This document shows, in pieces, positions 1 through 64,000 of a DNA stretch of 64,000 nucleotides; the first letter of the stretch is position 1; every line of letters begins with the position of its first letter. The notes under the pieces were generated by a model, which had not been told where the DNA came from, ran no database searches, and worked only from the letters and a program-made list of their open reading frames with translations. Origin of the DNA: Amoebophrya sp. A120 (taxonomy: Eukaryota > Protista > Dinoflagellata); NCBI GenBank assembly GCA_905178155.1, contig CAJINV010000001.1, forward strand, positions 419,643-483,642, written 5' to 3'. Made by a program: the position numbers and the translations under genes.

Positions 1-3000
1 TCTGGAGGAGCGGGCGGCGGCAGCGGACAGAGTGGTCTGAAGCTGTTTCTTCGGAGGAGCGACGGCACTGGTATCGGCCTTTCCAGCGCCTGATTGCGCA
101 GTTGTACTACCACCTTGTGGCAACTTCAACGCGGTCGCGGGCATTCCGCCCGTGATCTGCGTGAACAGTTCTCCCGGCGTCACATCCGGATCGTATTGTC
201 CCAAAACATCCCGCAACTGCGTCTTTCCAACGCCCTGGCTGAACCCCCCGACGAGCTGCGACACGCCGAGGAAGTCCCCGAGTGAAGGACTCACGATCGG
301 GACCTTTTTCGCCGGAGAGACACTACCACTGCTCACAGGTAAAGAAATCTGGGCCAGCGGCTGCCCGTTGCTCTTCGCCATCTTCGGCGGTGTGGAGCCC
401 GCGCGCTTCAACACTTTCCGGCTTTGCGAAAACTGCTTGTCGGCCAGATTCTTGGGGATCTGCGCACCCGCGAGAACATTTGTCGACGGCGCCCGCGGCG
501 TCCTCGGAGTAATGACCTGGAACGGCACCACGCTCTTGGCTTCGCGCTTCTTGCGCTCCTCCTCCTGCAACTCGCGGAATTCCTGCTGCAATTCGTCCAA
601 ACCTCGCAAAGGCCCGACTTGCAGCGGGTCCCCCGGCCGACTCGTCGTGCGGATCTCCTGCGCTGCGGCTGCAGAAGACACACCGCCGCCTGATTTCCCA
701 AACGGTTTCTTCGCCTTCCTCCCCGCATCTACGCCGGACGCCGACAGGCGCGGCGACACCACGTTCATTTTCTGCCACGCGCCCGACTGCCGAGCAGAGG
801 GAGATGATCCAACGCTGAGGAACGGAACGGCAGCCGCCCGCATAGGGCTGCTGGTTGTACCAACACTTGGAGACCGCGACCTCGTCTCCGGTGCGACCGT
901 GCCAACTGTCGCAACCCTGTACTCCAGTTCCTTCAACAACTTCGCGATTTCCTCCTTCTTCACTTTCTCCTCCGCCGTCGGAATCGCTTTTCCCGCAGCG
1001 GACAAATCATCCAAAGCCGCTTTCACCGACTTCACCAGCTGCATGGCCCCCGCAGCCTGCCGGCCCCCGACGAACGCCGGAGGGGGAGTCGAAATCCCGC
1101 GCGGCGTTGGCAAATCGGAAATCCGCAGAAAGTCCAGCCCATCACCGAGGTTCAAGGCCGCCTCCTGCGTCCCCGGCGGGCAAAACGCCTCGACCGCGAC
1201 AGACAGACCGATTCTCGGGCCGGTTTTCCGGTGTCCGTTCTTCAAACCGTGGTAGAAGGCCGTCGCGGGGTCGAACAAACCCGTCTCCACCTGCGCGGCG
1301 GGGACCAAAGAAAGCCACAACGGTGCAGAGTCCTTCCCCGCCTTCGTCGTTCGTGCGGAATGCTTTAAGGAGATGATCGCAACGTACTCCATTTCATCGC
1401 CGTCCTGCGATTGTGTTTGATCCAATTCGAATTGTTCCTTCTCTGATTCCCCGTAGAATTTGAACTTGATATCGTCCTCTGTGATCGGCTTTCTCCGCAG
1501 CCGGAGCTTCACGAACTCATCCCGGGTAGCGAAACGGAGGGAGGAAGTAGAACCCGTTTGAGCAGCGGTAGACCCCCCGAACTTTTGCTCTCTGTACTCT
1601 TCCGTTTTATTCAAATCGCGGCCGGCTTGGTCGACGATGTGCGGGTGGTAGCCGATCAGCGTCTCGTACTTGTTGTTCTCCTGCAGGCCCTCCAAACCAG
1701 ATAGTTTCAAATCCACCACGTACATCGGATCCGACCTTTTCTGCCCGGGGGGCACGACCTTCTGCCCCGCTTTCGCCTTCGGCGAGGCCACCGCCGCGAC
1801 GACCGGCTGGATCTGCATGGTTTGCAGCTGTTTGGACCGCTTCACCTCCGGGCCCTGGAGCTGCACGGGTTCGATCCCCACTTCGACGTTGCCGACACCT
1901 GCGGAGAATTTGAACTTCTTCCCGTCGGTGGAGTTGGTTTTCTCCACAACCGTCGGCTGCGTCAACCCCACCATGTCCGCCACCTCGTGCATCGATCTCT
2001 TCCGCGGGTCCAGGTTGCTCGGAACGGCTGCAGCCTGCCGCCGCTCCTTCCGCTTCGGCGACCCGCTGCAGTCCCGCACGAAGCGCTGGACGATTGACAT
2101 CGTTTCCGGCGACTGCAGGCGGGCTTTCTCTCCCGCGTTCCAGGGCGGCTTCGGGGAGGCGCCCAGATGCGCACCGGTCATGACGTCTCTCCGCTTCGAA
2201 AAGAGACCGGAGTAGTTCTGCAATAATTGGGTCGCAGATAACTTTTTCGCAGCTGCCATCACGGGGAAGACTTCGTTTTCCGTGCGCAAAACGTCCGCCG
2301 GGTCGACGATCGCATGCGCGGAATTCCGGGGCCGGGGCTTGAAGAGTTCGGAACCCGGGCGGGAGCGGTCGGTTACTTTCTTGTGGTCCAGCTTCAGCAG
2401 CGGCTCCTGCAAGCCGCTGGACGGAGATTCCTGCTTCGCGCCCAGCCTCGTCCCGGCGATTTTTGAGGTGGTTTTCAAAATGCTCTCCTTCGAGGTGGGA
2501 GACGATTTCGTCAGCGCGGCGCGGAAATCACCGACTCCAACCTCGTAAGTCGTCCCCAGAACCGGATGCGGAGGTCCGGTCGTGAAAGGACCGGCCGAAG
2601 TAGAGCCAAGAGCAGCTCCACTGGTCCCTGTTGGCGTGCTCGGCGTCAGTCCACTTGGTGTTGTACTAGTTCCGCCCATCACCAGGAGATTGTGCTGTCC
2701 CCGCACCGGGCCTCGACGCGTCCGTGGCGGGAGCATGGGCGAGCGCTTCTCCTGCAGGCCGTGCTCCTGCAACCACTTCTCGGCAAAAATGTTCGTCGGC
2801 TCGCCGGATTCGCGCGCCGCGCGGATCTTTTCCAGCATCAATTCGTCCAACACCGGCGTTTTCGAAGCGGATTTATTCGCCTTGGACTGCCGGCGGATAG
2901 CGGGGGAGGTGGACGACGTCGGGCTGACGCTGCCGTCTGCGCCGGCTACCCCGGGGACCCTGTAGGGGTTCTTCGGGATCTTCAGACCCGCTTGGGGAAC

Positions 3001-6000
3001 CAAGGGACTGACGGTCGACCCGAGATTCAGGTACTCGTTGTCGGCACTAGCGCGCTTCTTTTCCGCCTCCGCCCAGGCGGAAAATGCACCGGACGGCGTC
3101 AACTCGCCGTGTTCGTCGACTTCGGGAGATGCATTACTTTGCTCGCCCAGCATGGCCATCCGCGCGTCCCTCTGCGCCTGCAGTTCCTTCTCGTTCAAGG
3201 CCCGCGCCTGCTGCGCCAAATGTTCCGTCAGCGATCGCAGTTGCGGGTGCGTTTCCGCGGCTAGCACCGTCAGTTCCTGCACTTTGTTCAGCAGTCGCCG
3301 GAACTCCGTGCTGGCAGCGGACGGGTCGCCGACGCGGGTGGGAAGTTTCCCCGCGTCCACCAACCAGGGGATTGTTAAAGCCTCCGCCTCGAACTGCGGC
3401 GCCGGCATCTTTTCCGCGAAGGGGTCCGTAGTTGGGGAGGATGCAGTTGCCGGGGCCTGCGACCACAACTTCTTCTCCACCGCTTGCTTGGCCTGCTTCT
3501 TGATCAACGACGCGGCTTTCAGCGCCGCGCTGTTGCTATCCACGATGGTGCCGAACCGGGTGGGCCGGTTCGCTGGATCCTCACCAACGTCAACGGTTGC
3601 AACCACAGGCCCAGAACTCTCATCCCGTGCTGTGTCTCCATTCGCAGCTGTGTCGTTAGCACCGCTAGCTGGAAAGATGTTCGACCAGAAGTCCGACGCG
3701 CCCTTCGCTTCTCCCTCAGGCAGCGGTTGCTTTCCGCCTTCCAGATCCGTGATCACGGCCCCGAGGTTCTCCTGCATCTCGCGCATCTTGTCCGGTACGT
3801 GCGGTTGGTCCAGCCGGGAGAGCGGCGGCACCGGAGCGATCTCCACACCCTCGAGAACACCGCTGGTCCGCAGATCCTTCGGGGAGACAGACGGACTGGA
3901 CTGTTGCGCGCCAGTTGTAGTTTTCACAGGCCCTTCCGCTTGCTCCTGTTCCTTCATCTGAGCTTGCATGTCCGGAATGTCGTCCTTGCTTTTCCCTGCG
4001 CGGCCTGCAGCTTCTTTCCAACTCACGCGGATTTTAGGCTTGATGTCATTCGCCGTTCTGGAAGTCAACTCCGCGGTCTTCCGGCTCACATCCGACTGCA
4101 TCTCGACCGCTTTCTGATACTGGTGCGGGTCGTACGCCGGCACTTTAGGCACCGGAGACAACTTTCGCCCACTCGGCACGGGGGAAAGAGTTGCGCTGCC
4201 CTGCCAACCCGGCGCGTCGAAAGACAGCGGTGAGGCGGTAAACATTCTTCCGCGGTACTGCGCAGCGGTGACAGCGGGCGTCGGAATCACGGTCGGGCCG
4301 CCCTTCATTTTCCCCTTCCCTCTCGCGTTGGCGTCGGATTTCGGACCGGGGGCTGTGGTGGCGTCACCTCCCCCAGCTTGTTCTTTTTCCTTGTCACTGC
4401 CAGAAAGAACTGCACCTCCCGCCGGATCATTTACGGCCACGTCCGTCACCGTCCGGAAGGTCTGATGGTAGTGCTCTTGTTGGACCATCTGTTTGAACTG
4501 GGAGAAGTCGGTCACGCCCGGACTCACCACCATCAACTTTGGCGTTTGCAACTTCACGTTCCTCGGACTGGACGTCAGTTTTGTCGGCGTCAAAGCCTTG
4601 GAAAAAATAGCGTTCCCCACGGCGTTCAACGAGTTCGCAGCGACCTGCTCCAGCTGCTCCTCCTGCTTCGTTTTCATGTGCAGCATCGCATTCGCGTCAT
4701 ACTTCATCGGCTTTCGGATGCGCAAGAGGCCTTGTTGTTGCCCCATCATGTTGCTCGTCCCGCTCACAGAAATTGTAGACGGAGAGCCAGTCATCAAATT
4801 GCTCTGCTCCCCAAGAAGGTTCGCCCGCGCACCAGGACTCAGCGGCGAACCCGTTGGACTGGTACTATCTTCTTGCGCTGGTGGCCGGGAAGTAGAGGGT
4901 AGTTGGTACCCCTGCGCCTTGTAGTTGTCCATTCTTTGCTGCACCCCGCTCCGCAAATTTTGCAAACCGGGAATGGATGAAGCTCTGTTCGGCTGCTGTG
5001 CGACGCGAGAGGACACCTGCGACAACAGCTGCTGTTCGTCCTGCTCGTTGAAGCCAGTAGCTCCACCGACAAGCCTCACCGGGACTGCGACCGGTGGGGA
5101 ACGCGGCTCAGTTCTGTCCTCGGTGGGAAAACGGGAATCCATCATGTGTTCTCCTTCAAAGAAAAGCTGTTCTTCGTCTTGTTGCGAAAACAAAGTTGCG
5201 AGTTCGTTCACTTCGAAAGCCATAGCTGCGGACGCTTCGGTGTCGGGGTCCAGCTCGTCGGTGGGGGTTCTATTTGCAAAACATGCTTCAGAATCCATCG
5301 TCGCATGTTCCCCTTCTGTTTCAGGAACAATGTCAGCAGCAGCTACTTCCGCCGCCTCTCCCTCAGCTTTTTCCACACCTACACGACCTTGGTCCGAGAC
5401 CTGCAGTCCGCCCGCCTCCACCGCTGGTGTGGCAAATGCGTGTTCCATGTCGTGTTCGTCAAACACCGAACCGCCTGCGGATTCGACCCCCGCGGCCGCT
5501 TGCGACTTCAGCTGCTCAACCAGTTGCGACGCGCGGTTTTGCACTACTGCAGACGTTCCGCGTCCGGGATGCGACATCCGCGTGGACGGCATCTTCACGG
5601 GAGGGGCATCATTGTCCCTCCGCATTCTGATCATATCCCCGTGATCCCCAATAGACTCAATCGGTTGCAGCATGTCCACGGAAATCTGCTTTCGCGTCTC
5701 CGCATCCTCCGCGCTAGCAGCACCCGGGGCGGCGTGCACGTCGTTCCATTCTGACTGGGACGCCATGGGGATGGATCTGGTTGGTCTTCCACCCGTCTCC
5801 TCGGTGGTGCCGCCACCCTGATAAAAGTTTTTCAAGACAAGTACTAATTCACAGGAGTCAGAGTTGCAAGACATCAGCATCATTCCAGGCTGCACTGTGG
5901 TCTCACCAACAGAATACGTTCAAGAGGCTAACCTGAAGCTACTACTTACATGGAGATGGAAATCGAACATGCGAATCAGCGACCCTATTCCACCTGTACC

Positions 6001-7671
6001 TGCGTCGCCACATCTACGTCTCGTTTCTCCCCCACCGGGCTTTTCGTGACCCCCGAGACGTACTGGTCATGCACGACGTCGAACGACTGCACCCCCGCCA
6101 CGGAGTTCGACAAACTCTGCAGTTGACTCGGTCGCTGGCGCAGCAGCCCGGTCCGCATCACTTCGGCGTTCAGCTCCAACGCAAGCAGGTCCTCGTTCGC
6201 CCGGACCAAGGATTCGAATTCATCGACCGCCGAAATGGTCTCCCGCAGCTCCGTCATGCACTTCAGTAGCTCCTGCTCCGGCTCATCATTCCCTTGGATT
6301 TGGTCGTTCATGTGCTGCTCTAAATGGTCGTGGATATCAGTGATGTCCTCCTCGTCCGGCTTTCTCGATCCGGCCGTTTTTTTCGAAGGAGATGCCCCGG
6401 TTTTCACTTGCGTCAACCACGGCCCCATGGCCTTTATCAGCGCCTGCATCTTCTTCTCCATGTCTGTGACGCCGGCTAAGCTGGTTTTCTTGATCTCTGT
6501 GTTCAGATGCACCGCGGCGAAAGCAAGTTCTCGGGCGGAAATTTTATTTTCACTTCCATCGTCATCGTCTTTCGTGTGATCCAAAGCGGACAAAATTTCG
6601 TTCACTGACGCCAAGGCTGGGAAAGTACTAGAGCTTTCTCCGCCCGCGTCGATGATTCGGGCCTGGGTGAGGTAGTATTTCGTGAACTCCATCACGTTTA
6701 AGTGTAGGACTTTTTTGTTCTGGATCTCCTCGACCTTCTTGCACTCCTCCTCCAGCAAGGTGTGGATATCAGCTGAAACGCTTTTCACCACCTCCGCCGC
6801 GTGTCGGAGCAGCGGCTGGACGATTTGAATCAAAATTTTCGCCCGGTTCTTGTCCTCCTGCTTACTTCTGTCCCCCGTGCGGAAGAACTGCTCCCACTTG
6901 TTCAAAGTAGTCCGCAACGAAGTTTCCTCGACGAAAAGCTTTTTCAAAAAGAACAGCACGTGCTTGCAGTGCGATTGCTCGAGAAGGGAATCCTTTGTCA
7001 GTGGGTCCTTCCGCAGCTGTTGACTCTGTCCGGCGGCAGGGTTGAAAACCAGCAGCTCGGTTTTGCGGACGGAAGGGAACCCCAGCCCGTCAATTTCCAG
7101 TTGGAGCTGCTGCGCCTCTGGGTCCTCTTCCGTGTTGGAAAGGGAATCTGGAGTGTTTGTTTTCCCAATGGTGACACAGAGGAATGTGGATGTGGTGTGT
7201 ACTACGTGCAATGAAAGACTTGGTAGAAGAACTAGAATCATACTTCGTATCTTCAAATCTTCGTCATCGATATACGACGTCAGCAAAAAACATTATCATA
7301 CCCTGTGCCACCCCGACTCCTCCAGCTACGCCGGGAAACAGTTCCACTCTCGGCGGCCACACCGGTTGCTGCTTGGTCAAAGCCGCCCGCGCTGCTTCCC
7401 TTTCAGCTTTTGCTTGTGAAACGAGGGACTTTGCCTTGTGCGTCGCACGGTACAAAGCGTTGATGGTGCATTTTACCTTGTTCGTGTCTTGCAAAAACTT
7501 CTCGAAATCCAGCGCCCGATCCAACTCCTGCTGCTTCGCCTGCGTTTTCTTCTTTTCTTCGTTCACAACTTGATCTTTTTGCTGCAATTGCTGGTTCAGC
7601 TGCGAAATCTGGCCTTGCAGTTCCTCGATTGTGGTCTCTAATTCGATCTGCTTTGCGCTTTTCCCAAACAT
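1..7671 (-). CDS. Very large coiled-coil/low-complexity hypothetical protein (>2400 aa), running off the left edge; exons 7671-7302, 7147-6000, 5817-<1
   Basis: ATG at 7671 (MFGKSAKQIELETT). Canonical GT-AG introns 7148-7301 and 5818-5999 join ORFs 7264..7761 and 5985..7286 in frame to a >5.8 kb exon. That exon was open at every line I spot-checked and is missing from the ORF track, probably because its stop lies outside the window. Confidence 0.75.
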
Positions 7672-8960
7672 TTTTTTGTTTTTCTTTTCTTGTAGTACAT
7701 GAGCGCCCGAAAAAAAAAACGAACTGGTAGAGCTTGAAATTGTAAGAACCACAAAAGACATTCAAAAGACGACCTCTTCATCGTGACCAAGATCCCTGCA
7801 TTTGCAGCTACCGATAATTCCAACGAAGTGTACAACGAGGAGCAATCTGATGACTGACGACCACGATTTCCACGATTGCAGCGGCGCGTGCTTCACGTAT
7901 TCGTGGCACCTATCAAAATCGGGACCAAGATGACGACGAAAATCAATAAAAATTCCTTGCGCGTGCCGGCCTTCTTATTTTCGACGAATTATGACATTGA
8001 CGAAAAACGACGGTGATCATCTTCACGAATGAGTAAGTCTAAAACTGAGCGCAGGTGCCTGCTACCAGATACAACGACAGAGGGTTCAAATTGAAACTGA
8101 GAAGCGAGGCGACCGATTATATCTTCACGATAGAGGACAACTACTAAACACCAGTTTATCATCTTTATAGGATGCTACGATTCGTAAATGTAGTTCCGCG
8201 TCTGCGCATTCGCATTGACTCAGCATAATTATTTAAAGTAGGTGCATGTCAGAGAGTTTCATTTGAAATTTCTTTGAAAAAAGAACGCAATGGCAGCGTT
8301 CCCTATGAAGGCTTCTTTGTAAACTACATCAGCGTTTGAAAGTTTAGGAAGTCGATTGCTCGTGCATCCAAAAAAAGGGCTCTTTTTTGCTGACAATCGA
8401 TCCCCTTCTTGTACACGCAAAACAGGCTCTGCCATCTCGCAGGACGGACTGCGTGCAGCCCTTCTTGCGGACAAAAAGCGTCATTATCATCTCTAAAACT
8501 ACATAGGGCGGGTGTAATTGTTCTACACTCATGTCGACATGAAGGTACGGAGGCCGAAGCACTTGCCTAGGGCTTGCCTACGTCAAAAAAAGAAAAACCA
8601 CTCTGCACAGCGGGATTACGTTAAAAGTACAGGGTCACGGTCAGGAAACAAGAACGTACACAATACGCATACCTCAAGACCTGACTGCTACCACATTATT
8701 GTTGAAACACATCATGACAATTATTCAGCGCGCAGTCGCACAAGTCTTCCTCTCACGGATCAAGACGTTAGAGCATGCGAGCGACTGTAGCAACTGATCC
8801 TGAAACTGATGCGGGTACTAAGCTTAGGGTTAGGGTAAAAATCGTAATCAAACCTTAGAAAATGATGCAGTGATTTGGGCTGGGAGCTTCGCGATCATCA
8901 ACAGTGCGTATATTTTCACGATGAAGTGAAAATTTGCGAGTTGTTGCAGAGAATCTTTTT

Positions 8961-11900
8961 TCAGTGCCGATCCCTTGGTGCCTCTTGCGACACGGCTCTG
9001 CTCAGCGCGGACGGCGACATGCTGATGCGGTACGATTGTCGGTTGGAAAAGTCAGTACTCGCTTCCACTAGCATGTTCGCGGATAGTCCCTTCGGCAGGG
9101 CCGACGCGGCGACGCCCTCGCTCGTTCGAATGTCGCGCTGCAACGCCTCCACTTCCGACGCATACTGCTGCATCTTTTCTCTTTTCTTTCTTAAAGCGTG
9201 ACGCAACGCGTGGTCTCTTCGGATTTTCGCCCGTTGCAGGTACCCCTCGAGCATGTCCCGTTTCCGCGCTTCGACAAAGTTGGTAGTACTGCACGGTTCG
9301 TTGCAAGAGGGTTTTGGGAGAGTTGCTGGAGAGGCAAATGTAATGCTCGTATCAACAGTTCTGCCCGATGGAGCGAAGTTGTCCGGAGCAGCAGGAGCAC
9401 CAGGTCCTCCGGGACTCAATCTCCGCGTGCCGGTGGGACCACCTGAAGTAGAAGTAGAGAGGTTTGATGTTGTAACGGAGCTCGCCGGTCCGATTGTCGG
9501 CGACATGGGACCGCCGGGGCTGGCGCGCCGCAAGTCGTTTCTTAATTCCTCCACCTCCGTTTCCATCGTGATCTCCACGACTTCGTGGTCCCGCGGTTCT
9601 GCTGCAGCTGCTGCAGTTCCATCTCCCACGTTCGTACTCCGCTGCTGCGGCCCGGGGCTGGTGGCGAAAAACTTGTCGAGCATGCTACTCGTGACCGACC
9701 GCTTCGAGATCGGGTCCGCGGCCTGGTCGAAAACAAACGGGTTGCTCGCGGGGTAGCACCGGTCGACGAAGAAGTCCCCCAACAGTTCCTTACACTGCTC
9801 TTCCCCCTCGCCGATCCGTTTCGCCTTCATGAGCAGATCGTACGCGGTGTCCGGGGGCACGCGCGAGTCCTGCTTGTAGGATTTGTGGTTTCGGATGAAC
9901 TCGCGGATCCACTGCGCGTTTGTCGGCAGGTCCCCTTTCGCTCTTGCGACGATGAAATCCAGGTACTTGTTGATTTTCTGCGCCGTGACCGAATCCACGC
10001 CGATGAAGTCCAGATAGATCCGGCACAGGGGGATCAACCCCGGGAAGTGGCAACCGGAACTCGAAGTGCTTGTCCCGGGTAGACCCTGGCCACCACAGAG
10101 ATTGGGGGAGGAGCTGGACGATTTCACACCAGACTCCTTGCTTGCCGCACAGTCCTTGCCGAGGAGTATTTCCCGTATTGTCATCTTCTCGTACAGTTCC
10201 GCGTCAGGAATGTCGATGTTTTCCCGGAACATTTGGTCCACTCCTTCTTCGTCGTCCTCCGAAATGGGGTTAAAGCTCGTGTTCATGTCCGTGGCCGCGC
10301 GGGTGCTTGCCGCATTGTCGTTTTTCGCCGTGTTGCTCGCCGCTCCGATCTCCGACGAGAGACTGCTCGAGCTGCCGGTGCCGTGGGAGGTGGACCGGGT
10401 TTGCCCCACTTCGTTGTTGCAAGAGCTTTTAATGTTGTTTGCCCTTTTGTTCACCTTCGCGTCGATCTGTCGGACCAGGCTGTTGGGAAGCAAATTCTTC
10501 CGGAACCAGAACTCCGCCTCGGTGACCGCGTTCATCTTGTGGGCGGTCCGCATGTTCTCCTCCAACTTACTGATCGGCACGTAGAGGTTCAATTCCAGCG
10601 TGAGCAACACTCGGGAGATTAACACGACAAACACGGTGAAGGCCGCGTTTTCGAAATCCGTCATCTGCAGCTCCATCGAGCGAAATTCCACCCGCCAGCC
10701 GATGTGCCGCTCACTGGAAACGTCGAGCTTGCCGCGTTCCGGGTGCGGAGGCTTCCAGCGGACCTGTAGATAGTATTGAGAGTAAGTTTATCGGGATGAT
10801 CACGACGTCGCACAAAAGCTACAAATCTTCACACTCACAGGGACAGGGTTATTTGCTACTAAAATCAATGCAAAGTGACGATGCGGCTTTGCGCAAGAAT
10901 CACGACCAAAAAAAAATCGGAGGCGGAGCTACTTTTTCCTATACCGACTGCCAGTTTGTGCTCTGGATGTTTTCCCAGTGGTCCACGTCCGCGCGGTCGT
11001 TTAACTGGATTCGGTCCTCGAAAATCACCAGCGGATCGCGGCAAAACAAATGGGCCACGTGTCTCGCCAACACCGTGTCTATTCCCGCCAACGCCAGCCG
11101 GTCGAAGTGGTGCTGTTCGAACTGCATGGGAAAATCATTGTGCGCTTCCGCCATTTCCGTCGCTGCTTGTTCATATGTGCCGGTGTAGGGCGAAATGTAG
11201 CAGTCGATGCCCCCGTACCGCGCTTTCCGCAGCCTTTTCACGCCGTTCCCCGCGAGTCGCGGGTCGCCGATGGAATTCTGCTCCACTCCGCGCTCCGCCG
11301 CCGTCCGGTCGTCGACCGATTCCGCAACGATGCTCCACCGGACATCCTCGGCCTGCAGCCACCCGCGGAGGTACGGGGTTGCGGCGGTCAACGCCATCAT
11401 GATCGGGGTTAAGACCGCCAAGTGGTCGTACAGATGTCTACTCTCGCCCAAATTCGCGGCTTGAAAGGTCACCTGCAGCGCGGAGCAGCCCATGCCGAAG
11501 CACATGGCGTCCGCGTCGATCTTCGGCCGGCTCAGGTCGGTCTTCTCGTCCACAAACTTCGGACGTTCGATCCGCACACGTTCCCCCCGTCGCTCCCGGA
11601 TGTTTTGCGTGAGGGTCTTGAACCTCTGATGCGGAAACGTCACCTCGTCGGGGACGTACTTCGACCTCGCGACCGGTCCGCCGGTGGTCAAAACCTCCAC
11701 TGGGTCGGGGCAGTGCCAAAACTCGCCGACCCCGAGGAGGGGAAAGCAGGCGAGTGTGGGGGAGATTTCGTCCGGCAGGAGGTGCGCCAGCAGGCGGCTG
11801 CGACGGAGACGCATGTTGTCTTCGACCTGGTGTAGAATTTCATTTACGCAACTACTGAGATTTGTTTGTATATGCGATTTTGGAAACAAACTTTAAGAAG

Positions 11901-12833
11901 CATGGTGCTAGGTTTTTTTATCATGTGAAAGTGAATCCCGTCAATAAAATTCGTTTTGAAGCAGTATACCTTCGTCAGCGCAGTGATGCCTTCGAACGGC
12001 TTTCCGGGGGTGCCTTCGAGCATCCATCTGCCATATTCCGGCATCCACGCGCACATGTCCGCTTCCGAAAGGCCGTGGCTTCGCCCATGCGCCTCGATGA
12101 GATGGAGGCATTGGACCTGACAAAAATTTGTTGAAACGAGATATTGTCGATTTGCCCAGCGGAGTGAAGTAGAACAAGACTCGTATCAATCTGTATATGC
12201 AAAAATGTTGGGCCACTCAGCCCCCAGTTGTCCACCTATTCTCGCACTTTATCGGTATCAAATCTCTCTTACCACTTCCGGCGACCGCAGTGAGATCTTC
12301 GGTCTTCTCTTCGGATCGCTCTCGTGCCCATCCAACTTGACCAGCTGGTACTCCACCTCGTCGCCGTACTTGAGCAGATCCCCCTTGATGCCCTTCGCTT
12401 CGAAAAACACGTTGATAAACTGCTCGATCCCGTGGTCCCGAACGTACTTGAGCTTCGGGAGCGCCTGCTCCCAACTCAAATATTACGAGGAAAAATCCCC
12501 CCTCCCCATATCGAAAAGGTATGCTTCCGGAAATTTGCGCTGCTGATTTGCGACCTCAAATCACGTCTGTCTTGCAAGAAGGCAACTCGACAAGCTACGC
12601 AGCATTGTGCAGGCGGTTTGTCATGCTGTTGAGCCAACATCACGGACGCTTTTCATGCTAAGCGCCTAAGTCAAAGCCTCTCTACTCAGGCTTGATATGG
12701 GTCTGCAGTCCTCTCCAGCAAGACAGACGCGATTTGTGTACTCAAATACAGCAACACAAATCTCGCTTTCGATATGGGGAGGGGGGATTTTTCCTCACAA
12801 TATCAAAGGGGTCGACTCGACCAAGAACCCCAT
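8961..12833 (-). CDS. GCLC: Glutamate-cysteine ligase catalytic subunit (gamma-glutamylcysteine synthetase, eukaryotic type) with a long C-terminal extension
   Basis: Motifs: MGFLVESTPLSWE, KYGDEVEY, WMPEYGRWMLEGTPG, HQRFKTLTQNIRERRG, DAMCFGMGCSALQVTFQ, HWENIQSTNWQSVRWKPP, GWRVEFRSMELQMTDFENAAF. GT-AG introns 10764-10944, 11827-11969, 12117-12272, plus one introner at 12481-12802. Confidence 0.95.
12481..12802. mobile_element. Introner/MITE family A (TIR TATTGTGAGGAAAAATCCCCCCTCCCCATATC), non-canonical intron in GCL
   Basis: About 36-bp TIRs with 2 mismatches; TSD TCAAA (12476-80 and 12803-07); removal gives TPL|SWEQ. Confidence 0.95.
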
Positions 12834-13424
12834 GGTGGGACGAGGGTGCTAATTATGGCTTCCACCGATTATTTTCATCCGTATGTTAGTTGAAAAAAGA
12901 CTTGTAGCTTACGTCGGAATAACGACTGGCGGGAGTGCGAGTGGGATGAAATTTTATGAAGCTGGACGAATTGCGTCCAGCCAAAACGAAGATTAGGCTC
13001 TGCTGTATGTTGTTCTGTTGAATGCGATATTTTTATCGCATGATGGACAGAAAATACCGTCGCATCTAAATACCAACATTGCTCTCGTGAAGGTGATCGT
13101 CCTGTGTATTTGTTTGATAACTCCTTTGCTTTGCACGTTTGCAACAAACGCTCGTTTTTCCAGTCTCGATGTTCGTATCTATCCCTCAAGAATCGTCCCC
13201 AAGAAAATATCAACCGACAAAAAACTCACAGCAGCTGAGATAGTGATAGTGCTACAACCTAGGGCCTGCAGGAAAAGAACATGTTGCGTGGTACGCTTGA
13301 ATCATTGGAGTTTGCTCCGTCTGGAATGGGAATGCGTTTTTGTCGTCTAGTGATAGTGTTGAGTTTATTTCGCACTCACCAGTTGTAACGCGGCGGTGGA
13401 CAGCGATATCTTCCGAAAGGCATC

Positions 13425-14735
13425 GTGCATTCGAGCTGCAATCTTGTGACTGCAATTTTCATTGGCTCGGTAGGGAGGAAAACTGTGTTCCCAAAGGCGG
13501 TTCGCTGTGCTTTTGGTTTTCGCAGTAAAAAAGAACTGAAGTACCTTTTTGGCACTGAAACGCAGTCAATCTTAGAACTACTAGAGCTGTGTTCTCATTA
13601 AATTCGAAACTAGCAAAATCATAGCGACTTTCAACCCCACCCGCCAAGGGCCGCAATTGCTACCTCTTCCGCAATGTGTCGGGCGGGCTGTTGACGTCGT
13701 GGCTTTACTCTACCCAAGGTGCTACCTTTGCCAACTGATTGCTCCCGCAAATGATCAACATAGCCGTAGGGAAGTTCGTGCTCGGATGCCGAAGTCTTCA
13801 CAGCCGTAAGCAATGGATTCGTTTGCGCGCCGGCCCACCACGAGCTAGTATCGGATCTCCCGAACCTGGCCGGAGTCCTCATTTGCTTCACCTCCTCCCG
13901 TCTTGGATCCAGATCCTCAATATCGAGCGAAAACTTGTTCCCCGTAGCTTCCTCCCCTGGTGTCGGGCTACTGCTGGTCTCGAAATGCACATACAGGCCA
14001 CGGTCCAAAGTAGGCTGTAGGTCGTGTGCAAAGAGACTGCTGCTCGACGAGGACGTGGGTTCTTGTTGAGCTGCTGCCATTTCTATCAGCGACCCCGAGC
14101 TGAGACTGTTCACGCCGGAAGGTGCGGCTGTTGACGAACAAAGCGTGTCGCTGCTGAAGCTCCGCTGCCTAATTTCTTCCTTTAGCCGGTGCAGTTCTTA
14201 TGCAATTCAAATTTCCTGTACATGTACAAAATGCATCACGAATTTCACCAACTTGGAGCATGCCACTTGTCATGCTATATCGAATTAAAAGGAAGCTTTG
14301 TCATGCAGAAACCGCATTTGTACATCATGTACAGGAAATGTACTGTGGATAGTTCTCCCACCGATACAACTTCGGCAGTGCTTTCCGACGCTTTTTTTAG
14401 AGGAGCTCCTTCGCCTACTGCTTTAGCTCGAGATGCCAGCAGAGAACCCGGAGAGGCGGCCGAGGTGAATAGTCGAAAGAGTTTGTTGACCTGCACTGGC
14501 TTCTTATAGTTGTTCCCTATCTGCAGCTTGTTCATCGAGACACGCGCCACAAGCGGCTCCTCGAGGTTCAGCGAATCGAACGTGGAAGCACCGGGCGGCC
14601 GCTCCTGTCGCTGCTCTGCGAGAAGCGCTCGCTCCCGGGGTCGAATGTCAAGGCGCCGTCCGAATGGGAGCAGTGAGGCTCCTGTTGTAAAAGCGGAGAG
14701 GTAGTTGGTTAGTTCTACTCACAGGCTCAGATTTT
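13425..14735 (+). repeat. Direct repeat copy 1 (about 1.3 kb) of the duplicated secreted-protein exon 2, part of its intron and 3' flank
   Basis: Near-identical to about 29575-30790, including non-coding tcgagctgcaatcttgtga...cattggctcg and gctcagatt. Confidence 0.9.
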
Positions 14736-14835
14736 TCGCGACCTGATAACATACGTTCCAATGGTCTCGAACGTACTTGAGCTTCGGGAGCGCCTGCTCC
14801 CAACTCAAAGGGGTCGACTCGACCAAGAACCCCAT
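13631..14835 (-). pseudogene. Chimeric paralog: exon 2 of the secreted-protein gene at 29831-31040, preceded by a 76-bp copy of the GCL 5' end instead of its own signal-peptide exon
   Basis: 13631-14681 is open after introner removal and aligns with 29831-30732. Probable GT-AG intron 14682-14754. The GCL ATG (14835) is out of frame with exon 2. Confidence 0.65.
14199..14351. mobile_element. Introner family I (TIR TATNCANNNCANATTTCCTGTACATG-like)
   Basis: TSD GTTCT (14194-98 and 14352-56); absent from the paralog at 30415-19; removal gives VGEL|HRLKEE. Confidence 0.9.
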
Positions 14836-15520
14836 GGGGCGAAACTCTTATGTATGATCGTTTGCACCAGACTTTTTCAGTCAGAAACGAAAACTTCAGA
14901 AAAATACGAATGTATTCAGGAAGCTGCACGACGTTATAGGTGAATCATCAGAAAAACCAAATTGCGAGCAGGAGACCCTGGAGATAAAATGCGAGTATCG
15001 CGCAGGATACAGCCAGATTACAACGCAGACACCTACTGCTTTTACTTTCGGTTTTGAAACATAATTTTGCAAAGAACTCTCGTTTGATCAGTTTCAACAT
15101 CATCATCCTGATGATGGAATGGAAACAAACTCTCATCGCTCTTCGTCTTCTCCTCTTTTTGAATGAAATCGCGGGAATTACAAAAAGTAGACCGATATTC
15201 TTGAAGTATATCCATTTTGTACAAAACACGACCGCGGCACCTAGTAACGTGCCAGAAAATGTGAAACACTAAGTCCGAGACGCATCTCACTGCCTCAGCT
15301 GAATTTTTGGATTTGGGCAGTCGTACGGAGCAGGGTTGTGATTAGCCATGCAGCAATAGACTCAGTCATGGTTATGTCGCAGACAAGCACTCGTGAAGTG
15401 GTCGGTTCTTTACTCACTGCAAAGCTACATTTTCACTTCTTTCGACTTGCACAGCTGCTCGGAAGGGTCCGACGACGGAAGGAGATTCACGGCTAGTAGA
15501 AACGGGGACCTCTATTTGAT

Positions 15521-18500
15521 TCAAGGCCGCGACTTCGCGGCGGCAGCTGGTTGCAGACCGTAGTATAAACCCGAGAAATCCCAGTCGGTTGGCGACTTTA
15601 TTCCGTCGTAATAAAACCCATCAACAGGAAGGAGCGAATTTCCCGGCCCGACTTCCTCCTTCGCTGCACGTTTCGCGGCCTGTGATCGCTTCCGTGGCTG
15701 CTTGACCAGAGAAAGAGATGCAGGTCGGTGAGTGGTACTGGTAGGATCTTGGGTTGTCGAGTGAGTAGAGGCTGGAGCCTTCACTTGGAGAGGCGCTCGG
15801 AAGGTCGAAGCGGGTGTCCCTTGTCCTTCAGCGGTCTTCTTCTCGAAGACTGTGCGTCCCACCCAGCGGTCACGCCCAGAGAGAAGATTTCGTCGCGGGT
15901 CTCCCTTGCCTCCGCGCCACTGGTCACGCAGTTCGAACAGCGCAGGCTCTCCGGCTGTCGGAGATTTATTTAAAAACCGATAGTACGTGACACGTCTGCC
16001 GCTGAGTTTCGAGGCATCAACTGCATCGCCGCCGCATACCTCTTCCGGCACAAATAGGCATGCCCTTCCCACCGTGTGCCAGCGAATAAACGAAGTCGGT
16101 GTCTCCGTCCACCGGTCGACATCGCTCAGCTCGGGTTGTCCACCAGCTGTTGGCACTTTTTGTTTTTCCCCGCCTTCCTTCGAACAAGAGTATGCAGAGT
16201 CGGCGCCGCTTTTGTGTTGCATCTCCTTCTCCAACCCTGGCCGCTGCTCTCGTGGCGAATCCGTTACGACAGCCTTGAAATTCCCATGCTCCCCTGCGGC
16301 CTGATGTGTCAACCGTGCCCCCGAAGCAGAGGTGCCCGCATTGCTTCCAAGGCCCGAGTGAACGCCTGTGCTCGTCGTGCCGATCGTCAATTGAGCACTT
16401 GCTGCGCTTCTTCCTCCTCGTGCTGCCAGCAGCGGATCTGCATCTGATGTTGGTTTTTCAAACGGGTCCAACCGGGGAAGCACGCCGCCAACCTGTGCGG
16501 ACGTCGCATGATCTTTGGTGGAGGTACTGCTTTGCCTAGACACGAGTGAAGCTTTGCATTTTTTCCCCGCGGTGGTATTGTCCTCGACGTTTCCGGCGGG
16601 AACGGCATTCGGGTTCTGCGTGCTGGAGCTTGGATCCTCTCGGCGGGCTCTCCTTGCAGCTGGAGAAGCTGCTCGCTCAGCAACTGCGACACTGTGCTCG
16701 TGTCCGTCTCCTCTCGCGTTCTCACCGTCGTTCTCGAACTCCGGCATGCAGTTCCTCAGCTCTTCTTCCCCAACAAGATGATCAAGATTTTTCTTTTTCA
16801 GGAGATCAAGGAGGTTTTCCATCATCTTTTCTTTATCGCGCTTTCTCCGCTTCTTTTCTGAACTTTCTACTGCGTTATTCCTTCGCTTGTCCGTTTCCTT
16901 GTTTTTGCTCACCTCGGGCGAGTCCGGTAATAATTTTTCGGCTGTTGTGTCTTTCTTCGCGCTGCTTGGCTCGATAGCAAGTGCAGGCTGGTTATTCGTT
17001 TCACCAACGTCAGGCTTCATCTCGTCCGCGAGTTCGTCCTCGAAGCACATTTTTCCACACACGACATCACCGTCCCCCGCGAGCTTCTCATCTGCAACCT
17101 CAAGCCTGGGAACTTCCTGCTCCACGGGATGCTCCGCACCGCCGGTGTTGCCGTTGATGCCCTCTAGCAGATTGTTGCTAGTACCCAACTCATTCTGATC
17201 CCGCACTGGCAAGGACCCCGCCCACAGCTCCTTGTTTGCTTCATCCGGGTCAAAAAACGAAGGCAACAACGCCTGTCCGTTCTGATTCTCGTCCTTGCCG
17301 CTCTCTCGAGGGGAGACGAGATCGAGATCGTGGGCCACGTCAGCAAAACCGTCTTCTTCCTCCATTTCGTCGTCCAGTTCGTCGTCAAGTGTGGCAAAAG
17401 ATAGTTGGACCCCCTTCGCTTTTCCGTCGGCCTTTTGTGGCAGCGCTGTCCACGACCAGCCTGGAAGCGCCTCGAGCTTGTCAACGTCTTCCTTTTCCAT
17501 CCGGTCCAGTTCGTGGTCCGTCATCTGTAGTATTTCCCATTGAAGCAAACGGCTTGGCAAGCTCTTCCGGATCTTGACTTTCTCCTCTTCCGTGAAGCTG
17601 CTGCTGTCAAAGGCATTGACTTGTGGTTTGCTGAGAACGAGTTCACAATACTGTTTCCGAAACTTTTCGCATTCTTCGTGCCGCAACTTCCATGACTCAG
17701 ACTCGTCTGCGAAAGTATGCTTGAGGTAAGAGAAGTCGCTCTGCTGCTGGTCCGGGAAGTATGCCTTGAAGGTCTCGTTGCGATTCAGATCACAACGAAC
17801 CGCCTCCAGAAAGATCTCGATCGTCGGATCAGCAAACGATGTATGAGCTCGCGTCGTAGCCTTCTTGGCACTCTTTCTCTTACTTTTCTTGTTCTGTCTG
17901 AGACTACTTTGTTCGTCAAACAGATCCCCCTGTTGCTGCTGATCGTCGTCGTCATCTTCCTCTATCATGTTATTCAAGTTGTTGGTCTTACTTGCCGCAT
18001 CGCCTTTTGAATCTCTGCCGGCGCCTCGTGGTCTATTGCTTGGCTTACAGAGGATGCCCTTAGAACCGTCCGAACGCTTCACCATGAAGATTTTGTCTAT
18101 CACTTCGTATTCTCCACACTCATCTGAACTTCCGCCCCTTCCGTCTGCAAAAGAAAGAACTGCAGAATCTTTATTCGGGTGTGGCGCAGAACCTGAAAGA
18201 ACGGGAATCGCACCAGAGGGACCGACCGGAGGACACTGCCCTTCGCGAGAGCTAGCTGCTCCGACATCACTTGAGCTTGCTACAATTGTGTTTCCAGCCT
18301 TGGGAAGTAGAAACGAGTTCTTTATTTCTCCTCCAGAGGCTGCCGAAATTTTCGTCACTCCGTCTGGAGGACCTGGGCGGCGGCGCGACGACCACGATGA
18401 ATCGAACACATTCGAGCTCTTCTTTCCTTCCGAACGCGATCGCGGGGAAACCGGAGACTCCGTCGAGGAATCGAGGGGGGGACTATGATCCTCCTGCGCT

Positions 18501-21500
18501 TTCTGTTGTCCTTCAAAGACCTGCAGAAGATCGGCCGCAGGAGGTGACGCCGGCAATAGTTGTTTCTCGTCCGTTTCAAACAGTTGCAGGCCCAGGCTCA
18601 CGCGCGAGCATGCGGACTTGGACAATTTCCGGGTCTCGCAGTTCTCGCCTTCGGATGCAAGCTCTTTGTTCTTAGCGGGGAGTAGCAAGAACCCCTTGGC
18701 CTTGCTCTTGCTCGCGGCCTTCGAACTTCTCTCGCTGGCCGCCGACCCCATTGCTTTTGCTTCTGCGAGTGGTCTGGGCTTCTCCAGCTCCGCCGTCCCT
18801 TTTTCGATGTCGAACGTCTCGATTGCTATGCCCCTTGCAAGTATCGCTTCGGCCGCTCTTCTCTCATGGTGTGGTGTCCCGCACGATTGCTGCAGTTCCT
18901 TGTCGAAATCCTCGGCGGCGACAAGAGTAGCAGCTTTACTTCCTGGGCCCTTCAGTCTTGGCGATCCGAGCATTTCATTGGCGTTCGAGAAGCTCAGCGC
19001 GTCCATAATGTCTGCACCTCCTACCTTCTCGACTATCCCGAGAAAAAAACTGTCTCTTTGCAGCGTTTACACTACAAGTTTGTTACAAACGGCAAAGAAA
19101 ACTTGTTTTACGCGTGCTTCCCAAGCGAAAATATGTCACTTAAGACCCAAAAAAAGTCTTGCATGTGGTCTAGCAGGACGTATGCGTCAGTGTCTGTGCT
19201 GCATCCTATGCATCGCAAGTTTACAGTGATGAAACAGTTTTTTCGTCCGATATCAACCGGGACCACTGCGTACCGATTCTTCTTGTTCCCCAAACCAATG
19301 AGCACGTTTTTCCACTTCGTCAGGCGGTCTTGCGCTGTTACGCCCAGGAAGCGTCTCTGCTGCGCGGGCGTCTTTGCTGAGATGCAGGCAAGACAGTGCG
19401 TGACGAGATGTAGCATGTTGATCTGCGACGGGTTTTCATCGTTGGAGCGAAAGACGTCGGCGGTGCGCACCGCATCGGATAATGCTGGCACATTGCTGCC
19501 ACCAGGCGGCGGCCTGTACAAGATGTTGCTAAAAAGCAGCAGCGCTTCGGGGTGCTTGCCTCCTTCTGGTGCCAGGATCGGCGCTTTCGGGTCGGCTCTC
19601 ATCACACGCGCGAACCGTTGCAGGTATTTCCCAATCTGATGTCGTGTTTGCAAGTTTAGTAGTGAATCCGTGATGTTGAAATAGATAATGATGCAAAATG
19701 AAAAAAACCTATTGGCTGCGGATCAGTTAGGCGCACTCATGCATGCGGACACCTACAAGAGAATCGGAAGAACAAGCACAAACAATCACTGCAAGTGAGA
19801 TGACTAGATCTAGACCCACTACGGTGGCATTTAGATTTAGAAAACAAGTACACACTAACGTTAGTGCGCACCAGCGGCAAAATAAATTAATACCAAATTG
19901 ATAAGTACCTGCTTTCCAGAGTGGGGGCTGGCACACTCCATGTCGCAGAAGAAAGCCATGTTGGCGTGAAACGTATCCACACCAAGCTTCAACATGTCGC
20001 AAGTGCAGAGGGCGTAAATGCCCTGCCCTTCGAGGGGACGGCGCTCGAACCGTGCGATCTTCTCCCCTCGTTCGGTAGTGCTGCAATCGTCGCGCGAATG
20101 CATCTTGTCCAGTTGAAGGGCCTCGCTCTTACCGAAGTCGTACTCCTTTCGTACCTTCTCGTACGCTTTCTCCTTGATTACTTTGCGGAACACCTGCCCG
20201 AAAATTTCTTGTGCCTCCGGCCCGGTCATGTCGTCAACGCTGATACTCTCCGACTCGTCCTCTGAGCTGCTCGTAGCGCTTTTACAAAATATGATGATGT
20301 TCCAGCATCCTTTGTACAGAGGGGTATTATCGAAGCACGCACGCGCCATCTTGGTAAAGTGCTGTCTTATCCGATCGAGCTTCGCTGCTCTTTTTATTTC
20401 CGCGTCCTTTCCCTTTGCCTTTGGATGCGCCTTTTTGCAAAAGGCTCGGTAATCTTTCAGTGCCTCGTCTTGACGGCTTGCCGCGCTGCCGGACAACATA
20501 TCACGAAGCACTTTCTCCATGGCCGGCCCGCTTTTGTTATCGTTTTCCGCAACGACTAGAGCAGTCTTAAGCTGGGCTCGCAGTTTCTTCACCGCGTGCC
20601 ACCCGAGCAATGACTCGCCAAAAAGGTTTGCCGCCTGCTGATAACAAGTTTCTTCTGCCGCGTTCATTTCCAAAGCGAGCTCGCCGACGCCGGCGGACGG
20701 CTCAAAACGCACCAGCGGATGGACATTACGCAGGCATTGCCACTCGATGCCATCACTCGCGGTGATTTCGTAGGCCAACGGGCCGAAGTGGGGACTTGCT
20801 TCGCCCACACCGTCGGCAAGAACCATTGGGATTTCTCCCTCGTTGTGAATCGTTCCGGTGTAAAACTCCCACAAGGTGCTGGCGTTGATTGGGTCGCTTG
20901 GGTTTTGGTTGTTGTCGGCGAAGATAGTTCGCGCGCGCTGGTCTGTGGTGAGATGCGCCTCGTCGAACACAACTCTAGCCCACTTATCGCCGACATCGGC
21001 CGCAATCTTACGCAGTTCGCCGAACGAGTCTAGTGTCGTCACGATGAGCTTTCTTCTTGTAACGCCGGTTACCCCCTGCTCTTTCCGCCAGTTGCTATAC
21101 TCTTTCTTCTGATCCTTACCATTCAAATGGGTGACTCGGCTGGCTGTCGCCCGTGCTTTGGCATCTGTGCCATTCATGCCCAAGGAGCAAAAAACGAAAG
21201 CGTCGTACTTTTCCGCAAGTTTTCCACTTCCTGTTCCTCCCCCAGCAGTACCAAAAGCAATCTTCTTGCACACGTAATTCGTCACAAAGCTATCCACGAG
21301 TCTCAAGGTCGGCAGCACGACGACGCTCGCTTTGTCGTTAAATGGAGGGGGTCGAGAAGCGGAGGAAGAAGAAGGCGGGGGACAGAGTAAGGTAGTGAGT
21401 CCGAATTTTTCAATTGTTTGCTGATCGATGTCTGTATCAGTGTACGCGTCCAGCAAAATGCGCGCACTAAATATCGAGGTCTTACCCAGACCGCAAAAAA

Positions 21501-22811
21501 TATTCAGCAGCGCTCTACCGCCTTGTGAGAGGCACGCCCCGCTCGCAGCGAGTGCACATCCCTGATATTCTCGTAGTCGTATGCCCGCCGCCTGAAATAC
21601 TGGGTGCGGCGGCACCCAATCCCGGGCCATTTGATGGCGGGGCAGGTCGTGGTGCAGAATCTCTTCACCCATCATGGGTGAAGATGTTCCAAATTCAGGC
21701 TGGTCATCTCTCCAGATGTCCATCGAGTCAGAGAAGGGATTTCCTTCCGGCTGTGGTGGACATGGCTCGACGCTGCCTTGTGCGCTCCCCTCCTCGACCT
21801 GTGGCCCGAAAGACGAACGACCTGCGCCTCGGTCTTTACCTCGGTCGTTCTCGCTGCTGGCACCTTTTAGTAATTCAACGCTGTCCGCCACTGGTCCGCC
21901 ACTGTCGTCCATCAGATTATTTTTGTTGAAGGATTATCAACTGCAGAAAGTGTGTGGGTTTGGACGAATGCCAGGTTTCTCATGCATGTTTTGCATAACC
22001 CATGATGCCTGTAATGCATGATGTTCCAAGAGCCTTGTGATGCATATGCCGCATGGGAAGCTCCCACACCGCGTCGCACCAACTGAACCCGTTTTGCTGG
22101 TCATGCAATACATTTCCTTTTTTTTTTTTAAATCCGAATTCAGCATGTCAAAATCCAACTTTCGAGAGGACACATTTTTGCAGTTGATACGGAGGAGCTT
22201 CGCGGCATCGCAGGCTTCATGTCCACCAGAAACAGGTTTGCCCCCCCGTCGTCTTTGTAATCGGACAGACCCAGACTTCCCTTGTTGTTCTGGTCGAGAA
22301 ACACGCGCTCCCTTTTCGCTGCGCCAGATGTGGCTCCGATGTCACACGGGGGCGCTACTCGCGCTAGTCGTGGGGACTGCAGGCGCGAAGTGATCTTCGG
22401 CGATTCATGTGCCGCGTCCTTGGTCGTCAAGCTGTAGGGCGCAGGCAGGTTGAGCGTCGAAGCAGGTGTCGCGGCATCATCTTCTCCTACTGTCCCCTTT
22501 ACACCTTTCGCCACTTGCTCCTCGATCGCACCGGGGGACTCCGTCTTGGAAATTGATTTACTCGAGTTAGAGGACGCGCCGTTCCTCTGTTGTAATTCCG
22601 CAACGTGGTCCGTGGACTCCTGCGGCCTTCCCTTCATCACGGCCAACGAGGAGGCTCCAGCTGCAGCGGCAGGAGTTCTCGCCACGGGGGCCCTCAGCTC
22701 TCCTCGTACTTCCCCAACGGTCCACCCATTCCTCCTGCGCACTTCGCCGCGCACTTCGCCCACGGTCCAGAGATCCGCTGGCTGTGGCCGCACGAACCGC
22801 CCGAAATTCAT
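15521..22811 (-). CDS. Superfamily-2 (ResIII/DEAH-like) helicase with a C-terminal helicase-associated (HA)-like domain, about 2200 aa
   Basis: LREYQ (Q motif), IFCGLGKT (I), VVLPTLRLV (Ia), VVFDEAH (II), YTGT (III), IIIFC (IV), LKLGVDT (V), QRFARVMR (VI-like, after GT-AG intron 19636-19908). HA-like WKLRHEECEKFRKQY...LLQWEILQ...DKLEALPGWSW. Introner 21935-22189 joins the 5' ORF. The junction near 19030-19224 is inferred, and its exact acceptor is uncertain. Confidence 0.7.
21935..22189. mobile_element. Introner family B (TIR TATCAANTGYAAAAATGTCTGGGTCTGGAAG), degenerate
   Basis: TIRs tatcaactgca.../...tgcagttgata; imperfect TSD AGGAT/CGGAG; removing 260 nt fuses ORF 22140..22826 in frame to 19861..21912. 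Confidence 0.85.
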
Positions 22812-23439
22812 TACTTTTGTCAGCAAGTTCAGCGTGAGTCTTTCTAGGTCTTTCTAGTTTTCAGAAGAGGTAGTTATTGAAGTCCTTACTTGTCTTTTTC
22901 CACCAGGGGTTTTTCTTGAAGAGGGGTTTTTCTTGCAGTAGCGCTAGGGAAAAAAGGCGTGCTTTGACGAGAACGGAACAAATTTCCTGCAGCGCCGAGA
23001 ACGTAAGGGATCCTGCAGCTCGTACGGTCTTTCTTTTTCCCGAAGACCAAGAATAACACAATCACGAAATGCAAACATAGCCACGGTAAAACGCCAACAC
23101 TCAATCAAATACCAGAAGATCATCACATCTCCGAAACAAACTAGCCGTAGCAACGAATACAAGGAGTCGAAGAACGAAGCTACCTTCAATTCCGTCACAC
23201 GTCAGGAGAAACAAGGAAAAACAAGACAGGATCGATGATATGATCGCACAAAAGAGATCGCGGTCGCCACCTGACGGGAAAAAAATAGGACAAACGCACG
23301 ACAATATCGCGACCAGTTCGTCTTTGACTTTTGTGAACTGCACTGCGAGACGCCAGGTCATACTTTGCCTGAGTCTTCAACTTCGTGGCTGACATCCGAA
23401 TCTCTACTCTTGGAAATGAAGCACATCCAAAAGATTTAC

Positions 23440-26400
23440 CTATTTGCTCTTGCGATCTTCATCATCGCGACATTCGTAAGTGTAAGTGTATCTACCATGA
23501 TCTGTCGCCCACTCCTGCGTGTAGCGAATACGCGATATTTTGTCTCGATGGCTTTCCCCAGTCACCACAATGCTCCTCCCAGAGTCCTTCGTTGAAAAGC
23601 GCCCGCGGAAATCTTTCAACGTGTCTGCGGAGAACGTGCGGAGCTTCTCTTCGCCGAGCACGATTATTGGAGCGCGAAGTGTTCGGTCGTGGTTGCAGGT
23701 TACTTCCGCAAAAATCTGACTCTGCGCACACTTCATTGCATGGAGGCGACGGTTATCCAACGAGAACAACTGCAAGCCCACCTGCTGCGATCTTAAAACC
23801 TCAGGTTGCAGCCACGGCTCCGGATTGCCCGCACCAATCGAGACCCATCCGTGATCCACCTCGAGCACCCTTACCGCCGGAATTTCAAACACCGAAATGC
23901 GGCCCGCACAAATTTCAACGGCTAGGTTTGCCGGGGCTCCTTGATTGACATCACTAAACGTAGGCGAGATCGTCTTCTGCGAGAACCAGAGCTGCGACAC
24001 TCGTCGTGTTGTGTATTGCAGCATGTTTTCCGGCTCGGGCGCTTCGCCTCCTTGCCCTCGCGAAAGAGCGTAGCCGTCTTCCTCGTCCGTCTCGTGCCGC
24101 GATCGGGCTCGCACGAGGGATGCGAGGCGACACAAGTTCCCAAATGCCAGCTCAAACGGGGCACGCCGGAGCTTGCGTGCTTTTAGAGTATTTTGGTTTC
24201 GTGTCGCCTGCTCGCTAGCTTCGTCCTCAAACTTTTTCTCGATGTCAAAAGATTCATCAGCCTCTATATCATCACCCAGGCTCTGACTTAATTGCTCCAA
24301 CTGCAGCTCGCCAAATGTCCTTTCTGCATTTTTCGACTTCGGCTTTCCTTTCGCGCTTGCTTTTCTGTTGTGTGTTGCTGTCAATTTCTTCAGCAGTGCT
24401 TCTTCCTCGAAGTCAAGCTTTCCGAGAAATTTCGACCACGAAAAAAAGGATGGCTTCTTTTTCACTTGCCCCTTCTCGTTTTTCTTGACTTCTCCAGCGT
24501 TTCTTTTTCCCGCTTTCTTGTTTTTTGGCTTCTTCTTGATGTTGTTCATCGGTGGATTATCGTCCGCGAGAAGGTCGTCTTCTTCATCGATGATTTCTGA
24601 ATCCGACGAGACGGCCTGCGCTTCTTGCACACCTCCGTCTTGATCACTCTTTTCAGTCTCTGCTTCCGCCTCTATTTTCTCGGCCTCGGAGTAGGTGTGC
24701 TCCATCAAAATGGAGGACGCGTACAGCAGCAGGGCAGTCCGCAGCTTGTTATCGAACGAATGAACTCCATCTGCGGCCTTGTTGACGTTCCCGAGAAACG
24801 CCTGTCGAAGCTCCGGGAGAGTTTGTCCGTTCCACTTTGTCCACTGTGCTGCATCCTCCGACGGCAAACACTTCGGCCTCAGCTTCAAATACTCGCTTAC
24901 CGTATCCTTTGCAATTTCTGGAAGTTTCTTCGCTGCTGCCTCAAGGTGCTTCTTGGCACAGCGCGTAAGCTCTTCATGGTCCGGAGGTAATTCCTCACTA
25001 TCCTCGCCTTCGATGTCCCTCTCCGGGCCGTGCTGCGCAAAGCTGAACGCTGAGGCCAAGGCCTTCAAACTCATGCTCCGGCTCACCAACGGAGGAACAG
25101 CAATGCTCGCCCGGCTGTCTTCTTTATGCCGCTCCTTTTGGTCCGTCAGTGCCTTCAGCTGGTCGCGCGGCAGTCCACAGAAGTCCTCAAGGTCTTTTGC
25201 CTGCGCGGAAGAAAATACATCGAGAAATTTGAACTCCTTCGCGCGCTTCAAACGTTTCCGGAGTTCCGCCTGCACATCGCGTCCAGCACGCAGTTTATTT
25301 GGAGACAGGTCCTTGCCGCCATTGTTCTTACCACCGCCGCCCTCGGCGTTGTCTTCTGTGTACTTCGGCAGCAGATTGAGAATGTCGACCCCGTCCTTCT
25401 CAGCGTTCGCCAGTTTGTGCCCCAGCTCTGCGAGCTCCGCCGTTTTGGGGTGGTTCAGGCCTAGTTCTCTCGCAGCTGTCTTGTGCACTGCAAACATGTA
25501 AGAGTCTGGCTGGTTGCAAATTGTCATGCAGCTATGTCTGGATGGTGCAAAAATCTGTGATGTTGCGTGATTGCCAAATAAAAGTAGTCGGCCAAGGCTC
25601 GAGGCAGTTTTTCATGCGGCAGAGGGATGACAGAGATCTCAAAGAATCTCTCAACATGCCAGGCCTTTTATGCGAGACCTCATAGATCATGGAAAACGAA
25701 AAGCCACAACATGACACGCGTTGCATCATTCCAGACCCGGACATCTCTTCACTTGATATGTCTGGTACTTCAACGTAATCGCGCTCACGCCGTACTTTCC
25801 CGGAAACAGTTTTTGCCGGAGAAAAGGCCGCGAGAACAGGTCGAGGCACCGTCTCCAAGCTCGCATCTCGTCGCCTGAGTACTCGGCAGGGGTAGTCGTG
25901 GTGAATACATCCGATATCAGGACTTCGCTCCCAGCGAAGCTCTCAAATTTAGTTTCCTGAGCAGGTCCACCTCCCGCGGGTAGTTGTAGAGCAGCTTCGT
26001 CACAAACTACGACGTCCGCTTCTTCCTGTTCTACCACGTCACGCATCTCGATATCGGTTTGCTCAAAGTCCACTTTGCGAAGACCAGGCTCATGCGCATT
26101 TTCATCGGCTTCGAATAAGTTTTGTTCTTGATCGGACGCCGCGCCCCCTAGGTCAGCATCTTGCTGCGCCTCTCCTTCAAACACGTCTTCGGGCTCCGGC
26201 TCCTCTGCTTCGTCATCGGATGCGTGCTCGGAGAGGCACTCCGCGGCAGCCACGTCCGCGTCCTCCACGAAAATTCCGGAACCGGACGCCTCGGGAAACT
26301 TGCTGTCTGGCATGGCGCTGGTCACCAAGGAGTTCCAACACACCCAAAACTTGTCCCCGTCAAAGTCTCCGTGGCTGCCCTCGATGCTCCCGCACACCAA

Positions 26401-28949
26401 GACGTTCTCGCACGCCATGGCGGCCCGGACCGTTTCCGCACGCTCGGCGATGGCGTGTCGCCCGAACAGCATGTTGCAAGCCTCGTAGCAGGGCATCTTC
26501 ATCGCCAGGAGCTTCTGCCCCGGTCGCAGAAACTTTCCCCCAAAGGACAGAACGAACTCGCCGGGCTTCAGGGTTTGCGTCAGATCCGGCTGGACCACGA
26601 AGTACGCCGACTCAGCGCAGGCGAAGTGCTGCTTCTTTACAATCGTGCGCAGCTCGGCCGCTAGGGTTTTGTGGAAAAGCTCGGCAACATACGGCGTGTC
26701 CAGCTGCAAGCCGCTGGCGAGCATATACTGCATCTTTGCCATCGGCGCGCCCGTCCCTAAGAGTTCCGCAGCCCCAGTGTCAGTGAAGACAAAGCTAGTC
26801 TTCTGCCGCCCAAAATCGTCGAGCTCGCAGTCTTTGAAGATCCTCTGAATGATGTTCCGGACCGTTGCGTGGGCCAGCTTTTGAAAGAGCCGCTTTGCTC
26901 TCCTCGCCCCCCCGATGTGGTGTTCGAGGATCAATATGCTCTCGCTGTTCAGGCTTGCTGGCCGTGGGGCGCGTTCGTCGGTACGGCCGTCGACGGTGAC
27001 TTCCAGGTCGATCTTGTCCCCCTCCTTGCGGCCATACATCTCCGGCCACTTATTTGTTGACTTCGACATCCATTTCACCATGGATTTGCGGAGGACAATG
27101 CGCCGACCAGTGAGGTTGTGGCTGACCACGAGAATCCCGCGGGCCGGCCCGATGCGAACCTGTATCAAATGTAAAAATGTCTGGGTCTGGAAGGTTGCAA
27201 CTTGTGATGCTGTCTTTGGAAGGTAAAAAAAATCTGTATTGCATGACCAGCAAGAGGAGTTCAATTTGTGCTACGCGGGGTGGGCGTTTCTCATGCGGAA
27301 TACGCCTCAGAAGGCTCTTTAAAAATCTGTGATGCTAGGTCATGCATTACAGGCATCACGGGTCATGCAAAATATGGATGACAAACCTGGCAATCTTCCA
27401 GACCCAGACATTTTTACACTTGATAACCTGGACGCACTGCAGATTCCCTTCTATCTTCGCAGTGTTGACATCGGCATTTTTAGCTTCACCAGAGCCGCTC
27501 GAAGGAACTAGAGACGTGTCGTCAGCCGCATCCAGCGCGTTGTCCTGCACTGCGTCCGCATCACGACTCGAAGGAGCAAGAAGATATTCTCTCGGCTCGG
27601 CCAACCCGACGCCATTCCCCGTTGAAAATGTATCCCCTTCGCTTTCGAGCAACTTCTCGTCATTGTCGTGTAGTGTCATCTGTGCCGGAAGCTCCTTGCC
27701 GCTCCGATTTCTCCAATCGCTTGCACTTTCAGTTTTCCGCTTCTTCAAGGCACTGCCGCCGTCACCACAGGACTCTGCTTCTTGCTGCTGCGCCGCTTCC
27801 GCATCGCCCTGAAGCGTTTCGCGTTCGTCCTGATTGGGAGCCATAAGGCGTTCCTGCACCTCCCACATCAACTCGGGAGAAATTTCCCCGTTGCCGTCGG
27901 TTGCACAAGGTCCCTCGACGTCTTCCCTGATGTCGATTTCACTCGAGTCGAGCTGTGCTACCTTGGTCGTAGGGGAAAAGAGCAGCTGGAACCGCGACGC
28001 CCACTTTCCCAGGTGCATCGCTTGAACTTCGTGGTCTGACAAGGGCAGGTGCCTCCGCAGGACCTCTTCGACCGAGATGCCGTCGGCGCGGATATAGTGG
28101 AATAAAAAGTTGCCGCCAACTTTGTGGTGAGAAACCAGTTTGTTGTAAAAACGGCCCTGGCGGTCCTGTACCACAGCTGGCGGTGGAACACCGTCTTCCA
28201 CAAAGACCTCGATGTGGGTTGGTCCGGACAAAATCCGCCGCGCTGCCATCCGGCGAAATCGGCAATCACCTCCGATATACAAGAAAAAACGGTGTGAGTG
28301 TGAGTCTGGGATGCAGAAAATGCAAAATACCAGATACGCTTGTCATGCCAGACAACCACGAGAACCTCTTGTCATCATATGTGTTCTCACGTCTTTCTAC
28401 GGGTTGTGGTTTTCTCTGTCATGCAGAACGAATTTGTCATGCTGTCAACCCAAGAAAGTTGCCCTCACCTACGTTTTTTCCTGGATATCCAAGGTCGAAG
28501 TAATACTCTTTGCGGGGGCGCCGATCAAGGACGTTAATGGTTCCTTCTCCCCGGTCATCAAGCACTTCGGTGACCATGGTGTCTTCGAGCACCTTCTTCA
28601 TGGCAGCGCGGTTTCCGATGATTTGCTTGTTAAACCGCACCACCCGTTGTAAGTCACTGAACCACGTGCGCTCCCAGTTTCCCTTCGTGGGCATTCGGCC
28701 TATCAGACGGCAATAATCGGCAGAAGTCCCTTTCTTTGCCTTTTTCACTAGCTCCCCGTTCTGCAGCTGCTGCTGCTTTTCTATCCACTTGGGGCATAGC
28801 TCTGCGTCGCCTGTGAGAATGTCTTTTACGGCACATTTGTTGTACCTGCCGTCCTTGAGGTTCTTCAAAAGATCCAATATGTTGGATCTGACTTTCAACT
28901 CCTGGAGCTCCATTTCGGATACCTCCATCTTCGCTCTCGGCAACGACAT
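23440..28949 (-). CDS. Eukaryotic RNA-dependent RNA polymerase (RDR/QDE-1 family), DFDGD catalytic loop
   Basis: TDGNGEIS, QVRIGPARGIL, LRKSMVKW, LNSESILILE, PDLTQTLKPGE, GSHGDFDGDKFWVCWN (DFDGD at 26353-67), GLNHPKTAELAEL...EKDG. Three introners removed in frame. Confidence 0.9.
25482..25758. mobile_element. Introner family B (degenerate left TIR) in RdRP
   Basis: TSD TGTCT (25477-81 and 25759-63); removal gives LKYQT|AARELG. Confidence 0.85.
27163..27425. mobile_element. Introner family B in RdRP
   Basis: Near-perfect 31-bp TIRs; TSD ACCTG (sense CAGGT); removal gives LQCVQ|VRIGP. Confidence 0.95.
28276..28487. mobile_element. Introner family C (TIR TATNCARGAAAAAA..GTG) in RdRP
   Basis: TSD TCCGA/TCCAA; removal gives YFDLG|GDCRF. 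Confidence 0.9.
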
Positions 28950-29574
28950 GTTAGTGCTGCATCGAACAAATAGAATCTTTCATCAAAATCTAGTGACAGT
29001 ACAAACAATCAGCAAGTGCTGACAATTGTGAATAGACAATCTATCAAAACGACGATTCCGACCACAGGAAAACAGTGACAGACTAATATGCGACAGGGAG
29101 CCGCCGCCCGGGTGAGAGAAAGATGAAAGAGCGCCAAGCCAACAGTGAGAAAAGAGAAGAGATCATCCACTTAGATCCAGTTTCACACAAACTCTGTTGT
29201 AGATCGGGAAACAAGATCTTCAACTAGATCTAGTAGACTGGTGGTCCTTGTCATCCCTGTGCTGATTCAAACCCGAGGATCGTCCGGAATGTAAGTATCA
29301 AAACTCGTTAATGAGAGGCCACGTTCGAACGACGGATCCAACGACCTAGAACAACACGGAACGCACGCAAGAACATACAAACATAAAACCGTCTCCGTCA
29401 GCCCGTATGAGTACGCTTTCAGATGATCGACAGCACTCTGCTGTGAGACGCCAAAGTAAGTGAATCTTTGTTCTCTGAAGGAGACAACCCTTTGTTTTCA
29501 TATTGAATTTTGTCAGTCTTCCTGCTCGGTTCCGCGGCACTCTAGCAGAGGCAATATCTGGCTTTTGCCAAAAG

Positions 29575-30790
29575 TGCAGTCGAGCTGCAATCTTGTGATT
29601 GCAATATTCATTGGCTCGTCTTCGCACCACAAACAACATAGAGAAACGAGTTTGGTCAACCATAATCCATACATCTGGTTTTTCTTTTTCGCAGTGAAGA
29701 CGAACTTACTTGTTGGAGTATTGAAACTTGATGCGCCCACAAATACCGCTTTGAAGTCTTTAGCGCCATTCGCTTTATGCGCCATCTTTGTACCTCTCAG
29801 TAGAGCGAAACTCAATGGGCTTTCCCTTCTTCATCCCCACCCGCCAAGGGCCGCAATTGCCACCTCTTCCGCAATGTGGCGGGCGGGCTGTTGACGTCGT
29901 GGCTTTACTCTACCCAAGGTGCTACTTCTGCCAACTGATTGTTCCCGCAAATGCTCAACATAGCCGTAGGGAAGTTCGTGCTCGGATGCCGAAGTCTCCT
30001 CCACAGCCGTAAGCAGTGAATTCGTTTGCGCGCCGGCCCACCACGAGCTAGTATCGGATCTACCGAATAGCTCGGATCTCCCGAACCTGGCCGGGGTTCT
30101 CATTTGCTTCACCTCCTCCCGTCCTGGATCCAGACCCTCGTCAATATCGAATGAAAACTTGTTCCCCGTTCTTTCCTCGCCTGGTGTCGGGCTGCTGCTG
30201 GTCTCGAAATGCACATACAGGCCACGGTCCAAAGTAGGCTGCAGGTCGTGTGCAAAGAGGCTGCTGCTCAACGGCAACATCGGAGGTCGTACTGCTGCCA
30301 TTTTTATCAGCGACCCCGAGCTGAGACTGCTCGTGCCGGACAAAGCGGCGGTTGACGAACAAAGCGTGTCATTGTCGAAACCCCGCTGCCTGATCTCTTC
30401 CTTCAGCTGATGTAATTCTCGCACCGACACGACTTCGCCGCTACTTTCGTCCGAAGCTTTTTTTAGAGCTCCTTCGTCTACTGCTTTAGCTCGAGATACT
30501 CGCAAAGAACCCGCAGAGGCCGAGGACAATCGTCGACAAAGTTTGTTAACCTGCCCTGGCTTCTTGGCGTTTCCTATCTGCATGTTCGACAGACGCGCCA
30601 CAAGCGGCTCCTCGAGGTTCAGCGAGTCGAACGTGGGAGCACCGGGCGGCCGCTCCTGTCGCTGCTCTGCGAGAAGCGCTCGCTCCCGGGGTCGAATGTC
30701 CAGGCGGCGTCCGAATGGAAGCAGTGAGGCTCCTGTTGTAAAAGCGAGAGGTAGTGGATTACTAGTTCCTTGTACTCAAAAGCTCAGATT
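29575..30790 (+). repeat. Direct repeat copy 2 (matches about 13425-14735)
   Basis: Shared coding and flanking sequence. This copy lacks the family I element and has a short in-frame duplication (GRSELFGRSD). Confidence 0.9.
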
Positions 30791-31040
30791 CGCTGACAAA
30801 TTTCAAATTCTGAGATACAACCGCACAAATAAACACGTTTGTCACAAACACTCTGCGTAGCAAGATCTACTTTGTACCATGGTCGTGCAGCAGCTCCTCC
30901 CTGCTCGTAGCGTCGACGCTCATCTGGAGACGCAACGACAAGGCAGTTCCGTAGGGCACTAGCGGAGTAAGGCCAAGGGCAATCACGACGATTTTCGTTG
31001 CGATAACCCACAGAGGTGGTGCGCGTGCGCCGCGGTGCAT
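29831..31040 (-). CDS. Putative secreted hypothetical protein, 354 aa; exons 31040-30878 and 30732-29831
   Basis: ATG 31040 MHRGARAPPLWVIATKIVVIALGLTPLVPYGTA (signal-peptide-like); phase-1 GT-AG intron 30733-30877 joins in frame to ORF 29831..30601. Confidence 0.7.
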
Positions 31041-31611
31041 ATTTTCGTGAAAATGCGGTGGGGACCGCAGCTAGGAGCAACTCTGGCGTAGGAAGCACGT
31101 ACCCAGCAGTGGGTAACTACTATTTTCAAGGCACGGCGGACGCGGAGTTATCCCCTACTACCTGTTACAAAAAGGAGTCTTCTAGCATTGCATCGGACAC
31201 CAGCACAGAAACCTACAACGTTTGAAAAACATTGCAATAACAGCGAAGCCGTGACGATAGGTGAACAGCGACAGGCTACTTCTTGGTAGACATCGACGCC
31301 AGAACTGGACGGACAAGGAAGTTCACGCGGGTGATGATAAAAAAAAATCATTCCTTTCTTGAGTCAATACTGTGGCAGATCTAGATGGTTTCTTGCAAGG
31401 CAAAATTGTACGGGTGTAAACAGATACAGGGACAGATACATCAGGCCCAAGCAGACTACAAAAGTACGTATTAATCGAGAAGACTTTTCGTCCAACATGA
31501 TCATTTTGTGTAAATGTTCGCATGATACCGAACTTGAGACTGTCATCTTTATGTTCTTCAAATAAATGTGTTCTTCTAAAAACCGTGTAGTTTTTTCCGT
31601 ACGACTCCTTT

Positions 31612-34600
31612 CTACAGTACCTTTGTGTATAGGAAAGTTGACACGAAGTACCGCAGGCAAAACGCTAACAGACTGAACATCGCCTGCGCTATTAGCAAGA
31701 CGATTACCAGAGTCTCTTCGTTCATGGGCCCGAAAACATACAAAACAAAATTAATTAGAGTCAGATTACTAATCCTGTATTCCTTCTTTTGTTCCGAGGC
31801 AACTAGTGCCTGTGATGTACTTGTCCTCCCCATAGCAGCCCCTTCCGCTTCTGAAAGAGACGACCTTGTCGTTGGCCTCTGCTTCAGACTCGTGGTTGAA
31901 TAGTTCGACGCTCGACTGATCCTCGCTGCGCTGTCCTTGCTCGCCTGCTGCACAAAATGAATGTCCTCGTCGTCGTTGTCGTTCGCGTTGAAATCATCTT
32001 CTTGCTGCGACGACGAAGCAGCAGCGTCGTAGCTGTTACCGTTATCAGAAGCTGCGCTACCTTCTAGTGCAACCGTTATTTCCTCAATCTTGCAGAGCCG
32101 GAAGGTTTTGTAGACGGAAAACACTAGTCGCCCGGCGACGGAAAGCTCTTCTACCCGCACGGTGGCGAAACTATTCACGCTCACGTTCTTCTCCGGGTCA
32201 AAACCGGGCAGGCGGTGCCGCGGGCACTCGACGAGCCGGAAGAGTTGGGGGAGGCCGTAGACGAAATTCAATATTTGTGGGAGCAGGAACAGCAGCAGAG
32301 TTTTGCTGTAGTGCCCAAAAATCCCAGCGACTGCAAGGGTCATGCCCGCGAAGTAGCAGAAGGTATCGCCGACAAAGACGCGGCTTGGATACCTGGTTAT
32401 AAAAAAATATTTTTGGGGTTTACAAAAACTTTTTTGAAATCAATGACTTTCCGCTGCTGCGTGCACGTTCATGTTCATCATCATCAATTACGATGAAGCT
32501 ATAATCGCGCCCAGACGAAGAAGTCAACAAGAACAACAATCCGTTCCGCATGACTATAAATACCAGTTGAATTTCAGCAAACCGAGCGTGACCGCGACGA
32601 AGGGTAAGAGGATGTACAGGCTGAACAGATGTCGCTCCCGGCCCAACGCAAATTCCTCAGGTAGCCTCGCGAGTTGGATCAGATTGTTCAAGATTAGGGA
32701 AATCGCGATGATCAGGCTCTGTCCCGCCTCCAACCCGTTGACCCCCGCGTAGATGTTGATGGCATTCACACTGAAAATCGTGATCATGCACAGAAACAGG
32801 TAAAAAAACGGCCCCAGGTCAATGATGTCGAAGGAGAAGATCCACCGCAGCGGCAACGGGAGGAGGACCGATGTTGTGCCCAGCGTCGCGAAGTAGACCT
32901 TTTTAGAATGTAGTTCTGAATGCAGTCAACATACTAGAGCGTTGGTTCTCTAGCACTCCGAAATCCACAGGACCACAGGGATGAGAACAGATGCCACGGT
33001 ATTAGGAGACACGTCGTGGATAACAGTGTAGCAAGAACAGCGCATCACTACGTTAACTCATACCAGCAACAGTGGCAAACTGGCTAGAGTTATCAAATGT
33101 AAAAATGTCTGGGTCTGGAAGAATGCATGTTTGTCATGCTTTTCTGGCATGACTCTTAAATCTGTCACGCACGTTACCCAAGAGCTCAATTTTTCTGTGA
33201 TGCAGGAACGCAGTTTGTCATGCAGCATAGGCAACACCTAGAAGCTCAGAAACTTGTCATGCTGAGCCAGCATTTGTGGCCTCATCATGAGACGCCACCC
33301 AACATCACAAGTTTCCAGACCCAGACACTTTTACATTTGATAAGAGTTGGTAAAAGCAGCTTGTCTCGCCACCTCAAATTCAGCACGTTGTCTACGAACC
33401 CGAAGAATATCAAATGTAAAAATGTCTGGGTCTGGAAGATTGCCAGGTTTGTCATGCACATTTTGCATGACTCCTGATGTCTGTGATGCATGCCCTAGCA
33501 TCACAGATTTTGTGAGGGCTTCCTCATGCCTATACCGCATGACAAATGCTCTTTCCGTGTAGCAAAACTTGGACTTTCTTTGCTGCTCATGCAATACAGA
33601 TTTTTTTAGAATCCAAAATCAGCATGACAAGTTGGATTCTTCCAGACCCAGACATTTTTACAGTTGATAAAGAAGCTCATACTGCAAATCGACAATATTG
33701 CGGCCAAGAATTGCACCATGCGCGAGAAGGAGTCGACATCTTGCTGCAGTTTCTGCGCAATGATCTGCGCTGAGCCAATGGACGACGCTGTAGTTCCCGG
33801 GATGAAACTACTGCCACTGAAGAGGTCTGCGCCAACATTATTTCCCTGGTCTCCTCCCGCTGCGATCAAGTTGTTTGGCGATGCTTTTTCTAATTCTTGC
33901 TCAATTAACCCCTCCTGGCCGACTTGGAAGAAGGAGAAAAGCCAGCGTGTGAGGGAGTTTGTGTAGTAGTCACCCGCACTTATTGCGTAGTTGCTCGTCC
34001 CGGCCGCCCCGTTAGTGAAACCATTCGTGGTCCCACTCGTCGGGTTCGAAGATGAAAATGCGGATAAAAACGCGAAGGGGAGAAAAAAGGTCACGCAGAA
34101 GCAGTACACCACTCCTGGGATCACCCCCACCGCTTCGGGCACTTTGATCCCCTGCACCGGTCGGATCAATGACCCGTCCGCATTCCTCGCTGTCGTCCTC
34201 TTTGACAAATCGATCCCGAACAGGCCGGCGTCGACGAATTTGGGCGCAAAGGCCGGTATGATTCGGACGACGAGGGAGTAGCCGAGCAGGGAGAGGAGAA
34301 TGCAGGCGAAAAACGGGAGATTCAGCACCGTATTACAATGAAAAATGCCCCCACCCCCGAACTTGGGAGAATTTGTATTGCAAACCTTTCCAAATGAAAC
34401 ACTCACCCTCTTGCATCTATCAGCATCAGAGGTTTCCAATCGTGAACAGCAAGAATGTAGTGTATTGCAAAAGACCCCAGCAAGAGCGGCGCTTGTCATG
34501 CAAGCGATGCGATACACGCCTAGACCCTGCATCAGAAAGATTCATACTCCTTTCATGCATGACAAAAAGTCTTCATTTGGACACTTCGCATCACAAATTT

Positions 34601-34738
34601 TTACAATTTAAGGGGTGGGGGGCATTTTTCACTGTAATACACCGTTTTCAATAACCTCTGTTTGCTCTCCGTGTCAGCTAAGACGAGTGGCACTACACCT
34701 GCGACTGCGGTCAGTGCGGCAGTGGTCACGCCCAGCAT
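31612..34738 (-). CDS. DPAGT1: UDP-GlcNAc:dolichyl-phosphate GlcNAc-1-phosphotransferase (ALG7/DPAGT1)
   Basis: [113 protein letters not shown] introns 32393-32563 and 32899-33063, plus three introners. Confidence 0.96.
33091..33342. mobile_element. Introner family B in DPAGT1
   Basis: TIRs tatcaaatgtaaaa.tgtctgggtctggaa; TSD AGAGT. Confidence 0.95.
33408..33669. mobile_element. Introner family B in DPAGT1
   Basis: TSD AAGAA; removal gives SMSF|FGFVD. Confidence 0.95.
34331..34639. mobile_element. Introner family E (TIR TATTACARTGAAAAATGCCCCCACCC) in DPAGT1
   Basis: TSD CACCG; interior highly similar to 61239-61536. Confidence 0.95.
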
Positions 34739-36305
34739 TTTTGCAAATGCTGACGAAAAATAGGCAGGGCTGGGAAAAAAGGTCGATGTCGCTCTTTCTC
34801 GTGCTGCCACGAGTGAAGCGTTCCTTCTTCAATCCGACTTTTTCTTTTGTTTTGGATCTTCCAGGCAGAAGCACGTCTTGTTGTCCTCTGTTGGAAACTG
34901 AATCACCGTCTCTACCGAGGCGATGATGTGGGAACTTGAAAACAACTGGTCTGTCTGCAGTAGTAAGTACTCCTCGCACTTTCTCTTCCGTCGTTTCTCT
35001 CCCTGGTGGAAAAGGGCTGCAAATCTTCTTCCTTCACTTCACTTCGGCCGACAGATGCTTTTCCTGGAGATAAAGGTACAGATTCTGGTTCGTTGGTAGC
35101 ACCACGATAAACGTTGTCCTACTTCTTTGTCTTCGTTCCGCTCTGCTACGCACCGACCGGCTTGGTTTTCTGCATTCTACCAGAACCGGAAAGGGCAAGT
35201 CAAACCCGCAAAGGCGATCCCGGCCCGACTGGCAAAGATGGTGACAACGAGGCTAGCAATGGATTGAGAATCGAAATATTTTCCTTTCGTAGTTTAATTT
35301 TTGAGTTTTTTTTTCTTTTTTGTCAGGAACGGGAAAATAAATTTGCGCAGGATACTATCATCGTCATTCTCTTGTCGGAGTTGAGGAAGTACTTAAGTAG
35401 CTGAGACTGAAATGCAGCTTTCTTGCACGACGTACTCGCAAACAGGGTCACACCTTATACATAGACACATCAGAGTGAAGACCAAAACCAGTTGTAGTAA
35501 TGTCGTCCCCTAGAGTTATTTGATAAATGTATGAAGGTCATCGAAAAACAAAAATCACGACGAAAAATGGCAAGCCAAACAACAAAAAACAATACAACGT
35601 CAACGTCGCAACAAAAATGCATAACATCAATCCATTTCTGGAAAACCCACAACAGATTTTGCCTTCCTAATCCGTTGCAACAAGGACCTCAGAGGATAGC
35701 CACAGCCAACTAAGCCACAGGACCCATTAAAACCTAGAGCGGAACCGTCAGAACAAGATCTTTATCTGCGGCGGAACCGAGTACGACATATGCACAACAT
35801 CTATACAGATACAGGACGTCGAAGCTTAGAAGTAGACCAAGACTGTCTCAATTCATCAAACGCAGTTCCTTTAGTAATTACACAGAATGTCGCTCGTGCT
35901 TCGCATGCTAGCTTTTCGAACAGGATGTTTGCGGCGCTGCATTTTCTTTCTTCGCACAAATCAGCCGTACTAAGGCCAAAACAAGGCTTCATTTTCACAC
36001 CAGTATGCAAATATTGTGCGCGCAAGCATTGAACGATGAAAACCCCTGTTTATAGTAAGTATCGACTAAAAAAACGCAAGCAGTTGGTTGGCAAACAGAC
36101 TTTCCATCCGTTTGAACAAGAGAAGTCAATTTTTCGTCGTGCGTTTCAGAAAGGAGAAGCAAAACCTTGATCCAGCAGAAATTCAAATTGCACTCTTTCG
36201 AATCCTTCAATAAAAACTGCACCTTGTGATGATGTTGTTGAAATGCCTTCAGATTCAGATTTGTTTCGAAATATGCACAACGGCGCCAAAATAAAATCCT
36301 CGCAG

Positions 36306-39295
36306 CTAAGAGGTGCCACTCCCCGTCGCTGCTTTCTCCGCCTCTAGTCGCGCTACCGCTGCCTCTATGCAAGAAAAAAACTGTGTAAGTGTAAATTTGT
36401 GTTGCAGAACATGCAAAAGAGTTGCGCCTGTCATGCCAGCCAGCCATGAAGTCCTCTTTTCATGTGTGTTTTCCCTTACAAGCCACGCATGACAGATTTT
36501 CTCTGTCATGTAGAGCAAATTTGTGATGCTGTTTCTCAAAGAAAGTTACACTTACACACTTTTTTTCCTGGATAGCCTCCGTGATTTGCATTCTTTGGTC
36601 CATCGTTTTCACCGTTTGCACCAGCATCTCCATTTGCGTAGTCATCTGTTGGATGCTGTCCATGAGCTTTTTCTCCCGCTCCGTTTGTGCGACGTCAGAA
36701 GCTGCGACGATGGGCGTCGCTGCGGCGCGTTGGGCTGCAGAATTTTTGGTAAGAATGCAGTTAACTTCTGTCAGTATCTATGTATCACATCGACCAAACA
36801 AGCAATGAATATGTAGTGAATCATGTCCATCTATCATGAGCCCTTTACTTACTGCAAAAAAAACACAACTGCATCCAGAAACCACAAATTACCAGCCGAC
36901 GAAGGGACGATTGGTGTGGTCGCAGTCGTTGGCGTTTCGCCTTTCCTGCTACTTCCAGATCCGGAACTCTGTGCCGCCGCGCCAGTTTCCACCCCTGATT
37001 TTCTCTTCTCCCTCATCTTCTTTGTGGGGGAAACACTGTGCGTTATCTCACTGTTAACTTCGTTCGCAAACTGAGTCACCACTTTTTTTCCTCCCGTGCC
37101 TGTGACATTGGGCGTTGATGACCTGCCCGGACCGCCTTGCTGCGTCGAGGAGCTAGTTCTTGAGGGGACCTTGGTGAAGTTGTGCTGCGGTTGCGAGGGT
37201 GTGGTTGTGCCCGCCGATCTCGGAGCATTGTAGAGATAGGTCCTTGCCGCACCGACCCGACTGCCCGCCGCTCCGTCGCCCGCTTGGGGCGGCTGGTCGT
37301 AGAGCTGTTCGTCCGGCCCGGCCTTCCAGACAAAAACTTTTTGGTCTGCAGAACCGGAGACGAGGTGCTGCCCTTGCGGAGAGAACTTCACACTGTGCAC
37401 CGCGTCCTCGTGACCGGCGAGCGTGTACAGGAGCCGACCTTGCATGTAAAAGTAGTTGGGTCAAGTATGATTTTCGCTTACGTTAAGAAATTCCCAAAGC
37501 CAAAACGTAGTTTACTCACCCACTTCTAAATATGTGAATTCATGCATGAGACTGAGCGACCGTTTCCGGTCCTCGCGAACTAGATCTAGAAACAACAGAG
37601 CTCCATTTTAAAAACACCTTCCTGCAAGTCCCAGAGCTTCACGGTCCTGTCGGTGGAACTGGAAGCGAGGAAGTTTTGACTGCTATTGAAATCCAGATCG
37701 AGCACGGGGCCGGCGTGCGCTATCCCAGAGAAAAGAGCAGGCAGGGCAGCTTTGTAATGCAAAAATGACTTAACAGAAAAATCTGTCATGGGCGACCCCA
37801 TATCATGGCGTTTAGGACATGCAATGCAGATTTTTCTGTCTATTTATCTTTGCATTACAAAACTGCCCTGCCTGTTTCTTTCTGAGGGATATGCGCGTCG
37901 TAGTGCTGAATGAGCCGCTTTCTCCTCAGATCCCAGATTTTAATGGTGCGGTCATCACTGCCGCTCGCGATGCAGGTCCCGTCCGGGTGGAAAAGTGACC
38001 GGTTTACGCGCTCCACATGTTCCTGCATCTTCATTACGCAGCCGCGATCTGACAGTGGGAGTGATAGGTCGTGTGATGATGAAGTAGTACTAGCTACATA
38101 CGGAAAAGCTGCATCGCCGTTCCCAACTGCGGCGCCATCACTTTTAAACAATAGGCTGATCAATAAACTCCTGCTACAATACCCGAAGACGCGGTGCAAC
38201 ATCAAAAGGGAAAACGCAACTACCCTTCCCTCCCCCCGCACTGTGCGCTCCGGCGCCGGCTACTCGCAAGTCCCAAATCCGCACGGTCTTGTCGTCGCCG
38301 CACGTTGTGACGAGATTGGCATCCTCCAAAGAGAATCTTACACTCCTCACCCAGTGAGTGTGCCCCTCTAACGACATCAGGAATTTGGAACTCGTCGGGG
38401 TGACTTGCCAAATTTTCACGATTTTGTCGTCCGACGCCGTGGCGAGAAGCGAGTTGTCTGGAGACATATCCTGAGGAAAAACGTACCCACACCAGAGTCA
38501 GGATGAGGATTTTGCAACACAAACCTAGGAGTTTTGTGAGTCACGCATGACAAGTTGCACTATGCAGTTTAGTGCAGGTTAGCAAGTGCAGCCGCATCAC
38601 AGATTCATCTGCTCATCCACCTGTTCACAGCATCACAAATTCCAAAACACGACTGGAAATGGCTCTCATGGGGACGCGCATTACAAGTCTTCCTGTCTTT
38701 GCAAATCTGCATTACAACTCTGGTGTGGGTACGTTTTTACTCAGGATAAGACAGGTGGCAACTTCTCACAACTCCGGTGTGGGCCTTGATCACGTGGGAC
38801 GGTGTGCCTGTTGTTTGGTTTTCAAAACTTCTATTTTTGCAGAAAGGAAAATATTACAGCAGAGTGAGAAAGACGCAGTCTGCCATACGTGTTTGCAGCG
38901 CTGAGGGAAAGCTGCATGTTGTTCAAGTCATACTCTCGAGTACCTTTTGCGTTGTTCAACCACAATGCCACGGTTTTGTCGGAACTCGCCGACGCGAAGA
39001 AGCTCCCGTCCTTCGCCACGGACACATCGTTCACATCCGCCTTGTGCCCCTCAAACTTGAACGGCCTCAGCTGCTGTTTGAAGTGCCAGACGTACAGCCT
39101 TCCGTCGTGCGAGCCGGAGACCAGTTGGTGCATGCAGGGGTGGAAGAACGCCGCGCTTACCGGGGCGGTGTGGCCCTTGAACACGCGAACCAACTCCGGG
39201 GGCTTCATGCCCGCTTTCGTACTGTTGACCGTCCCGGGAGCCGCCGCCACCGACGGCGCGCGACTGCTCGCGTCCAGGGTTACACTTGCCGCCAT
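36306..39295 (-). CDS. POC1: POC1 centriolar protein (WD40 repeats plus C-terminal Poc1 coiled coil)
   Basis: FKGHTAPVS...FEGHKADV, FHPDGTCIASGSDD, LIQHYDAH, DLQEGRLLYTLAGH, C-terminal IQQMTTQMEMLVQTVKTMDQRMQITE. GT-AG introns about 38808-38943, 38049-38223, 37439-37617, 36735-36892, plus three introners. Confidence 0.93.
36366..36574. mobile_element. Introner family C in POC1
   Basis: TSD GCCTC (sense GAGGC); removal gives ITEA|AVARLE. Confidence 0.93.
37721..37891. mobile_element. Introner family H (TIR TATCCCNNAGAAA..CAGGCAGGGCAG.TTTGTAATGCAAA) in POC1
   Basis: About 43-bp TIRs; TSD TGCGC; removal gives YDAH|AGPV. Confidence 0.93.
38467..38748. mobile_element. Introner family D (TIR TATCCTGAGNAAAAACGTNCCCACNCCAGAGT) in POC1
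   Basis: TSD AGACA; removal gives SCHLS|PDNSLL. Confidence 0.95.
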
Positions 39296-39776
39296 TCTTG
39301 TGCAAAATAAACTCGTAAAAACCGAAGAACTTCGAAGTACTTAATCACAGCGATTTCGACTGAAGAACCTAGGAAGACACGAAACAGAAGTACGCAGAAA
39401 TATGGCACTTTGCTGAATATCGCTCGCAGTTTCATTTGAACGCGACGTTTTGCTTCGTTCTCTGTGTGGAGCACTTTTATTTCAACACTTTGCTGCGAAC
39501 GCAGGACTGCCACGCAGAAGTAGTTCAAGCAATGTTGCAGCCGGTCTCTCTGAAAATACTACAAAAACGAACAGAGCAAGGACGGCAGCGGCGGGCTTAC
39601 CGCGAACAAGAAGTAACCAAGCAACTTCATGTGCTTGCAAATGTTTTTGGGTTCTGCGAAACAGTTCCTGGAAGAAATGATGAGTGTTTGTGTTTGTTTG
39701 GTTTTGTCTATGCAGTGAAACTGTGTGCGCGCCGGTAGAAACAGATTGATATCTTGAGAACCACATCAGGCACGAA

Positions 39777-42329
39777 TCATCCGAAAGAAACTACATCACT
39801 CCGAATATCCACCGTGGTGGAGTCGGTCCGAGCGACGTCCTTTTTTGATGCTGGAGGCGCAGACCTATTCTCGGGCTCTTGTGTTTTTTCCCCACCCACC
39901 TTCGACGCTTGCTGACCTTCCGCGCCGTGCGAAGACGCACCGGCGGCAGCTTGCATTCCTTGCCCTTGGCTTTCCCCCGCAGCGGATTCCGGGTGGGGGT
40001 CGACCGTTTTCCGCCCTTCACTTTCGAGACTTTTCGAGTTTTTGACTATTCGTCTTTCTACTTCCGGTTTCGCTTTCTGGTCCGTCGCGTCGTTCTTCGA
40101 GGACTGCCCTGCTGAATCAGCTTGCACTTCGGCGGAATGGTCAAGTGGCCCTTTATGATCTACTTTGTCTTGTTTGTTCTTGGATGGCTCGCGTCGATGA
40201 ACAATAGCCGCCTGCGCTTCCGTTGGAAGCGGGCCCGCCTTTTCTTCTTTATCTTTTGCTTTCTTTTCCCTTTTGTCTCGTTTTGATGGTTCACGTGCGC
40301 CGGATTCCGTGGTCTCTGGGTGAGTCGTTGATTTCTTCTCCTTTTTTTCCTTTTTCTCTTTCTTCTCCGTCGGTTCTTGCTTCGACAGCTGCGGTGGCTG
40401 AGAAATTACTAGACTCTGCGCTTTTTCTACTTGTGCAACAGCGGGCACCGGAGCTTGCTCATCTGCAGGCTCAGCTACTTGCCCTGGCGCTGCTGCACCA
40501 GCGACTTCTAAACCTTCGTTCTTACTCGTCCGCCTCCGCTTCTTCAGTGGTTTGTTTACAGTCGCCTCCTCGGCGTTGCGATTTTTGGGCTGACTTGTGC
40601 TGGTCCACCCGGTGAACGCGTTTTTTAGTCCCTGCGACGCGGCCTGGTGACGCCGAAACGCCTCCTGAATCCTCGCCGCAGCGGAATCTAGTTTCTCCCG
40701 CCGGCGCTTTGCGTCTTCCAGCTTCTCTCTACTGCCCTGCGACTTCTTCATCTTCCAGGACGAAAGCTCAAGCGGGTGCTCGACATTGATTTCAGCAGAA
40801 GCACTAGCCGCGTTCGCCTTATTGGCCTTTTTTTCTTGCGTGGCCACATACCGCTGCAAGAATGGATTGTTTTTATTTCCCTTTCGCTTCCCCGGAAACA
40901 GGTCTACATGCTCGCTCGTGATTTTATGCTGCGTCTCCTTATACTTTGTTCCCACGGCTTTCAGACTCACCTCCTCCGATGAGGTGCCGAAGTCGCTGGT
41001 GCCAGGCTGTTTAAACTTATTTCCCTCGTCGGACGTCACACCCCCGGAATTGTACGATAATTCGCTAGTATCGGGGGATGATTTCAACAAGACGCCTTGT
41101 CCTCCTTTCGTGGTACCTTGAGCTGCCAATAAAGTACTAGACTTCTTTTTCTTCTTTGACACTTTCCTCACTACCCCAAACCCCTGCAGCACGCCGGCCT
41201 TCTCGACGCTCGTAGTACCAGTCTGCGCATCATGACTCGAATCACCAAAACTGACACCAGGAACCGTCGTGAAATGATAACTTTCCAAGGACAAAACCGC
41301 TTTGTGCCCGTTTCTAGAAGAAGTGACCGTTTTGCTGCAGCTGCCCGGGCTTTTTACATTCCCGTTGGAATCAAAGATGGAGTAGGTACTGTTCAATTTG
41401 TCGTCCTCGCTTTGCTCATTCCCGTTGTTCCTGCTTCCTAGCAGATACGACAGTAAAATCACCATGCTTGCGACCAGCGAGACGAAGCACAGGGATAAAA
41501 GCCAGAACAGTGGGTTGTAAACGAGGTTCTGGCATGATCCTCCACCGCAGGAGAGCGAATCGGATTTAATATCTTCGTCGGCGGCCGTGGAGCCAGTATG
41601 AAGCGCTTTTTCGTGGTCGTACAACTGAGCGCGCAACACTTTTCTTGCTTCCCTGCGTTCCCGGCGAGTCGGGTATGATATTTTATTTTCCGTCGTGTGC
41701 TGACGATCGTCCAGCCGATGCTTGTTGCCGGCTTCGAGGTAGGATGATGAGGACGCCGAGAAATGTTGACGTTGACCACTACGAGGCTCAACATCATAAT
41801 TTTCGTCGCCTGTAGTCTTTCCGTCGTTATCACCAGCTACTTCTGAATCTGACGGGGATTTTTGTGTAAGATCGTGCGCAAAATGATTTTTTCCACCGCG
41901 GTTAGCTCTACTCACCGCTCCTTGCAACTGTCCGAAAAGAACTTCTTTTGGTGCGTCAGTCTTGTCAAAAAGTGGGATGTGTCGTACGCCGACAACACGC
42001 CATTGTTTACCTTCATTCGTAACGCTGCTCGGGGCGGCGGCCGCAGAAACTGATGGCGCTTTGCCTCCTTTTGATGAGATCGTTTGATACTGGTACGTGT
42101 ACGAGTAGACAGTCTGTATTGAGATAGTACCCAACCAAAAGTTTACCTTTAAGAAGAGATGAAAAACATGGTAAAAGTGATTGCCCCGGGCACACGCGGA
42201 CACCCACCGAGGCCAACCACGGTCTGCGAGCGAGTACTTATGCGGTGGAGTTAGCATTTTTATAGTCGATAGAGTAGGATTACGTTTGATTTTATTGAAG
42301 TGGCTACTACTTTCTTTATCAATTGACAC
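39777..42329 (-). CDS. Hypothetical membrane protein (up to 850 aa), single exon, K/E-rich C-terminus
   Basis: Long ORF with hydrophobic segment PLFWLLSLCFVSLVASMVILLSYLLG; no recognised domain; start codon uncertain. Confidence 0.7.
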   Translation of the reverse strand: MSIDKESSSHFNKIKRNPTLSTIKMLTPPHKYSLADRGWPRWVSACARGNHFYHVFHLFLKVNFWLGTISIQTVYSYTYQYQTISSKGGKAPSVSAAAAPSSVTNEGKQWRVVGVRHIPLFDKTDAPKEVLFGQLQGAVSRANRGGKNHFAHDLTQKSPSDSEVAGDNDGKTTGDENYDVEPRSGQRQHFSASSSSYLEAGNKHRLDDRQHTTENKISYPTRRERREARKVLRAQLYDHEKALHTGSTAADEDIKSDSLSCGGGSCQNLVYNPLFWLLSLCFVSLVASMVILLSYLLGSRNNGNEQSEDDKLNSTYSIFDSNGNVKSPGSCSKTVTSSRNGHKAVLSLESYHFTTVPGVSFGDSSHDAQTGTTSVEKAGVLQGFGVVRKVSKKKKKSSTLLAAQGTTKGGQGVLLKSSPDTSELSYNSGGVTSDEGNKFKQPGTSDFGTSSEEVSLKAVGTKYKETQHKITSEHVDLFPGKRKGNKNNPFLQRYVATQEKKANKANAASASAEINVEHPLELSSWKMKKSQGSREKLEDAKRRREKLDSAAARIQEAFRRHQAASQGLKNAFTGWTSTSQPKNRNAEEATVNKPLKKRRRTSKNEGLEVAGAAAPGQVAEPADEQAPVPAVAQVEKAQSLVISQPPQLSKQEPTEKKEKKEKKEKKSTTHPETTESGAREPSKRDKREKKAKDKEEKAGPLPTEAQAAIVHRREPSKNKQDKVDHKGPLDHSAEVQADSAGQSSKNDATDQKAKPEVERRIVKNSKSLESEGRKTVDPHPESAAGESQGQGMQAAAGASSHGAEGQQASKVGGEKTQEPENRSAPPASKKDVARTDSTTVDIRSDVVSFG

Positions 42330-42858
42330 AGGAGGGGGTAACGCATCGTTATAAGCATCTGAAGCAAAGAGAAGGGCAGGGTTGTGTGAGGTAAAGATCT
42401 TCGTCTTGACTTAGACTAGTGTCTTTGAACGATGTTAACGAGACAGAATTGCACGAGTAACACGCAAACACCAGAACGACATGCGCAGCACGAGAGATGT
42501 AAGTGCGTATGCGAACGAATGACGAACTCATGGTATGGCGACTTTTCATTCACCGATCAGGCGATAGATGAAACTGGTACTGAAACTTTTCTAAAAAGTT
42601 TTTCTGTCAACAAACTTAAAGCCAAACGCATGACCAACTCTGCAGAAAGCAACAGTCAGAGGTTGAAGAACCGATAGCAATGGAGGCACCAAGTTTCTTC
42701 GGAACACATTTCATTACCCGGCATACCGCGCCTGCGGTTTTCATCATAATTTCCATTTGTGCTTTTATTTTTGTGCGTCGCTCAAAATCTTCGCTCTATG
42801 CTTTATATGTCGTCGTGTGGTCGCGTTTACAACTATTTTGAACATTACGTCGTATGTA

Positions 42859-44856
42859 TCATGTTCTTTCCGAAACCCTTCCAGTGTCCGCTCGTTCCTG
42901 TGCGTAGCCGATCAATCTTTTAAACGAGTGGATGTATTTTCTGGTGGCTTCATCGGACAAAACGTGCGCAATTTTGTCCTCCCCGATCGCGCTCCGGTTT
43001 GCGCGCTCGTGGATCCCGACGGAGGTCACTCCCAGCGGCCACGCCGCGTTACCGATCGCGAGCTTCATGTACTCGGAGTTTGCGGAAGTGTAATCGTTCA
43101 CGTTGCAGTACTGGACCATAATCGCCAGTTTGTCCAGAATCGCGGACTCCAGCTGCTTCTCCTTCAGCTTTTTCCGTAACGGCTTCAGACACAACTTCGC
43201 CTCCCGGTACTGCTGCTTCGTGAACTTCTTCGCGCGTTTGATACTGTCCGCAATGGCTCGCGTCTGCCGCTCTTCCCTCGCCTGGCGTTCTGGACTCTCC
43301 GCCCCGCTATTGGTATTTGCGGCTGTTGTGGTGCCCTCCGAAGTTATTTCACCTCTTCTATTTTCGCCTTGCTGGTTAGCAGTGCCATTACTTCCGCCGA
43401 TGACCATGGAGGACAAGTCTTCCACATTGACCGCGGTGTGCGTCGCCCCCAGATCGGTTTCCCAGTTCTTCAACGTCGCGCGAAGCCACTCCGCAACCGC
43501 GCTGCAGCGCTCGCTCTCGGTGCGGCGTTTCTTCTCCGCCGGGTCTTCCTCTTCCTCGTCACTGTCGAAAACTGATTCGTCGCTATCCCTGCTGCCTGGA
43601 GGAAGTAGAACGTCGGCAGTTCTTTTTCCCGCTGTGTCAACATCCTTTGACTGATGCGCATCTATTTCATCTCCTCCCGCTGATGCTTCTGTTCTACTAT
43701 CGCCAATTACACCAGCGAATGCGTTTTGCAATCTGTTCGCAGAAGCTGCACCAGGGCTTACTCCGGTCGGCGTTTCTTCGTCTTCTTCCCCGAGCACGAC
43801 CATATCGTGCAGCTTCTCCTTCTTCAGCGCCGCGGCAACGGTGAGACCCCCGGTTAACGAATCTGTCATCGTCTTCGACAAATCCTTGTGTGCTAACTCC
43901 ACCTCCTTATACCGCAAATACCGGTCCCACGTGGACTCGCCGAACAGCGTCACCGGCTCGGAAACTTGCCGCAGGTAGTCTTTCACTTCGTCGATGCATT
44001 CCTCGGCGTATTGCTTTTCCTCCTCTTCTGTTTCAAACACCCTGCTTTTGGTCACATCGGCTATACTGAGCTGCTTGTTTTGGTCGCTGTTGGTCAAAGA
44101 TCTCGGTGCGTTCCAGTCCTTGCTGTTTGTGTTGATCGTGGTGGTCGTGCCGGATTCGAAGTATTTCTGCAGCGATTTCTGCTTCTGTTCTTCTTCAATT
44201 TTCTGCTGTTCCTCCTTTAACAACACTTTCTGCACCTCCTGCACCTGCTCTCGGAATGCTCTTTGCCCTTTCGACTCCCAGGTCGTAGTTTTGGGAGGAA
44301 GATCATCGGAATTTTTCTTGTCATCAGCCTTTGTGGTCGTTGTCCTTCTGTCGCCGAGCAGCCCGAGGTCTGCGGCCTGCTTCGTGAAATTCTTGTTCAC
44401 GTGCTTCGGCACGATCCTTCTGGTGTTATTTTTCCCGATAGAACTTTTTTCTGCTGATTTTTCACTGTGAAAATTATTCTTGTCCTTTGGCCGGTGATGA
44501 TCTGCATCGGCTGTGCTTTTTCCTTCCGAATTCGTAGCATTTCCTCCTTCCTCTGTCTTCTTCAAAACGACGAGTTGATTCTCCTCGCAGAGAGTTACCA
44601 ACAGCTGAATCAAAATCTCGTCCTCCTCATCCTGTGCGACCTCGCCGAAATATCTTTTCTGGATCTCTTCCGCGCTGTCCAGCTCCTCCAGCTCGTCGGC
44701 GTTTTCGATCAAAATCGCGACAAAAAGATCCACCTTCTCCGCGTCGACCTCGTCGAAGTCCTTGCTCTCAGCCACCGCGCGGCGGATCCCCGTCTCGAAA
44801 TCCTCGGCCGACTTGGCCGTCCGTAAGGCGGTGGAGCTGCTGTTCAAGAGGCTCAT
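42859..44856 (-). CDS. PRPF18: Pre-mRNA splicing factor Prp18 with a long N-terminal extension
   Basis: SFM/PRP4-like motif LRQVSEPVTLFGESTWDRYLR; Prp18 domain LKPLRKKLK...YMKLAIGNAAWPLGVTSVGIHER...AHVLSDEATRKYIHSFKRL. Confidence 0.93.
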   Translation of the reverse strand: MSLLNSSSTALRTAKSAEDFETGIRRAVAESKDFDEVDAEKVDLFVAILIENADELEELDSAEEIQKRYFGEVAQDEEDEILIQLLVTLCEENQLVVLKKTEEGGNATNSEGKSTADADHHRPKDKNNFHSEKSAEKSSIGKNNTRRIVPKHVNKNFTKQAADLGLLGDRRTTTTKADDKKNSDDLPPKTTTWESKGQRAFREQVQEVQKVLLKEEQQKIEEEQKQKSLQKYFESGTTTTINTNSKDWNAPRSLTNSDQNKQLSIADVTKSRVFETEEEEKQYAEECIDEVKDYLRQVSEPVTLFGESTWDRYLRYKEVELAHKDLSKTMTDSLTGGLTVAAALKKEKLHDMVVLGEEDEETPTGVSPGAASANRLQNAFAGVIGDSRTEASAGGDEIDAHQSKDVDTAGKRTADVLLPPGSRDSDESVFDSDEEEEDPAEKKRRTESERCSAVAEWLRATLKNWETDLGATHTAVNVEDLSSMVIGGSNGTANQQGENRRGEITSEGTTTAANTNSGAESPERQAREERQTRAIADSIKRAKKFTKQQYREAKLCLKPLRKKLKEKQLESAILDKLAIMVQYCNVNDYTSANSEYMKLAIGNAAWPLGVTSVGIHERANRSAIGEDKIAHVLSDEATRKYIHSFKRLIGYAQERADTGRVSERT

Positions 44857-45520
44857 GTTTTTTGATGTGCGGTCATGGGAAAGTTAATGGCATGCATGCG
44901 AAATTCATTTTAAATATCGGCGGAAAAATTGTGAATTTGCATGCCGAGGAAAAGGAAAAGCTAACTTTCAAGTAGGTAAATAAAACGAGCTACAGGATCT
45001 ATGCCTTTTTCTTTTTAACAGGGGCGTCTCCATCGAAAGGGGCAAGAGAGGACCAACGGGAGCGAACTCCATTACGGGGTTTTTAAAATGTCACTCGCGT
45101 AGCCCTGACTTCCGGTTGTGGTGAAAAAAAATTCCTTTTACCAAAAGCTGCACACTTGAACTATTTCTTTGAAACCCCTCACGACGATGTCGATTTTGCA
45201 ATTTTATTGAACAGGTACTACTAGTCCTGTCAATCGATTTGTAGAAAGCGCCACGTCCTCGTGCTGATCTTGAGCGGAGGAGAAGATGGAATTTGACGTC
45301 AGAAGGGCGAAGTTTCTGATCCATTTGATCAATTGTTTGTCAGTTGCGAAGTTCATCTTTGATCCCGCTTCACTGCAGTGTAGTCTGGACCCAGAAGTGC
45401 CACTTGAAGCAAGTAGCACCCTGTTCCATACTTGGCTATTTATTTTCCTCCAAGAATTCTGTCGCGCGACCTACAGTTGCCTTTTCATCATGTTCTTGGC
45501 CTTTCGTACAGTTTGCCACT

Positions 45521-48500
45521 TCATGAAAAAGCCTCTTTCGCTTCCGGCGAGATTTTTCTTGTCGGACTTGTATCCGGCGTGTCCGGCCTTCCCGGTCCCT
45601 GCCCACCGCCGGGGGTGCTGGGTGTTCGGTTGTGGTACAGATCCGGCGTTCTCACATTATTGTTGCCTTTCGACGTCGTGCTACTTCCGTGTTGTACGGT
45701 TTGCGACCAGAAGCTGTCCGGGTCTTCCTCGGCGTTGTTCTCTAAATCCCAATCAACCACGTTTCCTATCGTCACCTCCGTTTGGTTTATCTGCTCGGAG
45801 TAGGCCATCTGGTGGGACCGGGACGACGGCGCCCAGAGATACATCATGGTGAGCAGCACCAGTAAGAATAAACAGTGCGGGATCATGTCCGTGAAAATCC
45901 TATGCAATGCAAAAATGTCTGGGTCTGGGAGATTCCGATATTTGTCATGTAGTTTTTTCAAGCTCCCCCACGTCTGGAATGCAGGGCCTAGCATCACAGG
46001 TTGTGCAGCTCCTTGGTGATGCGTATTCTGCATGAGAAATGCCCTCTCCAGCATGGCCAGAAGTGGGCACCTTTTGCACGTTCTGCATCACAGATCTTTG
46101 TAGGATCGGAAACACGCATCACAAGTTCGCATGCTTCCAGACCCAGACATATTTGCATTTGATAAATCCACAAAGACGCCCATTTCTGCCGGGACAACTG
46201 CTTCTCGATTGCGGTGGAGTAGCTGTACAGCTGGTAGAGAAACGAGATCCCGAGAATCACGACGGACAGGACCAAAACTTTCCAAAACTGCAGATACAGC
46301 TCCAATTTCGCGGACTGCTTGGTCTGCTCCAGATTGACCAGCAAGGAGGACAAAGACACAAAAATCCAGTACAGTATCCCGCCGTGCAAAAACGCGACCG
46401 GGATCAAGCAAAGCAGCACGAAGGAGAGCGGTAACACCATCGAGTGTCTAACCGACAAAACAACTTCCCTAACCCCGTCGAGCAACAGGTACAAAAACGT
46501 CAGCAGTTGTATTCGGAAGATGGTGTTCCTCGGCAGCGTTGGCTGCGTCACGCCCCAGCCCAGACTGGCGAGGAGCACGAGAACCTGGGAGAAGATGTTC
46601 TTTGCCACCGTCGCGAGGATGCAGGTGATGAAGAGCACGTAGGGGCGGATTCCCGACTCGTTCCATTCGCTGTAAAAGATGTACCACAGACTGCACTCCA
46701 CCAACCCGGAGAGGATCACGCCGCCGATGCAATATGCATTCCAAAATGTCTGGGTCTGGAAGCTTTCCAGGTTTCTCATGCATATTTTGCATGACTCAGG
46801 ATGTCTGTAAAAATGCATGATCTAGCATTACATATTTTTAGAGGCCTTCCTGATGCCTATCCCGCATGACAAATGCCCTCCGCGCGTAGCACAAACTGGG
46901 CTCCTCTTCTTGCTGGTCATGCAATACAGATTTTTTTAGCATCCAAAGTTAGCATGACAAGTTGCAACCTTCCAGATCTTCCAGACATTTTTGCAATCCA
47001 TATGCAACCGTGGATGGCGAAAAGTTGCTTCCACCAGAAGAGGCAGCGGAACAACCAGTAGAGCACGAGATATTGAAGCGTCAGGATTGAAATCGACCAA
47101 GACAAAGTTGCAATAATTTATCATGCATAAATTGCAAGGCATGGAGTGCCTCTCTTGCAGGGATGTCAAGCGATGCCGACTGTCAGCCTGTTTGGGGTCT
47201 GCGATAGAGCTGCTAAAGTAGCATGACAAAAGACGCCTTCTGTCCCTGAACAGCATGACAAACTGGATGTAGACGGTGTCGAAATTTGTCATGCACTGCT
47301 TGGAAATTGGGCTTCCAGCTGGTATCGATTTTATGCATTACAAGTTGTTTTACCTTTGTCGATTTCAATCCTGACACTCCCATACAAGAACCACGTAGGT
47401 CAATGTCAGCCAACCGTACAGAGGCCACTTGTGGTAGCTGTGATTTTTATTTCATTGTGAACCATACATGGGTACAATTTTTGCATCGGCTGTACTGGTG
47501 GATCACCTCTTCACAGGCATCTAATACTAATCAACTTCAACGTCAGGATCAGGAGGAAAAATCGCAATAGCAGTACTCGACGCCCGGAAGGTATCCGAAG
47601 GGGTTGCGAACGACAATATTGCCCGAAATCTTGATCTTCTCTTCCTTCCCACAATTGCTGTAGATCAGCAGGTATACACCTGAGAATTTTTTATTCGATT
47701 CTGGTTCAGCGATGCAGCAGTTGTTCGAGATACTGTTCATCCTCAACCTCATGCTCATCGTGGAGGCCACTACAAAATAATTTTGTAGTGGCCTCAACTT
47801 TAAATTGAGAACCAAGTGGCTGATCAGAACGATGGCAACACTACATCATACCGCTCTGCGTCATGTTTCGTCTGATGTCCTGCGGAGGTTGCAACGTCGG
47901 GGAGACAACATCAATCGATAGCGCGGTTGGCGGCCTCGTTTTGCCCAGCGGCATGTATCCTGTGGAAAAACGTCCCCACCCCATAAGTAACCAAGATGGG
48001 AAATCTGCTACACAAATCCACAAGTTTTGGCTGTCGAGCATGACAAGATCTGGGACAAATTGACTACACTACTATCTTATCCATATCCTGATTCTAGCAT
48101 GACAAAATCCGAGATAGCATCAGAACATGGCTCTCATGTTGGGGCTGCGCATGAGAGACATTTTAGGCTTGCGGATTTGCATGACAACTATGGGGCGGAG
48201 ACGTTTTTACTCAGAATAGCAGGTTTTGGTATTTCAACTTATCCTCCTTGCAGTTCTCATCGTTGGGAAAGCAGCAAAAGTCGGTCTTGTTATCAAGTGC
48301 AAATATGTCGGGGTCTGGAAGATTGCTGAGGTTTGTGATGCTGTGTCTGCTTGACACAGAAGGTGTGCCATGCAAGGACTAGCATCACAGGTTTTGAGAC
48401 GGTCTCCCAATGCCTAATTCGCATGACAAACGCCTTCTTTCGGCGACAGGAAAAGGAGCTGAGCTCCCTTTGCTGTCCAAGCATGACAGATTTTTGTGTG

Positions 48501-49023
48501 GTCTAAGTATGCATCACAAGTTCGCAGCCTTCCAGACCCAGACACTTTTGCATTCGATACTTGTCCACATGGTGCAAAAAGTCACGATACGTGATCAGCG
48601 TTAGCTGCACACCCTTGTAATGCTCCAATTCCTGATAGAGTGTAAGGTGATTTTTCAAGTAGATATTACATTGCTGCTAAGTAATAGCTAATAGCCAGTA
48701 GCAAGCTGGTACATCACCTGCCCGACCTTTCTGTATGTAGGAAACAAAAAAGCCGGATGTTGCGCATGCGGATAATGGTGCACAATCAGGAGGCTCAATA
48801 CTGGTTTCGACTCCGTTCTTCTGAGCTCGTGAAAAATGACGAAGGCCTTCGACTGCGGACGTATTTTCGCAGGCGCGTCTTGCTCCGAAAAAACGTAAAA
48901 CGCTTGCAGCACGTGGAGCGATCGCGCACTGGGTACGGCTGCATTCTCGAAGGGATAGATCTGCGCGTGGGTCAAGGGTAGAAGGCTGAGGAGCGACGTC
49001 AAAAGCGACGTCAAAGTGACCAT
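45521..49023 (-). CDS. Lung seven-transmembrane receptor (GOST; TMEM87/GPR107/PTM1-like) protein
   Basis: Signal peptide MVTLTSLLTSLLSLLPLTHA; GVYLLIYSNC, RNPFGYLPG, WKQLFAIHGCIGGVILSGLVEC, LLASLGWGVTQP, WIFVSLS..LEQTKQSAKLELY, MYLWAPS. GT-AG introns 48632-48801, 47680-47851, 47438-47576, plus five introners. Confidence 0.88.
45901..46164. mobile_element. Introner family B
   Basis: TSD AATCC; removal gives SLWI|FTDM. Confidence 0.93.
46733..47002. mobile_element. Introner family B
   Basis: TSD TGCAA; removal gives HGC|IGGV. Confidence 0.93.
47071..47384. mobile_element. Introner family F (TIR TATNGNAGYGTCAGGATTGAAATCGAC)
   Basis: TSD CGAGA/CAAGA; removal gives YVVL|VLYWL. Confidence 0.92.
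47956..48218. mobile_element. Introner family D
   Basis: TSD GCATG/GCAGG; frame restored (YQNL|PLGK). Confidence 0.9.
48291..48559. mobile_element. Introner family B
   Basis: TSD CTTGT; removal gives HVDK|TDFCC. Confidence 0.93.
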
Positions 49024-52000
49024 CCTCAACACCGTCGCGAAACAAGCATTCGGTGACCTTCGTCGATCCGACAACATTAATGACCTGTTGCCAGCGGCTC
49101 CCGGCCGCGCTAGGAAGGGCATCAGGCCCTGCTTAGCTCGCGGAAGGAAGAACAACTCCTCGCTTTGCAATTGGAGGTACAACGAACTCGAGATCTACTT
49201 TATTCCCAGAGACGAGGAACTACCTTTTCTCGGCTTACACGGACGAGACCAGAAGAGGAACTGAATCCATAGTACAGAACGACGTCAGCAGGGATAAGAT
49301 CACAACACCAACTTACCACCAAAATCCAAAAAAAGTTGCCAAGTGGTAGACCACAAATGGAGCGCCGGCGAAGGCGATTCGGCAAGGGATGATCGGTATT
49401 CGTGTGTTCATATAATCCACGACCTGGGAGGTGGGATCGCTTGTTCTTTTCCTATGATCTTCGCTTTCATGACCACAACAAAACCGAACAAGCATCTCGG
49501 ATTGGTTCATCTCTGATGTTTGCACATCCACACCCCGGATGATGGCAGCAGAGGACCGTCAAATTATCGCTCTGCTTTTTACATCTTTTTTCCGCATAAA
49601 TTTACATGTGAAAATGCAAATTTGACAAAATGAAGTTCGTCAAAAACACTGGGCCGTGCTTCTCATTTATATCGTTCGATGTTGCCGCTAACGCAGCTGA
49701 TAAAATAAGTGTAAAAGTGTTCATTGAATGTGTCTCAAAAAAAACTTGAACTTCTCAAAGTTGTAAAAAGAAATCAATTTTGTTCATCCGAGCAGTTCTC
49801 TTTCTCTACTTAACTTGCAGTTCCCAAGTGGACAGCGTAATCAAAGTCAAAGCGTCAGTTCAGTTGTCAAGTGCTACGTAAAATTGTTGTACCCCATTTT
49901 TTTCCGGTCTTTAATCGACCAAAACATACACTAGATCTGCTATAGAATAGAAAAAAGAATGAGTTCGCGAATGATTGCGCAGGTGATGGCAGACCTACAA
50001 CAAAATTTCAATTTTTTGGCTAGCTAGAGAATCGAGGTGGCTAGGAGTAAAGTCAAGTAACCTCTACTGTGCTGCACCTCCGCGAGGGCAGCGATCCTCG
50101 TAACTGAGCCCCAGGCGGTAAAAGTCAAAATGTGCCCCTCTCGGATAACTTTAACTACTTGGGCCTAAAAAATTCCGTTGATACGATGTCGCAACTGCCT
50201 AAATAAAGAAACTAATTGCGGGGTTCTTTTTTTGTCAAAACGTGCGGTAGCCGCTCCAATTGGCAAAAAACCTTGACCCCGTCAAGCGCAATATATAAAA
50301 AGCGAGTATGTCATACTATTTTGATTGCAGCAAAAAAAGTAGAAGAAAGCATGCTGATGCGACGTAGCAGGGAGTGTTGATTTGCCAACACCTAACCTAC
50401 TTCCCGGTTTTTTCACTCCGTGACGGAAGTGTCTAGATGTCCTTTTTGGCAGGATATCGCAAACTTTTTATCGTCAACGCAGTCGCATCATATAATTTCT
50501 GGGCGCGGCTTTCATGTACAACACAAACATCTGCAACTTCAATTCTTCTTAACGACCTCCTTCTGCAATGGTAACAACGATATCGTTGCGGTCGTGCAGC
50601 CGAGTCTTCAATAGTTCGTTGTATATGGCAAAATCCACCAACGTCAAGAACTTTATGCGACCACAGTGAGGAGACGGAGTCAGAGATTCCTTAGCTCGGC
50701 ACTGCGTCAAAAATGTAATAGCAAATCGGAGAAACTACTTGTAGGTATTCATAAATGCTATCGATAAAGACCAGCGTCTTGCGGCACCAATTCTAGTACA
50801 ATACTCACGCTAGTATCATCCCCTTACGCAAGCTCACCCCCCGCTTGGTGCACTTCGGTCTGAATCGCCAGAAATCAAAATCGATTTCCTGTACCGGCAC
50901 TAAAAAAACTCCTGTTGGGAAGATATTAATCGCTACACAATCAGGAAGCCTATCGCAGTCCTCACGGTGACATGCCAATGCCATCAACAGAAAACCTATA
51001 GAAGTACTTTGTAAAAAAACTTATTTCCTATGCATACTACTTACAAGACAGACTTTCGAATTTACCTGTATCTGCTGGGCGTCCAGGAGCACAAGCACAA
51101 CGACAAGAATTGCAAGTCGTCGATTGATCACAGGTGTTAAAATACTGTAAGACCCTACGCATGCCCGATATAATCTGGTAATATCTGGGTCTTCTTCTGG
51201 ATTTCTCTCCGCCGCACGGCGCAGACGTCGAAGAAGTAAGGACTTTAAATCATTAACAGTAAATCAGAGTTTGAAGCCATCATGAAAAAAAGTTATTTTA
51301 TGCATGTCCAGAGCCTTGCGAAACGTGTTCTCCCGTCCGTAAAGAACATCCTTAGCTGTAGAGCGACCGCACATCAAGAAACCAAAAACAGCTCAAGAAC
51401 ATAAAATTCTAGTGATTTGGACGCTAGTACAACTACGCACTTTGCGTTCAATACCTGCGATCTGTACCAGCAGCAGGAGCAGCTATGGCTGACCGAAGAC
51501 GAAAGGTATAGTACAATCGTTGACGCAATCGTGACAGAAGTGGCCTTGATTAGAGGCGAATAATTTAGAAATAGACACAATGTAGTCTTCATTGACGACG
51601 GGCAAGAACGTACAAAAATTTTCTCTACAACACAACCGAAGCGTGCGGTCCGGAATGTAGCAAAAACAAAGAACCGATAGTACTTTTACAACAAGAAGCG
51701 CGATTTCATGATATTTTTGACAGTAGCTTTTTGTGATTTTTATTTTTTTAACCTGATAATCAATGCAGCTGAATCCATTGAAATATTGACTTTGACTTGA
51801 TACAAGATCTGCATAATATTGAAAGGACACATGACAGAGCAATTTTTGTTTTTCCCGACGCTGAGTCTAGAACGGAGAAGACGAAGACGACAACCACATT
51901 CCCAGCCCGTTTACACACGCACAACCGCAACTTCCTCCACCCGCTGGCTCCCACCTGATTTGTACGCGTGTTGCTTTTTGTATTCACAATACCACAGACG

Positions 52001-52897
52001 AGCGAATAGTGTCGTGCTTCTGCTACAACAAGGTCGCTACATGTACTAGTACGTACATCACATAGCAAGAACTAGGGCCTCTATACTAATCTTTTCGACA
52101 ATTATGGGGAAGAGAGCCACACCGAATTTCTTTTTGGGTACTACAGCAGCACCGAGGTGGGAGGACGGACGACACACGATCGAGGGGCCGGCGGGGATGA
52201 GAATGATACTATGCTGGGGTACTAAAGATTTATTTCCTACAACTTCTCGCAAATAACACGACCTGATGAAGCTTCTCACAGACGTCCACACCAGCGACAT
52301 TTTTATTGACTCGACGACACTCGAAGTCTCCAACTTCCGGCTCAAGGATTTAATCTCATCAACAGTTCATGTTCCCGTTCTCATCTTCTTCATCCGGTTT
52401 TGCTTTTCATAAAATTATTGTTCTCCTAGAAAATTGGGAGCACTTTAATCTTCGATAGATTCTCATGGAGGTCCTTGTATCGAAAACGAGCAAAGTTCTT
52501 TCTCTGTTACGCAAATTAATAACGTGTTGGAAAAAGCAAATAGTTGAAATTCGAATCTACGCTGTTCATACTCCGGTCGTCTCGTCTTGCTTGTATCTAT
52601 TAGCTACTAAACAAAGTAACCGTGCGCCGTCTTGCCGACGGTGATAGTTCGTGATGCGTATGAAGATTTCCCTTTGGTGATGAAGTCTGTATTCCTGAAA
52701 AAACTGCTATCGCATTTTTCAAGTGTGCTGACAGACACATGCTGCCAGATTCTCAGGTGCGAGTGCGACCCGATCACGATCGCTATGTGGCATCTCAACA
52801 ATCTTTCGTACACATATTGACCTTTCGATACTGTTGCATGATACGCCCTTGCTGGTACAGCGAAAAAATACAACTCAAAGAAAGCTCTGATGTCATG

Positions 52898-53220
52898 TAT
52901 GAAAAGGAAAAACCCCCCCTCCCCATATCAAAAAGGAAATCTGTGATCCTGGATTTGCGTACACAGTTCAGATTTGTATTGCAGGAAGGTATTGCGGCCA
53001 GATCCCCAGGCTAGGTAGGGGCGTATGGGTCTAGTTGCTCAGCATTGCAAACGGCTGACCTTTAGGCCCAACAGCATGGCAAATCGCTTCCATAATGGGC
53101 CGGAAGCTTCTGCCCTTGTCTTCTTGCAAGAGAAATGTGATTTGTGACCTCAAATCAGCAAAACAAATTTTCGGAAAGATACCTTTTCGATATGGGGAGG
53201 GGGGATTTTTCCTCTCAATA
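52898..53220. mobile_element. Family A element in a gene-poor region
   Basis: Family A TIRs; TSD TCATG (52893-97 and 53221-25); no convincing host gene. Confidence 0.92.
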
Positions 53221-55758
53221 TCATGGTCGATTTGATTCCTACATCTCGGACAGTGAATCAAGAAAATACGTATCGCTATCGCTTTGTTTGCTCCTTTGGT
53301 GATCTGTCCGACGAAACAAAATACGGTCAGCGACCCTTTAATAAGGTCTTCCCTTATGTGAGATATCGCTTCTCCTACTCTAGACTTAGAGCACGAGTGG
53401 TAACATTCATCCAAGGGATTAAGTTCGTGGCCGCGAGGCCAGGGAGCAAGCCTAGTGAATCAAAATTTTGACGCACTTACTGCTGTTGCCGGCATTTCGT
53501 CCTCATATTGTTCTGGGGTGTACTTATCTATCTCTGTAATTATTTCGTACAAGGTAAATACTAGCCATACTTTTCTGCTTCGTGAAAAACTGATTCAGCG
53601 TTCTTTTTTCGAGACCAATAGAAACGTAGGTCTAGTCACGTTCTGACTTCAAGTTCAGATACCATTTTGTGCCGCAAAAGTCGAAACCTTTGCCACACGC
53701 AATCTTGTCGACCTCGGGGTCGGCCCTCCGAGGACAGGCCTCCGCAGAGAGTTTTCTCGTCGCAAAAGCGCGACTACACTGTAAGCATAAAAATAAACTG
53801 AAATCCATTCCTGAATACCTGCGTAGCTTTGTTTTGCTTTTCATTCTTGTGTTAGGAAAAATAAAAATTGAAGTTCGTTGTGGCTTCGAGAAGGAAAATA
53901 AAAGAGCTGCAACGTATATTTTATGATATGACCACGAAGTTGTTTTCAGGTGCGAATTTTTTATCCCTAGATTCAGCACCAAAATCTTTATCTTTTGTTT
54001 CCATAAAATCGACTTTTCTACAATTATATTTCCGCTGGTGTATTGAAACTGACCCCTTCGCTGCCACGAAAACAAATGTCCGAAAACAGCGGGAGATGCA
54101 ACGTCAACTGATGTTGACAGTGGGGTAAAAATAAATATTAGGGCTAGGTATCGACTAAAGAGATTGGGACTTGGTGTGCTACCTCAAATGCACTTCCGAA
54201 CCGGTGCCAGCGCTTCTAGATCTGGCGTCATACAACGAAACCATCCATAATACATCAAGCGGTGGATGGTGTTTGCAGAAGCTGCTCGCGCTCATGCGTC
54301 TAGCTTTTCAACGACTAGCAAAAAAAAGAACTGAAAAAATCACACTCCGACATCACAGAGGACGTCAGAAGTGAATCTTACTTTGAGGGTGTGCTGTCAT
54401 TTGTATGTTCCTAAAAAAAAATGAAAATGCCGAGCCCGAGTCAGCGTAAAATCATTCGGGAAGATGAAGATGATGCATTTTTTCCAGAAATAGTGCCTAT
54501 GTGCCGATGAAATCAGGATAGCATATCAACTCTTGTTACATGCCCACTAGCAGAAAAAGTCATGTCAATATTTATTTTAGCAGAAAAGGTTTCATTATCG
54601 TTGAAGCAGAATGTAGTAAGCAGAATTGAAAGACAAGAGAATAAAGCAGGAGTTGCAACGAAATATCAATTTAGGTCTTGTGAAAGCATAAATTTCTCGA
54701 ACGCACGACCTGGTGCTAGATTGTGTACTCACTCTGGCCGGTGTACGTGTACGTACTTCTGGCAAATCGATATCAGCGGTCGCCTCAGCAATTGCACTTT
54801 TGCAAGAGCGATCCTGCGGCTGGTGTAAGTATGTCTGTAGTACAAAAAACCCAAGCAAAACTATCGAGAGATTATTTAATTTTTTTTCGTGAATCATCTT
54901 CAAAAAAGGTTGTAAAAATTTGAAAAAAAAAACAAACGAAACCCAAAAAGAAATCAAGTTTCTTAGTATGTTGGTTTTAGAAACTGCTCGATGGTCACTT
55001 TACTCGAAACTGGAAGTCAAGCCGGGAAGTACAGAGGGCAAGCTTCATTTCCGATGTATTTCTTACTGACGTATCATCATAGGATCCTGTTTGCTACTAC
55101 AGTCGTCTCACTCCATCGCTGCACTTCCAGTATTTGACTCCGCATGATAGGCTCCTGCTCACGACAAGCTAAGTTACTAACTGTCATTTCATCTCGCAAG
55201 GTTTTTTTTTTGTGCCGGGGCCTCCTGATACTGTTTCTCATTATGACAGCTTCTGTGGAGCTTTTGTCCTCTATCACTTCTCGCGCTCCCCTCGTGCCGC
55301 AGCTACAAGTGTAGTCCTATCTTCCGGGGGTAGTAAGTACTCATGATCAGATCTCATCTATCATGCCCACGAGAGGAAGAAAAAAATCGAGGGGTCCTCT
55401 GCCTTGGCAACTATAGTACCATTTGCAATACCTGAAGGTGGGGAAAGAATCCTTATTTCGTGCTAGAGAAGTAGGTAACATGCAAGAAATCAGTGCTGGA
55501 AATGGAGGTTGTGTCTGTCTACTTGCAGCTCAGATCTAAAAATTCATCAGCAACATGGTACACAAAAATCACAAAATTCGTATATTACCTTCGGCTCTCT
55601 TCGCCTCTTCCAGTTTCTGTAATTCGCGAGCCACTTCCTTGGCTCGGGTGGTGATCTTTATCAGATTCTCCCGTGTCAAAGGATACGCTTGCTGTGAATG
55701 ATTTTTCGATTTCAAATAATTTGTTTTTTTCCTCAATTGATCGCTTCTTCTATTATTT

Positions 55759-57621
55759 TCATGCATATGCATTCTGTAAGTATTCATCCAAAACCAGATC
55801 ACTCACGAGCTTCGAAAATAAAGGGTGAGAATCCATGACAAGCAACCACTCGTCAAGAACATGGACCTCTGTATTGAAACAGTACCCATTCACTCTTGCT
55901 ACTCCACCCGAATACGAGCGGCAGGAAGAAGGGATTTTGGATTCGGTTGGTATCCCTTCGCAGAAACCGTGCAACGTTCTCCTCAAGACCCTGCTTTCCG
56001 GCGGCGCAGATCTCCAAAATCTTCGAGGTTGCATACCTGAATGTAGGTGCGGGAAGAAGTGATCGGATTTAGCACCACTGGATAAAGTCCAAAAATACCA
56101 TTTTGTGTCGACCGGCATTTTCTTCAGCCTCCGCCTGTCACAAGAACGATCACGTAGGTATCATAATGAACAAAGATAACAGTTTCAACACGAACACAAA
56201 AAAAAGTTCTAGTACTTGGGCAGTTTGGTGTCATGAAACTCCTTCGCGAACCGCTCCATGTGCTTGGGCGCCAGAAAATTGAGGAACGCGTAGCCCATGT
56301 TCACCTTGTTAGCGAAGTTATGAGAGTGCACAACTCCCCCTCGTTCTCATTTGTCATGCAAAATCCCAAATCCAGTCGCTGCCTTGTAGCATTATTGTGC
56401 ATGACAGATTCCGGAAGCCCAAACAGTACTATAATACGTGCGTGAGTCTTGTCATGCACAGGCTCCACGCGTGCGGGTGCTTGTAATATTGTTGTTCATG
56501 CAATACAAATGAGGGGAAGTGGAAATTGTGCACTGTCATAGAAGTCGATCGGGAGGTAGAAGTAATTGTACGTCTTGTAGAACCCGCGGGAGTCGATTTC
56601 TTGCAACACGTCTTCGGTGGTGTAGCGGTTGGGGATGTTCCGGATCATCACCGTGGTCACCTTCGAGTCCTTCGCCCAGGCGGTGTCGCGATCAATGGTC
56701 GCCAGCCGCTGCGGGCAGTACCGCAGCGTGTCCTGCAACTCCCGGGCGGGGCACTTGTTCGCCGCGAGCGGGCCCTGGTCGTTCAGCACCGGGTCAAAGT
56801 CGTCACAGCCGCCCTGATGCGCCTCCGCAAGCTGCTGTTGCTGCAGCTCCATGCCCATCTGGCCAACGCGACCGACTAGATTGATGCCGCTATAGATTGC
56901 AAATATATCTGGGTCTGCGAGATTGCGAGACATGTCATGCTAGTCTGGCATAACTCTGGGATCTGTATTGCGTGGCAACCAAGAGCTCCTCTTGACTGTC
57001 ATGCAAACACGCAGTTTCTCATGCGGAATACGCAACACAGAAGCATGACAAAACTTGTCATGCTTGACGGCGCATTACAGTGTGGTTATTATTCAGTGAC
57101 CTGCATCACAACTTTCCAGCCCCAGACATATTCGCATTTAATAGCCGCAACCGGACCGCAATTCCGACACCGTGGTCACGATGCCACCTGAGAAGATCAT
57201 AGTAAGACTGCGCTTGTACTAGTCTTTTTTTCGATGGAGAATGAATGAAAAACAAAATGAAACCTGCTTTATTGCATGATCACAAAATAAATAATTTCAA
57301 CAAACACAACCCAAGAACCGCATCCTTACCTTTCGTCTCCCCCGGCGCCCGCTGTTCGCCACCGATGAGGCGAGTGTACCACCGCCCTGCGGCAGAGATC
57401 AAACCGCCCTTCATGAGGCTCGACCCGGCACCTTCTTCCCGGTAGTCAGGACTGTTCCCCGGAGACGGGATTGACGTCGCCACCGGACTGGTCAGGTCGC
57501 CTGGGGTACGCTTATCGTTCGTGTGAGCCTTGTTGTACAGGATGTGTGGCGGTGTGGACCTGGGAAGGTGGTTCAGAGCAGTTCTTTTCGTTATAATACT
57601 CCCTGTTCGTGCAGAGCGCAT
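55759..57621 (-). CDS. Mei2-like RNA-binding protein (RRM_2 / Mei2 RRM3 domain)
   Basis: TTVMIRNIPNRYT...YNYFYLPIDF|ANKVNMGYAFLNF...K|YATSKILEICAAGKQGLEENV...PLVF. GT-AG introns 57188-57329 and 56037-56215, plus two introners. Stop is either 55853 or, with one more intron, 55759. Confidence 0.88.
56319..56540. mobile_element. Introner family J (TIR TATGANAGTGCACAAYT...CTCATTTGT)
   Basis: TSD GAAGT; splits LPIDF|ANK within the RRM. Confidence 0.93.
56891..57143. mobile_element. Introner family B
   Basis: TSD GCCGC; removal gives SGCG|INLV. Confidence 0.9.
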
Positions 57622-58309
57622 CTCCAAATAAACACGAAAACCAAATAAAGGGACAAAACATCAAGAAACAACTAACAACTCACAAAATGAAGCAACTTCG
57701 GGCAGACAAAAAAACGCGAGGCCAAGAAAGAACCAACTCTGGGGTCTTCTTCTCACATCGCCGTGCTCTTCGCTCACTCCTTCGCTTTATTGCTCAGAGT
57801 CTGCTCGGTCGTGTGGGCTACTTATATATATTTCCTTAGTTGTAAGTATGCGGGTACTTAAATTGAATTTTCAGATCTTCGCGTTATTCGCGTTGCGTCC
57901 TACTACAGTATGGTGGTTTTTATGACATTTGAAATTTTTGGGTCTTCGAGTTGGAAGTGAGGAAATAAAGATCTGCACGTTTACGAAACGTAGAATCCAC
58001 CCCTCGCCAACGCAACAAATCACCACGAAGATTTTTCGTGAAACCACACAAGACGGACGCCGGCACAGCAGTAGAAACCGTCAGTGACGCACAGACAGAA
58101 GCGACGCAGAAGCCGAGGAAGCGGAAGTAGATGCGGTGTAGTTTATTGTCTTGCTCCTCGATACCGATAGGGCAGCATGTTGACCATATGCGAAAGACTC
58201 TGCTACCGCTTGTTGATCTTCTGCTTGAAGAGGTTGTACACGACGTGTTCATCATGAAAGAAGAAGAAGAAGAAGTACACTAGCAGCTGATGAACCTTTA
58301 AGTTTATTA

Positions 58310-61300
58310 TCAATACTTCTTGTAGTTCCTTTTTTTCCGCGGTAGTATCACGCCGCACCAGCCCCGCCGCTTACTCGCTTTCTTCGCCAACGGCCGGGGT
58401 AGGATCTTAATCATCAGGTTGATGAAGCCCGGTTCCTCGCGCTTGCGGTTCGACACGATGATCGGCTCCGGCGTCATCCCGCGCAACACCAAGTCATCCT
58501 CTTTCGCGGGCTTGTACCACTGGAAATCGCCCACGTGCCCGTAGGGGTTGTGGGGCCCGTGCATTTCCTCCTTGGGGTTCACGCACCCGACGCAGGACAG
58601 AACGTGGTCTTCCAAGTGGAACATGGGGGGCACCTCGGTGCCCGGGGACCGGAGGGGCATCACCGCCGGTGAATCCTCCCCCTCGTCCCACTGCTCGTCC
58701 TCGATCCAGACGTAGCCCGACCGTTGCAGATCCAACTGCGCGTCCTTCAGCAGCGTTTTCTCATACATCAGCACCTGCATATCCAGCGCCTCGTGGTCGT
58801 TTTCATGCGGAACGATCTTTTGAATGTTCTTCAAAAAATCCCGATCCAACTTCCGGCGAAAGTACTCCTCGTTTCGCTCCACGTTCGGGTCCTCGTCATC
58901 CTCGCTGTCATTCTCGTCGTCTCCTACGTAGCTGTCGTCGTGCGCGCTAGCTTTCTCCCTTTTCCGTTTCTCGTAATTTGACTCGGTGTCGCTTTCGTTC
59001 TCCGTTTCATCTTCCTCTCCGGGGGGTGCATCGAAGTTGAGAAAATTTGACAGCTGCTTCTTTCGCCACTTGGCTTGATGTTCGGCGTGGTTCTGCGAGT
59101 AGGAGATCGACGCGCGGCCCGTGGCCCGGTGCATCGCATCCTCGAGGTTATTTGACTGGTGGAAAGAAGTTCGGGCTAGCTTGATCGAGTTCGTTTTCAG
59201 CTGCGCAACAAGCGGATTCGACGCGACGCTCGTCCGCGAGTTGTAGTTGGCCTCCTGCTCGGAACGCTTCCGGCTGCCTGGCTGCTGGTGAGCAGGACTC
59301 TGCAGCGACAAAACCAGCGAGTCGTCGTTTTTAACTACATTTTCTGACTCGATATCAATTTCCTCTAGCTTGTCGTCTTGTTCCACCCGGCCGTGTTCGT
59401 TAGATGTAGAGGACGCTGCCGCCAAGCGCTGTAAGAGAAGGCCTTTCTGCTCCATCCCCGGTGCCTCGTTGTCGTTAGATTTATTTGTTGTGATATTTTT
59501 ACCTGCATTTCGTTCTTTCCCTTCTGCTTCTTGTTCTTCACACACTGCTATTGAATTCTTCGTCGCTAATTGTAATTCTGCTGCATCTCCGAGATGATTC
59601 CCGTCCTGCTTGCCTTTTTCTTCTGCTTTTTTTCCTACTCCTGCTTCAACGATAATGTCTGCTTTATTTCCTTCTGCTTCCGTACTACTGCTAGTGAGTG
59701 TCTTTTGCAACTTTGTGCTAATATTGTCCTGATTTTCGTTTTCCTCGGCCACATTTCGATTTTCTTCACACGTGGTTGTGGTAGTACTATCATTGGTCTT
59801 TTCGAGAACCAACACATCTTCATTCGTTAGGTGTAGTCGATCTTTACTACTCTGGAAGTTCTTCTTTTCAGCATCCTCCACCTCGATTATTGTGAGGAAA
59901 AGTCCCCCCCTCCCCATATCAAAACGAAAATTTGTGATGCGGGTTTTGTGTACACAAATCCAATATGTCTTGCAGCAGAGGACTGCAGGCAGACGCAGTG
60001 CCTGAGTAGGGCCGCTGTTCTGTAGGCGCCTAGCAAGGCAGGCATGTCCTCTGTAGGCGGTACAGCATTACAAAGTGCCTGCGAAACGCGGCTGATTTCC
60101 TGCCTTTGCCCTCTTGCAACACACGGACGATTTGTGGTCACAAATCAGCATCACAAATTTTCAGTAGTGCCCCTGTTTGGCATGGGGAGAGGGAATTTTT
60201 CCTCACAATATCGATCTTATTTCCGTCACTGTCTTTCTCCGCGGTCTTCATCTTCATCAGTTTCGACGCGACCAATATGCATTGCAAATATGTGCGGGTG
60301 ACTGTACCTTGGATGAGTGCAGATGTCTGTAAGCTCTAATGCAGTTTTTGCATGACACAGAGTGTCTGGCATGCAGAGACCAGCGTCACAGGTTCTTCGA
60401 GAGCTCCATGTTGATGCCTCCTCTGCATGAGAAATCCGCTCTCACCATGACCACAAATAAACATCTTTTGCTGTTTTTGCAAAACAAATTTTTCTGTGAT
60501 CTGAAATGCGCATCACAAGTTGCAACCCTTCAGACCCAGACATATTTGCACTTGATAACCAACTTCGCCGCCGCTGCCGCAGAGGACGACAAAGTAGCCG
60601 AAGATGACGACGCACCCGCGGCGCTGCCCGCCATTTTGCTTTCCAGCTCCTCGCGCATCTTCAAGCACAGCCGCTCGGACTCGCTCGTTCGCCCGGGGGG
60701 AAGGCTGTCGACCAGCTTTTTCTGCCTTTCCTATGAACTGCAAAAGTATCGCACTCGTATAAATGCATTACAAATTTTCTCAGCATGAGAAATAAAATTT
60801 GTGATGCTGATTTGCCTTGACAAAGAAATTTGTAATGAAAGACCTGCATTTATACGAGTACGATACTTTTGCACAGCATATTTCCTTTTCCAAAGCAATT
60901 TCGTACCCCTTCATCATGTATCAAATGCAAATATGTGTGGGTCTGGAAAGGTTGAATCTGTGCTGCGTGTTTCGCACTGCTAAAAAATTTGTATTGCATA
61001 CGCAACAAACAAAGCACCACACTTTCGTCATGCAAAAACGCAGTTTGTAATGCGTCCTGCGCATGACAGGGCATGCTTTGTCATTTGTCATGCTGCACTG
61101 CAGTTAAAGGCACGCTCAATCATGGCCGTTCAGCATTACAAGTTTCCAGACCCAACCATGTTTGCATTTGATATCATGCGCCGCGCGATGGTGTAAGCCG
61201 CTTCCAGCGTCCGCTTCTGGCGGTAGTCGAGGTTCGTGTATTACAATGAAAAATGCCCCCACCCTCATACTTGGGAGCATTTGTGTTGCCAACCTTTCCA

Positions 61301-64000
61301 AATGAAACACTCGCCCTCCTGCATCTATCAGCATCACAGGTTTCCAATCGTGAATAGCAAAAATTTGCATTGCAAAAGACCCCAGCAAGAGCGGCGCTTG
61401 TCATGCAAGCGATGCAATACACGCCTTGACTCTGCATCAGAAAGATTCATACTCCTTTCATGCAAAGTTTTCATTTGGAAACTTCGCATCACAAATTCTT
61501 GTAACTTTGGGGGTGGGGGCGTTTTTCACTGTAATATCGTGTGGTCCGGCTTTTCCTTCAAAATCTCCCGGATCCTTCGCATGTGCCGCCCCTTCTTCAG
61601 CGATGAACAATCGGCGTCTTGTGAGCCAGAAGCTTTCGCGCCGGCTTTCCGCTCCGCTGCAGCTGTTGTGGTTCCACTAGTGATGTTGGTACCATCGTTG
61701 GCTCCTTCCTCGTCTTTATTCAAGGCTGCATTTGTTTCATCTTCGTCCTCGTCATCGTCCAGGTTAAGCACGGCCGCCGCGCCATGAAGATTCTCCGCAT
61801 CTTCCTCCTCCAACGCCAGCGTGTCCGCGCGGTTCCGTATTGTGAAGAAAAATCCCCCCTCCCCATATCGAACAAGAAATTTGTGATGCTGACCTGTGAT
61901 CACAAATCAGATTTATCTTGCGTACATGGCAAACAGACCCACGTGGCGCCTTGTGCAGCCAGTCTGTCATGCGTTTTCGCCTATGTCAGGCTTGTTTCTC
62001 ATGCTCAGCTGCGAGCCGGATGCATAGTACCCAAATGGGCTTAGAATATGCCGACAAGCACAAGCTCTTCCTGCAATACAAAGTTCATGTGTGTACACAA
62101 ATCCAGCAACACAAATTGTCTTTTGAGTATGGGATGGGGGCTTTTTTCACTTTGATATTCCGCCGGGCGTCGTAGGCCCGCACCATCTCCTGCCGCTCCT
62201 CCGCCTCGCGCTCCTTCCGTTTCTCCCGCTTCTTGGCCCGTTTCGCGGCACGCTTACTGACCGGCTTGTCGCCCTCCTTCACCTCGTCGTCGGAGTTGAT
62301 ATCACTGTCCTCGTCGTCGTCCTTCTTCCGCTCGTCGGTGCAATTCAGCGTCTCGATGTCCCACAGCGCGTTCAACTCCGTGGCCTGGTTGAAGATCGGC
62401 CCTTTACTGTTCGAGCCGAAGGCGGAGAACAACCCGCCCGGCCCGGCGAACGCCGACCGGTCGCCGAAACACAGAATTTTGCCGCCCTTGCTGTTCTTCA
62501 TGGCCTGGCCCCAGGAGGCCGCCCAGGGCATATCCAGACACCCGCGGTCGTGCCGCGCAAACCCGTGTTTCCCCCCGGTGGAAGTTGTTGTATTATTTGT
62601 AAAAACGTCCCCACCCCAGAGTCAAGATGGGGATTTTGCAACACAAACCTGAAAGTTTTCGTTTTGGGAGCCACGCATGACAAGTTGCACGCTGTAGTGT
62701 AATGCCGTTTCGCAAGGGAAGCCGCATAACAAATCCATCTCCTTATCCTGTTGACAGCATTACAACTTCCAAAACACGATGGGACATGCCTCTCATGGGG
62801 ATGCGCATTACAAATGCTCTTGTGCTTGCAGAACTGCATGACAACTCTGGGGTGGGGATGTTTTTGCACAGGATATGTTGCGCCCGCATCCTCGTAAAAC
62901 GTCTGCGGCGCGTCGCCCTCCTCATTCACCGTCGGGAGCTCGGAAGAAGTACTTGCGCCCGTAGTACCTACCGCTGCAGCAGATGAAGCGCCACTGCTCA
63001 AACCGGCACCTGCACGCGGATTACTATTTTCAACACCTCCGCCAACTACACGAGCCGCAGCTGCAGCCGCGCCATCGTGGCCGAACTGATGTTGTTGTGC
63101 ACCAAAACCTCCGCCTGAATCGTTGTTCAGTCGATCTACTAAGGAATGTTGCTGATGACCCGCAGGAGCTGTGGATGAGTTAGTGGTCATCGTTCCACCA
63201 CACATCAGGAGTTGGTTGTTTTTCCCCGCGGGGGCTGCATCCGGACCACCACCAGCAAGGTACGAACTAGCGGTGGAACCCCCTGCTCCCGGAAGATGTT
63301 GAAGGTGCTGACCGTACTGGCTGGACGCTCCTGGAATAGCACCTCCACCCCCACCGAAACCTCCTTTCGACCCGTTGCTGGCGTACTCAGGCACGTCCGG
63401 GAGGTGAAACCGATTGGCGCTGGGTGTCCCGTTTTTGTTCTTGTCGCCCCCGCGCGGGGTGCAATAGAACATGGAAAAGTAACTGCTCGTGGCGTCACTG
63501 TTGTAGCAGTTGGACAAACCGTGGCCAGTATAAACTGCAAGAAATATGTCTGGGTCTAGAAGATTCTGAGACCTGTCATGCACGTTTTGCCGCGTAAGCC
63601 ATGACGTCAGTGATGCATGCGCTAGCATCACAGATTTTTTGAGGGCTTCTTAATGCCTATTCTGCATGACAAATGCCCTCCCCACGCAGCAAAAATTGGA
63701 ATTGCACTCCCTTGCTTCTCGTGCACTACAGATTTTCTTGGAATCCAAATGCAGCATCACAAGTTACATCCTTCCATACCCAGACATTTTTACACTTGAT
63801 AGCCAGTGGATCCATTTTCGTTCGCACCGGGGAAGTGCGGGGCGAAGGGGTCCATGCTGGCGTGGGTGTGCGCGAAGGGGAAGTTGTTGCGCTGCAACCA
63901 CACGGGCTCGTGCGAGTTTGGGTTGGTCCCCCCGTTTATCAAATGCAAAAATGTCTGGGTCTGGAAGAATGCGCGACTTGTCATGCAGCTTTTCCATGAC
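58310..64000 (-). CDS. Large hypothetical protein, 5' end beyond the window, interrupted by 9 introners
   Basis: Removing each of the 8 complete elements plus one TSD gives one continuous frame (...GSTG|HGLS...GAT|TSTGG...ARR|NRAD...DHT|NLDY...RRM|MKGY...EKE|RQKK...AKL|VASK...KI|EVEDAEKK...) to the stop at 58310. Confidence 0.85.
59888..60210. mobile_element. Introner family A
   Basis: TSD TCGAT. Confidence 0.93.
60276..60557. mobile_element. Introner family B
   Basis: TSD ACCAA. Confidence 0.9.
60732..60880. mobile_element. Introner family G (TIR TATGNNNTGCAAAAGTATCGYACTCGTATAAATGCA), shortest element at 149 bp
   Basis: 36-bp TIRs; TSD TTTCC. Confidence 0.93.
60919..61173. mobile_element. 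Introner family B
   Basis: TSD TCATG. Confidence 0.93.
61239..61536. mobile_element. Introner family E
   Basis: TSD TCGTG; interior highly similar to 34331-34639. Confidence 0.95.
61838..62157. mobile_element. Introner family A
   Basis: TSD TTCCG; right TIR degenerate. Confidence 0.9.
62591..62875. mobile_element. Introner family D
   Basis: TSD TGTTG; interior similar to 38467-38748. Confidence 0.92.
63529..63801. mobile_element. Introner family B
   Basis: TSD GCCAG. Confidence 0.93.
63937..64000. mobile_element. Introner family B, truncated by the window edge
   Basis: Left TIR tatcaaatgcaaaaatgtctgggtctggaag. Confidence 0.85.

Follow-up and report, generated by a model that had tools for sequence, protein, structure and literature searches.

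Elements and interrupted genes in the window

The window, by which we mean the whole 64-kb stretch of DNA analyzed, carries a series of genes interrupted by short elements with TAT...ATA ends. Its GC content is 51.1%, against 51.2% for Amoebophrya sp. A120, and its GCL protein has its best match, of 861, in Amoebophrya sp. A25 (74%). All identified host genes are on one strand, and the host DNA of every element in the window is transcribed from the minus strand.

We scanned for TAT...ATA ends that close a pair of inverted-repeat arms and are flanked by a 5-bp direct repeat. The 64-kb window yielded 38 candidates, the repeat being perfect in 23, and each of five shuffled controls gave 0 perfect-repeat matches. 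After dropping overlapping duplicates and weak pairs (e.g., 47448-47779, which has weak arms), rejecting 32754-32933 as exon sequence, and adding an element with a TGT end (25482-25758), we retained 29 complete elements of 149-323 bp (mean 260 bp), plus one truncated by the window end (63937-64000). An earlier note on this DNA had described the size range and the ends, TAT...ATA with one TGT, correctly, but had counted 28 complete elements. It was also right about the 5-bp direct repeats, although five rather than four are imperfect (those of 19034, 21935, 28276, 47071, and 47956, with mismatches falling at positions 1, 2, 3, 4, and 5) and 24 are perfect.

The element at 12481-12802 (322 bp, perfect repeat) lies in GCL exon 1, and once it is taken out, GCL residues 1-9 connect with the remainder in register with homologues. 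Unnamed ORFs hold elements at 14199-14351 (153 bp, perfect repeat) and, in a long ORF, at 19034-19252 (219 bp, one repeat mismatch), and a helicase-like ORF with a weak ResIII match holds one at 21935-22189 (255 bp, repeat mismatches at positions 1 and 5). A cellular RdRP gene is interrupted three times, at 25482-25758 (277 bp, perfect repeat, TGT at one end), 27163-27425 (263 bp), and 28276-28487 (212 bp, one repeat mismatch). Three elements (33091-33342, 252 bp; 33408-33669, 262 bp; 34331-34639, 309 bp) interrupt a gene that we take, from its motifs, to be DPAGT1-like. In the WD40 gene region we found 36366-36574 (209 bp), 37721-37891 (171 bp, within a WD40 repeat), and 38467-38748 (282 bp). 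A GOST 7TM gene contains 45901-46164 (264 bp) and 46733-47002 (270 bp), and further elements lie at 47071-47384 (314 bp) and 47956-48218 (263 bp), each with one repeat mismatch, and at 48291-48559 (269 bp). The element at 52898-53220 (323 bp) is situated in a transcribed stretch of 43% GC that has no long ORF, and that at 56319-56540 (222 bp) splits an RRM_2 domain, so that its removal joins profile positions 2-39 to 41-69. The remaining ones are at 56891-57143 (253 bp), 59888-60210 (323 bp), 60276-60557 (282 bp), 60732-60880 (149 bp), 60919-61173 (255 bp), 61239-61536 (298 bp), 61838-62157 (320 bp), 62591-62875 (285 bp), and 63529-63801 (273 bp). The transcript interrupted by 56891 also has two canonical GT-AG introns on the minus strand, at 57188-57329 (142 bp) and 57560-58316 (757 bp).

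Pfam matches for the other interrupted exons were to RdRP, WD40, and the GOST 7TM domain. Of the conserved motifs in which the earlier note saw the frame restored, GCL and the RRM were joined correctly on removal, and Pfam supports the name RdRP; the names DPAGT1 (one exon tested, no Pfam match) and POC1 (generic WD40 only), presumed from motifs, received no specific Pfam support.

The elements are short and non-coding, with terminal inverted repeats (TIRs) and a target site duplication (TSD) of fixed length, as MITEs are. They are multicopy: in sequencing run X1 element depth exceeds flank depth by a factor of hundreds to thousands, and for 27 of the 28 window elements tested, 131 metagenome loci contain relatives that cover 80% or more of the element. 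Both the 56 window ends and a set of 294 elements show the same profile, TAT followed by 7 variable positions and then AAA. The A-run near position 11, reported previously, is evident in the 56 ends, of which 89-92% have A at each of positions 11-13. The 5' and 3' ends share this one profile, with no donor/acceptor asymmetry.

The introners that Farhat et al. (PMC7789003, 2021) described from A120, as far as the available text goes, have ends of TAT, 7 variable nt, and at least AAA, are ~240 nt long, form hairpins, and contain no internal transposase; their direct repeats are given as 3-5 nt, the legend of Fig. S19 specifying 5 bp. The same text mentions genes with mixed intron types and co-oriented gene blocks, and proposes an alternative splicing mechanism. 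By these features, the window elements are the already described A120-type introners, from which we see no difference in kind, and the earlier suspicion of Amoebophrya introners proved sound in end motif, 5-bp repeat, hairpin, and mixed genes. A strictly 5-bp, directly adjacent repeat and the quantified orientation independence and absence of target bias are what our analysis contributes, such numbers not appearing in the available text of PMC7789003. In the portion of the tables of Gozashti et al. (PMC12130899, 2025) at hand, 21 of 58 A120 rows, most families are classed as "TIR DNA, Unknown" and about half have non-canonical ends; family lengths of 149, 252-261, 305, and 319-322 bp resemble those of our elements, a comparison by table description rather than by sequence.

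Removal from transcripts and splice-site options

Read-through of the elements had been excluded in the earlier note, and we concur, since the removed length is not divisible by 3 for 24 of the 29 elements and the other five carry stops in all three minus-strand frames. In transcript-type contigs from runs X4 and X5, the element and one repeat copy are missing for 10 of the 16 elements in the stretch compared. Three of these were seen as direct, exact junctions: 45901 and 62591 in X4 contigs, and 52898 in X4 and X5 contigs. The other seven follow from exact length sums, 618 = 618 for six elements (59888, 60276, 60732, 60919, 61239, and 61838) and 272 = 272 for 56891 together with its two GT-AG introns. 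One boundary was seen for 46733 (in X4) and for 63529. GT-AG introns are likewise absent from the same contigs, and it is from this loss that we guess the RNA status of X4 and X5. The related elements 52898 and 61838, which are oppositely oriented, are both missing from one contig, and the removal of 52898 is precise despite the lack of a long ORF around it. Retention of the elements or use of cryptic GT-AG sites, the outcomes named beforehand as speaking against precise excision, was not seen in contigs at the 10 informative elements, and the picture of precise non-GT-AG removal alongside normal introns is borne out. The raw RNA run X9 gave 18 partial reads, all at one TIR, which are uninformative for this genotype. 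We consider it very likely that the elements are Amoebophrya introners and that they are removed at the RNA level.

Because the flanking repeat allows several sequence-equivalent cuts, we asked which ends each element could be given. The GT-AG or GC-AG ends of U2 introns are available to 2 of the 29 elements (27163, GT-AG; 36366, GC-AG), where the earlier note had 2 of 27, and both use one register; 2 more allow GA-AG, 4 allow AT-AC, and 21 none of these. GA-AG or AT-AC ends could also be assigned to all three elements whose skips were seen directly, and for five elements with no canonical-like option removal rests on the length sums. A frame-keeping GT-AG pair within ~25 nt of the ends is present for 21 of 29 elements and absent for 8. 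A cut after repeat position 3 (donor GA, GC, or GT) was hinted at in the window, where G occupies position 4 in 42% of 24 sites and both canonical cases fall there, but 226 sites from the loci did not support it (G 0.36 vs 0.26-0.38 in the flanks). In 58 imperfect-repeat sites, neither a stop-codon constraint nor a consistent base-composition signal placed the cut, and the exon next to 21935 gave no match when used to search for homologues.

Target duplication, element ends, and probable transposon origin

Among TIR pairs found blind to the repeat in the 131 metagenome loci, an exact 5-bp repeat flanks 245 of 331, an exact 4-bp repeat 1, and an exact 6-bp repeat 0. The repeat sequence is arbitrary, as previously stated: 226 oriented sites showed no splice-like base bias or dinucleotide enrichment. 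Elements are inserted in either orientation (47:42 in the largest family), which fits a symmetric signal. A scan in which TAT was optional yielded 363 pairs, 47 of which did not have TAT at both ends; we read ~24 of these as real single-end variants, mostly TAC, and the others as register shifts. The middle A of TAT is altered in only 2 of the scanned pairs, and TGT occurs at 2 ends only. Such invariance cannot separate a transposase constraint from a splicing constraint. No loci matching the window flanks, i.e. possible empty sites, were found among the metagenome loci, and the TIR motif had 0 matches in viral contigs.

The elements are likely non-autonomous DNA transposons. The available text of PMC7789003 opposes general mobilization by a transposase because none was found in A120. 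The hunt for a transposase in long elements, which had been suggested, saw none in 533 kb of metagenome loci, where elements of up to 2,940 bp have no long ORF, and the window ORFs scanned (23 stretches) contain no transposase family. Ginger/TDD integrase-type transposons have a 4-5 bp duplication, TGT...ACA ends, and an integrase-like transposase. Their duplication is like the 5 bp of the window elements and TGT...ACA is one transition from TAT...ATA, but the ends here are TAT...ATA and no transposase was found, so we treat Ginger/TDD kinship as a lead only. A candidate mobilizer is family 38 of PMC12130899, whose TIRs enclose Copia/Gypsy-like ORFs; as far as that source was available, it is without Ginger homology, termini, and TSDs.

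In the predicted folds, 20 or more of the first 30 nt pair with the opposite end in 25 of 29 elements. Element 27163 has a long predicted hairpin (-111.5 kcal/mol, z = -11), and in the predicted fold of 25482 none of the first 30 nt pairs with the far end. The earlier note had inferred that the paired TIR stem is recognized by a separate, second excision pathway; neither part is established. Mismatches between the arms show no G-U bias (264 G-U vs 237 A-C, p = 0.25) and hence lend no specific support to recognition of a paired RNA stem or to RNA-level selection on pairing. The arms match in only 51-69% of cases at positions 4, 5, and 7, and positions 4-7 often differ. A branch motif is not in excess at the 3' end (149 vs 162 of 294).

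Possible routes of removal

We propose that A120-type introners are excised from pre-mRNA by a modified spliceosome for which the symmetric TAT-N7-AAA ends, rather than GT-AG, are the probable guide. The elements would be inserted through a 5-bp staggered cut by an integrase-like enzyme whose gene lies elsewhere; in the RNA, the arms would fold back and draw the two copies of the repeat close to each other; an end-reading factor would place the cut a constant distance away, inside the repeat or at its edge; and a U2/U5/U6 core acting without U1 would carry out catalysis. With a cut at a fixed distance, one repeat copy would stay and the mRNA would be restored whatever the target sequence. Nearly all spliceosomal proteins and U2, U4, U5, and U6 are reported from A120 in the available text of PMC7789003, U1 not being detected. 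We give the whole chain, catalysis included, about an even chance of being correct. Symmetric ends, without donor/acceptor asymmetry or branch-motif excess, are unlike spliceosomal substrates and count against spliceosomal catalysis.

A second route at the RNA level, which we hold possible if less probable, would dispense with the spliceosome: an endonuclease reading structure or ends would cut both repeats at a set distance and a ligase would join the exons. tRNA and IRE1/RtcB splicing are comparison systems that combine an endonuclease with a ligase. Symmetric ends, tolerance of both orientations, arbitrary junction bases, and the lack of branch-site asymmetry agree with such a route, as does the precise removal of 52898 outside any long ORF. 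However, transposon origin alone accounts for the symmetry, no G-U signature points to selection on RNA pairing, the same transcripts are processed by a U2-type spliceosome that the organism possesses, and neither an enzyme nor circles or end chemistry were seen. The broadest form, a nuclear mRNA pathway in which an end-reading endonuclease and a ligase excise any TAT-N7-AAA hairpin element in any context and either orientation, even from non-coding sequence, seems to us less likely than not; if true, it would make transposon insertion into genes scarless, and the pathway would be new, though the question is already in print.

Excision from DNA in a transcriptionally active stage, as with ciliate IESs, is very improbable. 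Precise transposon excision also leaves a loss of the element and one repeat, the life stage of X1, X4, and X5 is unrecorded, and contigs drop rare variants. Yet in X1, a DNA-like run, each of the 8 longest listed pieces passes unbroken from flank into an element end, with no differences and at full depth (40-44), and element-free DNA was not seen among the pieces listed; the kind of X1 is unrecorded, it may be the window's own source, and this view covers 15 of ~1,910 joints. X4 and X5 also hold contigs joining element ends to other flanks, loose ends that are expected of unspliced RNA, though DNA carry-over looks alike, and a separate metagenome assembly retains hundreds of elements in place. 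Amoebophrya is not known to have a second nucleus. Ordinary splicing that uses cryptic GT-AG sites close to the ends, or a survival limited to insertions offering usable dinucleotides, is the least probable of all and largely refuted at the 10 informative elements: the frame-keeping pairs near 21 elements and the two compatible cases in one register would suit it, but the junctions and length sums fit exact removal, 8 elements have no cryptic pair, 21 have no canonical-like equivalent cut, and the 226 target sites lack dinucleotide enrichment.

For the modified spliceosome, Fritillaria is cited as a precedent of spliceosomal non-canonical introns (via the available part of PMC11282704). The MITE-derived introns of Fritillaria borealis and the introners of Micromonas, Aureococcus, and Polarella resemble ours in their MITE-like origin and in making an intron on insertion, but keep specific dinucleotides (AG-AC/AG-AT, or GT/GC-AG), whereas the junction bases in the window are arbitrary (PMC11282704, PMC7789003, in the parts available). 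Euglena nonconventional introns, with a paired motif at fixed spacing and excision by unknown machinery, offer a parallel for an endonuclease and ligase (PMC12501133, in part). Such euglenid introns share paired ends, junction repeats, lack of GT-AG, and conventional introns alongside, but their code is CAG/CTG pairing at a set spacing plus a purine at the exon start, compared with TAT-N7-AAA at both ends and a strict 5-bp repeat here, in an unrelated lineage (PMC12501133, PMC11282704, in part).

Refinding the elements adds little, because both they and the question they raise have been in print since 2021. What matters is the way in which a eukaryote disposes of introns by the tens of thousands when their boundary bases are arbitrary. 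Whether the answer is a spliceosome indifferent to GT-AG or a distinct pathway, it would be of interest to RNA biologists, and could possibly provide a scarless, context-free intron for engineering. To this question the window adds constraints, namely that the duplication is strictly 5 bp, that targets show no bias, that elements occur in both orientations, and that removal is precise outside coding sequence; its five imperfect repeats, with mismatches spread over positions 1-5, could locate the cut.

Introner elements in the window and their published counterparts

We scanned the window for TAT...ATA ends whose arms resemble each other and which are flanked by a 5-bp repeat, and obtained 38 candidates, 23 of which had a perfect repeat; each of five shuffles gave 0 perfect matches. 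We then dropped duplicates that overlapped, weak pairs and a false call at 32754-32933, which is exon sequence, and added 25482-25758, with a TGT end. The final set comprises 29 complete elements, 149-323 bp long and 260 bp on average, 24 with perfect and 5 with imperfect direct repeats, plus one truncated by the window end, in agreement with the earlier note's description of TAT...ATA elements between 5-bp repeats.

All host genes identified in the window lie on the minus strand. The claim that deleting an element plus one repeat restores the frame was borne out: such deletion leaves 1,154 codons open across eight elements (58313-63999) and 1,590 codons open after removal of three elements from a gene for a cellular RNA-dependent RNA polymerase (RdRP, PF05183; 23443-28979), brings the N-terminus of GCL into register with its homologues, and joins positions 39 and 41 of the RRM_2 domain. 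The removed length is not a multiple of three in 24 of the 29 cases, and in the other 5 every minus-strand frame is interrupted by stops. When sequence-equivalent cuts are considered, GT-AG is available to 1 element, GC-AG to 1, GA-AG to 2 and AT-AC to 4, leaving 21 with nothing canonical-like; the claim that few allow GT-AG or GC-AG ends thus stands at 2 of 29.

These elements are real, well described and now partly RNA-checked, and constitute a rediscovery of the published Amoebophrya introners. PMC7789003 reports that non-canonical introns exceed 60% of introns and that 29,850 A120 introns are repeated introner elements, whose inverted repeats open with TAT, continue with seven nucleotides of lower conservation and then have 3 A or more, with direct repeats of 3-5 nt. 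It also describes hairpins, both intron types in one gene and undetected U1, proposes an alternate splicing mechanism, and found no transposase in A120 in its own search; the words "excision" and "lariat" are absent from its main text. Our elements agree in their TAT/A-run ends, direct repeats and mixed-intron genes, and the window matches A120 in GC content (51.1 versus 51.2%) and in its long blocks of co-oriented genes. For GCL, the best of 861 relatives carries the annotation Amoebophrya sp. A25 (74%), with most of the rest at 42-58%. We therefore assign the window to an Amoebophrya of the A120 type. Among 21 of the 58 A120 table rows of PMC12130899, most families are classed as TIR (terminal inverted repeat) DNA of unknown type, and family 38 has Copia/Gypsy-like ORFs within its TIRs. 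PMC11282704 reviews the Amoebophrya case beside Fritillaria, Polarella and euglenids, and PMC12501133 defines the Euglena code.

Removal from transcripts

Contigs of four sequencing runs were compared with 44501-64000, which holds 16 complete elements. The RNA status of runs X4 and X5 was guessed; because elements and GT-AG introns are missing from the same contigs, we take these to be cDNA. They skip exactly the element and one repeat at 45901, 52898 (X4 and X5) and 62591. An X4 contig spans 59882-62158 in 618 nt, the exact sum expected with six elements gone, and an X5 contig spans 56885-58315 in 272 nt, the exact sum for loss of one element and two GT-AG introns (757 and 142 bp). For three further elements one boundary fits, the displayed contigs bearing on 13 of the 16. 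The RNA check called for in the earlier note therefore came out partly, with exact removal at 3 elements directly and 7 by length sum, that is 10 of 16, and from contigs. All three direct skips are GA-AG- or AT-AC-compatible, so it is the length sums that carry the cases lacking any canonical-like option. The stretch that holds element 52898 has 43% GC and a longest Met-ORF of 100 codons, and removal precision therefore does not seem to depend on reading frame. Removal at the RNA level is well supported, though not proven for all stages.

A single X4 contig of 8,607 nt (52443-63523) covers the RRM_2 exons together with the long ORF on the minus strand and an AT-rich region that lacks long ORFs, and an X5 contig extends transcription to 49593, representing a very long 3' UTR or a read-through transcript. 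Raw RNA reads of X9, another sample under the same species label, gave 18 partial matches, uninformative on these genes. They carry a TIR related to 63937-63968 with different flanks, so this family is likely present in other genotypes.

Related metagenome loci and the symmetry of element ends

With one TIR motif as query, 132 loci were retrieved from metagenome contigs (a single source assembly for the 80 listed) and none from viral contigs; 131 were analysed (533 kb). Near-full-length relatives, up to 98% identical, were found for 27 of 28 window elements tested, and none of the loci shares the window flanks. Among 331 TIR pairs found blind to the repeat, an exact 5-bp repeat adjoins 245 and a 5-bp repeat with a single mismatch adjoins 39, whereas 1 has an exact 4-bp repeat and 0 an exact 6-bp repeat; inner false pairs account for some of the rest.

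To assign strand we used a coding model (per-element accuracy 22/29 in the window) and then a locus vote (agreement 274/295). At 226 oriented perfect sites, splice-like base bias was absent at every position. Families occur in both orientations (47:42, 10:12, 13:14, 8:13, 11:6, 5:3 and 4:1), as they also do in the window, whose strand is known for certain. The 5' and 3' ends share one profile (TAT, variable positions 4-10, A-run at 11-13), and the 3' end shows no excess of a branch-like motif over the 5' end (149 versus 162 of 294). The arms match at 97-98% over the A-run, and their mismatches show no G-U bias (264 versus 237, p = 0.25). Strand misassignment would blur these tests of asymmetry. 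End variants are mostly TAC, with some CAT, GAT and AAT and rare TGT; the triplet's middle A is most constant.

One locus carries a 2,940-bp element in a coding exon (L067:6259-9198); its 43-bp arms match perfectly, as do the two copies of its 5-bp repeat. The non-coding interior, which has no long ORF, contains hairpins, recurring TIR sub-motifs and a nested inverted-repeat unit. This suggests a very young insertion, and the removal system may manage kilobase elements. Four more long elements (496-1,045 bp) have perfect 5-bp repeats (L067:3180-4224, L029:5001-5972, L062:3096-3834 and L030:8956-9451), three enlarged by unique or low-complexity interior and none with a clear ORF. At L003:2123-2341 and L026:5329-5608 the direct repeat lies 3 nt from TAT or is 8 bp long, and we regard these as aberrant insertions.

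Mechanism of insertion and removal

The fixed 5-bp duplication and the TIRs point to insertion in trans by a transposase or integrase of the cut-and-paste kind; the sequences examined contained no transposase for the elements. Since neither the junction bases nor the orientation is constrained, the removal signal probably resides in the symmetric ends. The main value lies in the splicing chemistry, for which the window narrows the options without deciding among them; a literature search, mostly without subscription papers, found no paper settling the Amoebophrya removal machinery. We favour, at about even odds, a U1-less spliceosome guided by the element ends, because the rest of the spliceosome is reported intact and there is a tunicate precedent. 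Removal by a protein endonuclease-ligase route is a close second, a serious if somewhat less probable contender, because the ends lack donor/acceptor asymmetry. Excision from DNA is improbable: in X1, a run of unrecorded kind whose depth over unique DNA is even at about 45-50, the eight longest pieces listed cross from flank into element ends with 0 differences, which speaks against element-free DNA being common in that sample, within the limits that X1 is possibly the window's own source, that contigs lose rare variants and that the display covered 15 of about 1,910 joints. Cryptic GT-AG splicing is marginally less credible still. Indirect sequence tests gave no answer on the cut position inside the 5-bp repeat, and none of the displayed RNA junctions lies over an imperfect repeat.

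Elsewhere, the minus strand has long ORFs (about 880-1,970 codons) at 1-5919, 15524-19722 and 39780-42410, and Pfam gave no match for the stretches of them that were scanned. The RdRP gene points to an RNAi pathway in the parasite. An element-free gene at 42862-44883 encodes the second-step splicing factor Prp18 (PF02840 and PF08799), worth comparing for changes tied to relaxed 3' splice-site choice.

Follow-up and report, generated by a model that had tools for sequence, protein, structure and literature searches.

Amoebophrya A120 introners have been described as bearing inverted repeats (IRs) of TAT, seven variable nucleotides and a run of at least three A, with direct repeats of 3–5 nt, a length of about 240 nt, RNA support, a hairpin and unexplained splicing (Farhat et al. 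2021, PMC7789003). The genome paper leaves the removal of tens of thousands of Amoebophrya non-canonical introns as an open question, and the text consulted, figures aside, is silent on element orientation ('strand' has 0 matches and the 'orientation' matches listed concern gene clusters). A Ginger-like introner family with terminal inverted repeats (TIRs), family 38, is also reported from Amoebophrya A120 (Gozashti et al. 2025, PMC12130899); these TIR DNA-transposon introners of the same lineage are a possible mobilising partner, as a lead only, and the pipeline described there kept 5′-to-5′ matches only, which would leave inverted copies ungrouped.

Introners with TIRs and target duplications (TSDs) that serve as introns in either orientation are known from Aureococcus anophagefferens and from Polarella glacialis (ILE classes 1, 2, 3, 6, 7, 8 and 10; Roy et al., bioRxiv 10.1101/2020.10.14.339549). 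There, GT/GC/GA-AG sites are element-borne or come from a constrained TSD, and Polarella classes 6, 8 and 10 are orientation-biased; here the TSD is unconstrained, canonical sites are lacking and no bias is seen. Euglenid nonconventional introns share with the elements studied here a TIR stem joining the ends (predicted in our case), TSD-like repeats, non-canonical borders, wide-ranging lengths and an unexplained mechanism (PMC11282704), but have a pyrimidine/purine border consensus and have been shown to leave circles on excision; the text of that review holds no discussion of their orientation. The non-canonical introns of Fritillaria borealis are likewise MITE-derived, with TIRs and TSDs, and non-GT-AG (PMC11282704; PMC13326754), but are spliceosomal with preferred AG-AC/AG-AT borders and a TAC target, in contrast to the absence of any border or target preference here. 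The symmetric stwintrons of the Hypoxylaceae (PMC8469720), which are canonical introns with no TSD, were rejected as a match.

Across the 64,000-nucleotide stretch of DNA analysed (the window; Table 1), a scan for TAT...ATA with 5-bp TSDs returned 27 matches, compared to 1–7 in five shuffles. Two (11919 and 47448) were dropped as likely chance, leaving 25 clear elements, and 21935, 25482 and 63529 were added by homology. The elements end in TIRs of ~30 nt, with A at end positions 11–15 in 76–96% of 114 copies at both ends (TAT itself being a search condition), and their 5-bp TSDs are near random in their letters and exact in 59/65 B-type end pairs from other loci. Interior length is free (109–631 nt, with one copy of 972 nt inside an RPB1-like gene), and a short motif recurs within the interiors in both directions. 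About 370 sequence stretches carry the family B end motif, which was absent from the viral contigs searched. With TIRs, a TSD of fixed length, short non-coding bodies and many copies, the elements have the attributes of MITEs; among 138 loci, three long TIR-bounded stretches (L044, L047 and L074; ORFs listed for two, short) held no evident transposase and no ORF-bearing copy was found. The TAT-7nt-A IR, direct repeats, repetition, non-canonical borders and RNA support of the A120 introners (PMC7789003) are all present, and the glutamate-cysteine ligase (GCS) protein of the window has its nearest named match in Amoebophrya sp. A25 (74%). The window elements are almost certainly of the same class, though the published description gives IRs of 8–20 nt and a variable splice position, compared to ~30-nt TIRs, a strict 5-bp TSD and removal of the element plus 5 nt here. 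In the literature searched, which did not extend to subscription papers, figures or theses, no orientation independence was reported for Amoebophrya introners, and a reversible, unbiased and target-independent removal was not found in print, the either-orientation introners of Polarella and Aureococcus having canonical sites.

Table 1. Introners and host genes in the window (positions counted from its first nucleotide; element orientation as forward or reverse).
Feature	Position	Strand	Details
Family A introner, forward	12481..12802		Near start of minus-strand glutamate-cysteine ligase gene
Family B introner, forward, diverged TSD	21935..22189		910-codon ORF restored on removal
RNA-dependent RNA polymerase (RdRP), cellular RDR type (PF05183)	23443..28979	-	1590-codon ORF once three elements are taken out
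Family B introner, reverse, decayed TIR (one end TGT)	25482..25758		RdRP gene; removal restores ORF
Family B introner, reverse	27163..27425		263 nt, TAT...ATA, TSDs 27158-27162 / 27426-27430; RdRP gene
Introner, one TSD mismatch	28276..28487		RdRP gene; scan and ORF
DPAGT1-like transcript (PF00953)	31334..35380	-	Lacks three introners and two GT-AG introns
Family B (subfamily B2) introner, reverse	33091..33342		Same gene as 33408; 32.5 bits on -, none on +
Family B introner, forward	33408..33669		262 nt, 5-bp TSD; DPAGT1-like gene
Family C introner	34331..34639		DPAGT1-like gene; X1 contig skips 34326-34639 = 309+5
Five-introner cluster	45901..48559		GOST-domain gene on minus; B forward at 45901, 46733, 48291; others 47071, 47956 (each with two differing TSDs)
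Family A introner, reverse	52898..53220		Joint 52892-53221 skips 328 = 323+5, 4/4 runs
Large gene, Mei2-type RRM_2 (PF04059)	55586..64000	-	Ten introners and GT-AG introns; extends past window
Family B (B2) introner, reverse	56891..57143		Joint skips 258 = 253+5, 4/4 runs
Family A introner, reverse	59888..60210		Joint skips 328 = 323+5, 4/4 runs
Family B introner, forward	60276..60557		Joint skips 287 = 282+5, 3/4 runs
Family B introner, reverse	60919..61173		Length of X3 contig indicates removal (322 nt found, 322 expected)
Family A introner, forward	61838..62157		Gene of 59888; joint skips 325 = 320+5, 3/4 runs
Family B introner, forward	63529..63801		Joint skips 278 = 273+5, 3/4 runs

The original prediction held that the family B element at 27163 is the reverse complement of the one at 33408, with both host genes on the minus strand, and that the family A copy at 59888 is inverted relative to those at 12481 and 61838 while sharing a gene with the latter; all of this was borne out. 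The focal pair aligns end to end (83.3% over 263 nt, E = 7e-76), the interior quoted in that prediction is visible in the alignment, and with 45 nt cut off each end the interiors score 157 on opposite strands and 23 on the same strand (shuffles ≤28). Profiles built from copies in other loci only placed family B on + at 21935, 33408, 45901, 46733, 48291, 60276 and 63529 and on - at 25482, 27163, 33091, 56891 and 60919, and family A on + at 12481 and 61838 and on - at 52898 and 59888. Compared directly, 59888 and 61838 gave a weaker contrast (z = 9.3 opposite, 6.0 same), with the profile orientation clear for each (174.6 vs 17.3 bits and 56.0 vs 9.6 bits), and both lie in one 1154-codon ORF after element removal and in one transcript contig. 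Matches to RdRP (PF05183) and glycosyltransferase 4 (PF00953) fall in minus-strand ORFs, the gene name DPAGT1 coming from the original prediction and the match here being to PF00953, and the canonical introns skipped by the same contigs read CT..AC on the plus strand, which is GT-AG on the minus. Orientation against host strand, proposed there for tabulation genome-wide, was tabulated on copies from another assembly and gave 26 vs 24 of 50 assignable copies (family B, 16 vs 14); orientation among these copies is unbiased, at ~1:1.

Fourteen window copies are absent from the transcript contigs of one sample (runs X1–X4, contigs only, with an RNA nature guessed by a tool and not on record), the loss being exactly the element and one TSD. 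Forward and reverse copies of both families A and B are among them, in agreement with the claim that both orientations are excised; splicing efficiency by orientation is not readable from such contigs. All 11 elements between 52300 and 64000 are removed as the element plus 5 nt (nine by the joints listed, two by length), as are at least 3 of the 10 between 19500 and 39000, among the joints listed. One contig drops all ten elements of the RRM_2 gene (56319, 56891, 59888, 60276, 60732, 60919, 61239, 61838, 62591 and 63529), with the runs agreeing 4/4 where covered. In X1 contig 4 the element at 33408 is missing by piece and by length (84 nt observed, 84 expected) and that at 33091 by length. The contigs without elements are also without GT-AG introns, and a loose poly(T) end occurs in one of them. 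Two raw RNA runs from another strain (X9 and X10) gave only 141 and 4 partial matching reads, respectively, on the TIRs, and were of no use here.

Coding frames point to the same offset. Of 210 loci copies, 88 regain their frame when the element plus 5 nt is taken out (122 having no frame call), compared to 2–3 of 210 for each of +3, +4, +6 and +7; the codon model behind this count had been retrained on loci from which elements were cut with +5 and favours +5 somewhat, and a model trained solely on window sequence gave +5 in 18 of the 19 copies that it called (19/210). At 27163, the 1590-codon ORF is obtained with +5, while +0, +1, +3, +4, +6 and +7 fail. Positions 95–184 of the PF05183 profile match upstream of this element and positions 190–367 downstream, the junction being preceded by an extended region of low complexity, and no RdRP homologue spanning the junction was found among the longer proteins searched; excision of 27163 is predicted from frame and Pfam. 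For 33091 and 33408 the exons are too short for the same control to be informative.

No GT-AG or GC-AG register was present at any cut position in the RNA-supported copies (0/14), where the non-canonical registers included GA-AG in one copy and AT-AC in three, at differing offsets. A canonical register occurs in 6/88 loci copies of the other assembly (chance, 6.4%) and in 2 of the 23 window copies examined, 36366 (GC-AG) and 27163 (GT-AG). In sense, 27163 has the TSD CAGGT, which yields a GT-AG reading at 27165–27432, shifted within the TSD (register 3), as happens by chance; this register was missed by the original prediction, of which 27163 was the showcase copy. Over 114 host-oriented copies, the first 30 positions of the sense 5′ and 3′ ends did not differ (smallest p = 0.08), and branch-like YTNAY words formed no sense-specific peak, being equally placed in sense and antisense. 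A dyad-symmetric excision signal, made of TIR ends and internal palindromes, had been proposed: the ends are symmetric over the 114 copies, while the interiors are not palindromic overall, scoring 15–41 against their own reverse complement and 126–466 against themselves. The further step, from reversibility to a non-spliceosomal chemistry, does not follow, because a TIR reads the same 5′ to 3′ on both strands and reversibility is expected even with polar signals, as in the Polarella and Aureococcus introners with their canonical sites. What can be learned from reversibility is that the TIR holds the signal, not whether a spliceosome or a nuclease-ligase reads it; the missing canonical register, a point absent from the original prediction, is the better argument for an unusual chemistry.

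Forward and reverse copies alike have a predicted terminal stem (27163, z = -8.8; 33408, z = -10.3; 0/200 shuffles as good). Within it, G-U pairs outnumber A-C mismatches by 110 to 84 overall (p = 0.07), by 46 to 24 at positions 16–25 (p = 0.012, one of three bins) and by 43 to 30 at positions 16–30 in the loci only (p = 0.16), and left-right similarity within a copy is 23.6 of 27, permutations giving 23.3; the evidence for selection on the stem at the RNA level is weak. The copy at 25482, with its TGT end, has no predicted terminal stem, yet lies inside the RdRP ORF.

We consider it likely that the elements are removed at the RNA level, by a process defined by the TIR and independent of orientation and target. 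An IES-like excision of DNA in a transcribing stage, in which mRNA would never hold the elements, fits the transposon-like ends and exact target restoration, and DNA symmetry would account for reversibility. Removal at the DNA level had been suggested for these elements, but it is disfavoured and we regard it as very unlikely: contigs of a DNA-like run (X5) enter 27163 by 24–26 nt from both flanks at a depth of about 40–43 and also enter 33091, 33408, 34331, 36366 and 38467 at single-copy depth, no empty-site joint occurs among the joints listed (15 of 360; contigs drop rare variants), a second assembly retains the elements within coding frames, and GT-AG introns are missing from the same element-free contigs. 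The joints might instead be jumps of reverse transcriptase over the hairpin between the 5-nt repeats, with the element kept in the mRNA and bypassed by the ribosome. A hairpin with a direct repeat is a classic template-switch substrate, all RNA evidence is from cDNA-derived contigs, cDNA skipping would yield identical joints, and the process would be reversible with no splice signals required; any 5-nt duplication also contains a complete in-frame codon from which a bypass could take off and on which it could land. Against this, skipping would have to dominate, given the ten elements gone in one contig path and the 4/4 agreement of runs, bypass would have to be almost perfect for thousands of inserts that break the frame of conserved genes, and known bypass elements are far shorter than 150–970 nt, so that there is only a slight chance of this explanation. 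Least probable is that the elements are ordinary spliceosomal introns each way, with GT/GC-AG drawn from TSD and TIR. The two canonical registers in the window and the precedents of Aureococcus and Polarella speak for it, but 14/14 RNA-supported and 82/88 loci copies have no such register, the frequency is that of chance and the orientation bias of the Polarella classes is missing; this account is refuted in general and may apply to individual copies, 27163 for example.

As for the machine behind an RNA-level removal, we lean narrowly, with about even confidence, to a modified, U1-less major spliceosome that the stem would position together with the TAT/A-tract ends. U1 was not detected in the two non-canonical strains and was found in a strain with canonical introns; this loss of detectable U1 tracks with these introns and speaks for spliceosome involvement, for which the Fritillaria introns offer a precedent (PMC11282704); the lean is weakened because the stem would bury a branch point near the 3′ end. 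Possible, although we doubt it, is a structure-guided endonuclease with a ligase, or a domesticated transposase-like protein, that cuts beside the TIR stem and releases a linear or circular element, which was the main inference of the original prediction and resembles what is suspected for the euglenid introns. Chance-level canonical dinucleotides at every register, ends and YTNAY words without polarity, near-random TSD letters and the departure of euglenid TIR introns as full circles rather than lariats (PMC11282704) favour such an enzyme; the reversibility equally expected from polar signals within the TIR, the spliceosomal Fritillaria introns and the loss of detectable U1 weigh against it, and the enzyme itself is hypothetical. 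It would tentatively amount to a second system of mRNA splicing, separate from the spliceosome, which reads the symmetric TIR stem, measures 5 nt, ligates any exon ends and hides a transposon family wherever it sits in coding sequence and whichever way it faces, possibly as the RNA counterpart of the 5-nt staggered cut of the transposase.

The elements are small non-coding copies of a TIR transposon (the Amoebophrya introners) lying in exons in either orientation, probably inserted by a cut-and-paste or copy-paste transposase with a 5-nt staggered cut. Under RNA-level removal, their mirror-image ends would pair into a ~30-bp stem that places the two target duplications side by side, and a machine reading the mirror-image ends only would likely excise the element from the pre-mRNA, with the cut presumably set by a fixed 5-nt offset from the stem ends.

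The interior and the target sequence are ruled out as carriers of a polar signal, and the excision signal is confined to about 30–45 symmetric nucleotides and the 5-nt offset, the occurrence of the same family both ways within one gene being a natural experiment. There is also a consequence for annotation, as these families are split when clustering takes account of orientation, and the rule of the element plus 5 nt escapes gene finders. If true, a sequence-blind, stem-guided joining would be a new splicing chemistry and would explain how transposons invade exons without coding cost. For this marine parasite, a protist, the range of explanations for its puzzling mode of splicing is thereby narrowed.

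Because both ends of the elements are inverted repeats, orientation was read from the interior. Along its full length, 27163-27425 aligned with the reverse complement of 33408-33669 (263 nt, 83.3% identity, E = 7e-76), and the trimmed interiors scored 157 on opposite strands and 23 on the same strand (shuffle maximum, 28), confirming the original prediction that these two copies are mutually inverted. Profiles built solely from copies outside the window assigned seven family B copies to the forward and five to the reverse orientation, and placed the family A copy at 59888 opposite to those at 12481 and 61838, as predicted. Among 50 family-assignable, frame-restored copies on metagenome contigs of another assembly (two of which may be one locus), 26 had one orientation and 24 the other, a tally that rests on frame inference rather than RNA.

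Elements and other features of the window, with one metagenome locus (removed, lost from transcript-like contigs; further family, TIR body unrelated but ends and 5-bp duplication alike)
Feature	Position	Strand	Remarks
Family A	12481	+
Family A	61838	+	removed
Family A	52898	-	removed
Family A	59888	-	removed
Family B	33408-33669	+	DPAGT1-like gene; removed
Family B	60276	+	removed
Family B	63529	+	removed
Family B	25482-25758	-	TGT end, decayed TIR; in RdRP frame
Family B	27163-27425	-	RdRP gene; TSD CAGGT
Family B	33091	-	removed
Family B	56891	-	removed
Family B	60919	-	removed
Family B	63937		additional copy, interrupted by window end
Further TAT...ATA family	14199-14351
Further TAT...ATA family	37721-37891
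Further TAT...ATA family	47071-47384
Further TAT...ATA family	56319-56540		removed
Further TAT...ATA family	60732-60880		removed
Shared motif, example	27204-27211
Shared motif, example	33448-33455
Duplicated segment	13630-14695		83-96% identity to next, ~16.2 kb apart; one copy contains element 14199
Duplicated segment	29830-30746
GCS N-terminus, second copy	14761-14835
Prp18 gene (spliceosomal second-step factor)	42862-44883	-	PF02840, PF08799; 674-codon ORF; no introners
1973-codon ORF	1-5919
Family B, locus L047	3001-3972		972 nt; TIR match 25/25; ~700 nt unrelated insert

Removal was followed in contigs from four transcript-like runs of one sample (X1-X4), presumptively RNA, aligned to 52300-64000. 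They have the character of mRNA, since five introns that are GT-AG on the minus strand are likewise skipped and poly(T) terminates one of the contigs. Joints at nine elements skip 328, 227, 258, 328, 287, 303, 325, 290 and 278 nt, in each case the element plus one 5-nt duplication, with 5-6 letters fitting either side; from 59882 to 61537 an 8,607-nt X3 contig retains 322 nt, precisely the length left when 60732 and 60919 are lost as well, bringing removal to 11 of 11 elements (nine by joints, two by length). In the DPAGT1-like gene an X1 contig skips 34326-34639 and elsewhere keeps 84 nt, equal to the length predicted (84) when 33408, 33091 and one GT-AG intron are all removed; among the matches listed for 19500-39000, removal was seen for three elements, 27163 being one of seven others in this region outside those matches. 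Both orientations of families A and B are thus removed, as had been proposed, and 59888 and 61838 lie in one contig and, once the elements are deleted, in one 1154-codon frame, confirming that they share a gene. X1 contigs also cover the interior of 25482 at low depth, possibly reflecting retention or another locus. In raw RNA of a different strain (X9), ~60 reads aligning to 27163-27211 and 33621-33669 join one flank to a family B end and so represent a single copy that is either retained or in an untranslated region.

Minus-strand frames reopen when each element is deleted along with one duplication, in agreement with the predicted strand of both host genes: 1590 codons through three elements in RdRP (its Pfam domain continues across 27163, with positions 95-184 upstream and 190-367 downstream), 1154 through eight elements and 910 through 21935. 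When 27163 is deleted, the open frame extends 444 codons on its shorter side at +5 and ≤37 at +0, 1, 3, 4, 6 and 7. Among 251 elements in outside loci, 210 had flanks, and +5 restored the frame at 88 of these compared to 2-3 for +3, +4, +6 and +7, using a codon model retrained on loci cleaned with +5; a model trained on the window only called +5 in 18/19. All domain-bearing ORFs found in the window are on the minus strand, resembling the unidirectional gene clusters of dinoflagellates.

TAT...ATA pairs with a flanking 5-bp duplication numbered 27, compared to 1-7 in five shuffles; discarding two weak matches and adding three by homology gave 28 elements. Each TIR (~25-36 nt) comprises TAT, seven variable bases, an A run and family-specific sequence. 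Families A-D share the motif TGTSATGC (complement, GCATSACA), which peaks some 40-45 nt inside either end; counting both forms, 70 copies fall within the elements (7,330 nt) and one outside them (56,670 nt). Across 114 host-oriented copies it showed no strand preference (164 vs 152), and it is a candidate transposase or splicing-factor site. Scanning metagenome contigs for the family B end yielded 138 loci (~370 stretches estimated), none of which matched the unique sequence of the window over any great length; 59/65 B-type end pairs had an exact 5-bp duplication. The copy in L047 lies within a conserved stretch of a gene which, from a motif, we take to be RNA polymerase II largest subunit-like. 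The closest named relative of a window gene was from Amoebophrya sp. A25 (74%).

All registers were listed, since any position within the duplication could be the cut site. No GT-AG or GC-AG was available at any register in 14 RNA-supported copies; GA-AG occurred in one and AT-AC in three, at differing offsets. A canonical pair was available in 2/23 window copies examined, including 27163, so the showcase copy of the original prediction is the worst example for a non-canonical argument. A canonical register occurred in 6/88 frame-restored outside copies (chance, 6.4%). Across 114 host-oriented copies, the first 30 positions of the sense 5′ and 3′ ends differed nowhere (smallest p = 0.08) and branch-like words were placed alike on both strands, upholding dyad symmetry at the ends. 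A long terminal stem is predicted in the sense strand of 27163 (z = -8.8) and 33408 (z = -10.3) and on both strands of most copies, with weak signs of selection on RNA pairing; none was predicted for 25482, with its decayed end.

Insertion would have involved a transposase making a 5-nt staggered cut, as the TIR and TSD suggest; none was evident in the three long TIR-bounded stretches among the 138 loci. In a DNA-like run (X5), contigs extend into elements from unique flanks at a depth of ~40-43, and no empty-site joint occurred among the 15 joints listed of 360, so removal is most likely at the RNA level. Symmetric ends and the 5-nt offset are the sole invariant border features and, accordingly, must define the cut. 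The symmetry from which structure-guided cut-and-ligate chemistry or DNA-level removal had been argued stands at the ends, but reversibility does not decide the chemistry, because the TIR gives both strands identical 5′ and 3′ words, and DNA-level removal is disfavored; stage-specific DNA excision is very improbable.

For RNA-level removal, a modified spliceosome has about an even chance of being responsible, given the precedent in Fritillaria and U1 that was undetected in non-canonical strains and present in a canonical one. Random borders and absent polarity, together with the euglenid precedent, argue for a nuclease-ligase, a plausible but less probable agent, while a reverse-transcriptase jump plus ribosomal bypass seems highly unlikely.

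The end motif is that described for strain A120 by Farhat et al. 2021 (PMC7789003); the elements are already known, as are reversible introners: those of Polarella and Aureococcus are described by Roy et al. (bioRxiv 10.1101/2020.10.14.339549) as reversible with canonical sites, whereas in the reversible Amoebophrya copies canonical sites are at chance. A later survey kept same-orientation matches only (Gozashti et al. 2025, PMC12130899). No report of Amoebophrya introners in both orientations, unbiased and target-unconstrained, was found in the openly accessible text searched. Orientation independence is genuine, a newly described trait of elements already on record, and it usefully constrains explanations of how these introns are removed.

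Follow-up and report, generated by a model that had tools for sequence, protein, structure and literature searches.

The window, the whole 64,000-nucleotide stretch of Amoebophrya sp. A120 DNA analysed here, carries genes typed by Pfam as GCS, RdRP, GPT, WD40, Prp18 and GOST, all of them on the minus strand (from a scan of 33 ORFs). Its GCS protein has its best homolog in Amoebophrya sp. AT5, at 55% identity over 60% of the query. These genes are interrupted by elements of 150–320 bp that have TAT...ATA inverted ends and are flanked by 5-bp direct repeats. The terminal inverted repeats (TIRs) of all elements begin with TAT, and most carry a run of A at positions 11–15, which is weaker in families 5, 6, 7 and 12 (families are the clusters of interior sequence defined below). 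The window's element mask comprises 27 elements from a scan for TIRs and target-site duplications (TSDs), two added by hand through TIR homology, and one cut by the window end. The element that holds the sequences of interest here and its surroundings are laid out below, followed by the other elements of the window, with the strand in brackets where one was assigned.

33408–33669: TIR introner element of family 0a, 262 bp, containing three dyads quoted in an earlier note and splitting the minus-strand GPT/DPAGT1 gene
33408–33439 (+): left TIR (TAT-N7-A run), 32 nt, 97% complementary
33638–33669 (−): right TIR, inverted-repeat pair with 33408–33439
33403–33407 (+): 5-bp TSD, left copy
33670–33674 (+): 5-bp TSD, right copy
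33450–33472: module 1, half-sites 33450–33457 (+) and 33465–33472 (−), 7-nt spacer, centre about 54 bp from the left element end
33482–33505: module 2, half-sites 33482–33489 (+) and 33498–33505 (−), 8-nt spacer, 32.5 bp from module 1
33522–33544: module 3, weak half-site 33522–33529 (+), 7-nt spacer, strong half-site 33537–33544 (−), 39.5 bp from module 2
33591–33598 (−): solo half-site, TGTATTGC variant, 31 bp to the next, from sequence reading and the family map
33622–33629 (−): solo half-site, outermost right module
33343–33407 (−): 65-nt exon flanked by two elements, DPAGT1 residues 111–131 (E 1e-5)
33675–34330 (−): upstream GPT exon, its first 95 codons similar to DPAGT1 residues 8–85
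33091–33342: element, family 0b, in the same GPT gene as the 33408 element
34331–34639: element, family 9, in the same GPT gene as the 33408 element
12481–12802: element, family 4
14199–14351: element, family 1, with an empty paralogous site near 30419
19034–19252: decayed element, family 2-like TIR
21935–22188: element, family 0-type TIR, added by hand
25485–25758: element added by hand, with a family 0-type TIR and a decayed left end
27163–27425: element, family 0a, in the orientation opposite to 33408, minus-strand RdRP gene
28276–28487: element, family 2-like TIR
36366–36574: element, family 2
37721–37891: element, family 10
38467–38748: element, family 3, strong consensus sites all in one direction
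45901–46164: element, family 0a
46733–47002: element, family 0-type TIR
47071–47384: element, family 6
47956–48218: element, family 3
48291–48559: element, family 0a
52898–53220: element, family 4
56319–56540: element, family 5
56891–57143: element, family 0b
59888–60210: element, family 4
60276–60557: element, family 0a
60732–60880: element, family 1
60919–61173: element, family 0-type TIR, singleton interior
61239–61536: element, family 9
61838–62157: element, family 4/8-type TIR
62591–62875: element, family 3
63529–63801: element, family 0-type TIR
63937–64000: element truncated by the window end

The elements of the window were studied together with a larger sample. A scan of metagenome contigs for the TIR pattern returned 152 loci, 150 of them on JACKZZ01 contigs, from which eight redundant loci and two from other assemblies were removed and four were trimmed; none overlaps the window, and their elements match window elements at up to 97%. 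An element caller blind to the internal motif described below, applied to 647,929 bases including the window, yielded 383 elements, or 381 after removal of overlaps, as against 0 and 1 calls on shuffled sequence. An exact 5-bp TSD flanks 319 of the 381, and the flanking repeat exceeds 5 bp in none. Among viral contigs the TIR pattern had no match, and a tandem pattern matched 53 times, with a TIR plus TSD at none of the 53. Clustering of the element interiors gave 14 multi-copy clusters and 20 singletons, and the largest cluster divides into 0a (120 copies), 0b (52) and eight remaining copies; site maps were drawn on 14 consensuses (0a, 0b and 1–12). Because family 0 copies were collected with the TIR pattern as bait and are over-represented, family weights or a single consensus per family were used for the motif profile and the spacing spectra, and the pooled counts (orientation totals, branch rates) are unweighted. 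Linkers are similar at z of at least 5 in 5 of 55 family pairs, three more pairs are weakly related, and 47 lie below z 3, so the families are partly related and the 14 site maps are not fully independent.

The elements themselves are of a known kind. Introners of A120 have inverted repeats that open with TAT, continue with seven looser bases and then have at least three A, and tens of thousands of A120-type introns derive from such elements (Farhat 2021; PMC7789003); family lengths of 148–149, 208–227, 252–261, 273–279 and 304–322 bp are given for A120 in 38 of 58 family rows (Gozashti 2025; PMC12130899). The elements here have the same TIR pattern and similar lengths, bear short direct repeats at their boundaries, and recur in families within genes, and thus match the published A120 introners, with the difference that the repeats published as short direct repeats resolve here to a 5-bp TSD. 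They also have the features that non-autonomous TIR DNA transposons (MITEs) display, being short, non-coding, flanked by TSDs and present in many copies. The family 1 element at 14199 can be compared with an empty paralogous site near 30419, where the gap is 158, that is, 153 + 5, the element and one TSD copy. When an element plus 5 nt is removed in silico, an open frame results in 125 of 282 cases, compared with 36–52 when 3, 4, 6 or 7 nt are removed with it, and from this restoration of frame alone we infer that the elements are excised from mRNA as introns. For the first two elements of the GPT gene the stop count is non-discriminating, as two alternative cuts likewise give 0 stops; the identity of the GPT exons is therefore taken from the DPAGT1 matches of the flanking exons.

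Within the element at 33408, the earlier note had described three inverted dyads, at 33451–33471, 33480–33507 and 33524–33542 and about 32–40 bp apart, and they are indeed found there, with centres 32.5 and 39.5 bp apart. The window contains 71 exact copies of the half-site TGTSATGC, where 4.68 would be expected (maximum 11 in 100 shuffles); all 71 fall within the 7,608 element bases and none within the remaining 56,392. The spacer is equally particular: ATGC-N7-GCAT is found 18 times in elements and ATGC-N8-GCAT eight times, neither of them outside, and spacers of 5, 6, 9, 10 and 11 nt have no instance inside the window's elements. The full motif is a 12-mer, about RYYTGTVWTGCD, found in all 14 multi-copy clusters at 1.5–6.7 strong sites per copy (at most 0.04 in shuffles), and the exact 8-mer half-site is present in 13 of them. 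The half-sites thus recur across families as the note had claimed (14 of 14), but the TIRs of these families, which it took to be unrelated, share TAT starts and A-runs, and some linker pairs are related as well.

The motif is real and under selection. With sites set on half of the copies and scored on the other half, in families with at least six copies, mismatch to consensus is 0.05–0.12 in motif cores, 0.12–0.31 in other interior columns and 0.07–0.21 in TIRs, so that in each of the 11 families the cores are two to four times as conserved as the rest of the interior (p 0.001) and decay more slowly, the outcome on which the earlier note had staked its proposal. The motif is conserved at the level of the TIRs. 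An artefact of CpG or base composition was ruled out by base-matched comparison, in which invariant motif positions mismatch at 0.034–0.039 and linkers at 0.18–0.22, with non-CpG G/C positions and linker TGC triplets included.

The geometry of the sites has two levels. At the lower level, the dyad with a spacer of 7 or 8 nt that the earlier note took as the unit is a real one, but one of its halves is usually degenerate and full dyads are a minority: of 1,755 strong sites, 15% (with family weighting) have a partner complementary at six or more of eight positions at the 7- or 8-nt spacer, a figure that is 1% at control spacers, and dyads of two strong sites occur in 5 of 14 families, 5 in all where 1.25 would be expected. 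The offset computed from non-adjacent opposite pairs alone peaks at 15, equivalent to a 7-nt spacer, and a faint partner half-site is visible in the extended motif profile. The module is two-fold: a half-site, 7 nt and a second half-site, one of the two being degenerate in most cases. At the higher level, and absent from the earlier note, the dominant rule is a module spacing of 30–34 bp. Measured between dyad centres, 34 of 58 gaps between adjacent modules are 30–34.5 bp (null mean 6.1, maximum 17), a proportion reproduced in two subsets of seven families (16 of 27 and 17 of 28), and 13 of 14 families have pairs in the same direction at 31–33 bp, which total 24 against a null mean of 2.7 and a null maximum of 10.

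The array is also set with respect to the element ends, the end offsets being symmetric in 11 of 14 families against 1.4 by the null. The centres of the first modules cluster at 40–44, 51–55 and 63–66 bp from the element end (about 44, 54 and 65), and their distances from the end are phased at 10.5 bp (R 0.64, p 0.003, the 14 values having been collapsed by hand), with a broad period peak that is best at 11–11.5. Phasing between modules at 10.5 bp beyond the 32-bp repeat (gaps of 18–22, 39–43 and 48–55 bp) is borderline (cos 0.24, p 0.058), and with a reduced set of families same-direction pairs fit a period of 16 best. The earlier suggestion that the size classes of the elements reflect the number of modules is borne out by a Spearman correlation of 0.76 over the 14 families, but end offsets and linker lengths also set size; total lengths, on inspection, are not multiples of 10.5.

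The timing of selection was read from trees built on two thirds of the linker columns, the motif rate being expressed relative to that of the held-out linkers. Measured in this way, invariant motif positions evolve at 0.08 of the linker rate on internal and 0.34 on terminal branches, with seven of seven families agreeing in direction, which makes motif mutations, relative to linkers, about four times rarer on internal than on terminal branches. Simulations under constant constraint gave nearly equal ratios (0.15 vs 0.19 and 0.31 vs 0.36). On the shortest terminal branches the ratio is 0.44 with held-out linker columns; a value of 0.75, inflated by a tree built on the same linker columns, was not used. 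The terminal-branch rate of the motif, 0.027, is near the decay of the TSD, 0.037 across both copies. Taken together, the branch contrast and this near-equality suggest that copies that have lost sites survive but rarely give rise to lineages, and a constraint that acts mainly on spreading lineages favours a role in mobilisation over one in recruiting the machinery of intron excision.

Motif sites also occur outside recognisable elements, where 188 strong sites were counted against 77 and 88 in shuffles, together with 13 motif pairs at 31–33 bp. The scarcity of the motif in GT-AG introns, noted earlier by eye, holds in the window (0 of 44 candidates) but not among all 405 computationally called and noisy candidates from the window and the related contigs, of which 27 contain a strong site against 4.5 expected and 378 contain none. 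An impression by eye that such orphan sites always lie on the sense strand failed, with 16 sense and 19 antisense sites in GT-AG introns and, in a second tally, 44 sense and 59 antisense. The excess could reflect decayed elements, that is, neutral fossils, or retention by the host.

The earlier note had left it open whether the dyads are DNA sites for a dimeric protein or RNA hairpins that recruit the excision machinery, and the results uphold the former branch and not the latter. Hairpins have some appeal: interiors fold beyond shuffles in 13 of 14 families (mean z at or below −1.45), and in the fold of the 33408 element modules 1 and 2 form hairpins beneath the long TIR stem (z −11.2), although inverted repeats are expected to fold regardless of function. 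Compensatory changes, sought in 55 pairs of five dyads, amount to a single covarying pair in family 2 (A-T 21, T-A 6), and the other 54 have no Watson–Crick excess above 0.06. A good partner strand is missing for 85% of strong sites, the same motif sequence being retained whatever its partner, the median pairing probability of 142 dyads is 0.35, and family 3, with six sites in the same direction, has an unstructured interior (mean z 0.03, four copies). Sites on the two strands are also of similar number. Relative to the gene strand, called in concordance with ORFs at 46 of 54 loci, 274 elements contain 656 sense and 580 antisense sites, 20 of them having no sense-strand site at all; 13 of 14 families occur in genes in both orientations (0a at 35:36), as do the two window copies of 0a that lie oppositely in the minus-strand RdRP and GPT genes, and the one bias that would suit an RNA signal, 24:10 in family 0b, has an uncorrected p of 0.024. 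An RNA hairpin code was therefore rejected on the covariation, orientation and partner-site tests, and we consider it highly improbable. Even less credence can be given to the idea that the motif is a neutral relic of an ancestral internal 32-bp tandem duplication inherited by all families. The linker similarity in 5 of 55 pairs and the TAT ends common to all would agree with such descent; yet conservation at motif positions is about five times that of base-matched linkers, and the motif and its spacing persist between families whose linkers are mostly no longer recognisable as related, and on the conservation and branch-rate evidence the idea was rejected.

The lack of covariation, the use of both orientations and the contrast between internal and terminal branches together point to double-stranded DNA sites needed for spread. 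On sequence evidence, we think it probable that the 12-bp site, arrayed within the elements of all families at intervals of roughly three turns of the DNA helix, is the binding site of the transposase, or of its DNA-binding partner, that would mobilise them all. Each module would be bound by a dimeric protein; lying along a single face of the helix and in register with the TAT-N7-AAA end, a number of such dimers would assemble the cut-and-paste complex. Copies that lose sites would remain in genes but produce no further offspring; the TIRs would be free to drift between families, as specificity would reside in the internal array; and removal of the intron would rely on different signals, for example the TIR stem and TSD. 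As for the enzyme, a scan of 122 out of 155 long ORFs in related contigs totalling about 0.6 Mb turned up no transposase, and no autonomous element was found among seven longer TIR pairs, two of which were examined in full; the text of Farhat 2021 (PMC7789003) likewise reports that no transposase was found in A120 and argues against a general mobilisation by transposase.

It is conceivable, if rather unlikely, that the protein on the array is instead an abundant DNA-binding or chromatin protein of the host, which would act as a cofactor of spread, for instance by bending DNA or exposing the ends, and would not itself be the transposase. All results at the DNA level fit such a factor equally well, and it would account for a single motif across families with different TIRs and for the transposase not found. 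A general factor would, however, be expected to have sites elsewhere, and exact matches are absent from the 56,392 non-element bases of the window; the register with the element end better suits an enzyme that cuts there, and comparable arrays in CACTA, pogo and piggyBac elements are described as bound by element-encoded proteins. Slightly less likely still is a dual use, in which the array, bound as DNA, would have the further task of marking the element on chromatin for excision from nascent RNA in either orientation, replacing U1 snRNA. Farhat 2021 (PMC7789003) could not detect U1 snRNA in A25 and A120 and saw no clear signature at the splice sites; the elements are indifferent to orientation, motif pairs survive in candidate introns that have no TIRs, the terminal-branch ratio is 0.34 rather than 1, and redundancy would mask the loss of single sites. 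Against this stand the decay of the invariant positions on terminal branches at about the TSD rate, the lack of a strong site in 378 of the 405 candidate TIR-less introns, and a rough estimate that places the orphan pairs within the neutral decay of old elements. In its fullest form, which we regard as a long shot, one protein and one helically phased array would do two jobs, mobilisation and the chromatin marking of the element for removal from the transcript in either orientation; if true, this would be an intron-definition code at the DNA level in a eukaryote in which U1 snRNA is undetected, and the motif pairs found in GT-AG introns without TIRs would be what has been kept of it.

Under the preferred reading as a site for the mobilising protein, the shared motif and its strict geometry link the sampled families, which are likely served by a single mobilising system. 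The array could serve as bait for that protein and as a signature by which to recognise its autonomous element, and the motif as a fossil marker of old introners that have turned into ordinary-looking introns, so that introner mobilisation and splicing without U1 become directly testable through it. No internal motif or spacing rule is described in the text passages and supplement text of Farhat 2021 (PMC7789003) and Gozashti 2025 (PMC12130899), nor is one in the available text of two reviews (PMC11282704, PMC11453091) and of Gozashti 2022 (PMC9860276); the earlier note's belief that the motif had not been described in these elements thus agrees with the literature and supplement texts searched.

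Among known systems, the closest in arrangement are the subterminal repeats of the Emigrant MITE and Lemi1 (PMC1636448), of En/Spm with its TNPA protein (PMC2613891), and of piggyBac and piggyBat (PMC11707139), which likewise consist of repeated internal motifs in direct and inverted orientation and are bound cooperatively by an element-encoded protein; piggyBat has three units of a motif plus an imperfect palindrome spaced 44 bp apart, with one CRD dimer per palindrome (PMC11707139). The motif here shares with such repeats a conservation above that of the linkers and an ordered spacing from the ends. Unlike them, the A120 array fills the whole 150–320-bp element with a repeat of about 32 bp and is common to 14 families with different TIRs, whereas CACTA motifs are reported to diverge even within one species (PMC2613891). 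Its motif sequence, ends and TSD differ from those of Emigrant, En/Spm and piggyBat, the likeness residing in how the sequences appear to be arranged, and the array belongs to none of these systems. With IS3EU/GingerRoot and Ginger elements (PMC10045372, PMC6839031) the A120 elements share TA..TA termini, but the TSD of IS3EU/GingerRoot is usually 6 bp as compared to 5 bp here, and we do not assign them to that group. A120 family 38, classed as Ginger with a 5-bp TSD, TA/TA termini and ORF homology to Copia/Gypsy-like (LTR-element) sequences (Gozashti 2025; PMC12130899), is a lead to the mobilising enzyme; judging by the TA..TA ends, the 5-bp TSD and family 38, this enzyme may be of the integrase type (Ginger/IS3EU/GingerRoot-like). 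Finally, the nonconventional introns of Euglena (PMC12501133) are likewise non-GT-AG, with paired ends and a short sequence code; the Euglena code, however, occupies the ends of the intron and has been demonstrated to be required for splicing, whereas the A120 motif is internal, repeated and free of orientation.

A gene segment is duplicated in the window (13630-14695 and 29830-30746, 83-96% alike), and the two duplicates differ by an introner element at 14199-14351, which is present in the first; the second retains the empty site. No elements were called in window 1-12400, a stretch that is mostly 54-63% GC. Among the groups clustered by interior sequence, family 0b (e.g., window 33091-33342) is skewed in its orientation relative to gene strand (24:10, p 0.024 uncorrected).

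The element ends carry TAT-N4-TG(C/T) in families 0, 1, 3, and 12 (e.g., window 33408-33422), followed by an A-run in families 0, 1, and 3. This end resembles a degenerate half-site on the outer side of the first module, at a distance of about 30, 41, or 51 bp; the modules are built from the internal motif, a 12-bp site with a TGTSATGC core. The resemblance is not general across families. The related metagenome contigs (L-numbered loci) include a longer element:

L017:505-1608, element of 1,104 bp whose ends are of the family 6 type

It contains a GC-rich insert built of short inverted tandem repeats, and its sole long ORF has no match in Pfam.

Genes identified in the window and the related contigs include:

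Window 19864-28342, minus strand, cellular RdRP gene (PF05183) that elements interrupt
L014:2625-6080, C-5 cytosine DNA methylase gene

An ORF downstream of the RdRP gene has a weak ResIII helicase-like match, and the two may together constitute a single RdRP-helicase gene. CpG columns in element linkers are only somewhat more variable (0.29 versus 0.21).

Orphan strong sites, that is, strong motif sites outside recognizable elements, are far scarcer in the window than in its related contigs: counted in DNA outside long ORFs, the window has 1 in 21 kb and the contigs have 109 in 213 kb. Regional, strain, or ascertainment differences are candidate causes. In the related contigs, motif pairs 31-35 bp apart also occur in short AT-rich stretches without recognizable terminal inverted repeats (TIRs) or target-site duplications:

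L007:2230, TIR-less motif pair
L007:426, TIR-less motif pair
L022:3347-3494, TIR-less motif pair
L027:1784, TIR-less motif pair
L055:2396, TIR-less motif pair
L036:456-566, TIR-less motif pair
L025:15841, TIR-less motif pair

Several of these stretches are candidate GT-AG introns, and they are possibly old introners that have become ordinary introns.
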